Assembly: GCA_026770705.1 (NCBI GenBank)
Contig: JANJGN010000150.1
Location: 248,001-312,000 of the forward strand
Direction of reading: 5' to 3'
Length of the DNA stretch: 64,000 bases
From: Isurus oxyrinchus
Taxonomy: Eukaryota
The notes beneath the pieces were generated by a model. The model worked only from the letters and a program-made list of their open reading frames with translations, did no database searches and had not been told where the DNA came from. The position numbers and the translations under genes are program-made. Below, in pieces: positions 1 to 64,000 of the stretch; within the stretch, counting starts at the first letter, position 1, and every line of letters begins with the position of its first letter.

Positions 1-680
1 AAGGCGCTATGGAAATGTGAGACTTGGTTTTGTATTTTGAAAGCAGGTTTCCAAGGATGAGATGGGAACTGAGAGGTAACAACAATCAGCAGCAACTTTC
101 CTATTTTCAAACTTGGTGAGGAATGTGTCACTGAGCTGAATACACTTTCACTCCCAGACCCTTGAATTGCCAACACTGGGGTGTGGGTGATGGAGCAGCC
201 CACAGCTCATGGAACCCTGGCTCATCATTCTCTCAGAGATCTGGGTCACTGATCCCATTGCTCTCTGTGGGAGCTTCCTGTGTACAAACTCACTGCCACG
301 TTAGACAGTGACTATACTTCAAGAATTTCTTCATTGTCTGTGAAGTGATTTGAAGTTTGCTCAGGTGGTGTAAGGCGCTATAGGAATGCACATCCTTCTT
401 TTGTCAAATTGTTAGACTTTTAAAAAGCATTAGGGAGACTAATGGGAGTGGATAACCTGATAACATTGATGGACACAGTCAATACATTTAATCATTGATA
501 TTAAAGTGAGTATTAGAGGTTGCTTTAGGACTGAACTGGAAGTTATCACCCGGTTATTGAGAATCAGACAGTGTGTTATAATAAACTGTATTTTGTGTTA
601 ATGTGTAAACGTCACAGTTTGTGTTATTTCCCATTGAGTGTTGAATGTGAATTGTTGAGGAATTATAACACAGCACTTAC

Positions 681-1049
681 CAGAAACGTGAAGCTGGGTT
701 ACAGGGTAATAGTTATGGCTCGGACCATTGTCAAATTCTATTCTGAAAAAATAAGGTCCTGCATCTTCCCGTCTGATGTTGTTTATAATCAGGGAACAGT
801 CGCCATCTTTCAGGTCTCCAGACAGCCGGGTCCGATGGTGGAATCGTGGTAACTCGTGACTGTGATCCTTGGAGTGAAAGGCAATGGGAGCCCAGGGAAT
901 CTGTTCCTCATTATTAAACCAGACTCCACCTCGTTGTTGGTTTTCCAGACACGATGGATAACTGTAATGACATGGAATCTGTACACACGAACCTTCCTGC
1001 GCTGTCACCTCTCGTGGAGTTTCACCTTTCCACTCTTGTGACAGTCCAA
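681..1049 (-). CDS. Gene B V-set Siglec-like exon (gene continues off the left edge)
   Basis: 369 bp, open, splice sites intact. Seven aa differences from gene A V; YFFR retained. Confidence 0.88.
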
Positions 1050-1913
1050 CTGTGGAGAGAAATATCAATATTTAACCCTGGATCCTCATTGTCTAAGGGA
1101 TTATTTCTGATCCAAACCCCATATTGTTGTATTGTTGATTCCGATGCAGCATTGTAGACTGACTTGTCCCCAAGCTCAGCACTGACCCTACTCCAGCAGA
1201 GACTGTGAAACACACTAACAAAGCGCCTCTAGCCTGAGCTCTGCATGTGTCGAGAGAAAGACAAATATACAAACTGAATATTGACACCTTTACACACGGA
1301 CAGCTTTACCTTCCTTCTCTCTTTCAGTTATCTTGCTCCCTTATTGAAGTATCTAGCAAGGTGAGAATGGACAGGAAGTGTGACACTGAACAGCCTGTCT
1401 ATTCTAGGAGCTGCTGTGTTGTCTTCATGGGAAATTCTGACTAAAATCAGCAAAAGACACTAATTTCAGGCCATTGCTGTCAGAGTCCTAGCCACAAGAT
1501 AGACTTCATCCCCTGAATTTTGTGTCCAATTTTCCACTCAAGCTTTCACCTCCGCACACACCCACCCCGACCCCACAAGTCACTCGCTGACCTACACTGG
1601 CTCCCAGTCCAACAACACCTCGATGTGATTATTTTCACACTTGATTTCCAATCCCTCCATCACTCCGCTCCACTCCCTGTCTCTGTAACCTACTCAAACC
1701 TACAACCCTCTGTGATCTCTGCACTCCCCCAATTCTGCTGTCAGACAGGGAGTCAGTGTATATCAGGGAGCACAGGGGTGATGGGTGAATGGGACTTGGT
1801 GTGAGTTTGTGCACTGGCTCACTGCTGAATTGGTTCCGAATCACAGCTCAATAAGAATGATCTTTTACGAAGACTATTAACCATAAATCTGTCTGAGCTG
1901 ACGATGATATTAC

Positions 1914-1953
1914 CTTGGAGAAGTGACAGGAGGCAGTAATATTTCCCAATTAT
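1914..1953 (-). pseudogene. Gene B leader exon with start codon mutated ATG>ATA
   Basis: Reads ATA ATT GGG AAA TAT TAC TGC CTC CTG TCA CTT CTC CAA G|GTAAT. No other ATG in the exon. Confidence 0.75.
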
Positions 1954-2403
1954 TGTCCACTCCCAGATATTCCTTTAGCTTCTGACTCTCAAACTCTGAA
2001 AGAGAAAGGAGTTAATGAGACCTCACCTCTTGTCCGACAGCTCTCGAGAGATCAGAACTGCTTTTAGACAATGTCCTCTGAGACTAATTTGGTTCTCTGT
2101 GGGATGACAGGTGCTCTGCAGAGAGTTAAAAAGCTTTAAAAAAATAAATCAATGAAGGACTTGCATTTCTATATCGCCTTTCACCACCTCAGGATGTCCC
2201 AAAGCTCATGTCCCTGCTCTTCCATCATCCCTTGAGCTAGAAAGATGTTCTGTACAACAGACTTGAGCCTCACACCCAGATCTCAATAATCAGTAGAAAT
2301 CTTTCAAAGGCATCAATCATTGGAATCTGTCTTTATAAAGTCACAACATCAACAAAGGACGGTGTTGGTGGTGGAAGTGAATTCCAATCGTTCCGTTACT
2401 TAC

Positions 2404-2610
2404 CCAGGACCTGTCCGACTGCTCGCCTGGGGAGGAACTGCCCACACGCTCTGCTTGGGCTGAATGACCTCTTCCTGTGCTGCTCCCTCTGTGTATTTAA
2501 TGAGAAAGGGTTGATGTGTCACTGTGAGACAAAATGAGGAAGTTGCATCAAAGTGACAGAACAGCTCGTGTTTTGAGTTTTTTGAAGCTGTTAACCCTTT
2601 GCGTTCTGGA
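2404..2610 (-). promoter_or_regulatory. Putative promoter and non-coding exon 1 of gene B
   Basis: Inverted copy of 11895-12094; exon part 2404-2488. Confidence 0.55.
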
Positions 2611-3105
2611 CTTGTGATGATATTTCTGCTCAAAAGCGGAAAGTCATTGACCAGGAATTCTCCTGTGGGACACTGGATTTCGAACCCTCTCTCTCTCTGA
2701 GTGAGAAGGTCGTCAGTTCGAAATTCATTTGGCAAAATTCAGGCTGGCAAACCAGACCGGCACTCGGTGTCAGGACTGAGAGTCCTGCACAGTTGGAGAG
2801 TCAGTACTGAGGGAGTGTTGCACTGTTGGACGGTCAGCACTGACTTAGTGCTGCACTGTCAGAGGGTCTGTACTGCGAGTGTTGCACTCTGGGTGTGCCA
2901 GTGCTGAAGGAGTGCTGCACTGTCAGATGGTCAATGCTGAGGGAGCGCTACACTTTTCGAGCATCAGTACCTAGGGGCTGCTGCACTATCAGGGGCTCAT
3001 GACTAAGGGACCACTGCACAGTCGGAGGGTCCGTACCCAGGGAATGCTGCACTGTCGCAGGCTCAGTACCGAGGGAGTGCAAACTAAAGTAGTGACAAGG
3101 GTTGA

Positions 3106-6100
3106 ATAAACTGGTGATGAGGTGAAAAACAAGGAAGAAAAATCAAGGAATGAGAGCAAGGGAACTGAAATCGGGCTGTGCCTCACGCAGTGATTATAAA
3201 TATAATTTCCATCCTAATAACCGAGGCAGCCCTCTCGAAGAATGCTGCAGTTTGGAAGAGTTGATCCTTTCGACCCAACGGTGGGCGATTGGTCTCATTA
3301 TGGTGAACTCCTCGCGTTCTTTTTCCAAGTGAATGACATTGATGGGGAGGAGAAGAGGCGAGCGACCCTCTTATCCACGTGTGGGAGTAAGACTTAGGGA
3401 TTGATGCGAACTTTAATGTCACCCGGTGCCATGGATTCAAAAAGTTTAGATGATATAGTGAACCTTGTGAAGATTCCTTCCCAGCCCCAGCCCTCGGTAA
3501 CGATGCAACGGTCCAAATTTAACTCAAGAAATAGAGTCCCAGGGGAGGCAGCTGCATGTTATGTGGAAAGTCTGAAACAGTTAATAGGACATTGTGAGTT
3601 TGGTAAATCTATAAATGATATGCTGAGAGATCGACTGGTGTGCAGTATAAATGAAGATGCGATTCAGAAGAGATTACTGTCTGAAACAGATTTGGATATT
3701 CAGAAGGCGCTGGGAATAGTGCTGGCTATGGAAAGAGCAGTGAGGGACTCGAAAAACATATGGAGAGTGCAAAATGTCACCGTCCTCATGTTGGGTGAGG
3801 AGCCTCAGCCAAGAAGTGCGGGAAAATGTACAGCTCTGATGAGAAACGGGAAACCTCCACCACTAGCAGCAAATAAAAAGGAATGACTTAGCAGAGAAAA
3901 CATGGAATAATGGGAACAGAGGTGAAGCAGACAACCTCGTAGTGAATGGAACTTTAAAAAAATCCATTGTTTTTACTGTCATCGAAACAGAGAGCCCATG
4001 AGAGATTGCAAGGATAGAATCAGGCAGAGTTTCAATCAAGAGAGAAAACCCTGTGAGATCCATAACATTGAAGAGCCTGAAGTAACAGATTCAGATAGTT
4101 ATTCATTGTATAATTTAAAGGTAGGAAGAACAGAGCCAATCTATGTAACAGTGAGGGTGAATGATAGAGCTCTCAGAATGGGGGTGGACACAGGAGCTAA
4201 CATTACGCTAATTGGGGAGCATACTTTCAAATACTGGAATCATGGGGAAAGTCAATTAAATTTGGAAGAAACAGATGACTAATTGAAAACTTACACGGGA
4301 GAAGACATTCAAGCCAAAGACATAAGCAGGGTTATTATACAGTATGGAAGTCAATCAGTAAAATGACCCTTGATGATGGGAGCTGGTGAGGGACCAAGCC
4401 TCCTTGGACGAAACTGGCTGAAAGATATTAAGCTGGATTGGTCTGAGATCTTCCAACTGAGAGCCAGTGGGCTACCTGAGCTACTACAAAAATACATCTC
4501 AGTTTTCCAAGATGAACTCGGGGAGATCCAGGGGCTGCAAGCAAAAATTCATGTGGATCCAGACTCTACCCCTCTGATTTATGAAGGCACGGCCAGTACC
4601 TTATGCAATGTGGGAAAAGGCAGATGCTGAATTGGGCAGGTTCTAGAAACTGGGAGTGATACAATCTGTGCAGTCCTCAGAATGGGCAGCACCAATAGTC
4701 CCTGGACCTGAGCCTGGCCAAAGTGTTTGAATTTGTGGAGATGACAAGAATTGACTGGAACGGCCTACACGGAGCTGATATGAGCCATGCTTATCAACAA
4801 TTGGAGTTCGAGAAGGCCTCCCAGAAGTTTGTCACAATTAATACACACAAAGGGTTGTATCAATAAACCGGTTTGCCTTTCAGAGTCTCCTCTGCAGGAT
4901 CACAGAGTCTTAATGGCACAGCAGGAGGCCATTCAGCCCATCGTGTCTATCCCAGCTCTCCAAATGAGCATCATGACCTAGTGTCATTGCCCTGCCTTTC
5001 CCCATGCCCCTGCACCTTTTCTCTATCCAAATAACCATCTAATGCCCTCCTGAATGCCTCGATTGAACCTGCCTCCACAACACTTCCAGGCCGTGCATTC
5101 CAGGCCCAGAACTTAGTTGTGTGAAAAAGTTTTTTCTCACGTCACATTTGCAACATCAGTCATGTTAAATGTCAGCGGGAAGGTGGAAAGGAGTCCAGGA
5201 AGACAGGAAACTGGACATGACTGGCATAGCCATGACAGGAAGCTGACCGTAGGAGAGACGGTATATGTGAAGGATTTTAGAGAGGGGCCAAAGTGGTCAC
5301 CGGGTGAAATAAATGCAGCGATTGGAACTCTTTCTCACCATGTGAAAGTGGAAGACCGAGTCATATGGAGACATGTGGGTCATATAAGGAGGAGAGAAAC
5401 AAAGTACCAAGAAACAATCCCACCAGTCTTCACGGCTGCGTCTATGTCTCCTGTTGAAAGAACTCAGCTGAGAACAGATGTGTCTGAAGGGTCCGTTGTA
5501 CCTGCAAGAGTTGAGGAAACAGGTTTGCAGGTGTCCACCGAAGAAGCTGGTGTTGGGACAACATCAGAAAAGGAGACTCCTGACAAAGCATCTGAAGCTG
5601 TGGATCTGAGACGTTCCAGACGCATAAGGAAACCCCCCAGAAAGACTGAATTTGTAAATTACTGATCTCTGTAAATCATCTGATACTTTGAGAAAATGGT
5701 AAAAGTAAGTGTAAAATGTATTTCTGAGTAAAGGGGGAGGGTGGTGGTAATCTGATGTGTGATGTACCTTTAAGAAGAAGGTTACAATGGAAGATAACAT
5801 GAGCTCAGTGTTGTGGTGTGTTCTCAGAATCAACCTCAAGCCTGGCTAAAAACAGAACTCTACCCATTACAGGGAAACCATCTTTTTTGTTCACAGAGTT
5901 AGTCACGTACACATTGGGTTATTTAAATTCAAATCTTGTCAGTACATAATCACATAATAAGCAGATGTTCCCAGTCCCAGGTACATATCTGCTCCTTACC
6001 CAAGCAAGAACTGTTTATCTCGTTCTAGCCTGGTGCTGTTTGCCTTTACCTTATCTGTTTACCCTCAGCATCTATTTATGTCTCTTCTCGAGTTAATCCC

Positions 6101-6400
6101 TTGTGATCTTCAAGGCCTTTCTGGAGAATTCTGCTGATGTCAGCCCCATGGTGCACAAGGTTCACCTGGAGAATTCTGCTGACCTTTGGTTTTCACTAAT
6201 AGAAGTCCCTGTTTAACTCTTATATCAGTGTCCAACAGCCGAGTGGCGCAGGTACCTCAGTAGTCGGTCACCTTTAGTTAGAGCCTGTAATGCGGAGACA
6301 GGGCTTGAGTTGAAAGCACACAAGTGTAGCTGCTGAGTTCCTTTGTAAATAAGCAGAATGTGTTTCATCTAAGAACTGTCTGCTGATCTACTCGGTCTAT
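3106..6400 (+). mobile_element. Degenerate Ty3/Gypsy LTR retrotransposon (gag, protease, RT start, integrase C-terminus, PPT, probable 3' LTR)
   Basis: PBS-like tggtgatgagg at 3112. gag HCEFG..MLRDRLVCSIN, protease VDTGA and LLGRNWL, SEWAAPIV-like RT start, integrase tail KWSPG..LRRSRR. PPT aaagggggagg near 5730. Many stops and frameshifts; right boundary approximate. Confidence 0.85.
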
Positions 6401-6581
6401 TGTACCTACTCAGCCTCTCCAAAACAAGCCTGGATCCATAAGTCCCAACAAACTCGTGAGCAGCATCCAACAGTATCAATAATTAATGTATGTATTGTGG
6501 GTGGAATTTTCGATTTGGATCAATAATACTAAACACTGATCACTCTGATTGTCACTCTGATCATTTCTGTTTCTATTACAG

Positions 6582-6698
6582 AAGAAAGATGAAAAGGTTC
6601 TGGAAATGAAATCTAACCGCGGAGTCAATCCTGATACAGATGATGATCTTTACGCAAACTGTGAATTTGCTGAGGATTCTGTTTATGGGAATTTATAA
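6582..6698 (+). pseudogene. Orphan paralog of the gene A terminal exon (..LYANCEFAEDSVYGNL*) with 3' UTR
   Basis: 6470-7760 aligns with 26995-28290. Upstream exons are absent; Gypsy sequence lies there instead. Confidence 0.75.
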
Positions 6699-7789
6699 AC
6701 TGAGCAAGAATGAGACACACACAGTGTGGGGAGAATACAGAATGGGAGAATCATTCAAAACTCCAATTTACCTTCCTAATATCCACAGGAACTCACTCCC
6801 AGGAAATAGATTTAAACCTCTTGTTACAAACTGATGAAATTTCTTCGGAATGATCTGTCCAGGATGATTGTCTGTGGGTTTCAATTTGAACATCCTCCTT
6901 CAGAATTGTCCCTCACTGTTGGAAACATCCTTCTCTCCATTCTGATTGTAAATGTCTTTAGATATCGTTCGATGATGTACCAGGACAGAACGGACAAATT
7001 CAATCCCGTGTCCGTGATTATGAGTTAATTTTCATTCTGTTATTCATCTTCCTGTCTGCCAGTGTTTACAGAATATTCATCAGCCAGTGTAGACTTCAGG
7101 AAATGCAGGATCGGTGGATAATTGGACCAGAGCAAATCCCTATAATTTATTCACCATTTTGCAGTCAAACATATGTTCAGAGAACATGTGTATTTTATGA
7201 GTTATTGTTTAATATTAGACTAATCGCAGCCTGGGAAAGGGAAACAATTTGATTGGAGAATTGGTAGACTTCCGACAACACAGAGGAAAACAGGTGTGCT
7301 ACAGTGCCAGCACTGGTGGGAGGATGTCATTACAGCGTGACATGTTTACATTGATGTTGCCAATGTCATTGTGAACAGAGGGAGCTATGATGTGAAAAGT
7401 TGCTTGCAAATGTACGTTTTTCACTGTATCCTGGATGGCTGAAACAGCTTTGACAACAGAATGAGCTAAAGCTACAACTTACAACCATTTCAGTCTTTCA
7501 GTTTTTGAAAGAACAATTAGCCTCCATCCTGAAGGCTGAGTGAATGGGTGGACGGTGCGATGTGTTACAGATTTCAGACACCAACATCCTCGATCCTGGT
7601 TCCGCTCTGTGTTTGATGAAAAGATCCTAACCAGACACATGGATAGAAGATTGGGAAAATAAATAATCCTCCTGCATTAACCAGTAACCAGTCACTAACT
7701 AAGTTAATCATGTGAGGACAGGATTGTGTTGGAGGCCATTAACCCCAGCATCAAACACATCCTTTGGACTGGCCATTTACACAGAAGAA

Positions 7790-8475
7790 AGGAGGAGGCC
7801 CATTCAGCCCCTCGAGCCTGTTACACAGGAACAGGAGGAGGCCCATTCAGCCCCCTCGAGCCTGTTATACAGGAACAGGAGGAGGCCCATTCAGCTCCTC
7901 GAGCCTGTTACACAGGAACAGGAGGAGGCCCATTCAGCCCCTCGGGCCTGTTACACATGAACAGGAGGAGGCCCATTCAGCTCCTCAAGCCTGTGACACA
8001 GGAACAGGAGGAGGCCCATTCAGCCCCCTCGAGCCTGTTACACAGGAACAGGAGGAGGCCCATTCAGCCCCCTGAAGCCTGTTACACAGGAACAGGAGGA
8101 GGCCCATTCAGCCCCTCGAGCCTGTTACACAGGAACAGGAGGAGGCCCATTCAGCCCCCTCGAGCCCGTTACACAGCAACAGGAGGAGGCCCATTCAGCT
8201 CCTCGAGCCTGTTACACAGGAACATGAGGAGGCCCATTCAGCCCCCTCAAGCCTGTGACACAGGAACAGGAGGAGGCCCATTCAGCCCATCGAGCCTATG
8301 ACACAGGATCAGGAGGAGGCCCATTCAGCCCCTCGAGCTTGTAAGAAAAGAAAAGGAGGAGGCCGTTCAACCCCTTGAGCCTGTTACACATGAACATGAG
8401 GGGCCCATTCAGCCCCCTCAATCCCATTACACAGGAACAGGAGCAGGCCATTCAGCCCCTCGAGCCTGTTACATG
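7790..8475 (+). repeat. About 43-bp minisatellite (gagcctgttacacaggaacaggaggaggcccattcagcccctc)
   Basis: Direct tandem periodicity of 43-44 bp. Confidence 0.95.
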
Positions 8476-8514
8476 GGAAAAAGTTTAATCACATTCGGAC
8501 ACAGCCTTGGCACT

Positions 8515-8785
8515 CCAAGGGTTAACAGTTTGCTTTCATACTTTGACAGCAACCACCTCCCACTTTGTCTCACAGTGACACATCCACCCTTTCTCATTAA
8601 ATACACAGAGGGAGCAGCACAGGAAGAGGTCATTCAGCCCAAGCAGAGTGTGTGGGCAGTTCCTCCCCAGGCGAGCAGTCGGACAGGTCCTGGGTAAGTA
8701 ACGGAACGATTGGAATTCACTTCCACCACCAACACTGTCCTTTTTTGATGTTGTGACTTTATAAAGAGAGATTCCAATGATTCAC
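8515..8785 (+). pseudogene. Truncated copy of the promoter/exon-1 module (exon part 8609-8693)
   Basis: Matches 11895-12190, then breaks into the 33-bp satellite. No leader exon follows directly. Confidence 0.65.
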
Positions 8786-10425
8786 AGTTCAGCACTCCCT
8801 CAGTACTGACCCTCTGACAGTTCAGCACTCCCTCAGTACTGACCCTCTGACAGTGTAGCACTCGCTCAGTACTGAACTTCTGGCAGTGCAGCACTCCCTC
8901 AGTACTGACCCTCTGACAGTGCAGCATTTCCTCAGTTCTCACCCTCTGACAGTGCAGCACTCCCTCAGTACTGAACTTCTGGCAGTGCAGCACTCCCTCA
9001 GTACTGACCCTCTGACAGTGCAGCACTCCATCAATACTGACTCTCTGACAGTGCAGCACTCCCTCAGTACTGAACTTCTGGCAGTGCAGCACTCCCTCAG
9101 TACTGACCCTCTGACAGTGCAGCACTCCCTCAATACTGACTCACTGACAGTGCAGCACTCCTTCAGTTCTGACCCACCGATAGTGAAGCAATCCCTCAGT
9201 ACTGACTCTCTGACAGGGCAGCACTGCCTCAATACTGACTCACTGACAGTGCAGCACTCCCTCAGTACTGACTCTCTGACAGTGCAGCACTGCCTCAATA
9301 CTGACTCACTGACAGTGCAGCACTCCCTCAGTACTGAACTTCTGGCAGTGCAGCACTCCCTCAATACTGACCCTCTGACAGTGCAGCACTCCCTCAATAC
9401 TGACTCACTGACAGTGCAGCACTCCCTCAGTACTGACTCTCTGACAGTGCAGCACTCACTCAGTACTGACCCTATGATAGTGCAGTACTCCCTCACTTCT
9501 GACCCTCTGACAGTGCAGCACTCCCTCAGTACTGACCCTCTGACAGTGCAGCACTCCCTCAGTACTGACCATTGACAGTGCAGCACTCCCTCAATTCTGA
9601 CCCTCTTACTGTGCAGCACTCCCTCAGTACTGACCCTCTTACAGTGCAGCACTCCCTCAATACTGACCCTCTGACAGTGCAGCATTGCTTCAGTACTGAC
9701 CCTCTGACAGTGCAGCACCTCTTCAGTACTGACCCTCTTACTGTGCAGCACTCCCTCAGTACTGACCCTCTGACAGTGCAGCACTCCCTCAGTACTGACC
9801 CACCGATAGTGCAACACTCCCTCAGTACTGAACTTCTGGCAGTGCAGCACTCCCTCAGTACTGACCCACCGATAGTACAGCACTCCCTCAGTACTGACCC
9901 TCTGACAGTGCAGCACTCCCTCAGTACTGACCCTCTGACAGTGCAGCATTGCTTCAGTACTGACCCTCTGACAGTGCAGCACTCCCTCAGTACTGACCCT
10001 CTGACAGTGCAGCACTCCTTCAGTACTGACCCTCTGACAGTGCAGCACTCCCTCAGTACTGACCCTCTGACAGTGCAGCACTCCCTCAGTACTGACCCTC
10101 TGACAGTGCAGCACTCCCTCAGTACTGACCCTCTGACAGTGCAGCACTCCCTCAGTACTGACCCTCTGACAGTGCAGCACTCCCTCAGTACTGACCCTCT
10201 GACAGTGCAGCACTCCCTCAGTACTGACCCTCTGACAGTGCAGCACTCCCTCAGTACTGACCCTCTGACAGTGCAGCACTCCCTCAGTACTGACCCTCTG
10301 ACAGTGCAGCACTCCCTCAGTACTGACCCTCTGACAGTGCAGCACTCCCTCAGTACTGACCCTCTGACACTGCAGCACTCCCTCAGTACTGACCCTCTGA
10401 CAGTGCAGCACCTCTTCAGTACAGG
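8785..10425 (+). repeat. 33-bp satellite array (cagtgcagcactccctcagtactgaccctctga)
   Basis: About 50 tandem units; source of the 11-aa periodic ORFs. Confidence 0.97.
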
Positions 10426-11530
10426 GTCCTGAATCTTTGGAAGTCTCTCCTTAATCCTTGGGTGTGGAGGATCTCAGAGACTCTCATGTAATTGAGAAGT
10501 CACCATGAGCACAGCAGCAGTCAGAATAGACAGATCTACAACCCAACACTCACACTTGCTGCACAGTTTCACCACCAAACCACAAGAATTAAGCAAACTG
10601 GCTGAAAATAAAGAGATGACAATTCAGCCTGTGTGGAAAGGTCAGAAGTTTATTGTTTCCTGTTTGTCTCTGATCTGCAGCGCAGATAAATATTAGAAAA
10701 CCACAGAATCAAACAGCACAGAAAGAGGCCACTCAGCCCATTGTCCCTGTCCTGGTCTCCTGGGACAGATATCCAATTGGTCCCAATCTCCCATTCTCTC
10801 ACACTCTGCAAGTATTTTGAAAGATCCTATTGAATCTGCTTCCACCGCCCTTTCAGGCAGCACCTTCCAGATCACAGCAACTCGCTGTGCACAATAAAAC
10901 CTAACCTGCCTGCTCAGTGATGGTTACTCCCATCTGAGGGGATTTATATTCATGAATTTGGATTCAATCTGGAACAGGAAGAATTTGAAGGACGATGGGG
11001 GAAGAGAGGTGGATTGAAACCAATTGTGTGCTTCCTTTAAAGAGCTAGCACAGCAAAGATGGCATGAATGGCCTCCTGCTATTCTGTGTGATTCTGTGAT
11101 ATGATGAAGAAAGTTCCTTTTCAGCAACAGTTTACCTCTTCTGCTGAAACTCTTCATGTTGGAGAAGAGGAAGTGATGGTTTCCATCAGCGTTTAGTATG
11201 TGTTCCAGTTCAGTTTTAACCGAAACTCAGTGAAGCGGATGGTGAAGGTCATGAACCCACCACAGCGGCACCTCCAACACATGCAGAGCTCAGGCTAGAG
11301 GCGCTTTGTTAGTGTGTTTCACAGGGTCTGCTGGGGTAGGGTCAGTGCTGAGCTTGGGGACAAGTCAGTCTACAATGCTGCATCGGAATCAACAATACAA
11401 CAATATGGGGTTTGGATCGAAATAATTTGATCCTGTGACAGTGCAGCACTCCCTCAGTACTGATTCTCCAACAGTGCAGGACTCCCTCAGTACTGACCCT
11501 CTGACAGTGCAGCACTCCCTCAGTACTGAC
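10425..11530 (+). repeat. Direct segmental duplicate of about 21920-23030
   Basis: Near-identical non-satellite sequence, bounded by 33-bp satellite on both sides. Confidence 0.9.
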
Positions 11531-11715
11531 CCTCTGGCAGTGCAGCACTCCCACAATACTGAGCCTCTGACAGTGCAGCATTCCCTCAGTACTGACCCTC
11601 TGGCAGTGCAGCACTCCCACAATACTGAGCCTCTGACAGTGCAGCACTGCTTCAGTACTAACCCTGCAACAGTGCAGCACGCCCTCAGGAATGACCCTCT
11701 GACAGTGCAGGACTC
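11437..11715 (+). repeat. 33-bp satellite, short array
   Basis: About 8 tandem units. Confidence 0.9.
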
Positions 11716-11894
11716 TCAGTCCTGACACCGAGTGCCGGTCTGGTTTGGCAGTCTGAATTTTGCCAAATGAATCTCGAACAGACGAGCTTCTCACTCAGAC
11801 AGCGAGAGAGGGTTTGAAACCCAATGACCCACAGGAGAAATTCATGGTCAATGACTTTCCACTTTTGAGCAGAAATATCATCACAAGTCCAGAA

Positions 11895-12094
11895 CGCAAA
11901 GGGTTAACAGCTTCAAAAAACTCTAAACATGAGCTGCATCCTCACAAAGTGACCACTTCCACATTTTGACTCACAGTGACACATCAACCCTTTCTAATTA
12001 AACACACAGAGGGAGCAGCACAGGAAGAGGTCATTCAGCCCAAGCAGAGCGTGTGGGCAGTACCTCCCCAGGCGAGCAGTCGGACAGGTACTGG
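11895..12094 (+). promoter_or_regulatory. Putative promoter and non-coding exon 1 of gene A
   Basis: Module with gggttaacag, ETS-like acttcc/caggaag, AT-rich taattaaa and a tgg|gtaagt donor. It lies about 400 bp upstream of the leader exon in genes A, B and C. Confidence 0.55.
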
Positions 12095-12545
12095 GTAAGT
12101 AACGGAACGATTGGAATTCACTTCCACCACCAACACCGTCCTTTGTTGATGTTGTGACTTTATAAAGACAGATTCCAATGATTGATGCCTTTGAAAGATT
12201 TCTTCTAATTATTGAGATCTGGGAGTGAGGCTCAAGTCTGTTGTACAGAACATCTTTCTAGCTCAAGAGATGAGGGAAGTGCAGGGACATGAGCTTTGGG
12301 GTGTCCTGAGGTGTTGAAAGGTGCTATAGAAATGCAAGTCCTTCAATGTTTTTCTTTCTTAAAGCCTTGTAACTCTCTGCAGAGCACCTATCATCCCACA
12401 GAGAATCAAATTAGATCCGTGAAGACATTGTCTAAAAGCAGTTCTGATCTCTCGAGAGCTGTCGGACAAGAGGTGAGGTCTCATTAACTCCTTTCTCTTT
12501 CAGAACTTCAGAGTTAGAAGCTGAGGAATTATCTGGGAGTGGACA

Positions 12546-12585
12546 ATGATCGGGAAATCTTACTTCCTCCTGTCACTTCTCCAAG
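12546..12585 (+). CDS. Gene A leader exon (MIGKSYFLLSLLQ)
   Basis: Acceptor ctttctctttcag ends 12503. ATG at 12546, hydrophobic run, phase-1 donor CAAG|GTAAT, matching the phase-1 V exon. Confidence 0.85.
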
Positions 12586-15500
12586 GTAATATTGTCAGCT
12601 CAAACAGATTTATGGCTAATAGTCTTTGTAAAAGATCATTCTTATTGAGCTGTGATTGGGAACCGATTCAGCAGTGAGCCAGTGTACAAACTCACACCAA
12701 GTCCCATTCACCCATCACCCCTGTGCTCACTGATATACACTGACTCCCTGTCTGACAGCAGAATTGGAGGAGAGCAGAGATCTCAGAGGGGTGAAGGGGC
12801 TGGATGAGGTTACAGAGGTAGGGACTGGAGAGGTGGTTGGGGGGATTGGGAATTGAGCATGAGAATCTTAAAATGGAGGCACTGCTTGACTGGGAGCCTA
12901 TGTAAGTCAGTGTGGATGGGGGGAAGGGTGGTAAAAGGTTGAGTAGAAAATCAGGGATAAAAACTGGAGGATGAAGTCTCTCCCTATGTTAGGTGTCTGA
13001 TAGCAATATCCTGAAATGTGTCTTTTGCTGATTTTATTCAGAATTTCCCATGAAGACAACACAGCAGCTCCTAGAATAGACAGGCTGTTCAGTGTCACAC
13101 TTCCTGTCCATTCTCACCTTGCTAGATACTTCAATAAGGGAGCAAGATAACTGATAGAGAGAAGGAAGGTAAAGCTGTCCGTGTGTAAAGGTGTCAATAT
13201 TCAGTTTGTATATTTGTCTTTCTCTCGACACATGCAGAGCTCAGGCTAGAGGCACTTTGTTAGTGTGTTTCACAGTGTCTGCTGGAGTAGGGTCAGTGCT
13301 GAGCTTGGGGACAAGTCAGTCTACAATGCTGCATCGGAATCAACAATACAACAATATGGGGTTTGGATCAGAAATAATCCCTTAGACAATGAGGATCCAA
13401 AGAGATTCCTTAAACAATGAGGATCCAAAGAGATTCCTTAAACAATGAGGATCCAACGAGATTCCTCAGACAATGAAGGTCCAAAGTGCACCAATCAGAT
13501 TGAATCAGATTAGCCAATCAGCTGTGTTGAAGAGCAGACAGGAATGTTAGGCTAATTAGTGATTCATGACGGTGATAATGGGGGAGTTCTGAGGGCTCCT
13601 AATCCATTGTCCTGTCTTGTAAATCAGCACTGAATGGATCTCAGTTGGTGTGTCTTGTAGACACTGTGTTGGGTCACATTTAATCATTGACATTAAAGTG
13701 ATAATTAGAGGCTGCATTTGGACTGAACATGAAGCTGTCACCAGGCCGCTTGAAATGAAGAATCCAAATGGTCCAGATGAGCAGAGAGCAATAGATTATA
13801 TTTACATAGCGCCTTAACTGTAAAAAAAAATCCAAGGGGCTACACAGGAGCATTATAATACAAGGCACAGTGACACTGTCTCACTGGCTTCACTAAACAG
13901 GGTCCTGAGGACCATGAGCCAATGTAGAATGAACTAGTCCACTCCTGTGTCCAGGACTCTCTTCCATCCATTGTGAAACCTTGGGGAGTACCTTGTGTGT
14001 CCTGTAGATGGTCCACACTGCAGCCACTGTGCCCCAGTGATGGAGGGGGTGGATATTGAGCCTAATGGATCTTCAAAACATCCAGAGTTAAATATTGATA
14101 TTTCTCTCCCCAGTTGGACTGTCACAAGAGTGGAAAGGTGACAGTCCACGAGAGGTGACAGCGCAGGAAGGTTCGTGTGTACAGATTCCATGTCATTACA
14201 GTTATCCATCACATTTGGAAAACCAACCGCGAGGTGGAGTCTGGTTTAATAATGAGAAACTGATTCCCTGGGCTCCCATTGCCTTTCACTCCAAGGATCA
14301 CAGTCACGAGTTACCACGGTTCCACCATCGGACCCGGCTGTCTGGAGACCTGAAAGATGGCGACTGTTCCCTGATTATAAACAGCATCAGACGGGAAGAT
14401 GCAGGACCTTATTTTTTCAGGATAGAATTTGACAATGGTCCGAGCCATAACTATTACCCTGTAACCCAGCTTCACGTTTCTGGTAAGTGCTGTGTTATAA
14501 TTACAAAACAATTCACATTCAACACTCAATGGGAAATAACACAAACTGTGACGTTTACATATTAACACAAAACACAGCTTAATATAACACACTGTCTGAT
14601 TCTCAATAACCTGGTGATAGCTTCCGGTTCAGTCCTAAAGCAACCTCTAATACTCACTTTAATATCAATAACGAAAAGCATTAACTGTATTATCAGGTTA
14701 CCACACCCATCAATCTCTCCTGTCCTGTTTAAAAGTCTGACGTATCGATAAAAGAAAGATGTGCATTTCTGCAGCGCAATTTACCACCTCAGGTGGATCC
14801 AAATCCCTTCACAGCCAATGAAATTATTCCTGAATTGTGGTCACAGATGTTAAACACAGCAGGCAGTTTGTGCACAGTAAGATCCAACAAACCACAAGGT
14901 GATAAATCACCCAGATCACTGAGGAAATGAGAAGCCAGTGAACTCAAACCTCTGGTCTGATGAAGAGTCATACGGACTCGAAACGTTAACCCTGTCTTCC
15001 TCTCCACTGATACTGTCAGACCTGCTGAGTCTTTCCAGCAATTTTTGTTTTGGTTTCAGATTTCCAGCATCCGCAGTATTCTGCTTTTAACTCCAATCTC
15101 TGGTCTGAGCCTCTTCTCTCATCCAGTATTCTCAATTCACATGTCTCGGAGTGAACGTGTATTAAGCTGAGAGACAGAAACACAACTGCCAAAGAGCAAG
15201 AAAATCTTTCCTGATCATTGTAACCTCTCAGTTCTGATATCATCCTTGTAAAAGTGCTTTCTCTTGTGGGACTGTGGTTTCTATTTGAACTGATGCTTCA
15301 CGTTATATTTCTCTAAAAAGATCCATTTTCTGTCTGTTAGATTTCACAGATAAACCCACGATATTCCCTGCGGAAATTATTGCAGGAAAGCGTGTGGATG
15401 TAAGCTGCACCTTCAACACAACGTGCAATGGAACAGCAGCACCTGTCTTAACCTGGGACACTCCCACTGACGTACCTGGATCAGTCTCAAACACTGTAAC

Positions 15501-18500
15501 TCAGCATGGTGTCACTCTGACCTATACTTCTGTTCTGACCCTGATCCCATCACTCAAACACCACGGACACACTCTCAGCTGCAGAGTGAGATATCCATCT
15601 GTTTCATCGGAGCGGACCCTCGTACTAACTGTGCAATGTAAGTACGGACACCCTTCATTCTACATTAGCTAGAACAGTGTAGATAATGCACAGCAGGATC
15701 CCATAGAAAGGTATTCTGATGAGAATCAGATAATCTGTTTTTTAGGGAAAATAGTGACCAGAACACAATTAATAACAGTTTCTGAACAGTAACACAGCGG
15801 CTTTTATTTCCAGCCAAGAGACCGATAGAGCAGAGCAGGAATCGCAATGTACTCACCCCCTGACAGTGCAGCACTCCCTCAGTACTGACCCTATGACAGT
15901 GCAGCACTCCCTCAGTACTGACCCTATGACAATGCAACACTCCCTCAGTACTGACCCTCTGACAGTCAGCACTCCCTCAGTACTGACCCTCCGACAGTGC
16001 AGCACTCCCTCAGTGCTGACCCTCTGACAGTGCAGCACTCCCTCAGTCCTGACCCACTGACAGTGCAACACTCCCTCAGTAATGACCCTTTGACAGTGCT
16101 GCTCTCCCTCAGTATTGCCTTTAAACTAAATAGATGGGGAGAGTGTTCTGGAGAGGGTATATGTAGGCTTACAAAGCAAAAGGATTTGCCAGCATTGCAG
16201 GATAGCTGTTTTGGTGATGATACCCAGTGTGTGACAGGTGGGTACACAGTGTCCAAACATTAAAATACATCAGCAAATAGAGTCAGAGGGAGGAAAATGA
16301 TAAAAAGACAAAATTAATGGCTCTTGACTTAAATGCACATAGTATTTGGAACAAAATAAATGAATTAAAGGCAAAAATAGAGGTTAATGGGTTTGATCTT
16401 ATAGCCATTATGGAGACATGGTTACAAGGAGATCAAAGCTTTGAAATAAATATTCAGGGGTATGTGTCTTTTCAAAAAGACAGGCAGGAAGGAAAGGTGG
16501 TGGGGTAGCTTTGTTAATAGGAGATGGAATAAGTACGAAAGCAAGAAATGATCTTGGATCGGAGGGTATAGAATCCATATGGCTCGAGGTAATGAATAAC
16601 AAGGGGAGGTAGGAACTGGTGGGAGTGGTCTATCAGCCCCATGACTGTAGCTCGGCTGTAGGACAGAGAATAAATCATGAGATAATGAGGGCATGTAAAA
16701 AAGGCAGTACATTAATCTTCATGTAGATTGGGAAAACCCAATTGGCAGAGGTAGCCATGAGCAAGAATTCATAGAGTGTATTCAAGACAGTTTCCTGGAA
16801 TAATATGTCGTGGATCTAACCAGGGATCAGGCTATTTTGGATCTGGTAATGTGTAATGAGGCAGGTTTCATACATGATCTCAGAATAAATGATCCCGTGG
16901 AAAACAGTGAACATAACCTGGTAGAATTTAGCATTCCCTCTGAGACTGAGAAACCTGGGTCGGAAACAACTGTGCTGGACTTAAATAAGTGTAATTACAA
17001 AGGAATAAGGACAGGGTTGTCAGGAGTGGACTGGGAAAGGGGTTTAGCAGAAAAGATGCTGGATGAACAAAGCAGATGTTTAAGAAAATAGCTCATGACT
17101 CACAACAACGATATATCCCAGTGAGAAAGAAGGATTGTAGGAAGAGAATAAACCAACCTGGGTTACCCAAAGAAGTTAAGGTGTGTGTCAAATTGAAAGA
17201 AAAAACATGCAGCACGACAAAGATTAGTGGTAAGCCAGAGGATTGAGAGAGTTTTAAAAACCAACAGAAGATGACCAAAAAATAAATAAAGAGGGAGAAA
17301 ACTAGGTAAACTAGCAATTGATATAAAAAAGGACAATAAAAGCTCCTTTAAATATATAAAAAGGGAGAGAGAGACCAAACTGTTCATAGGCCCCTTAGAG
17401 AACTAGGCTGGGGAAATAATAATGGGGAACCAGAAAATGACAGAGGAGTTGAATAAATACTTTGCATCAGTCTTCACGGTAGAACACACTAATATCATTC
17501 CAAAAATACTAAATAATCAAGGGGCAAAAGGGGGGTGGGGAGAGGAAATAAATACAATAACTATCACTAGAGAATAACGCTAGCGAAACTAATGGGTCTC
17601 AAGTCTGATAGGTCCCCTGGACCTGATAGGTTGCATCTTAGGATATTAAAGGAAGTAGATGCAGAGATAGTGGATGTACTGGTTTTAATCTTCCAAGAAT
17701 CCTTAGATTCTGGGAAACTCCCAGAGGATTGGAAATCTGCCAAAGTAACACCCATATTCAAAAAGGGAGGGAGACAACAAACAGGTAACTATAGGCCAGT
17801 TAGCTTAACATCTGTCATTGGGAACATGTTAGAGTCCATTATAAAGGATGTAATAGCAGACTATTTAGAAATGCATAATTTAAACAAACACAGGCTTCAT
17901 GAAGGGGAAATCATGCATGACAAATTTATTAGAATTCTTTGAGGAGGTAACAAACAGGATAGATAAAGGGGAACCAGTAGATGTAATATATTTGGATTTC
18001 CAAAAGGCATTCAGTAAAGTACCACATATAAGGCTACTTAATAAGATAAGAGCCCATGGTGTTGGGGGCAGTATATTAGCATGGATAGAGGATCGGCTAA
18101 CTAATAGAAGTCAGAGAGTTGGGATAAGGGGGGCATTTTCAGGATGGCAACCTGTGGATTGCCACACGGATCAGTGCTGGGGCCACAATTATTTACAATA
18201 TATATTAATGACTTGGATGAGGGAAATTAATGTACTATCGCCAAGTTTGCGGATGACACAAAAATAGATGGGAAGGCAAGCGGTGAGGGTGACACGAAGA
18301 GTCTACAGAGGGACATAGACAGGTTCAGTGAGTGGGCATCAACTTGGCAGATGGAATATAATGTGGGAAAATGTGAGCTGCTGCACTGTGGCAGGATGTA
18401 TAGAGGAGCTGAATATTATTTCAATGGAGAAAGACATTGGAAAGGTGAAGCATATTGGAATTTGGGGGTCATCAGAAAGATAACATACAAGTTCAGCAGT

Positions 18501-21500
18501 TAATAGGGAATGTTGGCCTTTATTTCAAAGGGAATGGAGTATAAAAATAGGGAAGTCATGCTAAAACTTTACAAGGCACTCGTTAGACCACACCTAGAAT
18601 ACTGTGAGCAGTTTTGGTTCCCTTATCTAAGGAAAGATGTACTGGCATTGGAGGCAGTCCAGAGAAGGTTCACTAGGTTGATCCCAGTAATGGAGGGATT
18701 TTCATATGAGGAGAGGTTGAGTAGGATGGGCCTGTACTCATTGGAGTTTAGGAGAATGAGAGCTGACCTTATTGAAACATATAAGATTCTTAGGGTGCTT
18801 GACAGGGTAGATGCTGAGAGGTTGTTTCCCCTTGTGGGAGAGTCTAGGACCAGAGGGCATGATCTCAGAGTAAGGGGTCACCCATTTAAGACAGAGATGA
18901 GGAGTTTCTTCTCTCAGAGGGTAGTGAATGTGTGGAATTCTTTACTGCAGAGAGCTGCAGAGGCTGGGTCATTAATTATATTCAAGGCTGAGATACACAG
19001 TTTTTTAATCAGTCAGGGAATCAAAAGCTATGGGAAAGTGGCAGGAAAATGGAGTTGAGGATTGTCAGATCAGCCATGGTGTCATTGAATGGCGGAGCAG
19101 AGTTGATTGGTCGAATGGCCTCCTTCTGCTCTGACGTCCTGTGGTCTTATGGTCTTATCACCCTCCGACAGTGCAGATCTCCCTAATTACTGACCCTCCA
19201 ACAGTGCAGCACTCCCTCAGTACTGACCCTCTGGCAGTGCAGCATTCCCTAAGTATTGACCCTCCAACAGTGCAGCACTCCCTCAGTACTGACCCTCCAA
19301 CAGTGCAGAGCTCCCTAATTACTGACCCTCCGACAGTGCAGCACTCCCTCAGTACTGACCCTCCGACAGTGCAGCATTCCCTAAGTACTGACCCTCCGAG
19401 AGTGCAGCACTCTTCCAGTACTGGCCCTCCAACAGTGCAACACTCCCCTAGTACTGACCCTCCAACAGTGCAGCACTCCCTCAGTACTGACCCTCCAACA
19501 GTGCAGCACTCCCTCAGTACTGACCCTCTGACAGTGCACCACTCCATCAGTACTGACCCTCCGACAGTGCAGCACTCCCTCAGTACTGATCTTCCAACAG
19601 TGCAGCAGTCCATCAGTACTGACCCTCCGACAGTGCACCACTCCCTGAGTCCTGATCCTCCAACAGTGCAGCACTCCCTCAGTACTGATCCTCCAACAGT
19701 TCAGCACTCCCTCAGTACTGATTCTCTGACAGTGAAGTACTTGCTCAGTACTGACTATGCGGCAGTGCAGCTTTCACAGTACTTGCCCTCCAACAGTGCA
19801 GCAGGTCATCAGTACTCACGCGCCAAGAGGGCAGCTCTCCCTCAGTACTGACCCTCCCACAGTGCAGCACTACCTCAGTACTGACCCTCCAACAGTGCAG
19901 CACACCATCAGTACTGACCCTCCAACAATACAGCACTCCCTCAGTACTGAACTGAAGTGTCTGCCTGAATTAAGTGCTTTGTGGTGAAGGAACCTACATT
20001 GATATCACACCTTTCACATTCTCAGGGTCCCTCTTCAGTACTGACCCTCTGACAGTGCAGCATTGCTTCAGTACTGACTCTCTTACAGTGCAGCACTCCC
20101 TCAGTACTGACCCTCTGACAGTGCAGCACTCCCTCAGTACTGATCCTCCGACAGTGCAGCATTCCCTAAGTACTGACCCTCCGAGAGTGCAGCACTCTTC
20201 CAGTACTGGCCCTCCAACAGTGCAACACTCCCCTAGTACTGACCCTCCAACAGTGCAGCACTCCCTCAGTACTGACCCTCCAACAGTGCAGCACTCCCTC
20301 AGTACTGACCCTCTGAAAGTGCACCACTCCATCAGTACTGACCCTCCGACAGTGCAGCACTCCCTCAGTACTGATCTTCCAACAGTGCAGCAGTCCATCA
20401 GTACTGACCCTCCGACAGTGCACCACTCCCTCAGTCCTGATCCTCCAACAGTGCAGCACTCCCTCAGTACTGACCCTCCAACAGTGCAGCACTCCATCAG
20501 TACTGACCCTCCAACAATACAGCACTCCCTCAGTACTGAACTGAAGTGTCTGCCTGAATTAAGTGCTTTGTGGTGAAGGAACCTACATTGATATCACACC
20601 TTTCACATTCTCAGGGTCCCTCTTCAGTACTGACCCTCTGACAGTGCAGCATTGCTTCAGTACTGACTCTCTTACAGTGCAGCACTCCCTCAGTACTGAC
20701 CCTCTGACAGTGCAGCACTCCCTCAATACTGACCCTCTGACAGTGCAGCATTGCTTCAGTACTGACCCTCTGACAGTGCAGCACTCCCTCAGTACTGACC
20801 CTCTGACAGTGCAGCACTCCCTCAGTACTGACCCTCTGACAGTGCAGCACTCCCTCAGTACTGACCCTCTGACAGTGCAGCACTCCCTCAGTACTGACCC
20901 TCTGACAGTGCAGCACTCCCTCAGTACTGACCCTCTGACAGTGCAGCACTCCCTCAGTACTGACCCTCTGACAGTGCAGCACTCCCTCAGTACTGACCCT
21001 CTGACAGTGCAGCACTCCCTCAGTACTGACCCTCTGACAGTGCAGCACTCCCTCAATACTGACCCTCTGACAGTGCAGCACTCCCTCAGTACTGACCCTC
21101 TGACAGTGCAGCACTCCCTCAGTACTGACCCTCTGACAATGCAGCACTCCCTCAGTACTGACCCTCTGACAGTGCAGCACTCCCTCAGTACTGACCCTCT
21201 GACAGTGCAGCACTCCCTCAGTACTGACCCTCTGACAGTGCAGCACTCCCTCAGTACTGACCCTCTGACAGTGCAGCACTCCCTCAATACTGACCCTCTG
21301 ACAGTGCAGCACTCCCTCAGTACTGACCCTCTGACAGTGCAGCACTCCCTCAGTACTGACCCTCTGACAGTGCAGCACTCCCTCAGTACTGACCCTCTGA
21401 CAGTGCAGCACTCCCTCAGTACTGACCCTCTGACAGTGCAGCACTCCCTCAGTACTGACCCTCTGACAGTGCAGCACTCCCTCAATACTGACCCTCTGAC

Positions 21501-24500
21501 AGTGCAGCACTCCCTCAGTACTGACCCTCTGACAGTGCAGCACTCCCTCAGTACTGACCCTCTGACAGTGCAGCACTCCCTCAGTACTGACCCTCTGACA
21601 GTGCAGCACTCCCTCAGTACTGACCCTCTGACAGTGCAGCACTCCCTCAGTACTGACCCTCTGACAGTGCAGCACTCCCTCAGTACTGACCCTCTGACAG
21701 TGCAGCACTCCCTCAGTACTGACCCTCTGACAGTGCAGCACTCCCTCAGTACTGACCCTCTGACAGTGCAGCACTCCCTCAGTACTGACCCTCTGACAGT
21801 GCAGCACTCCCTCAGTACTGACCCTCTGACAGTGCAGCACTCCCTCAGTACTGACCCTCTGACACTGCAGCACTCCCTCAGTACTGACCCTCTGACAGTG
21901 CAGCACCTCTTCAGTACAGGGTCCTGAATCTTTGGAAGTCTCTCCTTAATCCTTGGGTGTGGAGGATCTGAGAGACTCTCATGTAATTGAGAAGTCACCA
22001 TGAGCACAGCAGCAGTCAGAATAGACAGATCTACAACCCAACACTCACACTTGCTGCACAGTTTCACCACCAAACCACAAGAATTAAGCAAACTGGCTGA
22101 AAATAAAGAGATGACAATTCAGCCTGTGTGGAAAGGTCAGAAGTTTATTGTTTCCTGTTTGTCTCTGATCTGCAGCGCAGATAAATATTAGAAAACCACA
22201 GAATCAAACAGCACAGAAAGAGGCCACTCAGCCCATTGTCCCTGTCCTGGTCTCCTGGGACAGATATCCAATTGGTCCCAATCTCCCATTCTCTCACACT
22301 CTGCAAGTATTTTGAAAGATCCTATTGAATCTGCTTCCACCGCCCTTTCAGGCAGCACCTTCCAGATCACAGCAACTCGCTGTGTACAATAAAACCTAAC
22401 CTGCCTGCTCAGTGATGGTTACTCCCATCTGAGGGGATTTATATTCATGAATTTGGATTCAATCTGGGACAGGAAGAATTTGAAGGACGATGGGGGAAGA
22501 GAGGTGGATTGAAACCAATTGTGTGCTTCCTTTAAAGAGCTAGCACAGCCAAGATGGCATGAATGGCCTCCTGCTGTTCCGTGTGATTCTGTGATATGAT
22601 GAAGAAAGTTCCTTTTCAGCAACAGTTTACCTCTTCTGCTGAAACTCTTCATGTTGGAGAAGAGGAAGTGATGGTTTCCATCAGCGTTTGTGTTCCAGTT
22701 CAGTTTTAACCGAAACTCAGTGAAGCGGATGGTGAAGGTCATGAACCCACCACAGGGGCACCTCCGACACATGCAGAGCTCAGGCTAGAGGCACTTTGTT
22801 AGTGTGTTTCACAGGGTCTGCTGGGGTAGGGTCAGTGCTGAGCTTGGGGACAAGTCAGTCTACAATGCTGCATCGGAATCAACAATACAACAATATGGGG
22901 TTTGGATCGAAATAATTTGATCCTGTGACAGTGCAGCACTCCCTCAGTACTGATTCTCCAACAGTGCAGGACTCCCTCAGTACTGACCCTCTGACAGTGC
23001 AGCACTCCCTCAGTACTGACCCTCTGACAGTGTGTGTTCCAGTTCAGTTTTAACCGAAACTCAGTGAAGCGGTCCTGATCCTCCAACAGTGCAGCACTCC
23101 CTCAGTACTGATTCTCTGACAGTGAAGTACTTGCTCAGTACTGACTATGCGGCAGTGCAGCTTTCACAGTACCTGCCCTCCAACAGTGCAGCAGGTCATC
23201 AGTACTCACGCGCCAAGAGGGCAGCTCTCCCTCAGTACTGACCCTCCCAAAGTGCAGCACTACCTCAGTACTGACCCTCCAACAGTGCAGCACTCCATCA
23301 GTACTGACCCTCCAACAATACAGCACTCCCTCAGTACTGAACTGAAGTGTCTGCCTGAATTAAGTGCTTTGTGGTGAAGGAACCGACATTGATATCACAC
23401 CTTTCACATTCTCAGGGTGTCTCAAAGCGTTTCACAGTCAATGTAAGTAACTGATCTTTATTTGTTTTCAGACACACCACAGAATCTCTCAATTAATTCT
23501 CTTGATATGATTAACGCTTCATCGATCAATATAATTGAGGGGAATTCTGCGGTGATAATCTGCTCTGTCGAGAGCTTCCCAGCTTCTAACCTGACGTGGC
23601 GACATCTTAATGTCCCAATGAACAGAACAAGTTCCAACAATGAGCTGTGGCTGGTGATTCCTCACGTTACATCCAGGGACACTGGAGACTATCAGTGTGT
23701 GGCAGAGAATGAACATGGAGCAGTGGAGGGGTTCATAACCATCACTGTGGAACGTGAGTTACACAGAATTGAACGTTCTCTTGTTGTTAGCTCATGGGAT
23801 GTGGGCATTGTTGACAAGACCAGAAATTATTGCCCATCTGTAACTGCCCCTTGAGAAGGTGGTGGTGAGCTGCCTTCTTTAACCACTACATTCCCTGTGG
23901 TGTAGGTACACCCACAGTGCTGTTAGGGAGGGAGTTCCAGGATTTTGTCCCAGTGATGGTGAAAGAACGGCCAATATATTTCCAAGTCCCAGGGCAGACC
24001 ACCACCTCAAGTTCGCTTCCAAATCACACACCTCACTGACTTGGAACTGTCTTGGTGGAAGAGGTTAAGAGTTTGGAAGGTGCTGTCGAAGGAGCCTTGG
24101 TGAGTTGCTGCAGTGCATCTTGTAGATGGTTCACACACTGCTGCCATTGTGTGCCAGTGGTGGAGGGTATGAATGTTTATGCTGGTGGATGGGCTGTCGA
24201 TCAAACAAGCTGCTCCTGGATGGTGTCGAGCTTCTTGAGTGTTGTTGGAGCTGCACTTATTCAGGCAATTGGAGATTATTCCATCACACTCCTGACTTGT
24301 GCCTTGTCGATGGTGGACAGGCTTTGGGGGGTCAGGAGGTGAGTTACTCACCGCAGAGTTCCCAGCCTCTGACCCGCACTTGTAGCCACATTATTTCCTG
24401 TTGCTGGGTTGTTGCCAGGGCCAATAGCCTTTGCTGTATCCAGTATCATCAGCTGATTGCTGATGTCACGTGGAGTCAATCGAATTGTCTGAAAGCTGAC

Positions 24501-27246
24501 ATCTGTGATGCTGGGACCCTCTGGAGGAGGCCGAGATGGAGCATCCACTCAGCACTTCTGGCTGAACATGGTTGCCAATGCTTCAGCCTTGTCGTTTGCA
24601 CTGATGTGCTGAGCTCCCCCATCATTAAGGATGGGGATATTTGTGGAACATCCTCCTCCTGTTAGATCTTTAATTGTCCATCACCATTCATGACTGGATG
24701 TGGCAGGACTGCAGAGCTTAGATCTGACCCGTTGGTTGTGGGATCGCTTTGCTCTGTCTATAGCATGTTGTTTCCGCTGTTTGGTGTGTATGTAGTCCTG
24801 TGTGTCACCTCAGCAGCTTGGCACCTCTGTTATATGTGAATCCTCCTTATAGAAACCTGCATGTACATGGATATTATCAATAAATATTACATAGATAAAT
24901 GTTATTTGTATAGACCTTTCATGCATAGACAATATCACTTCACAAGTTCAGAATTACTACATGTACGTAGGGAACCATTCTCAAACTGTACCGGAGTCAT
25001 TCATTGGCTGATTTTACAGGGCGAGATTCAAATGAATGGAAAGCAGGATTGCTTGGAGCTGGAATCTGTTTGAGTGTTGGACTGAGTGGATTCTTCATTT
25101 TCAAGTGTGTGAGAAAGTAAGTGTGAAGGTTTAATTGGTTGTTTTTGAAAATGTTTTCTTCAAACTTCTCTCCTTATAGAAAGAACTTGCATTTCTATAG
25201 CACCTTTCACAACCCAGAACCCTTCACAGCCCCTGAAGAGTTTTGATTTTCACCTACTGTTTAACATCTCATCCAACATTCACTGTTTCACAACTCAGTC
25301 CTGCAACTGGCAGTGTTGACCCGGACCATAAGATACCTTGTGACCTACTGAGGATGTGAAAGGAGCTATATAAATGAAAACCTTTCTTTTGTTAGTGAAT
25401 GCAATCTCTTTCCTTTTTCCATGTTTCATTCACTCTCTCTTATCTCCACTAATGCTCTCCTTCTCATTCTCTCTCTCATTCACTCTCTCTCCAATCTCCA
25501 CTAATGCTCTCCTTCTCATTCTCTCTCTCGTCCTCTTACACGTTGTTCAGTCTCTCACATTTTTAAGGAGCGCTGAGCAACATCTGCTCCTTCAGAAGAT
25601 CCACCTCAACAGCTGGATTGAGCAGTGAATTGAAACGCGCTCAACGACTGCTCAGCTTTACACAGGAATCACGTCACAGAGTCAGGACACAAAGGGTTAA
25701 CAGTTTGTTTACAACACAACACTAAGGCCCTACGTTTCAGTGAAAGGGTTTTCACAATTGTTCCCCAATTCCTGATTTGATTCACAGAGACACATCAACC
25801 CTTTCTCATTAAACATACAGAGGGAGCAGCACAGGAAGAGGTCATTCAGCCCAAGCAGAGCGGGAGGGCAGTTCCTCCCCAGGCGAGCAGTCGGACAGGT
25901 ACTGGGTAAGTAACGGAACGATTGGAATTCACTTCCACCACCAACACCGTCCTTTGTTAATGTTGTGACTTTATAAAGACAGATTCCAATGATTGATGCC
26001 TTTGGAAGATTTCTACTGATTATTGAGATCTGGGTGTGAGGCTCAAGTCTGTTGTACAGAACATCTTTCTGGTTAAATTATGCAGACAGGTTACACACAG
26101 TCTACGATTATATTCACTCGGGTCTAGAAGATTAAGGAGGGATCTAATTGAGGGGTTCAAAATGATTAAACACTCGATAGGGTCGATAGAGAGAAGCTAT
26201 TCCCTCGGGTGGGGGTGAGGGTGGGGGTCGGGTGGAGTCCAGAACAAGGGGGCTGGAACTTCAGATTGGAGCCAGGCCGTTCAGGGGTGATGTCAGGAAG
26301 CACTTCTTCACACAAATGGGAGTGGAAATCTGGAACTCTCTCCCCAATAATCAAACCCAACACCGAATACACATCATGTTGATAGTCACTCTCTCCATTT
26401 CCATCTCTATTACAGAAGAGAGGCGAGGGGAAAGCAGGAATCAAATCGAACCATCGTGTTGATGAATATCGAGGTCCTGTTTATGAAAACTGTGAGCGTG
26501 GTTGGGCTTTGAGGCATCAGGTGAGTCACACACCACAGGATCCCCAGCCTCTCAGCTGCTCCAGTAGCCTGGTTATTGATATGGCTGCTCCAGTCCTGTA
26601 TCTGCAATGTTTTATACAGTCACTCCCAAACCCAACCAAACTCACACCCAACACCATTCAGAATCAATAATCAAACCCCGATCAGAATCAATAATCAAAC
26701 CCCGTTCAGAATCAATAATCAAACCCCGATCAGAATCAATAATCAAACCCCGTTCAGAATCAATAATCAAACCTCGTTCAGTATCAATAATCAAACCCCA
26801 TTCAGAATCAATAATCAATCCCCATTCAGTTTCAATAATCAAACGCCGTTCAGAATCAATAATCAAACCCCGTTCAGAATCAATAATCAAACCCCGTTCA
26901 GATTCAATAATCAAACTCCGTTCAGTATCAATAATCAAACCCCGTTCATTATCAATAATCAAACTCCGTTCATTATCAATAATCAAACACCGTTCAGTAT
27001 CAATAATCAAACCCCGTTCAGTATCAATAATTAATGTATCTATTGTGGGTGGAATTTTCGATTTGGATCAATAATACTAAACACTGATCACTCTGATTGT
27101 CACTCTGATCATTTCTGTTTCTATTACAGCAGAAAGATGAGAAGGATCTGGAAATGAAATCTAACCGCGGAGTCAATCCTGATACAGATGATGATCTTTA
27201 CGCAAACTGTGATTTTGCCAAGGATTCTGTTTATGGGAATTTATAA
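12546..27246 (+). CDS. Gene A: Siglec-like (CD33-related/CD22/MAG family) type I receptor, leader-V-C2-C2-TM-cytoplasmic tail, 8 coding exons, 463 aa
   Basis: Exons 12546-12585, 14114-14482, 15341-15637, 23472-23753, 25020-25116, 25821-25905, 26416-26520, 27130-27246. All have AG/GT boundaries and compatible phases (1,1,1,1,2,0,0). Total 1392 nt = 463 aa + stop. The ectodomain and TM are well supported; the two middle tail exons less so. Confidence 0.8.
13379..13485 (+). repeat. 28-bp tandem repeat (ccttaaacaatgaggatccaaagagatt), about 4 copies
   Basis: Direct periodicity; only the first unit is present in gene B. Confidence 0.85.
14114..14482 (+). CDS. Gene A V-set Ig exon (sialic-acid-binding type)
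   Basis: Siglec hallmarks: N-terminal Trp (QEW), GSCVQIPC, GDCSL and DAGPYFFRIE with the essential Arg. 369 bp, phase 1-1. Confidence 0.95.
14957..14990 (+). ncRNA. Minimal hammerhead ribozyme motif in a Penelope-like fragment (about 14950-15090)
   Basis: CTGATGA-A-GAGTC-atacg-GACTC-GAAACGTT: conserved core, perfect 5-bp stem II, palindromic AACGTT in place of helix III. Confidence 0.6.
15341..15637 (+). CDS. Gene A first C2-set Ig exon
   Basis: DFTDKPTIF..SCTFNTTC..LTW..SVLTLIP..LSCRV. The extra Cys is typical of the Siglec V-C2 interdomain disulfide. 297 bp, phase 1-1. Confidence 0.93.
15850..16115 (+). repeat. 33-bp satellite, short array
   Basis: About 8 tandem units. Confidence 0.9.
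16270..19158 (+). mobile_element. Near-complete degenerate CR1-type LINE ORF2 (AP endonuclease + RT) in a gene A intron
   Basis: LNAHSIWNK..IMETWL, ILDLVMCN, SPGPD, PIFKKG..NYRPVSLTS, YLDFQKAF, FADDT, RPHLEYC. Tail ends in a tggtctta repeat. Frameshifted. Confidence 0.95.
19159..21920 (+). repeat. 33-bp satellite: diverged block, internal duplication of about 590 bp, then homogeneous array
   Basis: Tandem units. The spacer aactgaagtgtctgcctg..ttctcaggg recurs at about 19950, 20540 and 23340. Confidence 0.97.
22925..23340 (+). repeat. 33-bp satellite remnant
   Basis: Tandem units duplicating about 19655-19950. Confidence 0.85.
23472..23753 (+). CDS. Gene A second C2/I-set Ig exon
   Basis: YTPQNLSI..EGNSAVIICSVESFPASNLTW..DTGDYQCVAENEHG. 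ttttcag acceptor, c|gtgagt donor. 282 bp, phase 1-1. Confidence 0.93.
23790..24830 (-). mobile_element. Rearranged CR1/L2-clade LINE fragments (RT and 3' end)
   Basis: Homologous to 38010-39780 and 59795-60240; LDTAKAIGP and AGQRLGTLR motifs. Confidence 0.8.
25020..25116 (+). CDS. Gene A transmembrane exon (uncharged TM)
   Basis: RRDSNEWKAGLLGAGICLSVGLSGFFIFKCVRK. ttttacag acceptor, aa|gtaagt donor, phase 1-2. Confidence 0.88.
25821..25905 (+). CDS. Gene A candidate first cytoplasmic exon (GSSTGRGHSAQAEREGSSSPGEQSDRYW)
   Basis: 85 bp, phase 2-0, open, strong tgg|gtaagt donor. It is the only good bridge I found between the TM exon and the phase-0 tail exons. The same sequence occurs as the 5' exon module elsewhere. 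Confidence 0.5.
26416..26520 (+). CDS. Gene A cytoplasmic exon with VYENC motif
   Basis: KRGEGKAGIKSNHRVDEYRGPVYENCERGWALRHQ. ctattacag acceptor, cag|gtgagt donor. Resembles the terminal exon. Confidence 0.65.
26655..27030 (+). repeat. 24-bp minisatellite (aatcaaaccccgttcagaatcaat), about 16 copies
   Basis: Direct periodicity; 8-aa periodic ORFs. Confidence 0.95.
27130..27246 (+). CDS. Gene A terminal cytoplasmic exon (..DTDDDLYANCDFAKDSVYGNL*)
   Basis: ctattacag acceptor. Open to TAA. Frame and both Tyr are kept in the paralogous exon at 6582-6698. Confidence 0.8.
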   Translation, partial: QKDEKDLEMKSNRGVNPDTDDDLYANCDFAKDSVYGNL

Positions 27247-28366
27247 ACTGAGCAAGAATGAGACACACACAGTGTGGGGAGAATACAGAACGGGAGAATC
27301 ATTCAAAACTCCAATTTACCTTCCTAATATCCACAGGAACTCACTCCCAGGAAATAGATTTAAACCTCTTGTTACAATCTGATGGAATTTCTTCGGAATG
27401 ATCTATCCAGGATGATTGTCTGTGGGTTTCAATTCGAACATCCTCCTTCAGATTTGTCCCTCACTGTTGGAAACATACTTCTCTCCAATCTGATTGTAAA
27501 TGTCTTTAGATATCGTTCGATGATGTACCAGGACAGAACGGACAAATTCAATCCCGTGTCCATGATTATGAGTTAATTTTCATTCTGTTATTCACCTTCC
27601 TGTCTGTCAGTGTTTACAGAATATTCATCAGCCAGTGTAGACTTCAGGAAATGCAGGATCGGTGGATAATTGGAGCAGAGGAGATTGTTAAAATTTACTC
27701 ACCATTTTGTAGTCAAAAGTATTTTCAGATATATATTTGGATTTTACACTTCATCGTTAAAGAGCAAAACTAACAGCAATCCCGGAAACAGGGAAACAAT
27801 TTGATTGGAGATTTGAGAAATTCTCTGCAGCTCAGAGGATAACAGATGTGCTACAGTGCCACCACTGGTGGCAGGACATCATTTCAGCGTGACATGTTTA
27901 CATTGATGTTGCCAATGAACATTGGAAATTATGATGTGAAAAATTGGTTGCAGGTTTACCTTCTTCAATATGTCATGGATGGATGAGACAGCTTTGATAA
28001 CAGAATGAGACAGAGCTGCAATAAACCACCATTTTAGTCTTTCACACTTGGAGAGTACAATGAGCATCCATCCTGAAGGCTGAGTGGATGGGTGGACTGT
28101 GCGATGTGTTACAGATTACAGAGACCAACATCCTTGATCCTGGTTCTGCTCTGTGTTTGATGAGATGCTTGGATAAAAGATTGGGAAAATAAATAATCCT
28201 CCTGCATTAACCTGTAACTGGTCTCTCCTTCTGTCAATGTCGTGAGGAGACAATTGGGTTTGAGGTCCAAAATCAGACATTCTTTGACTGCCAATTGAAT
28301 AGGAACAGGAGGAGGCCATTCAGCCCCCTCGAGCCTGCTACACGGGAACAAGAGGGCACCTGATAC

Positions 28367-28575
28367 AAAAACAGAAAATGCTGGAGAAACTGAGTAGGTC
28401 TGGCAGCATCTGTGGAGAGATAAACAGAATTAACATTTCGAGTCCGTATGACCCTTCTTCAGAGTCTATAAGCAAAAACTCTGTTTCTCTCTCCACAGCT
28501 GCTGCCAGACCTGCTGAGTTAATGCAGCATTTTCTGTTTTTATTTCAGATTTACAGCATCTGCAGTATTTATTTT
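28367..28575. mobile_element. Penelope-like inverted-repeat (hairpin) fragment with a minus-strand hammerhead motif at 28430-28462
   Basis: Arms aaaaacagaaaatgctg..ctgtggagaga and tctctccacag..cagcattttctgttttt. Minus strand reads CTGAAGA-A-GGGTC-atacg-GACTC-GAAATGTT. Confidence 0.65.
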
Positions 28576-28579
28576 TAAT

Positions 28580-29640
28580 GACAGGAGGACATTCAGCCTC
28601 TTGATCCTGTTACACAGGAACAGCAGGAGGCCATTCAGCCCCCTCGAGCCTGTTACACAGGAACAGGAGGAGGCCCATTCAGCCCCCTCGAGCTTGTTAC
28701 ACAGCAAGAGGAGGAGGTCCATTCAGCTACTCAAGCCTATTACACAGGAACAGGATTAGGACAATACAGCCCCTCAAGCCTGTTACACAGGAACAGGAGG
28801 AGGCCCATTCATTCCCTCAAGCCTGTTACACAGGAACAGGAGGAGGACCATTCAGCCACTCAAGCCTCTTACATGAGGACAGGAGAAAGCCCATCAGCCT
28901 CTTGAGCCTATTATACAGGAACAGGAAAAGGACATTCAGTCCCTCAACACCCTTCCACAGGAACAGGAGAGACTCTCAGCCCCTCGAGCCTGTTACCCAG
29001 GAACAGGAAGAGCACATTCAGTCTCTCAACCCACTTACACAGGAATAGGAAACCCATTCAGTCACTCGTGACTGTTACACAGGAACAGGAGGAGGCCCAT
29101 TCAGGCCCCTCGAGCCTGTTACACAGGAACAGGAGGAGGCCCATTCTGTCCCCTTGAGCCTGTTACACAGGTACAGGAGACCCATTCAGCCTCCACAAGC
29201 TTGTTACACAGGAACATTAGGGGCTCCATTCAGCCCCATCAAGCCTGTTACACAGGAACAGGAGGAGGCCATTCAGCCCCTCGAGCCTGTTACACAGGAA
29301 CAGGAGGAGGCCCATTCAGCCCCTCAAGCCTGTTACACAGGAACAGGAGGAGGCCCATTCAGCCACTCAAGCCTGTTACACAGGAACAGGTGGAGGCCCA
29401 TTCAGACCCTCTAACCTGTAACACAGGAACACAAGGAGATCCATTCAGCCCCTCGAGCCTGTTACACAGGAACAGGAGGAGGCCTATTCGGACACTCGAG
29501 CCTGTTACACAAGGACAGGGGGAGGGCATTCAGCACCTGGAGCCTGTTACACAGGAACAGGAGGAGGTCCATTCAGCTACTCACACCTGTTACACAGGAA
29601 CAGGAAGAGGCCCAGTCAACCCCTCGAGCTTGTTGCATGT
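28580..29640 (+). repeat. About 43-bp minisatellite array
   Basis: Same unit as 7790-8475, more diverged. Confidence 0.95.
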
Positions 29641-29674
29641 GAGCAGTCGATGGCCCTTCAACCACATTCTTGGC

Positions 29675-29879
29675 ACGCAAAGGGCTAACAGTTTTCTAAC
29701 AGTGCGAGGCAAAGAGCTGCTTTCACACTTGGTACCAAGCACTTCCAATTTTGTCTCACAGAGACACATCCACCCTTTCTAATTAAACACAAATAGGGAG
29801 CAGCACAGGAAGAGGTCATTCAGCCCAAGCAGAGCGTGTGGGCAGTTCCTCCCCAGGCGAGCAGTCGGACAGGTCCTGG
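29675..29879 (+). promoter_or_regulatory. Putative promoter and non-coding exon 1 of gene C
   Basis: Copy of the 11895-12094 module, followed by the same intron and a leader exon. Confidence 0.55.
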
Positions 29880-30307
29880 GTAAGTAACGGAACGACTGGA
29901 ATTCACTTCCACCACCAACACCGTCCTTTGTTGATGTTGTGACTTTATAAAGACAGATTCCAATGATTGATGCCTTTGAAAGATTTCTACTGATTATTGA
30001 GATCTGGGTGTGAGACTCAAGTCTGTTGTACAGAACATCTTTCTAGCTCAAGGGATGAGGGAAGTGCAGAGACATGAGCTTTGGGGTGTCCTGAGGTGGT
30101 GAAAGGTGCTATAGAAATGCAAATCCTTCATTGTTTGTCTTACTTAAAGACTTGTAACTCTCTGCAGAGCACCTATCATCCCACAGAGAATGAAATTAGT
30201 CTGTGAAGGCATTGTCTAAAAGCAGTTCTGATCTCTCGAGAGCTGTCGGACAAGAGCTGAGGTCTCATTAACTCCTTTCTCTTTCACAGCTTGAGAGTGA
30301 GAAGTGG

Positions 30308-30368
30308 ATGGAATATCTGGGAGTGGACGATGGTCGGGAAATCTACTTCCTCCTGTCACTTCTCCAAG
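30308..30368 (+). CDS. Gene C leader exon (MEYLGVDDGREIYFLLSLLQ from an upstream ATG)
   Basis: The ATG homologous to gene A's (30330) is out of frame after a 1-bp deletion (aaatctac vs aaatcttac). ATG 30308 is in frame with YFLLSLLQ and the phase-1 donor. Confidence 0.55.
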
Positions 30369-31060
30369 GTAATATCATCATCAGCTCGAACAGATTTATG
30401 TTTAACAGTCTTTGTAAAAGATCATTCTTATCTCTTTATCTCTGTAACCTCCTGCAACTCACCCAAACAACTTCCCAGATCTCTGTGTTACTCCAATTCC
30501 GGCCTCTTGACCATCCCCCGATTCCCATCACTCCAATACTGGCGGCCGTGCCTTCAGCTGCCTGGGGCCTGAGCTCTGGAATTCACTCCCTAAACCTCGG
30601 GGATGGAGGAGATCAGAGGGTTTCATTTTACTGACAATCACCACGACAACATCACAGCTGCAGTCAGAATAGACAGAGAGTCCAGCCCTCACACTTCCTG
30701 CACAGTTTCACCATAGCAACCACAATAAAGAAGTAAAATAACTGAAAGTTAAACCGAAGCCAAACCAGTCGGTGTAGAGAGATGAGATGTTTACACAGTT
30801 TCCCTGTGTATCTTGTAGACACTGTGTTGGGTGGAAGACTGGCTTCACTAAACATGGTCCTGAGGACCATGAGCCAATGTAGAATGAACTTGTCCACTCC
30901 TGTGACCAGGATTCTCTTCCATCCATTGTGAAACCTTGGGGAGTTCCTTGTGAGTCCTGTAGATGGTCCACACAGCAGCCACTGTGCCCCAGTGATGGAG
31001 GGAGTGGATATCAAGTCTAGTGGATTGACAAACCATCCAGAGTTAAATATTGACATTTCT

Positions 31061-31090
31061 ATTACCCTGTAACCCGGCTTCATGTTTCTG
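31061..31090 (+). pseudogene. 3' remnant of the gene C V exon
   Basis: Junction tttct|attaccctg removes the acceptor and about 345 bp relative to gene A; donor retained. Confidence 0.9.
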
Positions 31091-31565
31091 GTAAGTGCTG
31101 CGTTATAATTACTCAACAATTCACATTCAACACTCAATGGGAAATAACACTAACTGTGACGTTTACATATTAACACAAAACACAGCTTAATATAACACAC
31201 TGTCTGATTCTCAATAACCTGGTGATAGCTTCCAGTTCAGTCCTAAAGCAACCTCTAATACTCACTTTAATATCAATGATGAAAAGCATTAACTGTATTA
31301 TCAGGTTATCCACTCCCATCAATCTCTCCTGTCCTGTTTAAAAGTCTGACGTATCGATAAAAGAAAGATGTGCATTTCTGCAGCGCAATTTACCACCTCA
31401 GGAGGATCCAAATCCCTTCACAGCCAATGAAATTATTCCTGAATTGTAGTCACAGATGTTAAACACAGCAGGCAGTTTGTGCACAGCAAGATCCAACAAA
31501 CCACAAGGTGATAAATCACCCAGATCACTGAGGAAATGAGAGGCCAGTGAACCCTAACCTCTGGT

Positions 31566-31599
31566 CTGATGAAGAGTCATACGGACTCGAAACGTTAAC
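31566..31599 (+). ncRNA. Minimal hammerhead ribozyme motif (paralog of 14957-14990)
   Basis: Identical CTGATGA..GAAACGTT core and stem II. Confidence 0.6.
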
Positions 31600-31949
31600 C
31601 CTGTCTTCCTCTCCACTGATACTGTCAGACCTGCTGAGCCTTTCCAGCAATTTTTGTTTTTGTTTCAGATTTCCAGCATCTGCAGTATTCTGCTTTTAAC
31701 TCCAATCTCTGGTCTGAGCCTCTTCTCTCATCCAGTGTTCTCAATTCACATGTCTCGGAGTGAACGTGTATTAAGCTGAGAGACAGAAACACTACTGCCA
31801 AAGAGCAAGAAAATCTTTCCTGATCATTGTAACCTCTCAGATCTGATATCATCCTTGTAAAAGTGCTTTCTCTTGTGGGACTGTGATTTCTATTTGAACT
31901 GATGCTTCACGTTATATTTCTCTAAAAGGATCCATTTTCTGTCTGTTAG

Positions 31950-32246
31950 AATTCACAGATAAACCCATGATATTCCCTGCTGAAATTATTGCAGGAAAGC
32001 GTGTGGATGTAAGCTGCACCTTCAACACAACGTGCAATGGAACAGCAGCACCTGTCTTAACCTGGGACACTCCCACTGACGTCCCTGGATCAGTCTCAAA
32101 CACTGTAACTCAGCATGGTGTCACTCTGACCTATACTTCTGTTCTGACCCTGATCCCATCACTCAAACACCACGGACACACTCTCAGCTGCAGAGTGAGA
32201 TATCCATCTGTTTCATCGGAGCGGACCCTCGTACTAACTGTGCAAG
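31950..32246 (+). CDS. Gene C first C2-set exon, intact
   Basis: 297 bp, near-identical to 15341-15637, AG/GT intact. Confidence 0.85.
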
Positions 32247-32570
32247 GTAATTACATGCACCATTCATTCTACATCAGCACTCCCTCAGCGCTGACCCTCT
32301 GACAGTGCAGCCCGTTCTCAGTATCCACATTCTCATGCCTCTCAAAGTGCTTCACAGTCGATAGAAGTTAATTGATCTTTATATGATTATTGCTGAATGA
32401 AGAGACAAGCTGTCTAAAGTTTACATCTCGCACACACCATTCTCCATGGCAACACCGCCACCTATCAGAGACCACTGGCCAACCAATCAGCACTCTCTTC
32501 CCATTAAGTATAAATTGTTGTTCACTTTCTGTTGGTAATCCTGTGAACGGGGTTCTTGATTCCCTCCCTG

Positions 32571-32722
32571 ACATCTTAATGTCCCAATGAACAGAACAAG
32601 TTCCAACAATGAGCTGTGGTTTGTGATTCCTCACGTTACATCCAGGGACACTGGAGACTATCAGTATGTGGCAGAGAATGAACATGGAGCAGTGGAGGGA
32701 TTCATAATCATCACTGTGGAAC
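32571..32722 (+). pseudogene. 3' half of the gene C second C2 exon
   Basis: The 5' half and acceptor are replaced by about 190 bp of unrelated sequence. The F-strand Cys is mutated (DYQYV). Confidence 0.88.
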
Positions 32723-34400
32723 GTGAGTGTACACAGACTTCAACATCTCTCTCAGATTCGAACACTACACAAACACCCTCAAACATACACATCTAAGTAG
32801 ACACATGCAGACACACATATATGACCACACAGAAAGACACACTCACACACAAACACACTAACACACACTCCCCTGTGGGCTACCTGACCTCCCTCAGTAC
32901 TGCCCTGGAGAGTTGGCCTGAATTCTGGGATTTGTGTTCCCATTCATATTTATGCAAGAATATGGAAATTACAAAGTCTATTACAGACAGTCAGATGCAT
33001 AGAGACACTCACAGATACTCTCTGCCTCTCCAACTCTCTCTCTCCCTTTAAGAAGCTTCCTGAAAGCTCACCCTTCGAACAATCACCGGTCCCAAATCCT
33101 CCTTATCTGATTTGTGTGATTTTCTTTGTGTATTTGAGAGTAAGCGAGAGGTGGAGAGGTTTAGGAGGAGAATTCCTGTTGGTGAAAAGCTTACATCATG
33201 TTCTCACCTTTCCAGTGCCCATATTTTACATGATGTCCAATGTCCTTGTTCATAATGGGAATTGCCTATGTAAACATCACGCTGTAGTTACAGTCTCCTA
33301 CCAGTGGTGGCATTGTAGCACTTAATCCTTGTGTTTCCCAGCTTTTCAAGCAACTCCACTTCCCAGTTTGCTCCACAAGCTGTGAGTTCATTGGAATTCA
33401 ATTATTTCTCAAACGGTAGATTTGATGTCATTTTATTGAAAACTTCCTCAGTGCCTCCCTGAAGGGTTGACACTCTCTGGGAAGCAGGAATAGGCTGGAT
33501 GTTGGGGAGTTCATCTTTTCCCAAAGAGTAGTGATCCTCGGGAATGTGCTGTCAGTGGGTGTGGTGGTTGCTGATTCTCTGTCGCCTTCAAGAGGGATCT
33601 GGAGTCATTACTGACTGGGGGAGAGATCATGGAAACGGAGAATGATACAGCACAGGAGGAGGCCATTCAGTCCATTGTGCCTGTGCCAGGTCTTTCAATG
33701 TTCTATCCAATCAGATCCAATAACCACCATTCCAATTTGCCACCATCTTCCTCCTTTAAGTATTTATCCAATTTCCCTTTTGAAAGTTCCTATTGAATCT
33801 GCTTCCACCGCCCTTTCAGGCAGCACCTTCCAGATCACAACAACTCGCTCTGTCAAAACAAATTCTCCTCATCTCCCCCTTCGGTTCGTCAATCTGTGTC
33901 CCTCTGGTTACCGAGCCTCCTGCCCCTTAAGTACATTGATACTGTTCACCTCAACCACTCCCTGTGGGAGCGAGTTCCACATTCTCCCCTCTCTCTGGGT
34001 AAAGATTGGAACTGTTTATTAAGTGAGGCCTGTAAGTCCGTGGGGGAGTCCATCTCGATCCTGCCCGATTCGTACACGCGTCCGAGATGGATTTCCACCC
34101 TGCACTAAACGTTTCCAGAATTTTCTACAGCACAATCCTGTACACAACGATTGGGAGAAACATTGGACAGGGAGTCCAACAGCACAATGATCCATTCTCA
34201 CCAATGTTCCACGCTAAGGGGAAAGTTCCGATTGTCCACTCTTAGAGTGTTTACAATGAAAACATTCATTCCACATTGAATCCCAGTGGATGGGTCAATA
34301 TTACAGCAAATGTTGCAGTGATATGAAGCTTGATTGTTCAGCCAGAGTGAGAGATTGAAAGCGGAGAGTCAGTGATGATTTCTTTCTGTGTGTTCTCTAG

Positions 34401-34540
34401 ACAGTGGAGGAGAGATTCTGCACGTGATCCTGATCCTGGGAATACGAGCTGTGATATTCCTTGTGGCTGTGGTTATCACTATCGCTGGAGTCTGTGTCTG
34501 GGAGAGACAAACAGTGAAAGCAAGTCGACAGACTGTTTGA
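34401..34540 (+). CDS. TM + short-tail terminal exon with an intramembrane Arg (activating-receptor type)
   Basis: ttctctag acceptor, phase 1. Reads SGGEILHVILILGIRAVIFLVAVVITIAGVCVWERQTVKASRQTV*. Arg codon at 34445-34447; no Tyr in the tail. Confidence 0.82.
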
Positions 34541-34639
34541 AGCTTTGTACAGCAACAATCTGGTCAGTCAGTGCGGACAAATAACGTGTGATGTTGGGTT
34601 AAGTTGTAATGAAACTGGTCAGTGTCCTGGTTAGAATCA

Positions 34640-35260
34640 CCTTCGTATCAGAGAGGCATTCCAGCACAGTGGGAACCCATTCAGCCCATTGAGTCCATGC
34701 TGTCTCTCTGTAGAGCAATACAGTCAGTCCCATTTCCCCCGCTCTATCCCCGTATCCCTGCAAGTTTATTTCCCCTCAAGTGTCCAACCAATTTCCTTTT
34801 GAAATCGTTCGTCTCCGCTTCCACCATCCTCGTAGGCAGCGAGTTCCAGCTCATTACCACTCGCTGTGTAAAAAAGTTACTCCTCACATCCCCCCTCTGC
34901 CCAAAACCTTCAATCTGTGTCCCCCAGTCCTTGTCCCATCAGCTAATGGCAACAGCTTCTCTTTGTCTGCCTTATCTAAACCCATCATCATCTTGTACAC
35001 CTCGATCAGATCCCCCCTCAATCTCCTTTGCTCCAAGGAGAACAACCCCAGCTTCTCCAACCCAACCTTGTAGCTAAAATCCCTCATCCCTGGACCCATT
35101 CTGCTCAATCTCCTCCCCACCCTCTCAAGGACCCTCACTTCCTTCCCAAAGTGAGGAGACCAGAACTGGACACAATACTCTAGTTGTCACCTAAACAGAG
35201 CTTTATAAATGTTCAGCATAACCTCCCTGTGTTTGTACTCAATCCCTCGATTTATGAAAA
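34640..35260 (-). mobile_element. CR1 LINE 3' fragment
   Basis: LEKLGLFSLEQRRLRGDLIEVYKMM motif. Confidence 0.85.
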
Positions 35261-35969
35261 GCTTATTCTTTCCATCAGCACAAACAGCAATTTCCAAGCG
35301 GACTCCCATCAGCAGACAGAGTGCAATGAAACATCGGCATGCCTGCTTCTTAATGTACGGAGAGAAACCTGGAACGAGAGATTCTCCTTCTTCTCCTCAG
35401 CAAGCTGAAACTTTTCCTTATACCTGGTGCTCCCCAGTCCTGCTGTGTGGACACATCATAACCACGGCATTGTCTGGCTGTGTGCAGCCAACATGGTCGA
35501 ATAGGAATGAACAGAAATGTGACATTGCTAAACTCTGTTCTCTGATTGGAATGTGCTTTCTGAATGCTGCACCTTTTTCATGCTACGATAGATTGTAGGA
35601 AGCATTTGGGTTATGAATAAAATTACATTGATTAACACAAGTGATTAAAATGCTCAGGCTGTTCTGTAGATATTTAAAGATTAAAATTCTTGTTTTGCTG
35701 CAAAATACTTGGCTCAAAGACATTACTTCATATTGTCATGTTTTCCAATCAGATGAATTCCTCTGTCCATCTTTATAATAGAAATTTCCAATGTAAACAT
35801 GTCACATTGTAGCTGCACACACTTGCCAGTGGCTGGTGTGATATCAAAGCTGTCTTGCTGTCGAGAAACAGCGAGAAATATTCCTGTTGTGTGCATGAAC
35901 TTCATGTTAGCATGAGACACAGGCATCAGATACAATTTTGTGCAATTTGTACAATGTTCTTTAGACAGC

Positions 35970-36515
35970 GGAGCACTCCCTCAGTACTGACCCTCCAACA
36001 GTGCTGCACTCCCTCAGTTCAGACCCTCCTACAGTGCAGCACTCCCTCAGATCAGACCCTCCGACAATGCAGCACTCCCTCAGTTCAAACCCTCCGACAG
36101 TGCAGCACTCCCTCAGTTCAGACCCTCCGACTTTGCAGCACTCCCTCAGTTCAAACCCTCAGACAGTGCAGCACTCCCTCAGTTCAGAACCTCCGACAGT
36201 GCAGCACTCTCTCAGTTCAGACCCTCCGACAGTGCAGCCCTCCCTCATTTCAGACCCTCCGACAGTGCAGCACTCCCTCAGTTCAGGCCTCCGACAGTGC
36301 AGCACTCCTTCAGTTCAGACCCTCCGACAGTGCAGCACTCCCTCAGTTCAAACCATCCGACAGTGCAGCACTCCCTCAGTTCAAACCCTCCGACAGTGCA
36401 GCTCTCCCTCAGTTCAGAGCCTCCGACAGTGCAGCACTCCCTCAGTTCAGACCCTCCGACAGTGCAGCACTCCCTCAGTACTGAACCTCCGACAGTGCCG
36501 CACTACCTCAGTACT
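35970..36515 (+). repeat. 33-bp satellite variant (cagttcagaccctccga)
   Basis: About 16 tandem units. Confidence 0.92.
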
Positions 36516-38009
36516 TCTCTGCCGATGCTGCCAGACCTGCTGAGTTTTTCCAGGTATTTCTGTTTCTGTTTCTGTTTTGGATTTCCAGCATCTGCAGTTT
36601 TTTTGCTTTTAGTGCTGGGCAGTTCCTCAGCAAGGATTCGGGCCACAAAACATTGCGAGTGCTGTGGATCTGCGCCACGATTTAGAGAGCTGTGCTTGGC
36701 ATGCCTATTCTAGTCCCAGTCCAGTGTGGTGGGGACAGCCTGGCAGTCCTGGGTTGGTGGTGCCCAGCATGGTGTGAGTGACGTGGTCAGTCCCTCACAC
36801 ACGTCCATCCTGGGGGTGGGTGGCTTGATACTAGGCCGCAGGTGGCACAATCCCAGTCAGGGGAGGCATCTGCAGCCTGTCAGTGGGGAGCAGGTAATAT
36901 AGAGAGTAGGGGTGGGGGTGGGAATCGAGGGGGGCCGGTGGTCTCTGTAAGTCACAGTACAATGGGCCTCTAGTTGGAGAGAGGTCAGGTCTACATGGGG
37001 CATTGGGATGTCAACATCAGACAGTCTAGGGAGGAGGACTGGGATGTCAACCCCGAACACAATAAGATCAAGGATTAGAGAGGAAGGGAGGAGACTGATT
37101 GGAAGGAGGGGAATGTGCACATTATGCTCCTCCAGCACGATGGGAGGGACTGTGATGGTTACGGGGGTGGGGGGGGTGAAGTGGGAGGGGATAGACGCTT
37201 ACCTGGTGGTATTGCCTCAGCCTCACCCTTTTTCAAGCTGATCCAATGTCGCAGTTGAAGAATAAGCTACAAAACAAATTGGCAGGGGAGGTCTCCCAGG
37301 GCCTGTGGGAGACATCACCCACTGCATCTTTGGCCTGTTTGAAGGGGCACCCGAACAATTCCGGCTTTTCCAAATGATGAGGAAGACACAGCTGCACCCC
37401 GAGTCCCCTACTGGGGATCCAGAAGGTTGCAATAGCGCTGCGAGGGACTCATGGGCTCCACAGTGACTCCCTAATTAGCGACTGGAAGGTTTATGTTCAT
37501 TTATCTTTATTATCCGTTCATATTGAGCAATGGAGCTCCTGATCTGACACCTTTCTGTACCTCGTCCAATGCTTCTGTTATCAGGACTTCCACATCGATG
37601 TGAAAGAGCCATGATGATAGCAGACAGTCGCACAATGGGAATGGCACTAGGCCAGTGATCCAGAGGCCCAGGTGAATGCTTTGGAGGTACGGGTTCAAAT
37701 CCCACCACGGCAGCTGGAGGAATTTAGATTCGATTAATCAATAAATTTAATTGATTGATACATTTTTTTCTTATTCATTTCAGGGATGTTGGTGTCGCTG
37801 ACTAGGCCAGTATTTGTTGCCCATCCCCATTTGCCTTTGAGAACATATGGATATCTGAGTTAGGATCAGGAGTAGGTCACTCAGTCCCTCGAACCTGCTC
37901 CGCCATTCAGTAAGATCATGGCTGATCTGATTGTCACCTCAACCTCACATTCCTGCCTACCCCCAATGACCTTTCACCCCATTGTTAATCAAGAATCTAT
38001 CTAGCTCTG

Positions 38010-39782
38010 TGGAAGGGGAGCCAATCAATCGGGCTGCTTTGTCCTGGATGGTGTCAAGCTTCTTGAGTGTTGTTGGAGCTGCACTCATCCAGGCATGTGG
38101 AGAGTATTCCATCACACTCCTGACTTGTGCGTTGTAGATGGTGGACAGGCTTTGGGGAGTCAGGAGGTGAGTTACTGTCTGCAGGGTTCCCAGCCTCTGA
38201 CCTGCTCTTGCAGCCACAGTGTTTATATGGCTGGTCCAGTTCAGTTTCTGCTCAATGGTAACTCCCAGGATGTTGATATTGGGGGATTCAGTGATGGTAA
38301 TGCCATTGAATGCCAAGGGGCGATGGTTATGAATGGTCTGTGGGATATTCTGGTACAAAATGTCAACACTCGGACTCCAGATGCAATATTCAAGTGGTTC
38401 CTTTATTAGGCATGTGGGGAGCAAACGCTGAGCAGTCCAGGCGCTTCTCCACCGAAGTTCAAATGAGCACAGTTTATATATTTTTTACTCTCAGTTACAA
38501 GGTAATGGTATTAGTTAGACAAAGGCCACAGCACAATGACCCTCCGGTGGGCTGATAATTGTGTTCTTGTACAGTAATTACAGGGCAGAGACTGGCTATT
38601 GTCCTTTTGAGACAGCAAAGAATCTATGTTTGTTCGATACAAAAGGTTTCCGGAGGCTGACTGGATGTGGTTCAAGGCCATCGGACGGTGTGAAATAACC
38701 TTCCCCAATTCTTGATTGAGTCACCCTGTGTCCTTGTGTGTGTGTCTCCCATTTCCTCATTGCAAATTTCCAGCTGAGCCCTCTGTACAGGTTTTTAGCT
38801 TTCACGTAAGGATGTGATTGTCTGTGTACGCTTTGTCACCCTAGCTGCTGGTCCTGGCTGGCTCTTTAAAATAAATCCAAATTTTCTGCGCCTTCAGTTA
38901 GATTCTCTCTTGTTGGAGCTGGTCATTGCCTGGCACTTGTGTGGCATGAATGTTACTTGTCACCTGTCAGCCCAAGCCTGGTTGTTGTCCAGGTCTTGCT
39001 GCATTTGGACATAACTTGCTTCAGTATCTGAGGAGCCATGAATGATGCTGAACATTGTGCAAACATCAGCAAACATCCCCACTTCTGACCTTATGATGGA
39101 AGGAAGGTCATTGATGAAGCAGTTGAAGATGTTTGAGCCTAGGACACTACCCTGAGTAACTCCTGCAGTGATGTCCTGGAACTGAGATGATTGACCCCCA
39201 ATAATCACAACCATCGTCCTTTGTGCTGGGTATGACTCCAAGCAGCAGAGAGTTTTCCCCCGATTCCCATTGACTCCAGTTTTGCTCGGGCTCCTTGTTT
39301 TGCCACACTCAGTCAAATGCTGCCTTGATGTCAAGGGCAGTCACTCTCACCTCACCTCTGGAGTTCAGCTCATTTGTGCATGTTTGAACCAAGGCTGTAA
39401 TGAGGCCAGGAGCTGAATGATCCTGGTGGAACACAAACTGAGCGTCAGTGAGCAGGTTCTTGGTAAGCAGGTGCTGCTTGCAAGCGCTGTTGATGACCCC
39501 TTCCATCACTTTAGTAATGATCAAGAATAGACTGCTGGGGAATTGGCTGGGTTGGATTTGTCCTGCTTTTTGTGTACAGGACGTACCCCATAGCCGGGTA
39601 GTTGCCAGTGTTGCAGCTGTACTAGAAAATTCCAGAAAAGCTTGGCTAGGGGCGCAGCAAGTTCTGGAGCACAAGTCTTCAGTACTATTGCTGGAATAAT
39701 GTCAGGGTCTGGAGCATTTGCAATATCCAGTGCCTTCAGCCCTTCCTTGATATCACGTGGAATTAATCGAATTGGCTAAAGA
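38010..39782 (-). mobile_element. CR1/L2-clade LINE RT fragment interrupted by a solo LTR
   Basis: ALDIKAAFD, GVTQGSVLG..FINDL..MFADV, ILGVTIEQKLNWTSHI, QVRSVMEYSP. Confidence 0.9.
38330..38896 (-). mobile_element. Solo LTR, 567 bp
   Basis: TGAA...TTCA termini and 4-bp TSD GTTA (38326-38329, 38897-38900). Minus-strand TATA near 38478, AATAAA near 38405. The LINE sequence resumes exactly across it. Confidence 0.85.
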
Positions 39783-40439
39783 TTGTACCTTTCGCTCACT
39801 CTGTAACTCTCCCTTTCCTGTTAATTTCTCTCTCTTGGACAATCTCTCTTCTCTTTTCACTTTCCCTCACTCTGCATCTCTTTAATTTCTCCCTCTGTCA
39901 CTCTCTCCCACCTATTTTCTTTCCCTTTCACCCCTCCCCGTCCCACTCTCTGTCTCTCTCTTCCAATCCCTCCCTCCCCCATTCCATCCCTCTCTCCGAC
40001 TCTCGAATCCCAGCCTCTCTTTAACCCACTCCCAGGCTGGATCAGTCTCCCTCTCACTATTCCCGGCGTGGGTTACATTTAAAATTCCTGTGGGGATATG
40101 TTCACTTCCTTGGAATTGCCTCTTCCCAGCTTTGCAAAAAAATTGAGGGGGGGCTCGATTTCAAACATGCCTCCTGAGTATAACCGAGACAGACTGCCAC
40201 TGAAATCAGCTTGAAATCAGAAAACTTTCTGTGGAAGAAACGAGCAGGGAGAAACCTTAAAATAAGGAATGAATTTCCACCTACCGTGTCCGGGGAATCC
40301 ACAGATTTCTCAATCGTCGAAGAACCTAAAGCAGTGTCAACCTGCAAAAAGAAAGAATTTATCAGGGAGAAAGTGAGAGGAGGATTGAGGGAGAGGGAGA
40401 GAGAGAGAGAGAGGTACAGGAGAGAGAGGGGGAGGAGGA

Positions 40440-41010
40440 CAGACTTGCATTTCTCTAACGCCTTTCACCACATCCCAAAGCATTTCACAGCCACTGAAGG
40501 ATGTTTTTGAAGTGCACTCACACTGTAGGAAATGTGGCAGCTGATTTGTGCACAGCAAGATCCCACAAATAGCAATGTGATCATGGCCTAGATCATCTGT
40601 TTTTGGTGATGTTGGTTGAGGGATAAATATTGGTCCCAGGACACCGGGGAGAACACCCCCTGCTCTTCCTCCAAATAGTGGCTGTGGGATCTTTCACACC
40701 CGCCCGAGAGGGCAGACGGGGGACTCAGTTTAATGTCTCATTCAACATTGTTGTGCTCCCTCAGTACTAACCCTTTGACACTGCAGCACTCCCTCAGTAC
40801 TGACCGTCCGACAGTGCAACACTTCCACAGTACTGACCCTGTAACAATGCAGCACTTCCTCAGTACTGACTTCCGACAGTATAGCACTCACTCAGTACTG
40901 TCCCTCCAATAGTGCAACACTTCCACACTACTGACCCTCTGACAGTGCAGCACTCCCTCAGCACGGAGTGTTGACCTACGTTATGGGACTGAATTCCCTG
41001 GAGTGAGACT
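40440..41010 (-). mobile_element. Deu-domain SINE with an internal 33-bp expansion
   Basis: Recognisable Deu-domain text (ccccgtctgccctctc..aagatccca..gaagagcagggg..aatatttatccctcaaccaacatcac). Confidence 0.75.
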
Positions 41011-41039
41011 CAGACCAGAGATTTAGGTAGGGTTGTTCC

Positions 41040-41880
41040 GGCTGGAGGAGGTTACAGAGATAGGGAGGGTTGTAGAGGCTGTAGGAGGTAACAGAGATAG
41101 GGAGGATTCTAGAAGCTGTAGGAGGTTACAGAGATAGGGAGGGTTGTAGGGGCTGTAGGAGGTTACAGAGATAGGGAGGTGAGTAGGGGCTGTAGGAGGT
41201 TAAAGAGATGGGGGGGTTGTGGGGGCTGGAGGAGGTTACAGAGGTAGGGAGGGTTGTAGAGGCTGGAGGAGGTTACCAAAATAGATACTGTTGTAGGGGC
41301 CACAGTAGGTTACAGAGATAGGGAGAGTTATAGTGTGGAGAGGACGTTATAGAGTTCATGAGCATTGTAGGGGCTGGAGGAGGTTACAGTGATTCTGAGG
41401 GTCGTGGGGCCTGGAGGAGGTTACAGAGATAGGGAGGGTTGTAGGGTCTGGAGGAGGTTACAGAGATAGGGAGGGTTGTAGGGGCTGGAGCAGGTTACAG
41501 AGATAGGGAGGGTTGTAGGGTCTAGAGGAGGTTACAGTGATCATGAGGGTTGTGGGGCCTGGGGGAGGTTACAGAGATAGGTAGGGTTGTAGGGGCTGGA
41601 GGAGGTAACAGAGATAGGGACAGTTGTAGGGGCTGGAGGAAGTTACAGAGATAGGGAGGGTTGTAGGGGCTGGAGGAGGTTACAGAGATAGGGAGGGTTG
41701 TAGGGGCTGGAGGAGTTTACAGAGATAGGGAGGGTTGTACGGGCTGGAGGAGGTTACAGAGATAGGGAGGGTTGTAGCGGCTGGAGAAGGTTACAGAGAT
41801 AGGGAGGGGTGTAGGGGCTGGAGGAGGTTACAGAGATAGGGAGGGTTGTAAGGCCTGGAGGAGGTTACAGAGATAGGGAG
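41040..41880 (+). repeat. About 37-bp minisatellite (ggggctggaggaggttacagagatagggagggttgta)
   Basis: Tandem periodicity; inverted copy at 55190-55995. Confidence 0.95.
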
Positions 41881-42244
41881 TCGCTGAGGAGGGATTGAAA
41901 ACAAGAATGAGAATTTCAGGGGAAACGACAGAAGGAAATGATGTTAAATTCATAGAGGGCGACAATATTAAAGGCACGAACATAATAATATCAAACTGCG
42001 GAAGAGACCAGTCTATCTGGGTGGTAGACGTAGAGTCATGTGCAAGAAACACCTCACCCAGAGGGACATCTCTTAGCTTACCCTCGACAAGGAGAAGAAG
42101 TGACTCAGCTGCAGGGAGAGCAGCAAAGTCAGAGTGAACAAGACAAGTCGCCATTTCATCTGGGAGCTTCCCATCTCTGCCTGTCTCTTCTGATCTTCTG
42201 GCTCTGCTTTGATGCTTTGGTTTGTAACTAGAGGAGCTTCCTGC

Positions 42245-42460
42245 TCTTATACCTGAAACACTTGAAGGGGACAGCCGCGGGTGGGTAGCTGTGTGGTATC
42301 ACACCCATTTCTGGATATTGCAGTGTCGATGTTCCCTGTCCCACTGGCCTGGGACCAGCAGTAAGGTCACTGGGACATTGACTGTCTGGCGCCGAGAACT
42401 ATCAGTCCCTCCGCAACGCCCTTCACCTTGTGCAAATATGTGTTCATATTGACGCAACAC
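42245..42460 (-). promoter_or_regulatory. Promoter of copy 1: TATA, GGCGCC (BMP-RE-like), two C/EBP-like sites
   Basis: TATAAGA near 42245-42251, GGCGCC 42388-42393, TTGCACAA 42428-42435, TTGCGTCA 42450-42457. Confidence 0.55.
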
Positions 42461-43119
42461 AACATAGCAAAAACATAGGGGCTGGTTCTTATGTCGGCAA
42501 ATCAGGTGAAGCGCACGCCCCCTAACCCCTTACTCCTCTCATTGCTACACTTACTATTTTACAAATTGTGTGCGTTGCTTTTATTTTGGACAAGGGGCCT
42601 CGAGGGGGAACTGATTTACAATTTGTAACCTCCTCCAGCCCCTACAACACTCCCTATCTCTGTAACCTCCTCCAGCCCCTACAACCCTCCCTATCTCTGT
42701 AACCTCCTCCAGCCCCTGTAACCCTCCCCATCTCTTGAAGGGTTCTCAAAATTTCCAACTGTCAAGGAACCCTGGGTTGGTGAGCGTGACCCCTGACCTC
42801 TCCTAGTGCAATTTAGTTAGGGTTTGGAAGTGGGACAAGGGTAAGGGCATTAGTAGCATGATTCTCCCTCGTTATGCCGTGTGTTCCCCATTCTTAACTC
42901 AGTGTACTTTGTAAGTCTGTATAATCTCAGTGTCATCCTAATGTTAGAAGTTCATTTGTGACTTCAGTAAACTCAGTTTTTGTCTTGCACCAAAACCAGT
43001 TGTCTGCTGCACTTTGTGACAAGCCCCGAATAAGTCCAAGGTCTAGAACCCAGGGAGTGGGAGTGATTCAGACGGCTCAGAAGTCGCAGGTGAAGCTGAC
43101 ACACACCACCACACTCTAC

Positions 43120-43565
43120 AAGGGGCTGAATGGCCTCCTCCTGTTCCTGTATAACGGACATAAGTGGCAGAATGGCCTCCTCCTGTTCCTGTACAACGGA
43201 CATAAGTGGCAGAATGGCCTCCTCTTGTTCCTGTGTAACGGACATAAGTGGCAGAATGGCCTCCTCCTGTTTCTGTGTAACAGTCTTGAGGGGGCTGAAT
43301 GGCCTCCTCCTGTTTCTGTGTAACAGTCTTGAGGGGGCTGAATGGCCTCCTCCTGTTCCTGTGTAACAGTCTTGAGGGGACTGAATGGCCTCCTCCTGTT
43401 CCTGTGTAACAGTCTTGAGGGGGCTGAATGGCCTCCTCCTGTTCCTGTGTAACAGTCTTGAGGGGACTGAATGGCCTCCTCCTGTTCCTGTGTAACAGGC
43501 TTGAGGGGGCTGAATGGCCTCCTCCTGTTCCTGTGTAACAGGCTCAAGGGGCTGAATGGCCTCCT
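43120..43565 (-). repeat. About 43-bp minisatellite family, reverse orientation
   Basis: gaatggcctcctcctgttcctgtgtaacag units. Confidence 0.92.
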
Positions 43566-43814
43566 TCTGCACTGTAAACTTGTTGTGATACTGTAACTGC
43601 CTCTTTGGTTTCATTCAGCTGAATCTTCAGCTCTTCAGTCTCTTCCTTGTATCTCTTGCCTTCCTCCTGGAACATTGGACATGGTTGGGTCTTCCCTGCC
43701 AACTGTTTCTTCAGTTTGCTCAGAGCGGCACAGAATTCGCTTTCTTTCTCTTCAGGATTTTCCAGTGGAACCAACTCTGACCTGAGGGACACTTGCAGCC
43801 TGTGAGGATGCTTC

Positions 43815-44932
43815 AATTCTTCAAACTCATTCCGAGATACACTCTCATATTCCCCCAGCAACTCAGCAACTCCTCCAGTGAAACATTTCAGAGCAGCTGA
43901 GCTTGGTTTTCTGGAACCAGTCTCGGCCCAGAAGACTAGGGCCCTCACCTGTCGCTATGATCACTGGAAGCTGGGCTGTCTGCTGCCTGTAGGACACAGG
44001 TACTGGGATGAGGTCCTTTCCCTGTATGGATTCTCCAGTGTGTGTCTTCAGCTGATCCATTGTTGGCTCTAAATTCAGCGTCTGGGTTCCTTCATTTAGC
44101 TGTTTAAATGTGGGCTCTTCCACCACTGTGTCTGAGGCTCCCGTATCTGCCCCATTACTAGTGGCTGCCCATTCACTTGGGTTGTGATGGTTATAGGTTC
44201 AGTTTTTACCACTGTGACATTGGACAGGGAATAGACATCGGTATCAGCAGCTTCAGGCTCTGTGATATTATTCACTTCCATCATGTTGGTGCACTGTCTG
44301 ATGGGCTGTCTCGATTTCACCCTGCATTGCTTTATTACCCACCCCTTTCTTGTGGCAGTGATGGCATTCTGCCCCCTTGAACCTGCAGGTGTCCAGTGCG
44401 TGCTCAATGCCCCCCACATCGAGAACAGGCCAACTTCGGAGTTGCTGCTGAAATACTCCCACGAAGCCTTTTAGTTTCTGGAGCGGCAGAGACTGTCTCT
44501 CGCTTGGCGGCTGTCTCTCTCCCTCTCTCTCCAGTTTGAGCCTCACGCCCGGTGGTTGTTTCCTGTCCCAGCTGAGGACTGGCGCCATGTTGTACATCCT
44601 GTAAATCCCGCCAGTCTCTCCCAGCACTTTCCATGCCTGGCGCTATTTCCATGGTGCGTTTCAAATCGATGTCGGCTTCTGCGAGTAAACGGCTCTGAAT
44701 GGCGTTGGGGTGAACGACACAAACCAATCGGCCCCGCAACATGTCATTGAGTGTGTCTCCGAGGTCCCAGTGCTCAGTCACCTGCTTCCACTTCACTGTA
44801 TAGGTTGCGATGGACTCTCCCGGGGCCCTTACTCTGGAGTTAAACTTAAACCTTTTCATTATTACCCACGGCTTCAGCTGAAAATACATCTTCATGAGGT
44901 CGACTAATTGGTGAAAAGATTTAGAATTGGGT
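43815..44932 (-). mobile_element. Degenerate Gypsy gag-protease fragment
   Basis: KRFKFNSRVRAPGESI..LNDMLRGRLVC, Zn-knuckle CSRCGGH and CHHCHKKG, GPSLLGRDW. Related to the element at 3106. Confidence 0.88.
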
Positions 44933-45222
44933 GTAATACACGTCACTGTCTTCAGCTCTGAGACTGTCAATCCTCACCAAACAATTCTTCCCTTCCAAGT
45001 CGCCGATTATTTTAGCACGTCCCACGAATGTGGCCATCCCATAGTTGGGATCTTTGGTATATGTGATGATATATTTCCATCTATACCAATATTTATACCA
45101 AGCTCCGTGCAGTGCTGTGTAAGAGTGGGAAGGAAAGTCAAAGCTACACGGAATAACCACACAAGAGCTGCTGATGGCCCTCCGAGGCAGCGCCTTCATA
45201 GACCATCCCTCTGACGTCACTC
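44921..45222 (-). pseudogene. Gene D V-set exon (MAG/sialoadhesin-like), truncated
   Basis: GWSM..SSCVVIPCSFDFP..LHGAWY..FVGRAKIIGDLEGKNC..DSDVYY, then Gypsy-derived TQF*. Acceptor cctttcag. Confidence 0.85.
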
Positions 45223-45289
45223 CTGAAAGGCAACAAGGGAGGGGACTGAACATCAAAAAGCAGAATATTACTTCAATTGAGAGAGTCTA

Positions 45290-45730
45290 CAGAATGCGGT
45301 ACAGAGGGATCTGGGTGTCCTTGTACATGAATCACAGAAAGTCAGCATTCAGGAACAGCACGGAATGAGGAAGGCAAGTGGAATGTTGGCCTTTATTGCA
45401 AAGGGATGGAGTATAAAAGGAGGGAAGTCTTGCTACAACTGTACAGGGCGTTGGTGAGATTGTATCAGGAGCAGTGTGTACAGTTCTGGTCTCCTTACTT
45501 AGGGAGGGATAGACTCTGCATTGGAGGCAGCTCAGAGGAGGTTCACTGGGCTGATTCCTGGGATGAAGGGGGTTTGTCTTATGAGGAAATGTTGAGCAGG
45601 TTGGGCCCTGTATCCATTGGAGTTTAGAAGAATGAGAGGTGATCTTATTGAAACATATAAGATTCTGAGGTGGTGGGGGGTTTGACAGGGTCGATGCTGA
45701 GGGGATGTTACCCCTTGTGGGGGAATCCTG
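45290..45730 (+). mobile_element. CR1 LINE fragment
   Basis: MEYKRREVLLQLYRALVR..VQFWSPYL. Confidence 0.85.
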
Positions 45731-46042
45731 TGAAGCAATAAGGATGTTTTACTGCATTAAAGGTGCTGTATAAATGCACTGTCATTCCTATTGAAACAAG
45801 CTCTCTGATGCACAAACAGAAAATGCTGGAAAAACTCAGCAGGTCTGACAGCATCTGTGGAGAGAGAAACAGAGTTGGTGTTTCGAGTCCGTATGAGACT
45901 TTTGCTTTTGCTATATTCTCTGACTTGCTATTCACTCACTCTCTGTGTGATCACTAACCCTGTTCTCTAAAATTAAATGTTCACTTCCTCACTCCAGGAA
46001 AGAATCCAATTCCCTGAGTTCCGATCAGTAATGAATTTGTAC

Positions 46043-46088
46043 CTTGCAGCAAGCTGATGAAGATCAGTATCAGACCGACCTCTCCCAT
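46043..46088 (-). CDS. Gene D leader exon (MGEVGLILIFISLLQ)
   Basis: ATG at 46088, SLLQ-G|GTAC phase-1 donor like the gene A leader, acceptor at 46103-46104. Confidence 0.8.
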
Positions 46089-46354
46089 CTTCAGTTCCTC
46101 ATCTAAATGGAAATGATAAAGACAGAGACTTTTTCAGAAATTGTCCCCAGCGTTTCTTCCTCAAACAACAACAACTTGTGTTTAAATGGCACCTTTCAGG
46201 GAATTAAACAGCCCCAGGGAATTATCCAATGTCAAGACAAGGAAGGAGAGATTGAGAAGGGACATCGCAAACTGATTCACCAAACACGGCAAAAATTCAT
46301 TGTTCCCTCACTCCCTCTGCTCGGTGTCCAGCTTTTTCTCTCAGTGAGTTTAGT

Positions 46355-47275
46355 CCTCACAATCTCTATCTATCGCACTCTTCTGCTCTATCTCTCTCTC
46401 TCACACACACATTCTCTCTCTAACACTCACAATCTCTCTCTATCACACTCTTCTGCTCTCTCTCTCTCTCTCACACACACACATTCTCTCTCTAACACTC
46501 ACAATCTCTCTCTATCGCACTCTTCTGCTCTATCTCTCTCTCACACACACATTCTCTCTCTAACACTCACAATCTCTCTCTATCACACTCTTCTGCTCTA
46601 TCTCTCTCTCTCTCACACACACATTCTCTCTCTAACACTCACAATCTCTCTCTATCACACTCTTCTGCTCTCTCTCTCTCTCACACACACACATTCTCTC
46701 TAACAAACACAATCTCTCTCTATCACACTCTTCTGCTCTCTCTCTCTCTCTCACACACACACATTCTCTCTCTAACACTCACAATCTCTCTCTATCGCAC
46801 TCTTCTGCTCTATCTCTCTCTCTCACACACACATTCTCTCTCTAACACTCACAATCTCTCTCTATCACACTCTTCTGCTCTATCTCTCTCTCTATCGCAC
46901 ACACATTCTCTCTCTAACACTCACAATCTCTCTCTATCACACTCTTCTGCTCTATCTCTCTCTCTCTCTCACACACATTCTCTCTCTAACACTCACAATC
47001 TCTCTCTATCACACTCTTCTGCTCTCTCTCTCTCTCACACACACACACATTCTCTCTCTAACACTCACAATCTCTCTCTATCACACTCTTCTCCTCTATC
47101 TCTCTCTCTCACACACACACCTTCTCTCTCTAACACTCACAATCTCTCTCTATCACACTCTTCTGCTCTATCTCTCTCTCACACACACACACATTCTCTC
47201 TCTAACACTCACATCTCTCTCTATCGCACTCTTCTGCTCTCTCTCTCTCTCACACACACACTCTCTCTCAAACAC
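46355..47275 (+). repeat. Compound CT/CA-rich tandem repeat (unit about 65-75 bp)
   Basis: cactcttctgctc(tc)n(ac)nattctctctctaacactcacaatctctctctat units; inverted copy at 51270-51730. Confidence 0.93.
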
Positions 47276-47516
47276 ACACTGTCAGAGGGTCAGTACTGAG
47301 GGAGTGCTGCACTGTCAGAGGGTCAGTACTGAGGGAGTGCTGCACTGTCAGAGGGTCAGTACTGAGGGAGTGCTGCACTGTCAGAGGGTCAGTACTGAGG
47401 TAGTGCTGCGCTGTCAGAGGGTCAGTAGTGAGGGAGTGCTGCACTGTCAGAGGGTCAGTACTGAGGGAGTGCTGCACTGTCAGAGGGTCAGTACTGAGGG
47501 AGTGCTGCACTGTCAG
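47276..47516 (-). repeat. 33-bp satellite
   Basis: About 7 units. Confidence 0.9.
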
Positions 47517-47879
47517 AACTGTCGTAATTCAGATGATGTTTGAAATTAGCAACATGCCTCGTGTAACATTCTATATCATCAGCTCAATATAACCAGATTA
47601 GTCTTGTACGTTTCACTTCACTGCAAATTGTTCATGGTTTCATTTCCTTGTTAACCAGGCTCATGTGATCACTATTTTTAAATAATGTTTGTTATTTGGA
47701 ACAAGGGGCCATGCCTGAACAGATAACTGTCGGATCAAGCAGCTGGGTTTTTTCTTGAACCTTACTTCATTCTGTTGTTTGCTGCTGGACATGAGATCAT
47801 TAATGTGTGAATGTAGAATCGAAGTCACCTCAGTGAACAGCAGCATTGGTTGAACAGCCTGATCTGCAATAAGAACTGC

Positions 47880-48375
47880 TGAACACAATGTCCATTCAGA
47901 ACAGCTCGGTCCCCGATCAGAGAAACAGCCTCAGACAGAACCAACTGACGCTGGAATCCATACAATTCATCAACGTGTTGGGAGTTAGTTTGATGTCGGA
48001 GATGGAGTGTTACTGGGAAGGAGGGAACCCGTCAGGATGAACAGCTCGATGTACGACAAGGAAAGGATGAGCTAAGAGGGGTTGGTCACGGACAGACGGA
48101 GCGTGTGAAGACTCAACAAGCTAATGGCAGGTGAAGAGCTGGAAAGGTGTCTTTTCAACACAAGGTTTAGACACAGAACTCGATGTTTGATCGGGTATTT
48201 CAAACCAGAGAAACTCTTTACAGGGTGAATGGACCTTGTCAATAATCCATCCAGCCAACCTCGCCTGGAGATTAGTCCAATATTAGACACTAAACCGAGT
48301 CCCCCGTCTGCCCTCTCGGGCGGGTGTGAAAGATCCCACAGCCACTATTTGGAGGAAGAGCAGGGGGGAGATCTC
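47880..48375 (+). repeat. Inverted duplicate of 50175-50670
   Basis: Near-identical reverse complement; paired ORFs in the track. Confidence 0.9.
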
Positions 48376-48684
48376 ACACGCAGACACACACACACACACA
48401 CACACGTACACACATTTTCAGTATTGACCCTCTGGGAGTGCAGCACTCCCTCAGCACTGACCCTCTGGGAGTGCAGCTCTCCCTCAGTACTGACCCTCTG
48501 GAAGTGCAGCACTCCCTCAGTGCTAACCCTCCAACAGTGCAGCACTCTCTCAGTACTGACCCTCTGACAGTGCAGCACTCCCTCAGTACTGACCCTCCAA
48601 CAGTGCAGCACTCCCTCACTGGGAAGAGTCCGTCCGCATTTTAAGCTGAAACCTTGAGACGGTCTCAAAATCCCAACCTTCCAT

Positions 48685-49341
48685 CTCAGAGAGAGAGAGT
48701 GCGTTTATGTGAGAGAGAGAGACAATGTATGTGTGAGAGACTGAGAGTGTGTATGTGTGAGAGAGCAAAAGAGAGGTAGAGTGTGTGTGCATGAGAGAGG
48801 GAGGTAGCTTGTGTGTGTGAGAGAGAGAGTGTGCGTGAGAGAAAGAGAACGTCTGTGAGAGTGAGAGAGAATTTATGTGTGAGAGAGAAAGATAGAGAGA
48901 GAATGTGTGTGTGAGATAGTGTGTGTGCAAAACAGAGTGTGTGTCTGTGAGAGAGTGTTTGTGTATGTGAGAGTGTGTGTGTGAGATCATGTGTGTGTGT
49001 GTGTTTGAGAAAGAGGGTGTGTGTGTTTGAGAGAGGGAGTGTGCGAGAAAGAGATGGTGTGAGTGTTTGAGGGAGGGGGAGATTGTGTGTTTGAGACAGG
49101 GAGTGAGAGAGAACATGTGTGTGAGAGAGAGAGTGTGTGTGTATGTGTGTGTGTGAAAGAGAAAGTGTTTGTGCAAAACAGTGTGTGTTTGAGAGTATGT
49201 GTGCATGTGTGAGTGTGTGTGTGTGTGTGCTAATGTTTGTGTCTGTGTGTGTATGAGGGTTTGTGTGTGAGTGAGTTTGTGCGTTTGTGTGCGTGTGTGT
49301 GTGCATGTGTGTGCGTGAAAGAGTGTTTGTGCAAAAGAGTG
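48685..49341 (+). repeat. GA/GT-rich low-complexity tract
   Basis: Dinucleotide mosaic abutting the gap. Confidence 0.9.
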
Positions 49342-49532
49342 NNNNNNNNNNNNNNNNNNNNNNNNNNNNNNNNNNNNNNNNNNNNNNNNNNNNNNNNNNN
49401 NNNNNNNNNNNNNNNNNNNNNNNNNNNNNNNNNNNNNNNNNNNNNNNNNNNNNNNNNNNNNNNNNNNNNNNNNNNNNNNNNNNNNNNNNNNNNNNNNNNN
49501 NNNNNNNNNNNNNNNNNNNNNNNNNNNNNNNN
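49342..49532. other. Assembly gap
   Basis: 191 N. Confidence 1.
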
Positions 49533-50844
49533 ACAGTTACACACGTTGCTAGGGACCACTTTTCCGCCTCTCTGTCAGACTGTGTGTATCTGACAGCAGG
49601 TCAGGCAGAAATAGTCCAGAATGCGCTGTGGTTTTGTAGCATTGAAACAACGACAGGAACTAAATGAGTGCTGCACCAAATAAAGACATGGAGTGACCAC
49701 ACCAAAAAACCACGTGACTTCCCCAGTTTCACATCTCCCTCAAACACAGAAAAACTGGGTTAACACTGACCCTCCTCCCAGAGCCAGTTCACCTCGTGTC
49801 CGATGCAGTCAGGAGAGGAAGATCATCTCTCCTCCGATCCTGCTAAACTGAACATTTCCAGAATTAGATCAGCTCCCTGAAGTGTCTCCAGTTAGACATT
49901 CATCTGACAGGATTGACTCTACAACCCTGGGGACTCATTCTCCTGTAAGTAAAACACTTGCTGCTCCTGTCAAATCTCTTCTGTACAGCATGGTCTCTGG
50001 ATGTCCCAGAACACTTTACAACTGAGTGAACCCTTTTTTTGAAGTGTGGTTACTGTTGTAATGTAGGAAACGCAGCAGCCAATTAGCGCACAGCAAGCTC
50101 CCACAAACAGCAATGTGATCATCTGTTTTTGGTGATGTTGGTTGAGGGATAAATATTGGTCCCAGGACACCGGGGAGATCTCCCCCCTGCTCTTCCTCCA
50201 AATAGTGGCTGTGGGATCTTTCACACCCGCCCGAGAGGGCAGACGGGGGACTCGGTTTAGTGTCTAATATTGGACTAATCTCCAGGCGAGGTTGGCTGGA
50301 TGGATTATTGACAAGGTCCATTCACCCTGTAAAGAGTTTCTCTGGTTTGAAATACCCGATCAAACATCGAGTTCTGTGTCTAAACCTTGTGTTGAAAAGA
50401 CACCTTTCCAGCTCTTCACCTGCCATTAGCTTGTTGAGTCTTCACATGCTCCGTCTGTCCGTGACCAACCCCTCTTAGATCATCCTTTCCTTGTCGTACA
50501 TCGAGCTGTTCATCCTGACGGGTTCCCTCCTTCCCAGTAAAACTCCATCTCCGACATCAAACTAACTCCCAACACGTTGATGAATTGTATGGATTCCAGC
50601 GTCAGTTGGTTCTGTCTGAGGCTGTTTCTCTGATCGGGGACCGAGCTGTTCTGAATGGACATTGTGTTCAGTACTGATCCTCCGACAGTGCAGCACTCCC
50701 TCAGTACTTACCCTCTGACAGTGCAGCACGCCCTCAGTACTGATCCTCTGACAGTGCAGCACTCCCTCACCACTCCCTCACTGGGGAGAATCTACCTGGG
50801 TTTTGAGCTGAAATCATGAGCAGGTCTTAAAACATTCTGTATCA

Positions 50845-51730
50845 GAGAGAGAGAGAGTGTCTGAGAGAGAGAGAGAGACAGAGAGACTGTGTGAGAGAGA
50901 AAAAGAGATAGAGAGTGTGCATGTGTGAGGGCGAGTGTTTGTATATGAGGGAGAGAGTGTGCATGTGAGAGTGTGTGAGAGAGAGTGTGTGGGAGAGAGC
51001 GTGTGTTTGTGACAGAGAGTGTGTGTGTGTGTGCGAGGGAGAGAAAGAGAGAGACAGCAGAAGATCGAGATGAAGAGAAATGTTAAATGTTTGAGAGAGA
51101 GAGAATGTGTGTGTCTGAGAGAGAGAGTGTGTGTGTGTGAGAGAGAGTGTGTGCTTGACAGAAAGAGAGATTGTGTTAGTTTTAGGGAAAGTTTGTGAGT
51201 GTGTGAGAGAGTGTTTGTGTCTGAGAGAGAGAGAGAATGTATTTGAGGGAGGGAGACAGAGAGAATGTGTATGTGAGAGAGAGAGAGAGAGCAGAAGAGT
51301 GCGATAGAGAGAGATTGTGAGTGTTAGAGAGAGAATGTCTGTGTGTGTGAGAGAGAGATAGAGCAGAAGAGTGTGACAGAGAGAGATTGTGAGTGTTAGA
51401 GAGAGAATGTGTGTGTGTGTGAGAGAGAGATAGAGCAGAAGAGTGTGATAGAGAGAGATTGTGAGTGTTAGAGAGAGAATGTGTGTGTGAGAGAGAGAGA
51501 GAGATAGAGCAGAAGAGTGTGATAGAGAGAGATTGTGAGTGTTAGAGAGAGAATGTGTGTGTGTGTGAGAGAGAGATAGAGCAGAAGAGTGTGATAGAGA
51601 GAGATTGTGAGTGTTAGAGAGAGAATGTGTGTGTGTGTGAGAGAGAGATAGAGAAAGATTGTGAGTGTTAGAGAGAGAATGTGTGTGTGAGAGAGAGAGA
51701 TAGAGCAGAAGAGTGTGATAGAGAGAGTTC
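50845..51730 (+). repeat. GA/GT low-complexity tract and compound repeat
   Basis: Its right part is the reverse complement of 46355-47275. Confidence 0.9.
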
Positions 51731-52694
51731 TAATCAAATCAAGGTTCGTTCTTTGTTTGTCTTTGGTGGGCTTCCCCAGGTGATTGATGTCTCGTTGTTG
51801 TTAATGGGCTCGCATGATGTTTATCATTGTCTTCCTGCCCAGTAACTAGTTTTGAACTGAAAGCCATTGTATGTGTTGAGTATTGATGGGTTCGCATAAT
51901 TAAATTGCCGGCCTCAGAAGTTAGGAGCGATTATTGATGCAAGATTTAGATGGGCTTCAGTTGCGTGTGAAGTGAAGTCTTTCTCTGGGTTGATTGTATT
52001 AAAGGGAAGAATGCGTATTCTGTCTCCTCTCGTTGTCTGGTTTCAGGCCAAACATTCCACACTGCTCTCAATAAGCCCGCACATGTGCAGCCCCAGGCCT
52101 TCATGGGCCCAGCCTCCTGTCTGCAGGGTTTTCCACTTAACTCAGCAGTTTAAAGGTGCAAAAGTGATATCCTTGTTGATGATATGGAAAATGTGGGAAT
52201 TTTGAGAACCCTTCAAGAGATAGGGAGGGTTACAGGGGCTGGAGGAGGTTACAGGTATAGGGAGGGGTGTAGGGGTTGAAGGTGGTTACAGAGATGGGGA
52301 GGGTTGTGGGGGTTGGAGGTGGTTACAGATATAGGGAGGGGTGTAGGGGTTGAAGGTGGTTACAGAGATGGGGAGGGTTGTGGGGGTTGGAGGTGGTTAC
52401 AGATATAGGGAGGGGTGTAGGGGTTGAAGGTGGTTACAGAGATGGGGAGGATTGTAGGGGCAGGTGGAGGCTGCCTTAGGGACGGTTGTAGGGGCTGGAG
52501 GAAAGGGAGAGAGAGAGGAGGTTACAGATATAGGGAGGGAGACAGTCAGAGAGAGAGCCTCCAGAAGATAGAGAGCGATAGAGAGATTGAGAGACAGACA
52601 GAGACTGAGAGAGGGAGAAGAGAGAAGGAGAGTGAGAGAGAGACAGAACAAGTGTGAAAGATGGTGGAAGGGAAGAGTGGGGAGGAGGGGGCCT

Positions 52695-53040
52695 GATGGT
52701 ATTTTCACTGGACCAGTAATCCAGAGACCCAGTGTAATGCTCCTGGGACCCTGGTTAGAATCCCACCACAGCAGTTGGTGGAATTTGAACTCAATAAAAA
52801 CCTGGAATTAAAAGTCCGATGATGACCAGGAAACCATTGCTGATTCTTGTATTTGGGTCACAAATGCCCTTTAGGGAGGGAAATCTGCTGTCCTTACCTG
52901 GTCTGGCCTACATGTGACTCCAGACCCACAGCAATGTGGTTGACTTTTAAAAAGTGGCCTCTGAACAAGGGCAATTAGGGTTGGGCAATAAATGCTGGCC
53001 TGGGCAGTGATGTCCACATCACATGAAAGAATGAAATAAA
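52695..53040 (+). mobile_element. tRNA-derived SINE with a LINE-type 3' tail
   Basis: Box-B-like ggttagaatccc. The 3' end gggcaattagggttgggcaataaatgctggcc is shared with LINE ends at 59810, 63230 and 23830. Confidence 0.7.
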
Positions 53041-53599
53041 AGGACAGAGAGGGACAGACAGAGTCGAGAGACACCCAGAATGAAAAAAACACAGTAAACA
53101 CTGGAAAATAAACATTCTGGTCTGATCTGGTCTTGTATACCTTCAAATGGAACACCAGTAAAACAGGGAAATAAGAGTACTGGGCCAAACTGTTAGAGAG
53201 GGGCACATTTAGAGAGAGAGAGAGAGAAAGAGGGAGACACTGAAAGAGATAAGGACAAGGAAAGAAAGAGTGAGAGAGAGAGACAGACAGAGACACACAA
53301 AGAAGTAGAAAGAAAGTGATAGAGATGAAGCAGGAGAGAATGAGGAGAAAGATAGATAGATAGAGAGAGAGGATGGTAGAGAAAGAGAACGAGAGGAAAA
53401 GAGACAAAGGCAGAATGTGATGGAACACTGAATCCTTGTCTATGCGTTTTGAAATCCAGCCCAGAACTATCATTGGAAGATTCAGCGAGTGTCCAGTACA
53501 GGGGACCCAGCCCAACCTTCTCATCCTGACCTTCCCAGTGGGGCTGAAGAGGGCAGAGAGGAAACCTTCCTCTGTTATTCTGTTGTCGAATAAACACAA

Positions 53600-54236
53600 C
53601 AATTCTGGAACTCTGCCCTTTCTATCTCACGGATTAGAATATAAGGGGGCAGAGGTCATGCTTCAGTCTACATAAAGCCCTGGCTAGACCACACCTGGAG
53701 TCACTGTGAGACATTCTGGGCCCCACACCTTAGGAAGGATATATTGACCTCGGAGGGAGAGCAGTGTCAGTTTACCAGAATGAGACCGAGACTCCAAGGG
53801 TTAAATCACAAGGAGAGATTAAACACAAAGTCGGCTTGTATTCCCTGGAAGTTAGAATGTTAAGCAGGAGATTTGATGAAAGTTCGCATGATAATAAGGG
53901 GAACAGATCGGGGGCGATAAAGAGAAACCATTTCCCCTGGTTGGGGGGAGTCTGGGACTCGGGGTCAGAGCCTAAAAAGGAGAGGCTGACCTTTCAGGAG
54001 TGAAATTAGGAAGTACAAAGGGTGGGAGAAATTTGGAACGGTCTTCCCCAAACTGAAACTGATGCACGATCAAGTTGTTCATTTTAAACCTGTGAGACTG
54101 ATAGATTTTTGTTATCCAAAGGTATTAAAGGAGATGGGACAAAGCCATATGGGGCTAGTTTGCAGATCAGCCATGATCTCATTGAATGGTGGAGCAGGCT
54201 CGAGGGGCCAAATGGCCTCCTCCTACCCTCATGTAA
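53600..54236 (+). mobile_element. Diverged CR1 LINE 3' fragment
   Basis: GLEYKGAEVMLQ and RPHLE motifs plus CR1 3' UTR. Confidence 0.8.
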
Positions 54237-54610
54237 TAGAAACTTACCTGTCAGAAGCCAGTTTATGTTGATGTGAGTCTGAGTCGATGACTGAACCCAG
54301 TTGGTGACTTGTTCCATACAAAGCAAGAACGTTCATGCCCTTCAATGTTCCTGGATAAACCATGAACAAAGCTGGTGACAGACAGTCTCCACATGGTAAA
54401 CACTGACCGATCAACACATGACATGGCTGTTAACCCTTAAACCTCAGCGTAAATCAGTTCCCCCTCGAGGCCCCTTGTCCAAAATAAAAGCAACGCACAC
54501 AATTTGTAAAATAGTAAGTGTAGCAATGAGAGGAGTAAGGGGTTAGGGGGCGTGCGCTTCACCTGATTTGCCGACATAAGAACCAGCCCCTCTGTTTTTG
54601 CTATGTTGTG

Positions 54611-54823
54611 TTGCATCAATATGAACACATATTTGCACAAGGTGAAGGGCATTGCGGAGGGACTGATAGTTCTCGGCGCCAGACAGTCTATGTCCCAGTG
54701 ACCTTACTGCTGGTCCCAGGCCAGTGGGACAGGGAACATCGACACTGCAATATCCAGAAATGGGTGTGATACCACACAGCTACCCACCCCCGGCTGTCCC
54801 CTTCAAGTGTTTCAGGTATAAGA
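54611..54823 (+). promoter_or_regulatory. Promoter of copy 2: C/EBP-like sites, GGCGCC-N5-GTCT BMP/Smad element, TATA
   Basis: TTGCATCA 54611-54618, TTGCACAA 54633-54640, GGCGCC-agaca-GTCT 54675-54689, TATAAGA 54817-54823. Confidence 0.6.
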
Positions 54824-55189
54824 GCAGGAAGCTCCTCTAGTTACAAACCAAAGCATCAAAGCAGAGCCAGAAGATCAGAAGAGACAGGCAGAGATGGGAA
54901 GCTCCCAGATGAAATGGCGACTTGTCTTGTTCACTCTGACTTTGCTGCTCTCCCTGCAGCTGAGTCACTTCTTCTCCTTGTCGAGGGTAAGCTAAGAGAT
55001 GTCCCTCTGGGTGAGGTGTTTCTTGCACATGACTCTACATCTACCACCCAGATAGACTGGTCACTTCCGCAGTTTGATATTATTATGTTCGTGCCTTTAA
55101 TATTGTCGCCCTCTATGAATTTAACATCATTTCCTTCTGTCATTTCCCCTGAAATTCTCATTCTTGTTTTCAATCCCTCCTCAGCGACT

Positions 55190-55995
55190 CCCTATCTCTG
55201 TAACCTCCTCCAGCCCGTACAACCCTCCCTATCTCTGTAAACTCCTCCAGCCCCTACAACCCTCCCTATCTCTGTAACCTCCTCCAGCCGCTACAACCCT
55301 CCCTATATCTGTAACCTCCTCCACTCCCTACAACAATCCCCATCTCTGTAACTTCCTCCAGCCCCTACAACTGTCCCTATCTCTGTTACCTCCTCCAGCC
55401 CCTACAACACTCCCTATCTCCGTAACCTCCTCCAGCCCCTACAACCCTCCCTATCTCTGTAACCTCCTCCAGCCCCTATAAACCTCCCTATCTCTGTAAC
55501 CTCCCCCAGGCCCCACAACCCTCATGATCACTGTAACCTCCTCTAGACTCTACAACCCTCCCTATCTCTGTAACCTCCTCCAGACCCTACAACCCTCCCT
55601 ATCTCTGTAACCTCCTCCAGGCCCCACGACCCTCAGAATCACTGTAACCTCCTCCAGCCCCTACAATGCTCATGAACTCTATAACGTCCTCTCCACACTA
55701 TAACTCTCCCTATCTCTGTAACCTACTGTGGCCCCTACAGCAGTATCTATTTTGGTAACCTCCTCCAGCCTCTACAACCCTCCTTACCTCTGTAACCTCC
55801 TCCAGCCCCCACAACCCCCCCCATCTCATTAACCTCCTACAGCCCCTACTCACCTCCCTATCTCTGTAACCTCCTACAGCCCCTACAACCTTCCCTATCT
55901 CTGTCACCTCCTACAGCCTCTAGAACCCTCCCTATCTCTGTTACCTCCTACAGCCTCTACAACCCTCCCTATCTCTGTAACCTCCTCCAGCCGGA
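55190..55995 (-). repeat. About 37-bp minisatellite
   Basis: Reverse complement of 41040-41880. Confidence 0.95.
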
Positions 55996-56024
55996 ACAAC
56001 CCTACCTAAATCTCTGGTCTGAGT

Positions 56025-56725
56025 CTCACTCCAGGGAATTCAGTCCCATAACGTCAGTCAACACTCCGTGCTGAGGGAGTGCTGCACTGTCAGAGGGTCA
56101 GTAGTGTGGAAGTGTTGCACTATTGGAGGGACAGTACTGAGTGAGTGCTATACTGTCGGAGGTCAGTACTGAGGGAGTGCTGCTGTGTCGGAGGGTCAGT
56201 ACTGAGGGAGCGCTGCACTGACGGAGGGACAATACTGTGGGAGTGCAGCACTATCGAAGGGTTAGTACTGAGGGAGTGCTGCTGTGTCGAAGGGTTAGTA
56301 CTGAAATAGAGCTGCACTGACGGAGGGACAGTACTGAGGGAGCGCAGCACTATCGAAGGGTTAATACTAAGGGAGTGCTGCAGTGTCAAAGGGTTAGTAC
56401 TGAGGGAGCACAACAATGTTGAATGAGACATTAAACCGAGTCCCCCGTCTGCCCTCTCGGGCGGGTGTGAAAGATCCCACAGCCACTATTTGGAGGAAGA
56501 GCAGGGGGTGTTCTCCCCGGTGTCCTGGGACCAATATTTATCCCTCACCCAACATCACCAAAAACAGATGATCTAGGCCATGATCACATTGCTATTTGTG
56601 GGATCTTGCTGTGCACAAATCAGCTGCCACATTTCCTACAGTGTGAGTGCACTTCAAAAACATCCTTCAGTGGCTGTGAAATGCTTTGGGATGTGGTGAA
56701 AGGCGTTAGAGAAATGCAAGTCTGT
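56025..56725 (+). mobile_element. Deu-domain SINE with an internal 33-bp expansion
   Basis: Inverted copy of 40440-41010 with more 33-bp units. Confidence 0.75.
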
Positions 56726-58409
56726 CCTCCTCCCTCTCTCTCTCCTGTACCTCTCTCTCTCTCTCTCCCTCTCCCTCAATCCTCCTCTCACTTTCTCCCT
56801 GATAAATTCTTTCTTTTTGCAGGTTGACACTGCTTTAGGTTCTTCGACGATTGAGAAATCTGTGGATTCCCCGGACACGGTAGGTGGAAATTCATTCCTT
56901 ATTTTAAGGTTTCTCCCTGCTCGTTTCTTCCACAGAAAGTTTTCTGATTTCAAGCTGATTTCAGTGGCAGTCTGTCTCGGTTATACTCAGGAGGCATGTT
57001 TGAAATCGAACCCCCCCCGCCCCCTTTTTTTGCAAAGCTGGGAAGAGGCAATTCCAAGGAAGTGAACATATCCACACAGGAATTTTAAATGTAACCCACG
57101 CCGGGAATAGTGAGAGGGAGACTGATCCAGCCTGGGAGTGGGTTAAAGAGAGGCTGGGAGTCGAGAGTCGGAGAGAGGGATGGAATGGGGGAGGGAGGGA
57201 TTGGAAGAGAGAGACAGAGAGTGGGACGGGGAGGGGTGAAAGGGAAAGAACATAGGTGGGAGAGAGTGACAGAGGGAGAAATTAAAGAGATGCAGAGTGA
57301 GGGAAAGTGAAAAGAGAAGAGAGATTGTCCAAGAGAGAGAAATTAACAGGAAAGGGAGAGTTACAGAGTGAGCGAAAGGTACAAAAATAGTGTGAGAGAG
57401 AGGGAGAGATACAGAGTGGGAGAAGGAGACAGGGGAGAGAGAGGGAGAGAGACAGGAAAAGGGAGAGAGGAGAGAAAGATTGGGAGAGAGGGCAATTGAG
57501 AGGAAGAGTAGAAGAGAGAGAGACAGGGAGAGGAGGAGTGGATGAGAGGAAGAGAGAGAGAGATATGGAGCAGGAGAACACCTCCTCCGGTCCCGATGTT
57601 CCTCCAAAATCTCTGACATTACTGCATCTCCCGGGTCCCCCGATTCCCAACGCTCCACCATTGGTGGCCGTGCCTTCAGCTGCCTGGGGCCCTGAGCTCC
57701 GGAATACCCTCCCTTAACCTCTCTGCCTCTCTCTCTCTCTCTCCTTTAAGACGCTCCTTAAAAACTGACATCTTTGACCAAGCTTTTGGTCACCTAACCC
57801 TAATATCTCCATATGTGACTCAGTGTTAGACTTCTCTCTGATTTACGCTCCGGTAATGTGGGCTGGGACATTTTGCAATATCAGAGGCGCTGTGTAAATG
57901 CAAGTTGTGAGTGTTATGTGGAAGGGAGACCCCAGGCGGCAGTCAGTGCCAGAGACTGGAGTCATTGTGTGCAGACCGTATCTAATCTCTCCGAATGCAC
58001 AATCGGTTTGACTGTCAGCCAAAGCACTTTTGATATTTGATCCTTCTAACTGTTTATAACCAGGCCTACATCAAACACCGAGAGGCTGGTTAATCAACAG
58101 ACACCTTAGAGGATCAAGTGAAAGACAAAGAGGACTTGCATTTCTCTAGCGCCTTCCAACACATCAGGACGTCCCAAAGTGTTTCGCAGACAATCAAGTG
58201 CTTTTTTTCTTTCATGTGAGGTCACTGATGTACTGTGGGAAAAGAATCAGCCATTGGCGCACAGTAAGATCCCACAGACAGCAGCATGATAATGACCAGC
58301 GCGCTCCCAGTACTTGCACTGCAAGTGTCAGTTCAGGATGTGTGCTCGATTCTCTGCAACTCTCAGCTCTGAGTTAAAAGGACCACCAGGCATAATTGAG
58401 AAATTACCG

Positions 58410-58832
58410 AGCTGTCGGAGGGTCAGTACCGGCGGGGGGGCAGGACAGTCGGAGGGTCAGTACTGAGGGGGTGCTGCATTGTCAGACGGTCAGTCTTGGA
58501 GTGCTGCACTGTCAGAGGGTCAGTACCGGCGGGGGACTGCACAGTCGGAGGGTCAGTACTGAGGGGGTGCTGCATTGTCAGACGGTCAGTACTGAGGGAG
58601 TGCTGCACTGTCAGAGGGTCAGGGCTAAGGGAGTGCTGCACTGATGGAGGGTCAGTACTGAGTGAGTGCTGCACTGTCAGAGGGTCAGTGCTAAGGGAGT
58701 GCTGCACTGTTGGAGGGTCAGTGCTAAGGAAGTGCTGCACTGTACAGAGGGAGTGTGAGACTGACAGAGGGTCACTATTGAGGATGTGCTGCACAGTCGG
58801 GGGGGTCAGTACTGAGGGAGCACTGCACTGCC
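58410..58832 (-). repeat. 33-bp satellite, diverged
   Basis: Tandem units. Confidence 0.88.
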
Positions 58833-58975
58833 ATAGGTGGTTTCTTTCAGATGACATGAGAGAGAGGGTTAAACCCACTGAGACAAGACTGACACTAATG
58901 AGGCTGCTCAATAATTTAACCCTATCAGTGCCAGTAAATAATGTGAGGATGTCTTCTGTTTCCATTTCTCTGTAG

Positions 58976-59224
58976 GGTAAACAGAACGTGCTGATTACTG
59001 AGCCCCGGAACACAACCAGAGACACAACTAGTGAGGGGGAGACCCCAGCTCCCCGGGGTCTCTCTGAAGGTGCATTGGGAGGCGATGCTGGACATTGGCA
59101 CATCGACAATCCCAACGGCCTTCTCTACGCCAATCCCCAAGTATTGAGGATGTCCAGTGATGATGGGTCTGTCCACAGGGAAGAGGAGACGGAATACGCA
59201 CAGATCAGGTTCGAGCATAACTGA
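58976..59224 (+). CDS. Orphan Siglec-type terminal cytoplasmic exon (LLYANP..TEYAQI), copy 1
   Basis: ccatttctctgtag acceptor, phase 0, 82 aa open. Two-Tyr layout with a C-terminal ITSM, like CD33-related tails. Confidence 0.75.
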   Translation, partial: GKQNVLITEPRNTTRDTTSEGETPAPRGLSEGALGGDAGHWHIDNPNGLLYANPQVLRMSSDDGSVHREEETEYAQIRFEHN

Positions 59225-59421
59225 ATGAGAAATGGGGAGTGGGAGGGAGGAGGTGTGAGGGTGGGGGTAGTGATTGAGATTCCTGGGAACAGGAAACAAT
59301 CCACTGGGGGAGAGGGGGAGAGAGGGAGGAAGGGATGCGATTGGGCTGCGGTTGCTGTGGTTTGGAATGAAATGCTTCTCCAGAGAGGACTGGATGCTGA
59401 GCCACTGGGGATAGAGATTCA

Positions 59422-59456
<35 letters not shown>

Positions 59457-59794
59457 TCTTTGTCTTTCTTTCTGTGTCTGTCACTCATTCTCTATCTCCA
59501 GCTCCTCCTTTAAGATGCCCGTTAATAACTGACTTTGTTGACTCAGCTGTTGGTCTCCTGTCCCTTATATCTCCTCATGTGCCTCAGAGTCAGGTGAAGA
59601 TGTGACTAACAATTCCCGGATGAGCCTTGGGACATTTTGCTACATTAAAGGTCCTATATAAATGCAAGTAGTTGCAGTAAGTCTGATCTGCTTCGATTAA
59701 CAATGGAACCACAAAGGCTCCTTCGACAGGGCGTGTGTGCAGGAGGATCCCAATAAATACATTGAGCTGTGAGATTTTTAATTCTTACATCGAA

Positions 59795-60242
59795 TGTGGC
59801 TGTCACTGGTGATGCCAGCATTAATGCCCATCCCTAATTGCCCTTGAGAAGGTGGTGGTGATCAGCCTTCTTGACCCGCTGCAGTCCATGTGGTGTAGGT
59901 ACACCCACAGTGCTGTTAGGGAGGGAGTTCCAGGATTTTGACCCAGTGACAGTGAAGGAACGATGATATATTTCCAAGTCAGGATGGTGAGTGGCTTGGA
60001 GGGGAACTTCCAGGTGGTGGTGTTCCCATGTGTCTGCTGCCCTTGTCCTTCTAGATGGTAGAGGTCGTGGGTTTGGAAGGTGCTGTTGAAGGAGCCTTGC
60101 TGAGTTGCTGCAGTGCATCTTGTAGATGGTACACACACTGCTTCCACTGTGTGTTCGTTGTGGAGGGAGTGAATGTTTAATGTGGTGGATGGGGTGTAGA
60201 TCAATCGGGCTGCTTTGTCCTGGATGGTGTCAAGCTTCTTGA
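59795..60242 (-). mobile_element. LINE 3' fragment
   Basis: CTIYKMHC..FTVTGSKSWNSLP..HHHLLKGN. Confidence 0.85.
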
Positions 60243-60375
60243 TTCTGTGCTTTGTATAGAACTGATTTAAAGAGACAGTCCCAGTCGTTGGTCTAAGATT
60301 ACAGTGGGCTCTGTGTCTGTGCTACACTGACTCTCTGCTATATGATAACCACAGTGTGATATTTTGTTATTACAG

Positions 60376-60457
60376 GAGAAAGACAGCGATGGAGGAGAGA
60401 GTTTCAGGGACCAGTGACATTGCATTGACCCCCAGTCCACTCTCTGTGAAGCACCAG
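60376..60457 (+). CDS. Post-TM cytoplasmic exon (RKTAMEERVSGTSDIALTPSPLSVKHQ)
   Basis: ttattacag acceptor, cag|gtacag donor. 82 bp, phase 2-0, basic start. In phase with the 61906 exon. Confidence 0.6.
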
Positions 60458-61479
60458 GTACAGGAGCTGTTTACACTCATTCCAAAGCTTCAATCTCAGT
60501 GTGTAGACAACACATGTCCCAGATTCCCAGCCCAGTTACCCACTGATTTGTACCTGTGGAGTCAGCAATGGTTCAGTATCATGCTGTCTCTCTGTTATGA
60601 CACAGCAACTGGTAAAGACTGTTGTTTAAAATCCCAGAGGGAAACTTTAAACAACTGTCATAACCTATATTTCCCAGTGGAATGTTTGAGATGCAGCTCT
60701 AAATTCAGGAATAAGACCATCAGTTCTTGAGATGGGTTTATATCAAACTACATGAGACATTTATTAATTTTCACAAGTTAATCATATGCACATGGCTACA
60801 AACTAGTATTATCATAACTATTTAACAAATTCCCAAACTAACGTCCTCTAAGACAACCCATAGACTTTAAGCAGATTCCAAGCGAAGCATTTTCACCTCA
60901 GAAATTCCAAATGAGGTTCCTTTCACTTTGGTTCCTTTGCAGACAGGTGTAGGCTTACAGCTGCTTTGATGTTACAAGCCTCTGCTCTGCACACACAAAA
61001 CTGCTCAAGTTATACCCAGCTCTTCTCTTTGAATGTAAATTCTCATTGTATCATCAGGACCTTTGATCTCCATCTCTTCTAACTATAAATCCCGTTTCAT
61101 AGTATCAATTTTATTAGTAATATAAACATTGATTGGTTTAAGAATTCACTCCCAGGCTTTGAATCCTCCTTTTAAAAATGCAATATGCCTCTTTACCTCT
61201 TTGTTTACATCTCAAAACTACTATACATAAAAGTACCCAGACCGGCTGTCTTTAATCCAATTAAAACACACACACACACACCCACAGAATAAACCTCTGT
61301 TTAAAAAGACAATTTCCAATTACAATACATACATTAATAGATTCATAACGCTCAGTCTCTGACCCTTCATCTCTCTCTCTCTCTCTCATCCTCTCTCTGA
61401 TTACAAGATTCATGTTATTGAGCCTCACACCAGGCACCTGAGTGCAGAATCCAAGCCGACACTGGCCAGAGCCATTACC

Positions 61480-61762
61480 GAGGGAGTGCAAGACTGACAG
61501 AGGGTCAGTACTGAGGGAGTGCTGCACTGTCAGAGGGTCAGTACTGAGGGAGTGCTGCACTGTCAGAGGGTCAGTACTGAGGAAGACCTGTACTGTCGGA
61601 GGGTCAGTACTGAGGGAGTGCTGCACTGCTGGAGGATCAGTACTGAGGGAGCGCTGCACTGTCGGAGGGTCAGTACTGAGGGAGTGCTGCACTGTTGGAT
61701 GGTCAGCATTGAGGAAGTGCTGCACTATCGAAGGGTCAGTACTGAGGGAGCACTGCACTGCC
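61480..61762 (-). repeat. 33-bp satellite
   Basis: Tandem units. Confidence 0.88.
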
Positions 61763-61905
61763 ATAGGTGTTTTCTTTCATAAGACATGTGAGAGAGGGTT
61801 AAACCCACTGACCCACGACTGACACTAACGAGGCTGCAGAATATTTTAACCCTATCAGTGCCAGTAAATGATGTGAGGATGCCTTCTGTTTCCATTTCTC
61901 TGTAG

Positions 61906-62154
61906 GGTAAACAGAACGTGCTGATTACTGAGCCCCGGAACACAACCAGAGACACAACTAGCGAGGGGGAGACCCCAGCTCCCCGGGGTGTCTCTGAATG
62001 TGCAGTGGGAGGCGATGCTGGACATGGGAACCCCGACAATCCCGACGAGTTTCTCTACGCCAATCCCCAAGTCTTCAGGGTGTCCAGTGGTGATGGGTCT
62101 GTCCACAGGGAAGAGCAGACGGAATACGCACAGATCAGATTCAAGAGAAACTGA
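61906..62154 (+). CDS. Siglec-type terminal cytoplasmic exon (FLYANP..TEYAQI), copy 2
   Basis: 61720-62353 is a direct duplicate of 58790-59420. Same length and frame, both Tyr kept. Confidence 0.75.
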   Translation, partial: GKQNVLITEPRNTTRDTTSEGETPAPRGVSECAVGGDAGHGNPDNPDEFLYANPQVFRVSSGDGSVHREEQTEYAQIRFKRN

Positions 62155-62353
62155 GCGTGAAAAAGGCAGAGGTGGTCAGGAGGTTTGTGGATGGTGGCAG
62201 GGATGAAGATTCTTGGGAACATGAGACAACCCACTGGGGGAGAGGGGGAGAGAGGGAGGAAGGGACTGAATGGGTCTGTGGTTGGTGTGGTTTGGAATGA
62301 AATGTTTCCCCAGTGACGACTTGATGCTGAGTCATTGGGGACAGAGATTCAGT

Positions 62354-62533
62354 NNNNNNNNNNNNNNNNNNNNNNNNNNNNNNNNNNNNNNNNNNNNNNN
62401 NNNNNNNNNNNNNNNNNNNNNNNNNNNNNNNNNNNNNNNNNNNNNNNNNNNNNNNNNNNNNNNNNNNNNNNNNNNNNNNNNNNNNNNNNNNNNNNNNNNN
62501 NNNNNNNNNNNNNNNNNNNNNNNNNNNNNNNNN
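62354..62533. other. Assembly gap
   Basis: 180 N. Confidence 1.
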
Positions 62534-63029
62534 ATTAACTGGCTTTGTGAAATCAGCTTTTTGTCACCTGTCCCTAATACCTCATTATGTGTCTCTGAGA
62601 TGGATTTATATGTAGGTAACAATCCCCTGAAGAGATTGGGGACAGTTTGTTACATTAAGTGTGCCATATAAATGCAAGTTGTTGCAGGAAAGTTGATTTG
62701 CCTCGATTCAGAATGGTAATTCGGAGGGTCCATCTACAGGGCGTGTGTGCAACAGCCTCGCAATAAATGCATTGCACGGCAACAACTAAGCATGTCCTTT
62801 GATGCTGATGCATCCCAGTACTGCTGTGTGGACACATCACAACCGAGGGACTGCCTGACTGCGTGCAGCCAACATGGCCGAATAGTAATTAGCAGAAATG
62901 TGATGTCACTGAACTTTGTTGACATTTCAGAAAGTGCTTTCTGAATTCTGCAACTTGTTTATTCTGTGATAGATTACAAGAAGCCTTTGCATTTTCTATA
63001 ATATTACATTTATTGTCACAAGGGATTGA

Positions 63030-64000
63030 AATGCCCAGACACCACCACCTGGAAGTTCGCCTCCAAGACACACATCATCCTGATTTTGAAATATATCGCC
63101 GTCCCTTCACTGCCACTAGGGTCAAAATCTTGGACTTCCTTCTCTAACTGCATTGTGGGTGTACCTACACCACATGGAGTGCAGAGGGTCCGGAAGGCAG
63201 CTCACCACCACCTTCTCAAGGTAATTAGGGATGGGCCATAAATGCTGGCCTAGCCAGTGATGCCCACTTCCCATGGAAGAATGAATATATAAAATATAAA
63301 GTTGGAACAAAATGAATGAAGTTATAGCACAAATAGAGATTAATGGGTACGATAAGATGGACACTGCAGAGAGTTGGTTGCAAAGTGACCAAGGTTGGAA
63401 ATTGAAAATTGAAGGATATTTGGAATCTTTGAAAGGATAGGAAAAATGAAAAGGAGGTGGGGTAGCTCTGTTAATAAAAGATGAGACCTGTAAAGTAGTG
63501 AGAAATGATTTTGGCTCAGATGTCAAGATGCACAGTCAGTTTGGGTGAACATAAGGAATTGCAAGGGAAAGAAATCACTGGTGGGTTGGTTTATACTCCC
63601 CCCTGAATGTAGTTACACTGCAGGGGTAGATTATAAATCAATACATGAGGAGGTTTATGAGAAAGGCACCACAATAATCATGGGAGTTTTCAATCGTCAT
63701 ACAGATTAGACAACTCAAATTAGCAAATGTAGCTTTCAGCGAGATTATACAGATTGTATTCAGGAAAGTATTTTAGAACAATGCAATGTGGAACCAACCA
63801 GGGAAGAGGCTGTTTTAGTCCTGGCAATGTTTAATGAGACAAGACTAATTAACATCTCATTGTAAAGGACCCTCAAGGGAAGAGTCATCATACGGTGTTG
63901 AAATTTAATATTCAAATTAGAAACTTGGTTCTGAAACTAGTGTCATAAACTTATCTAGAGACAATTACAAGGGTTAAAAGCAGAGTCGGCCCAAGTGGAG
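63030..64000 (+). mobile_element. LINE 3' fragment followed by a degenerate CR1 endonuclease region
   Basis: HHHLLK tail to about 63290, then sequence homologous to 16345-17030. Confidence 0.8.

Follow-up and report, generated by a model that had tools for sequence, protein, structure and literature searches.

Paired Siglecs are regarded as a device by which mammals, chiefly primates, counter sialic-acid-mimicking pathogens, and one of them, Siglec-14, is coupled to DAP12 through an arginine in its transmembrane (TM) segment. To our knowledge, every characterised receptor that combines a short tail with a basic residue in its TM segment uses an adaptor. Paired receptors as such have been defined (PMC6288428), and SIGLEC16P has been named (PMC5701461). 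Coupling is brought about by a basic TM residue of the receptor and an acidic pair in the adaptor; in the FcR-γ class this residue is an arginine at the top of the TM segment, as in CD89, whereas the rule for DAP12 is a central lysine (PMC13107469). For sharks, the whale shark genome paper merely lists Siglecs among the Ig families, and a literature search brought up no publication about Siglec pairs of sharks or other elasmobranchs, about their adaptors, or about the arginine-bearing TM (Arg-TM) cassette considered here.

The window, a 64,000-nt stretch of Isurus oxyrinchus DNA, is best explained as a part of a shark Siglec-like receptor cluster, in which a single type of ectodomain occurs with either of two 3′ ends; taken as a whole, with the adaptor docking and the decay of one gene included, this explanation is in our judgement quite probable. 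Its two ends are represented by genes A and C (Table 1). Apart from the leader and promoter block, self-BLAST of the window aligned 13883-14105 of A with 30838-31060 of C (92.4% identity), 14451-15669 with 31059-32278 (97.0%), and 23601-23781 with 32570-32752 (94.5%), and the introns common to both genes are 97% identical. The likeness ends ~25 nt 3′ of the donor of the second C2 exon (C2b), and the locus thereby adds a clear recombination breakpoint. Gene C would be a tandem duplicate of A with homology ending just past this donor. The first-pass annotation had described a promoter, leader, introns, and C2 exons common to A and C, a divergence right after the second C2 donor, an uncharged TM segment with a tyrosine-motif tail in A, and an Arg-TM exon with a tyrosine-free tail of ~12 residues in C; all of this was recovered, the common parts being 92-98% identical.

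Table 1. Features of genes A and C in the window.
Feature	Position	Strand	Details
Gene A, whole	12546-27246	+	
A, leader exon	12546-12585	+	MIGKSYFLLSLLQ; phase 1 donor; same leader in RefSeq models P0016, P0018, P0027
A, V-set exon, Siglec type	14114-14482	+	YFFRIEF arginine; Pfam V-set 1e-10, Ig_CD22 1.9e-8
A, first C2 exon (C2a)	15341-15637	+	Pfam C2-set_2 3.3e-9
A, second C2 exon (C2b)	23472-23753	+	Pfam Ig_3 8e-13; S. canicula P0022 at 90% identity
A, uncharged TM exon	25020-25116	+	AGLLGAGICLSVGLSGFFIF; SNEWKAGLLGAGICLSVGLSGFFIFKCVRK; 96.7% identity to TM of great white shark Tyr-tail model P0027
A, cytoplasmic exons	~25819-25905, 26416-26526, 27130-27246	+	YENC in the second, YANC, SVYGNL, and stop in the third; tblastn vs P0025, P0027
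Gene C, whole	30308-34540	+	
C, promoter and leader region	29740-30431	+	ATGs 30308, 30330; exon end 30368; 93.5% identity to A (11954-12645, self-BLAST)
C, V-exon remnant	31060-31090	+	Last 31 nt and donor; three-way alignment of A, C, B
C, C2a exon, intact	31950-32246	+	5/298 nt different from A (98.3% nt identity); 100% aa identity across 92 aa compared
C, C2b remnant	32570-32722	+	Second half only, Ig Cys → Tyr; match to A's C2b
C, Arg-TM terminal coding exon	34401-34540	+	SGGEILHVILILGIRAVIFLVAVVITIAGVCVW-ERQTVKASRQTV-stop; contains ILGIRAVIF

The closest PDB structures to the V exon of A are Siglec-5, CD33, Siglec-8, Siglec-7, and MAG (E ~1e-14 to 2e-15); together with the Pfam matches they place a Siglec-type N-terminal V-set domain in gene A, the exon for which is deleted in gene C. 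The arginine of the YFFRIEF motif, assigned by motif position to the sialic-acid-contacting residue of strand F in Siglecs, is found in A, B, P0013, P0014, P0016, and P0017, and is replaced by serine in P0002 and by lysine in P0004. Gene A would encode a V-C2-C2 receptor with an uncharged TM segment and a tyrosine-motif tail, which likely signals through phosphotyrosine and is possibly inhibitory. SVYGNL is the sole motif of this tail (the others being YENC and YANC) to fit the ITIM consensus (S/I/V/L)xYxx(I/V/L), and the tail differs from the classical ITIM/ITSM pair.

Gene C carries several lesions. In its alignment with A, the leader lacks 1 nt (at 30343) downstream of the canonical ATG, which shifts the frame, and when A, C, and B are aligned together, ~345 bp of the V exon, the acceptor included, prove to be missing from C at 31059/31060. 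Unrelated sequence with three in-frame stops (32397-32569) replaces the acceptor and first half of C2b, the remaining half of which has lost an Ig cysteine, and the C2a-C2b intron, 7.8 kb long in A, is collapsed to ~0.15 kb. The suggestion that the activating member is damaged was thus borne out, and the damage is greater than the text of the first-pass annotation implied. These alignments identify gene C of this assembly as a decaying copy and an example of the loss of a putative activating member; its product would be at most a V-less protein with one Ig domain.

The Arg-TM exon is preceded by a strong acceptor (ttctttctgtgtgttctctag) in phase 1 and is single-copy within the window; in one contig, the transcribed sequence runs on to at least 34810 as its 3′ UTR. 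A search of 1.84 billion representatives with the anchor peptide gave E-values from 5e-13 to 2.5e-4, and eight of the nine related hits matched at their C-termini; because of these two results, the exon is to be taken, on sequence grounds, as real and conserved, far from a chance open reading frame. The peptide matches automatic RefSeq models from eight shark species precisely at their C-terminal ends; these models are Siglec-, CD22-, and SLAM-like. The motif ILGIRAxIF retains its arginine, as the first-pass reading required, in all of the 15 models from the 8 species and at least three receptor families, always with a short motif-free tail. The arginine lies at about residue 8 of the 26-residue TM segment, that is, in its upper third, and the tail beyond the membrane has 12 residues and no signalling motif; the central TM lysine of the DAP12-coupled class is absent. 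Pfam gave no meaningful match to the 45-aa anchor, no non-shark protein among the 1.84 billion representatives matched it at E ≤ 0.001, and homology to the anchors of mammalian Siglec-14/15/16 was not detectable. In the preferred explanation the exon is one instance of a shark-wide conserved cassette that serves several families of Ig receptors. Assignment of the exon to a downstream gene was rejected, as the plus strand has no further Ig or tail exons up to 58.9 kb and the proteins matched by the peptide stop exactly with this exon.

Splicing of the Arg-TM exon to Siglec Ig exons, anticipated in the earlier reading, is found in RefSeq models of the great white shark and of catsharks, as well as in GT..AG joints of contigs from runs that are probably RNA. 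The homology searches of spliced models were run exon by exon, and the junctions were computed as three-letter codons. The great white shark models fuse C2a to the Arg-TM cassette at the junction TVQ|D|SGGE, and the same junction codon, G+AC for Asp, is formed in gene C of the window, in P0013/P0014/P0017, and at the contig joint 32244/6>34399/401 (three runs). The contigs were matched to the window at ≥93% likeness, and the RNA nature of the runs is a guess. Transcriptome-size contigs contain the GT..AG joints 32246>34401 and 32722>34401, and a 674-nt contig has 32464-32722 spliced to 34401-34810 with GT..AG ends; in three of the four joint records the sides are only 21-27 nt long. Gene C is marked by C at 32083 and by G at 32246 together with A at 31951. 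At 32083 and 32622, nearly all of the depth has A-type bases in place of the C-specific ones, and the joints therefore mostly document paralogues rather than gene C. Likewise, the 674-nt contig differs from the window in 43 letters and by a 1-nt gap at 34429, so that it is not the exact gene C locus. In the same runs, guessed to be RNA, the Arg-TM form in its spliced state and exons of A type occur side by side, with the paralogues inseparable. A homologue search with the C2b exon of A yielded ITIM-tail or partial models only, and no lamniform fragment joining C2b to the Arg-TM exon.

The V domain of A is 96, 93, and 92.5% identical to those of Arg-TM models, compared with 70% for the Tyr-tail great white shark model P0027. 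The V-domain phylogeny proposed as a check unites the Tyr-tail gene A with the Arg-TM models in one clade (support 95/94), and by this kinship the hallmark of paired receptors is present. In the models C. carcharias Siglec-12 (P0013/P0014) and CD33-like (P0017) and S. canicula Siglec-14 X2 (P0016) and Siglec-13 (P0018), V and C2a are 89-99% identical to the exons of the window, the Arg-TM cassette is 89-93.5% identical, and the C2a>TM junction is the same. These models have an intact V-(V)-C2a-TM organization, whereas gene C has lost the V exon and kept a C2b remnant. Intact, putatively activating partners of A-type ectodomains do exist elsewhere, as the great white shark models P0013, P0014, and P0017 show. 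None of the RefSeq shark models is an exact counterpart of gene C, and 100% identity to the window is reached by no great white shark model in any Ig-domain or anchor exon, an 18-19-residue exon-1 peptide being the only exact match. As for the features of paired receptors, the common ectodomain is represented in A and C by C2a and the introns, the V exon of gene C itself being missing, and the basic TM residue with a short motif-free tail is encoded by the Arg-TM exon. The paired-receptor reading of the first-pass annotation is supported by the Ig-to-Arg-TM splicing, the invariant arginine, the common V clade, and the damaged activating copy. These data support the view that sharks have activating/inhibitory pairs of Siglec type as mammals do, and that the activating copy at this locus has decayed.

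The lesions of gene C may be read in another way, namely that it is a working V-less receptor (leader>C2a>Arg-TM), perhaps an adaptor-binding subunit or decoy, in which ATG 30308 restores the YFLLSLLQ frame. The upstream ATG combined with the 1-nt deletion gives MEYLGVDDGREIYFLLSLLQ, the leader, C2a, and Arg-TM exons are all in phase 1-1 with in-frame junctions, the great white shark model P0001 is V-less as well, and the C2a>TM joint has the C-type G. That G, however, is shared by intact paralogues, and the joints are therefore no proof of C expression; nearly all of the depth lacks the C base at 32083, the N-region of the hybrid signal peptide is acidic and its hydrophobic core just 8 residues long, and four independent lesions within 4 kb resemble decay. 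We hold a functional V-less gene C to be unlikely. The G of the joints (Asp) also argues against a single gene producing both forms, in which the Arg-TM exon would serve as an alternative 3′ terminal exon of A through read-through over the relic Ig exons of C, since A would contribute a T. The resulting Tyr junction does occur in S. canicula P0016 and C. punctatum P0004, all Ig exons are in phase 1-1, and the C2b exon of A is followed on the same strand, 10.6 kb downstream, by the Arg-TM exon; on the other hand, C has its own copy of the promoter and leader, and the great white shark Arg-TM models lie on other contigs with V exons of their own. Such read-through is very improbable.

A different doubt concerns the arginine itself, which might act without an ITAM adaptor, in ER retention or quality control, in pairing with another chain, or in shedding, in which case the pair would not be one of activating versus inhibitory receptors. 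Adaptor use is universal among the characterised receptors of this build, and the strict retention of ILGIRAxIF across 8 species and at least three receptor families, always with a short motif-free tail, likewise speaks against this possibility. In its favour, the residue lies away from the top of the TM segment, the position used by CD89 with FcR-γ, and is not a central lysine as in the DAP12 rule (PMC13107469). On balance, a role without an adaptor seems quite improbable.

Under the preferred explanation, that of a paired system with a decayed activating copy, we infer, by analogy with all receptors known to have this build, that the arginine would bind the two aspartates paired in an ITAM adaptor dimer, either of the FcR-γ/CD3-ζ type or DAP12, and that through this docking the binding of a ligand would set off an activating signal. 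Since Siglec-14 pairs its arginine with DAP12, this adaptor is a possible partner of the shark Arg-TM segment too. The compact conserved anchor provides a handle on which ITAM adaptor cartilaginous fishes use. Tentatively, ILGIRAxIF may be an old elasmobranch activating module that was exon-shuffled among Siglec-, CD22-, and SLAM-like genes, and gene C may be an allele in a presence/absence polymorphism that affects the activating partner, as with SIGLEC14-null and SIGLEC16P; we regard this combined proposal as possible but doubtful. A module of this type may also occur in rays, because the Hypanus model P0039 has an ISLAVRGVLF anchor. If the proposal is true, the "counter-trap" evolution that pathogens impose on sialic-acid receptors would be general to vertebrates and not peculiar to mammals.

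Among known systems, single basic TM residues with very short tails like that of the shark exon are found in CD89, NKp46, and NKp30 (TM arginine, FcR-γ/ζ) and in KIR2DS, TREM2, and Siglec-15 (central lysine, DAP12). The shark arginine is intermediate in position between these two classes, with neither of which sequence homology of the anchor was detected. Since no non-shark protein matched the anchor at E ≤ 0.001, the shark and human pairs are probably independent in origin, and our guess is that the anchor itself arose independently of the mammalian ones. The human pairs Siglec-5/Siglec-14 and Siglec-11/Siglec-16 resemble shark A and C in that near-identical N-terminal Ig domains are encoded by neighbouring genes with opposed 3′ ends, a tail with tyrosine motifs in one and a short tail after a basic TM residue in the other, and in that null or pseudogene alleles of the activating member are common. 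They differ in the inhibitory tail, which has an ITIM and ITIM-like pair in human receptors versus YxN motifs and a single ITIM-fitting motif in shark A, and in the anchor, as the shark cassette, unlike that of the human pairs, is also found in CD22-like and SLAM-like receptors. The shark design, with its identical ectodomains, tyrosine tail versus buried arginine, and decayed activating copy, would be the mammalian one, and the strategy, or its repeated invention, would then go back to the root of the jawed vertebrates.

The Arg-TM exon that closes gene C, the damaged duplicate of the Siglec-like gene A, is a conserved terminal cassette common to at least three families of Ig receptors, since nearly all its shark matches lie at protein C-termini, its ILGIRAxIF motif is invariant, and the models carrying it have differing ectodomain types (Pfam). 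The exon, at 34401, follows an AG with a long stretch of pyrimidines before it, shares phase 1 with all of the Ig exons, and reads SGGEILHVILILGIRAVIFLVAVVITIAGVCVW-ERQTVKASRQTV-stop (TGA at 34538). The 45-residue anchor peptide, searched against 1.84 billion representative proteins, gave ten matches at E<=0.001, nine of them shark proteins with the cassette and the tenth (P0009; P numbers denote protein models) without the motif. The cassette forms the exact C-terminus in 8 of the 9 shark proteins, which bear the source names CD33-like and Siglec-12 (S. torazame, which also has one hypothetical protein), Siglec-13 and CD22-like (C. punctatum), CD22-like (H. ocellatum), sialoadhesin-like (R. 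typus, V domain only), SLAM family 9-like (M. asterias), and Siglec-11 (C. plagiosum, a fused model with the cassette internal). A second search yielded P0013 and P0014 (V-V-C2a-anchor) and P0017 (V-C2a-anchor) of the great white shark, as well as P0016 and P0018 of S. canicula, which also carry the cassette. The motif is invariant in 15 models from 8 species, all with a short, Tyr-free tail, and models of such Arg-TM receptors are already present in automatic annotation. The canonical sialic-acid arginine is lost in two Arg-TM models, P0002 of S. torazame (YHFSIEF) and P0004 of C. punctatum (YYFKVEF). A stingray Siglec-like model, P0039 of Hypanus sabinus, ends in a similar though distinct Arg-TM anchor (ISLAVRGVLF), a candidate relative of the cassette, followed by a tail of 8 residues.

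The exon limits of gene A were set by splice signals and homologous models (table). Its V exon is assigned to the Siglec V-set on the basis of Pfam matches to V-set and Ig_CD22; the nearest solved structures are those of Siglec-5, CD33, Siglec-8, Siglec-7, and MAG, and the YFFRIEF arginine is present. Among its tail motifs (YENC, YANC, and the terminal SVYGNL), only SVYGNL fits the ITIM consensus. The Ig exons in the window share 89-99% identity with RefSeq Siglec-like models of the great white shark and 91-95% with models of the basking shark, which places the source among the lamniform sharks.

Features of the window (C2a and C2b, first and second C2 exons)
Feature	Position	Strand	Remark
Gene A leader exon	12546-12585	+	
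Gene A V exon	14114-14482	+	
Gene A C2a exon	15341-15637	+	
Gene A C2a-C2b intron	15846-23340	+	LINE reverse-transcriptase fragment (16317-19058) and long 33-bp minisatellite arrays; also 8784-10424
Gene A C2b exon	23472-23753	+	
Gene A uncharged TM exon	25020-25116	+	
Gene A cytoplasmic exons	~25819-25905; ~26416-26526; ~27130-27246	+	
Exon 1	12530-12586; 30308-30368		Two reading frames in the family
A/C segment	A 11954-12645; C 29740-30431		93.5% identity
A/C segment	A 13883-14105; C 30838-31060		92.4% identity
A/C segment	A 14451-15669; C 31059-32278		97.0% identity
A/C segment	A 23601-23781; C 32570-32752		94.5% identity
~85-bp cytoplasmic exon	8601-8693; 12008-12094; 25819-25905; 29796-29879	+	
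~85-bp cytoplasmic exon	2404-2496	-	
Orphan of gene A last tail exon	6579-6695	+	YANC...SVYGNL; 88% aa identity
Gene B	481-2496	-	Inverted copy of A 5' part; 88% nt identity
Gene B leader	~1972-1913	-	
Gene B V exon	1047-682	-	
Divergent Siglec-like V-set exon	45229-44933	-	~30-32% identity to A's V; Pfam V-set 2.5e-4
TM and tail exons, further type of Siglec-like gene	58952-59221; 60302-60514; 61888-62151	+	LLYANP...TEYAQIRF; 74-83% identity to great white CD33-like P0023

Comparison of the window with itself identifies gene C as a tandem duplicate of gene A. Identity spans the C2b donor (GAAC|GTGAGT) and ends ~25 nt beyond it, and the duplication unit seems to start within the tail of the preceding gene. 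An ~85-bp cytoplasmic exon (SSTGRGHSAQAE...) has five further copies, with one lying ~0.5 kb upstream of each leader. Four lesions were counted in gene C: the loss of one base right after the canonical ATG, which puts MVGK out of frame; a deletion of ~345 bp that took the V acceptor and left only the final 31 nt of the V exon; the replacement of the C2b acceptor and first half by unrelated sequence (~170 nt) that contains three in-frame stops; and the change of the second Ig cysteine to Tyr. The YFLLSLLQ frame is fortuitously regained from an ATG lying upstream, at 30308; C2a is intact (5/298 nt differ from A), and the Arg-TM exon is open. The C2a-C2b intron is collapsed, measuring ~150 nt vs. 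7.8 kb in A. The first-pass annotation had described shared 5' parts diverging after the C2b donor into a Tyr-tail and an Arg-TM end, with the activating member damaged, and both the layout and the damage are borne out.

Two frames of exon 1 are used within the receptor family: the MIGKSYFLLSLLQ frame is the leader, and the MEYLGVDNDREILLPPVTSPR frame is the N-terminus of P0023 and P0026, with a similar one in P0005/P0006; in gene C the two are fused through the 1-nt deletion. LINE fragments and 33-bp minisatellites abound in the window; the long minisatellite arrays stay open in several frames, giving ORFs of 400-500 aa, and the collapsed intron holds 1-2 repeat units. The distal TEYAQIRF motif of the downstream gene type resembles the mammalian CD33-related ITIM-like TEYSEI/V.

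Contigs from four runs with transcriptome-sized sets, presumed to be RNA, were aligned to 30100-35000 at >=93% likeness. The joint 32244/6>34399/401 has GT..AG ends and occurs in three runs from two organisms, with sides of just 21-27 nt; its junction (...CAAG|AC...) gives Asp, with the base found in gene C and in P0013/P0014/P0017, whereas the T of gene A would give Tyr. The joint 32722>34401, also GT..AG, comes from a single 674-nt contig (shorter side 255 nt) that includes the C-specific replacement sequence (32464-32569) and extends to 34810, so that exon 34401 continues as 3' UTR. Because it differs from the window at 43 letters, with a gap of 1 nt at 34429, this contig derives from a related locus or species. 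Nearly all depth at 32083 and 32622 carries the A-type base, and unspliced contigs also cross 34401; the contigs are therefore read as showing that the receptor family, rather than gene C of the window, splices C2a or C2b to the Arg-TM exon. Two points raised by the first-pass annotation, whether the arginine is conserved and whether its exon is spliced to Ig exons, are answered positively, the latter at family level.

The V domain of gene A is 96, 93, and 92.5% identical to those of the Arg-TM models P0013, P0014, and P0017, respectively, but only 70% identical to that of P0027, a Tyr-tail Siglec-like model of the great white shark whose TM is 96.7% identical to that of gene A. The maximum-likelihood V-domain tree places A, B, the great white Arg-TM models, and S. 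canicula P0016 in one clade (95/94 support), with P0027 and other Tyr-tail models outside. Given these identities and this clade, similar ectodomains are joined to 3' ends of opposite kinds, the arrangement by which paired receptors are defined (PMC6288428). The V domain of gene B, whose 3' end lies beyond the window, is 96-97% identical to that of P0013.

Through their paired aspartates, ITAM adaptor dimers dock onto a single basic residue in a TM helix, FcR-gamma or zeta onto an Arg near the helix top and DAP12 onto a Lys at its centre (PMC13107469). The buried Arg of the cassette would serve as such a site; it is approximately residue 8 of the 26 in its helix, an intermediate position, and therefore the sequence does not tell which adaptor is used. 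No publication describing the cassette was found in the literature search. No non-shark protein among the 1.84 billion representatives matched the anchor at E<=0.001, and an independent origin of the shark and mammalian anchors is considered more likely than homology. The closest known systems are human Siglec-5/14 and Siglec-11/16, in which, likewise, the activating member tends to be a null allele (PMC5701461).

Follow-up and report, generated by a model that had tools for sequence, protein, structure and literature searches.

Does a locus with the exon layout of a hepcidin gene, but without the cysteine core of the hormone, encode a disabled hepcidin, a new secreted peptide or nothing that works? 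The question arises in a stretch of 64,000 nucleotides from Isurus oxyrinchus (hereafter the window), where a first-pass annotation had proposed a hepcidin-derived gene of three exons, present in two inverted copies and either a pseudogene or repurposed. Human HAMP consists of three exons, among them a signal exon and a short pro-exon, and its neighbourhood includes the Siglec-family gene MAG. The evidence presented below indicates that the window probably holds two recent, inverted and transcribed truncated duplicates of a hepcidin gene, which have lost the core exon and give rise to chimeric or junk mRNAs. The features on which this reading is based are collected in Table 1.

Table 1. Features of the hepcidin-derived copies and their surroundings (positions in the window; a slash marks a splice border or joint).
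Feature	Position	Strand	Remarks
Copy B, 2.9-kb duplicated block	54449-57384	+	Promoter, exon 1, intron 1, exon 2, 505-bp tail with putative 'exon 3'
Copy A, inverted duplicate of the 2.9-kb block	39783-42619	-	Self-BLAST and MAFFT against copy B
Inner palindrome arms	47879-48375 and 50671-50175		99.4% identical; flank N run 49342-49532
TATAAG box, copy B	54817-54822	+	77 nt upstream of ATG
Hepcidin exon 1, copy B	54894-54986	+	Signal peptide, 31 aa; donor AGG/gtaagc, used in RNA
Hepcidin exon 1, copy A	42082-42174	-	Identical to B
Intron 1, copy B	54987-56822	+	Excised in RNA contigs of X1, X2 and X5 (joint 54986/56823)
37-bp tandem array	55188-56008		Inside intron 1, copy B
33/99-bp SINE-like array	56071-56409		Inside intron 1, copy B
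Hepcidin exon 2, copy B	56823-56879	+	Pro-region, 19 aa; acceptor ...ttgcag/, donor ACG/gtaggt; both used in RNA
Hepcidin exon 2, copy A	40285-40341	-	Identical to B
GT..AG interval (proposed intron 2), copy B	56880-56964	+	85 bp
Putative 'exon 3', copy B	56965-57003	+	WQSVSVILRRHV-TGA; in sequence, unsupported as exon
Putative 'exon 3', copy A	40161-40199	-	Identical to B; crossed by unspliced RNA contig with copy-A variants
Cryptic exon start	58064-58093	+	Reads AYIKHREAG-stop; joint 56879/58064, GT..AG, X1 depth 844
Tyrosine-motif tail exon 1	58976-59224	+	82 aa + stop; joint 56879/58976, GT..AG, in frame, X1 depth 4352
Bridging exon	60376-60457	+	82 nt, between tail exons; joint 59208/60376; unique in window
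Tail exon 2	61906-62154	+	Tandem duplicate of tail exon 1; 82% aa identity (tblastn); identical acceptor context
Siglec-type V-set exon	44921-45256	-	Upstream of copy A; best PDB matches sialoadhesin (2.4e-10), MAG, Siglec-5/7/8/CD33
LINE reverse-transcriptase fragment	39309-39422	-	After copy A; AG acceptor, phase 0, DHSAPGLITALVQTCTNELNSRGEVRVTALDIKAAFD-stop

The signal peptide and pro-region encoded by exons 1 and 2 are homologous to those of hepcidin precursors. Exon 1 shares 29 of its 31 residues, and exon 2 shares 16 of 19, with P0003 of the basking shark Cetorhinus maximus (90% identity for the two exons), an 88-residue precursor in which Pfam recognises the hepcidin domain PF06446 at residues 53-87 (E 1.5e-11). 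This protein is isoform X2 of LOC144671611, which NCBI lists as an 'uncharacterized protein' with isoforms X1-X3 (P0001-P0003). When exon 1 was searched against 1.84 billion proteins, only two representatives were returned, both isoforms of that locus (E 8e-08). More distant relatives are the hepcidin-2-like proteins of Scyliorhinus canicula (P0004 and P0005), which have in common with the window a signal exon of the form MGSSQMK..LSH.FSLSK (20/31 identical) and a pro-exon of the form ..GSL..EKSV.SP.. (9/19 or 12/19). They display the same three-part layout and are complete, with an RQRR furin site and an eight-cysteine peptide, whereas the window copies lack both. Every exon was searched singly, by reference, and the product lengths given here are arithmetic only.

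Exon 1, exon 2, the interval that follows them and their phase-0 borders, a phase common to all introns of the three-exon model, were located just where the first-pass annotation had placed them, and its derivation of the locus from hepcidin is borne out by the homology of these two exons. Their GT..AG joint occurs in RNA contigs from three runs (X1, X2 and X5) of one sample. One RNA contig covers 54850-54985 and joins exon 2; a contig that begins near 54850 cannot prove a start site. The RNA stems from only one individual, in tissues that are liver-like or of unknown kind, and run X4, from organism B, has no depth on exons 1 and 2 and says little either way. Since contigs were placed at an identity of at least 95% and exons 1 and 2 are shared with intact paralogues, the RNA is not certainly of this locus. 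Past exon 2, one loose end carries GSLLQRQ, with which exon 3 of an intact paralogue in the same organism begins.

The two inverted copies described earlier are both present, and the hepcidin-like span of three putative exons extends over 54894-57003 (+) in copy B and 42174-40161 (-) in copy A. Outside repeats, the duplicated block is 98.5% identical between the copies (self-BLAST, MAFFT), while the three 'exons' and the 85-bp interval are 100% identical. Across these 274 nt no difference is seen against about 4 expected (P ~0.02); for the 189 coding nt, the absence of any difference has P ~0.06. Such perfect identity over 274 nt fits gene conversion or recent copying, but also some constraint. 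Because the 85-bp 'intron' matches between the copies just as fully as the exons do, inter-copy identity is not a coding signal.

The inner palindrome arms around the N run form the centre of the inverted duplication, an arrangement that could also arise if a single copy were real and the second were an assembly artefact around the gap at 49342-49532. This explanation appears unlikely. It draws on the palindromic arms themselves, the inner ones nearly identical and ending beside the N run, and on RNA contigs over 57010-57074, which carry mostly copy-A letters and among which the copy-B form of the C tract is absent. An unspliced contig of run X2 (record 11) has all five copy-A letters, at 57010, 57021, 57023, 57024 and 57074, and one of run X1 combines the tract of copy A with the A of copy B at 57010. 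Against an artefact, the arms diverge by 1.5% in unique sequence and further in tandem arrays, more than the heterozygosity expected of a haplotype duplicate, where the expectation is itself an assumption. The flanks are also unlike, with a LINE after copy A and a GA-rich tract plus tail exons after copy B, and RNA contigs match both arrangements, the variants of X2 record 11 being those of copy A and the sequence past 57384 being of the B type. In that latter stretch, about one letter in 100 of the contigs departs from copy B, and an allele or a near-identical locus elsewhere in the genome may be their source.

The surroundings are of the MAG/CD22 type that had been anticipated: Siglec-type exons surround the hepcidin-derived ones, and the window contains further Ig exons together with tyrosine-motif tail exons. 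For the tail exons at 58976 and 61906, the name 'Siglec-type' is taken from genomic context. Repeats, too, link the window to the basking-shark locus. The putative LINE-derived exon after copy A matches the tail of P0001 in 33 of 37 residues, including the same stop (tblastn); it is the counterpart of the third exon in isoform X3, which thus ends like the sequence that follows copy A. The end of isoform X1 is repeat-derived, and the window contains this sequence too (31016-30849 and 14058-13894).

A difference lies in the third exon. Basking-shark isoform X2 has an intact hepcidin exon 3 (GSLLLREKR/MSHLSVCVYCCGCCNKKGTKKTCGYCCKL, PF06446), whereas the window copies are without such an exon. Pfam searches of window pieces gave no match to the hepcidin domain (PF06446), and tblastn of the P0003 exon 3 and mature peptide against the whole window gave none either. 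In Smith-Waterman alignments of hepcidin exon 3 with the 2 kb downstream of each copy, 196/200 and 98/200 shuffles reached the observed score. The cysteine core is therefore lacking, as the first-pass annotation had held, both downstream of either copy and elsewhere in the window. Each copy retains the hepcidin sequence from the promoter through exon 1 and intron 1 to exon 2 but has no core exon, as befits a truncated duplicate.

The first-pass annotation had attributed the loss of the core to a CGA>TGA change at the P1 arginine of a furin site, in a third exon reading WQSVSVILRRHV-stop. True shark hepcidin exon 3 opens with GS[LV]LLR[EQ][KR]R followed by M and carries eight cysteines, and the shark precursors show REKR or RQRR and then M. 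In the window, ..LRRHV runs straight into the stop; the P1 arginine is missing, nothing follows, and a furin site of the form RX(K/R)R before a mature peptide is absent. The local alignment of the putative 'exon 3' with true shark hepcidin exon 3 scores at or below the shuffled null, and by eye 21 nt of intact exon 3 taken from a loose end (GGCTCCTTGCTGCAGCGCCAG) agree with 56974-56994 at about 8/21 positions, no better than chance; nor does the putative exon show detectable similarity to the hepcidin domain of human HAMP. Beyond the stop, none of the frames encodes anything like the eight-cysteine peptide, and an ungapped alignment to GSLLLREKRM also sets the stop opposite Met rather than Arg. 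With no remnant of the cysteine core, a single CGA>TGA cannot be the lesion: the core exon itself has been lost and is not just interrupted by a nonsense codon. The parallel drawn with a tryptophan shortly before the polybasic site holds for human hepcidin and fails for the shark proteins, whose intact exon 3 opens without a tryptophan.

A real gene could nevertheless be proposed in which signal, pro-region and WQSVSVILRRHV make up a 62-codon precursor from which a new small peptide of hepcidin origin is secreted. In both copies, whose exons are identical, the model can be read without interruption, with canonical GT..AG borders and introns of phase 0; its promoter is presumably active, and exon 1 is spliced to exon 2. 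It is, however, very unlikely in view of the RNA. The joint of exon 2 to 56965 was not found among the best 15 of 71 RNA joints, though a rare splice there may hide among the 56 weaker ones, and unspliced contigs (56852-57073 and 56851-57143) cross both the 85-bp interval and 'exon 3'. In run X1 the bin of 'exon 3' has a depth of 830 against 134,517 for that of exon 2, about 160 times lower and equal to the intronic background (650-750 in neighbouring intronic contigs). The acceptor at 56965 is weak, with 10/17 pyrimidines, whereas that at 58976 is strong, with 14/17. Conservation of the 85-bp 'intron' to the same degree as the exons also speaks against such a gene, as do a WQSVSVILRRHV exon unlike any hepcidin exon 3 and the absence of this C-terminus among proteins that share exons 1 and 2.

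Reading straight through exon 2 and the interval is possible in both copies, as had been noted. The open stretch covers 56817-57065 in copy B and 40347-40102 in copy A, and unspliced RNA contigs are present for this 111-codon frame. Its C-terminus differs between the copies through a variable C/T homopolymer, and Pfam searches with exon 1 and with the unspliced reading returned only a chance match to DUF7503 (E 2.8). The frame has no family match; it was rejected as a gene and is taken as intron retention.

What the exon 2 donor does join, according to the RNA contigs, are foreign exons downstream of copy B, and the proposal of a repurposed secreted peptide finds no support. Two such joints were recorded, to tail exon 1 and to the cryptic exon at 58064, each in one contig of one run (X1) and one sample, and the assignment of the resulting chimeric transcript (56879/58976) to this locus is uncertain. 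By eye, tail exon 1 contains the motifs LLYANP (YxN) and TEYAQI (TxYxxI), and a search of the ESM Atlas with the tail exon gave no usable match. It has an internal donor at 59208, from which the joint to 60376 is found in X1, X2 and X5, and the bridging exon leads on from 60457 to the start of a tail exon, as indicated by a joint that 'goes back' and by the loose end GTAAACAGAACGTGCTG. The 233 nt of tail exon 1 up to this donor plus the 82 nt of the bridging exon keep the frame. Nothing in the window matches a 15-nt loose end that precedes the exon at 60376.

Could the fusion of hepcidin exons to tail exons be a working new gene, with a liver promoter, a signal peptide and one or two tyrosine-motif tails? 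The joint 56879/58976 is in frame, its contig has about six times the depth of the unspliced background in X1, and the onward joints 59208/60376 and 60457 to the tail preserve the frame. The proposal is still very improbable, for it is hard to see how a cytoplasmic signalling tail could act when it follows a secretory signal and the protein has no transmembrane segment, and the same donor also serves the 9-codon junk exon at 58064. The fusion was seen in a single contig of a single sample, and at the Cetorhinus locus no tail-exon fusion is annotated among the proteins sharing exons 1 and 2. About as improbable is a capture of the hepcidin promoter, signal and pro-piece that serves to express one or two Siglec-type tyrosine-motif tails, or else a novel short C-terminal peptide, in a liver-secreted product with its own function; the in-frame joints and the perfect identity of the copies would then have to reflect selection and not recency.

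Truncated duplicates thus remain the preferred reading, and a mechanism can be outlined for them. Fragments of a hepcidin gene would have been duplicated with the loss of exon 3, which carries the furin site and the eight-cysteine mature peptide, and the hepcidin promoter presumably still fires at these particular copies. Exon 2 would then possess a good donor without its native partner, so the spliceosome may take whatever acceptor lies downstream. In the arrangement of copy B, this would be the strong acceptor of an orphan Siglec-type tyrosine-motif tail exon 2.1 kb away, in frame and giving 31+19+82 codons, with the cryptic exon at 58064 used as well and a stop reached after 9 codons. In that of copy A, the likely partner, by analogy with basking-shark isoform X3, would be the LINE-derived exon. 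Some RNA remains unspliced through the 85-bp interval. In the predicted products, cytoplasmic-tail or junk sequence would follow the signal peptide and hepcidin pro-piece, and nothing would anchor them in the membrane; they are most likely non-functional by-products of segmental rearrangement in a hepcidin/Siglec cluster. The pseudogene option of the first-pass annotation was close to right.

No account of shark hepcidins in truncated or chimeric form came up in the literature search, where hepcidin figures only as one of the plasma proteins of the nurse shark (PMC9207270). With the hormone part missing, the copies have no bearing on iron regulation. Peptides containing VDTALGSSTIEK or spanning a junction, if matched beyond the pro-region, would indicate a translated product. 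For the annotation of shark genomes the finding is useful, since such loci belong neither among the hepcidin genes nor among new peptide genes. The shark hepcidin/Siglec cluster emerges as a churning, segmentally duplicated region, in which duplication carried along a very strong promoter but not its payload exon, and the promoter then came to drive chimeric transcripts. It exemplifies the beginnings of exon shuffling.

Translation and pattern search confirmed, letter for letter, the pieces described in the first-pass annotation. Copy B carries a 31-codon exon 1, a 19-codon exon 2, an 85-bp GT..AG interval and a proposed exon 3 reading WQSVSVILRRHV-TGA; each piece has exactly two matches in the window, the second set lying in copy A. 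Neither exon 1 nor the unspliced reading of exons 2-3 gave a Pfam family, and an exhaustive HMMER search of exon 1 against 1.84 billion representative proteins gave only two matches, identified by word-indexed search as isoforms X3 and X1 of basking shark (Cetorhinus maximus) LOC144671611. Isoform X2 of this locus (P0003, 88 aa) contains PF06446 Hepcidin at residues 53-87 (E 1.5e-11) and consists of three parts, MGSSQMKLRLVLFTLTLLLSLQLSHFFSLSK, VDSAVGSLTIEKSVDSPDT and GSLLLREKR-MSHLSVCVYCCGCCNKKGTKKTCGYCCKL. Since window exons 1 and 2 share 29/31 and 16/19 residues with the first two parts, and the catshark proteins already annotated as 'hepcidin-2-like' have the same layout, the proposed hepcidin derivation of exons 1 and 2 is beyond reasonable doubt. 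Hepcidin is also among the proteins listed for the nurse-shark plasma proteome (PMC9207270), and no publication describing truncated or chimeric copies of shark hepcidin emerged from a literature search.

Features of the two copies and their surroundings
Feature	Position	Strand	Remarks
Copy B	54449-57384	+	
Copy A	42619-39783	-	pieces at 42174-40161
Exon 1, copy B	from ATG at 54894	+	end AGG/gtaagc
Exon 2, copy B	56823-56879	+	acceptor ...ttgcag/, donor ACG/gtaggt; 85-bp interval directly 3'
Proposed exon 3, copy B	56965-57003	+	
TATAAG	54817-54822		-77 from ATG
GGCGCC	54675-54680		-219 from ATG
V-set exon	45256-44924	-	best PDB structure matches sialoadhesin, MAG, Siglec-5/7/8, CD33
Tyrosine-motif tail exons, tandem pair	58976 and 61906	+	
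Bridging exon	60376-60457	+	82 nt; links tail exons (58976-62154)
LINE exon	39422-39309	-	candidate exon; phase-0 AG acceptor, then DHSAPGLITALVQTCTNELNSRGEVRVTALDIKAAFD-stop
LINE reverse-transcriptase fragment	39309-39674	-	
Inner inverted pair	50175-51727 / 48375-46364		around N run 49342-49532
37-bp array, intron 1	55188-56008		22 copies, 81% matches
33/99-bp array, intron 1	56071-56409		resembles SINE tail
C/T homopolymer	57011-57031 / 40153-40136		variable; just 3' of the proposed stop codon

The MAG/CD22-type neighbourhood of HAMP is recovered as Siglec-like surroundings, from the V-set matches and the tail exons. The tails appear to be orphans, as the window contains, upstream of them, neither Ig nor transmembrane exons belonging to a plus-strand receptor. 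Within tail exon 1, an internal donor (59208) bypasses the first stop and, through the bridging exon, keeps the frame (233+82 nt). In the promoter region, the TATAAG is also kept in copy A, and an mRNA contig starts near 54850. The GGCGCC is likewise kept in copy A, a 6-mer that alone is not significant; in mammalian HAMP promoters this motif forms the BMP-responsive element core.

The proposed third exon fared differently. In all intact shark hepcidins compared, exon 3 begins GS[LV]LLR[EQ][KR]R/M, lacks a Trp in this stretch and continues with eight Cys. Neither exon 3 nor the mature part of P0003 found a tblastn match anywhere in the window, and Smith-Waterman comparison of hepcidin exon 3 with three-frame translations of about 2 kb 3' of each copy scored no better than shuffles (196/200 and 98/200 shuffled queries reached the observed score). 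On these searches, the cysteine core is absent from the copies, and a stop codon with a silent core behind it is excluded. Accordingly, the CGA>TGA change at the P1 Arg is ruled out as the lesion, the core being absent rather than cut off. The acceptor at 56965 is also weak, with 10/17 pyrimidines versus 14/17 at the tail exon acceptor, and the 56879/56965 joint is not among the best 15 of 71 joints (54750-60700, runs of one sample). The first-pass reading was therefore half right: hepcidin derivation, Siglec synteny and a pseudogene-like state, with the hepcidin front kept and the core exon absent, hold, whereas the third exon and nonsense mutation are not supported.

RNA contigs, rather than reads, were aligned to 54750-60700 from runs X1, X2 and X5, all made from a single sample of organism A. 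That the runs contain spliced RNA is evident from canonical joints located at exon borders. The exon 1-exon 2 joint (54986/56823) and the 59208/60376 joint occur in all three runs. From exon 2, X1 supports a phase 0 to phase 0 joint to tail exon 1 (56879/58976, depth 4352) and another to an exon reading AYIKHREAG-stop (56879/58064, depth 844), each of these chimeric joints on a single contig. Position 60457 is joined to a tail-exon start; this joint is displayed as 'goes back', tail exon 2 being beyond the aligned stretch. Unspliced contigs (56852-57073 in X1, depth 733; 56851-57143 in X2, depth 11.6) explain all depth over the proposed exon 3, whose X1 bin reaches 830 versus 134,517 for exon 2, with nearby intronic contigs at 650-750. 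The X2 contig carries copy A letters exactly at 57010, 57021, 57023, 57024 and 57074, indicating that copy A is transcribed as well. Intact paralogues whose exons are identical must supply most of the high exon 1-2 depth; one loose end continues from exon 2 with G+GCTCCTTGCTGCAGCGCCAG, which translates as GSLLQRQ, as a true exon 3 begins, and then enters Illumina adapter. Beyond 57384, contigs differ from copy B by about 1 letter in 100 (X1 and X2 at 57641, 57797, 57880, 58027, 58116, 58338 and 58342 within 57395-58414), so the transcribed locus may be an allele or a near-identical paralogue elsewhere.

Self-comparison resolves copies A and B as a 2.9-kb inverted duplication and reveals the inner pair, whose core (47879-48375 versus 50671-50175) is 99.4% identical, with tandem arrays at 80-86% beyond, and whose centre adjoins the N run. 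Together, 39.8-57.4 kb resembles an interrupted palindrome that may be genuine or in part an assembly effect. Long retroelement-like ORFs in a row at 43544-44970 (-), gag-like by eye and lying between the V-set exon (45256-44921) and copy A, may be the reason for the interruption of the palindrome arms here. Aligned with MAFFT, the copies show no difference in any of the three 'exons' or in the 85-bp interval (100% identity), and 15/1024 positions (1.5%) differ in the unique flanks. At this rate 2.8 differences would be expected in 189 coding nt (P(none) = 0.06), and because the intron-like interval is equally identical, exon identity is no coding-specific signal. Both intron 1 arrays recur at many window sites and form the bulk of the self-BLAST output. 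At the homopolymer, the form in copy A, a net 3 nt shorter, is also that of both RNA contigs; the copy B form, C8-G-C5-T7, appears in none of the RNA contigs and could reflect polymorphism or an error of assembly.

Homology between the copies stops at 39783/57384, where a 5'-truncated LINE starts in copy A. The candidate LINE exon downstream has 33/37 residues identical to exon 3 of basking-shark isoform X3 and shares its stop; the hepcidin-front/LINE arrangement is thus common to both sharks and predates the A/B duplication or conversion, which is 1.5% diverged. In the LINE fragment the frame ends directly behind ..IKAAFD, and isoform X3 has its stop at this codon too. This implies an old insertion, common to both species and exonised in basking shark. 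Repeat-like stretches at 31016-30849 (-) and 14058-13894 (-) share 77-84% identity with the C-terminal portion of isoform X1 (P0002), and in the one at 31016 the second codon is a stop.

The copies are thus probably truncated hepcidin duplicates with a still active promoter. Upon loss of the payload exon, the orphan exon 2 donor would pair with downstream acceptors, yielding chimeric mRNAs with the tail exon or tail-bridge-tail exons, as well as junk mRNAs with the cryptic exon or the candidate LINE exon. The in-frame fusion would comprise 31+19+82 codons by arithmetic only, and a function is unlikely because the product would put a secretory signal before a cytoplasmic tail and have no membrane anchor. 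Lacking the defining core and furin site, and keeping only the precursor front and synteny, these loci are hepcidin-derived fragments, not hepcidins.
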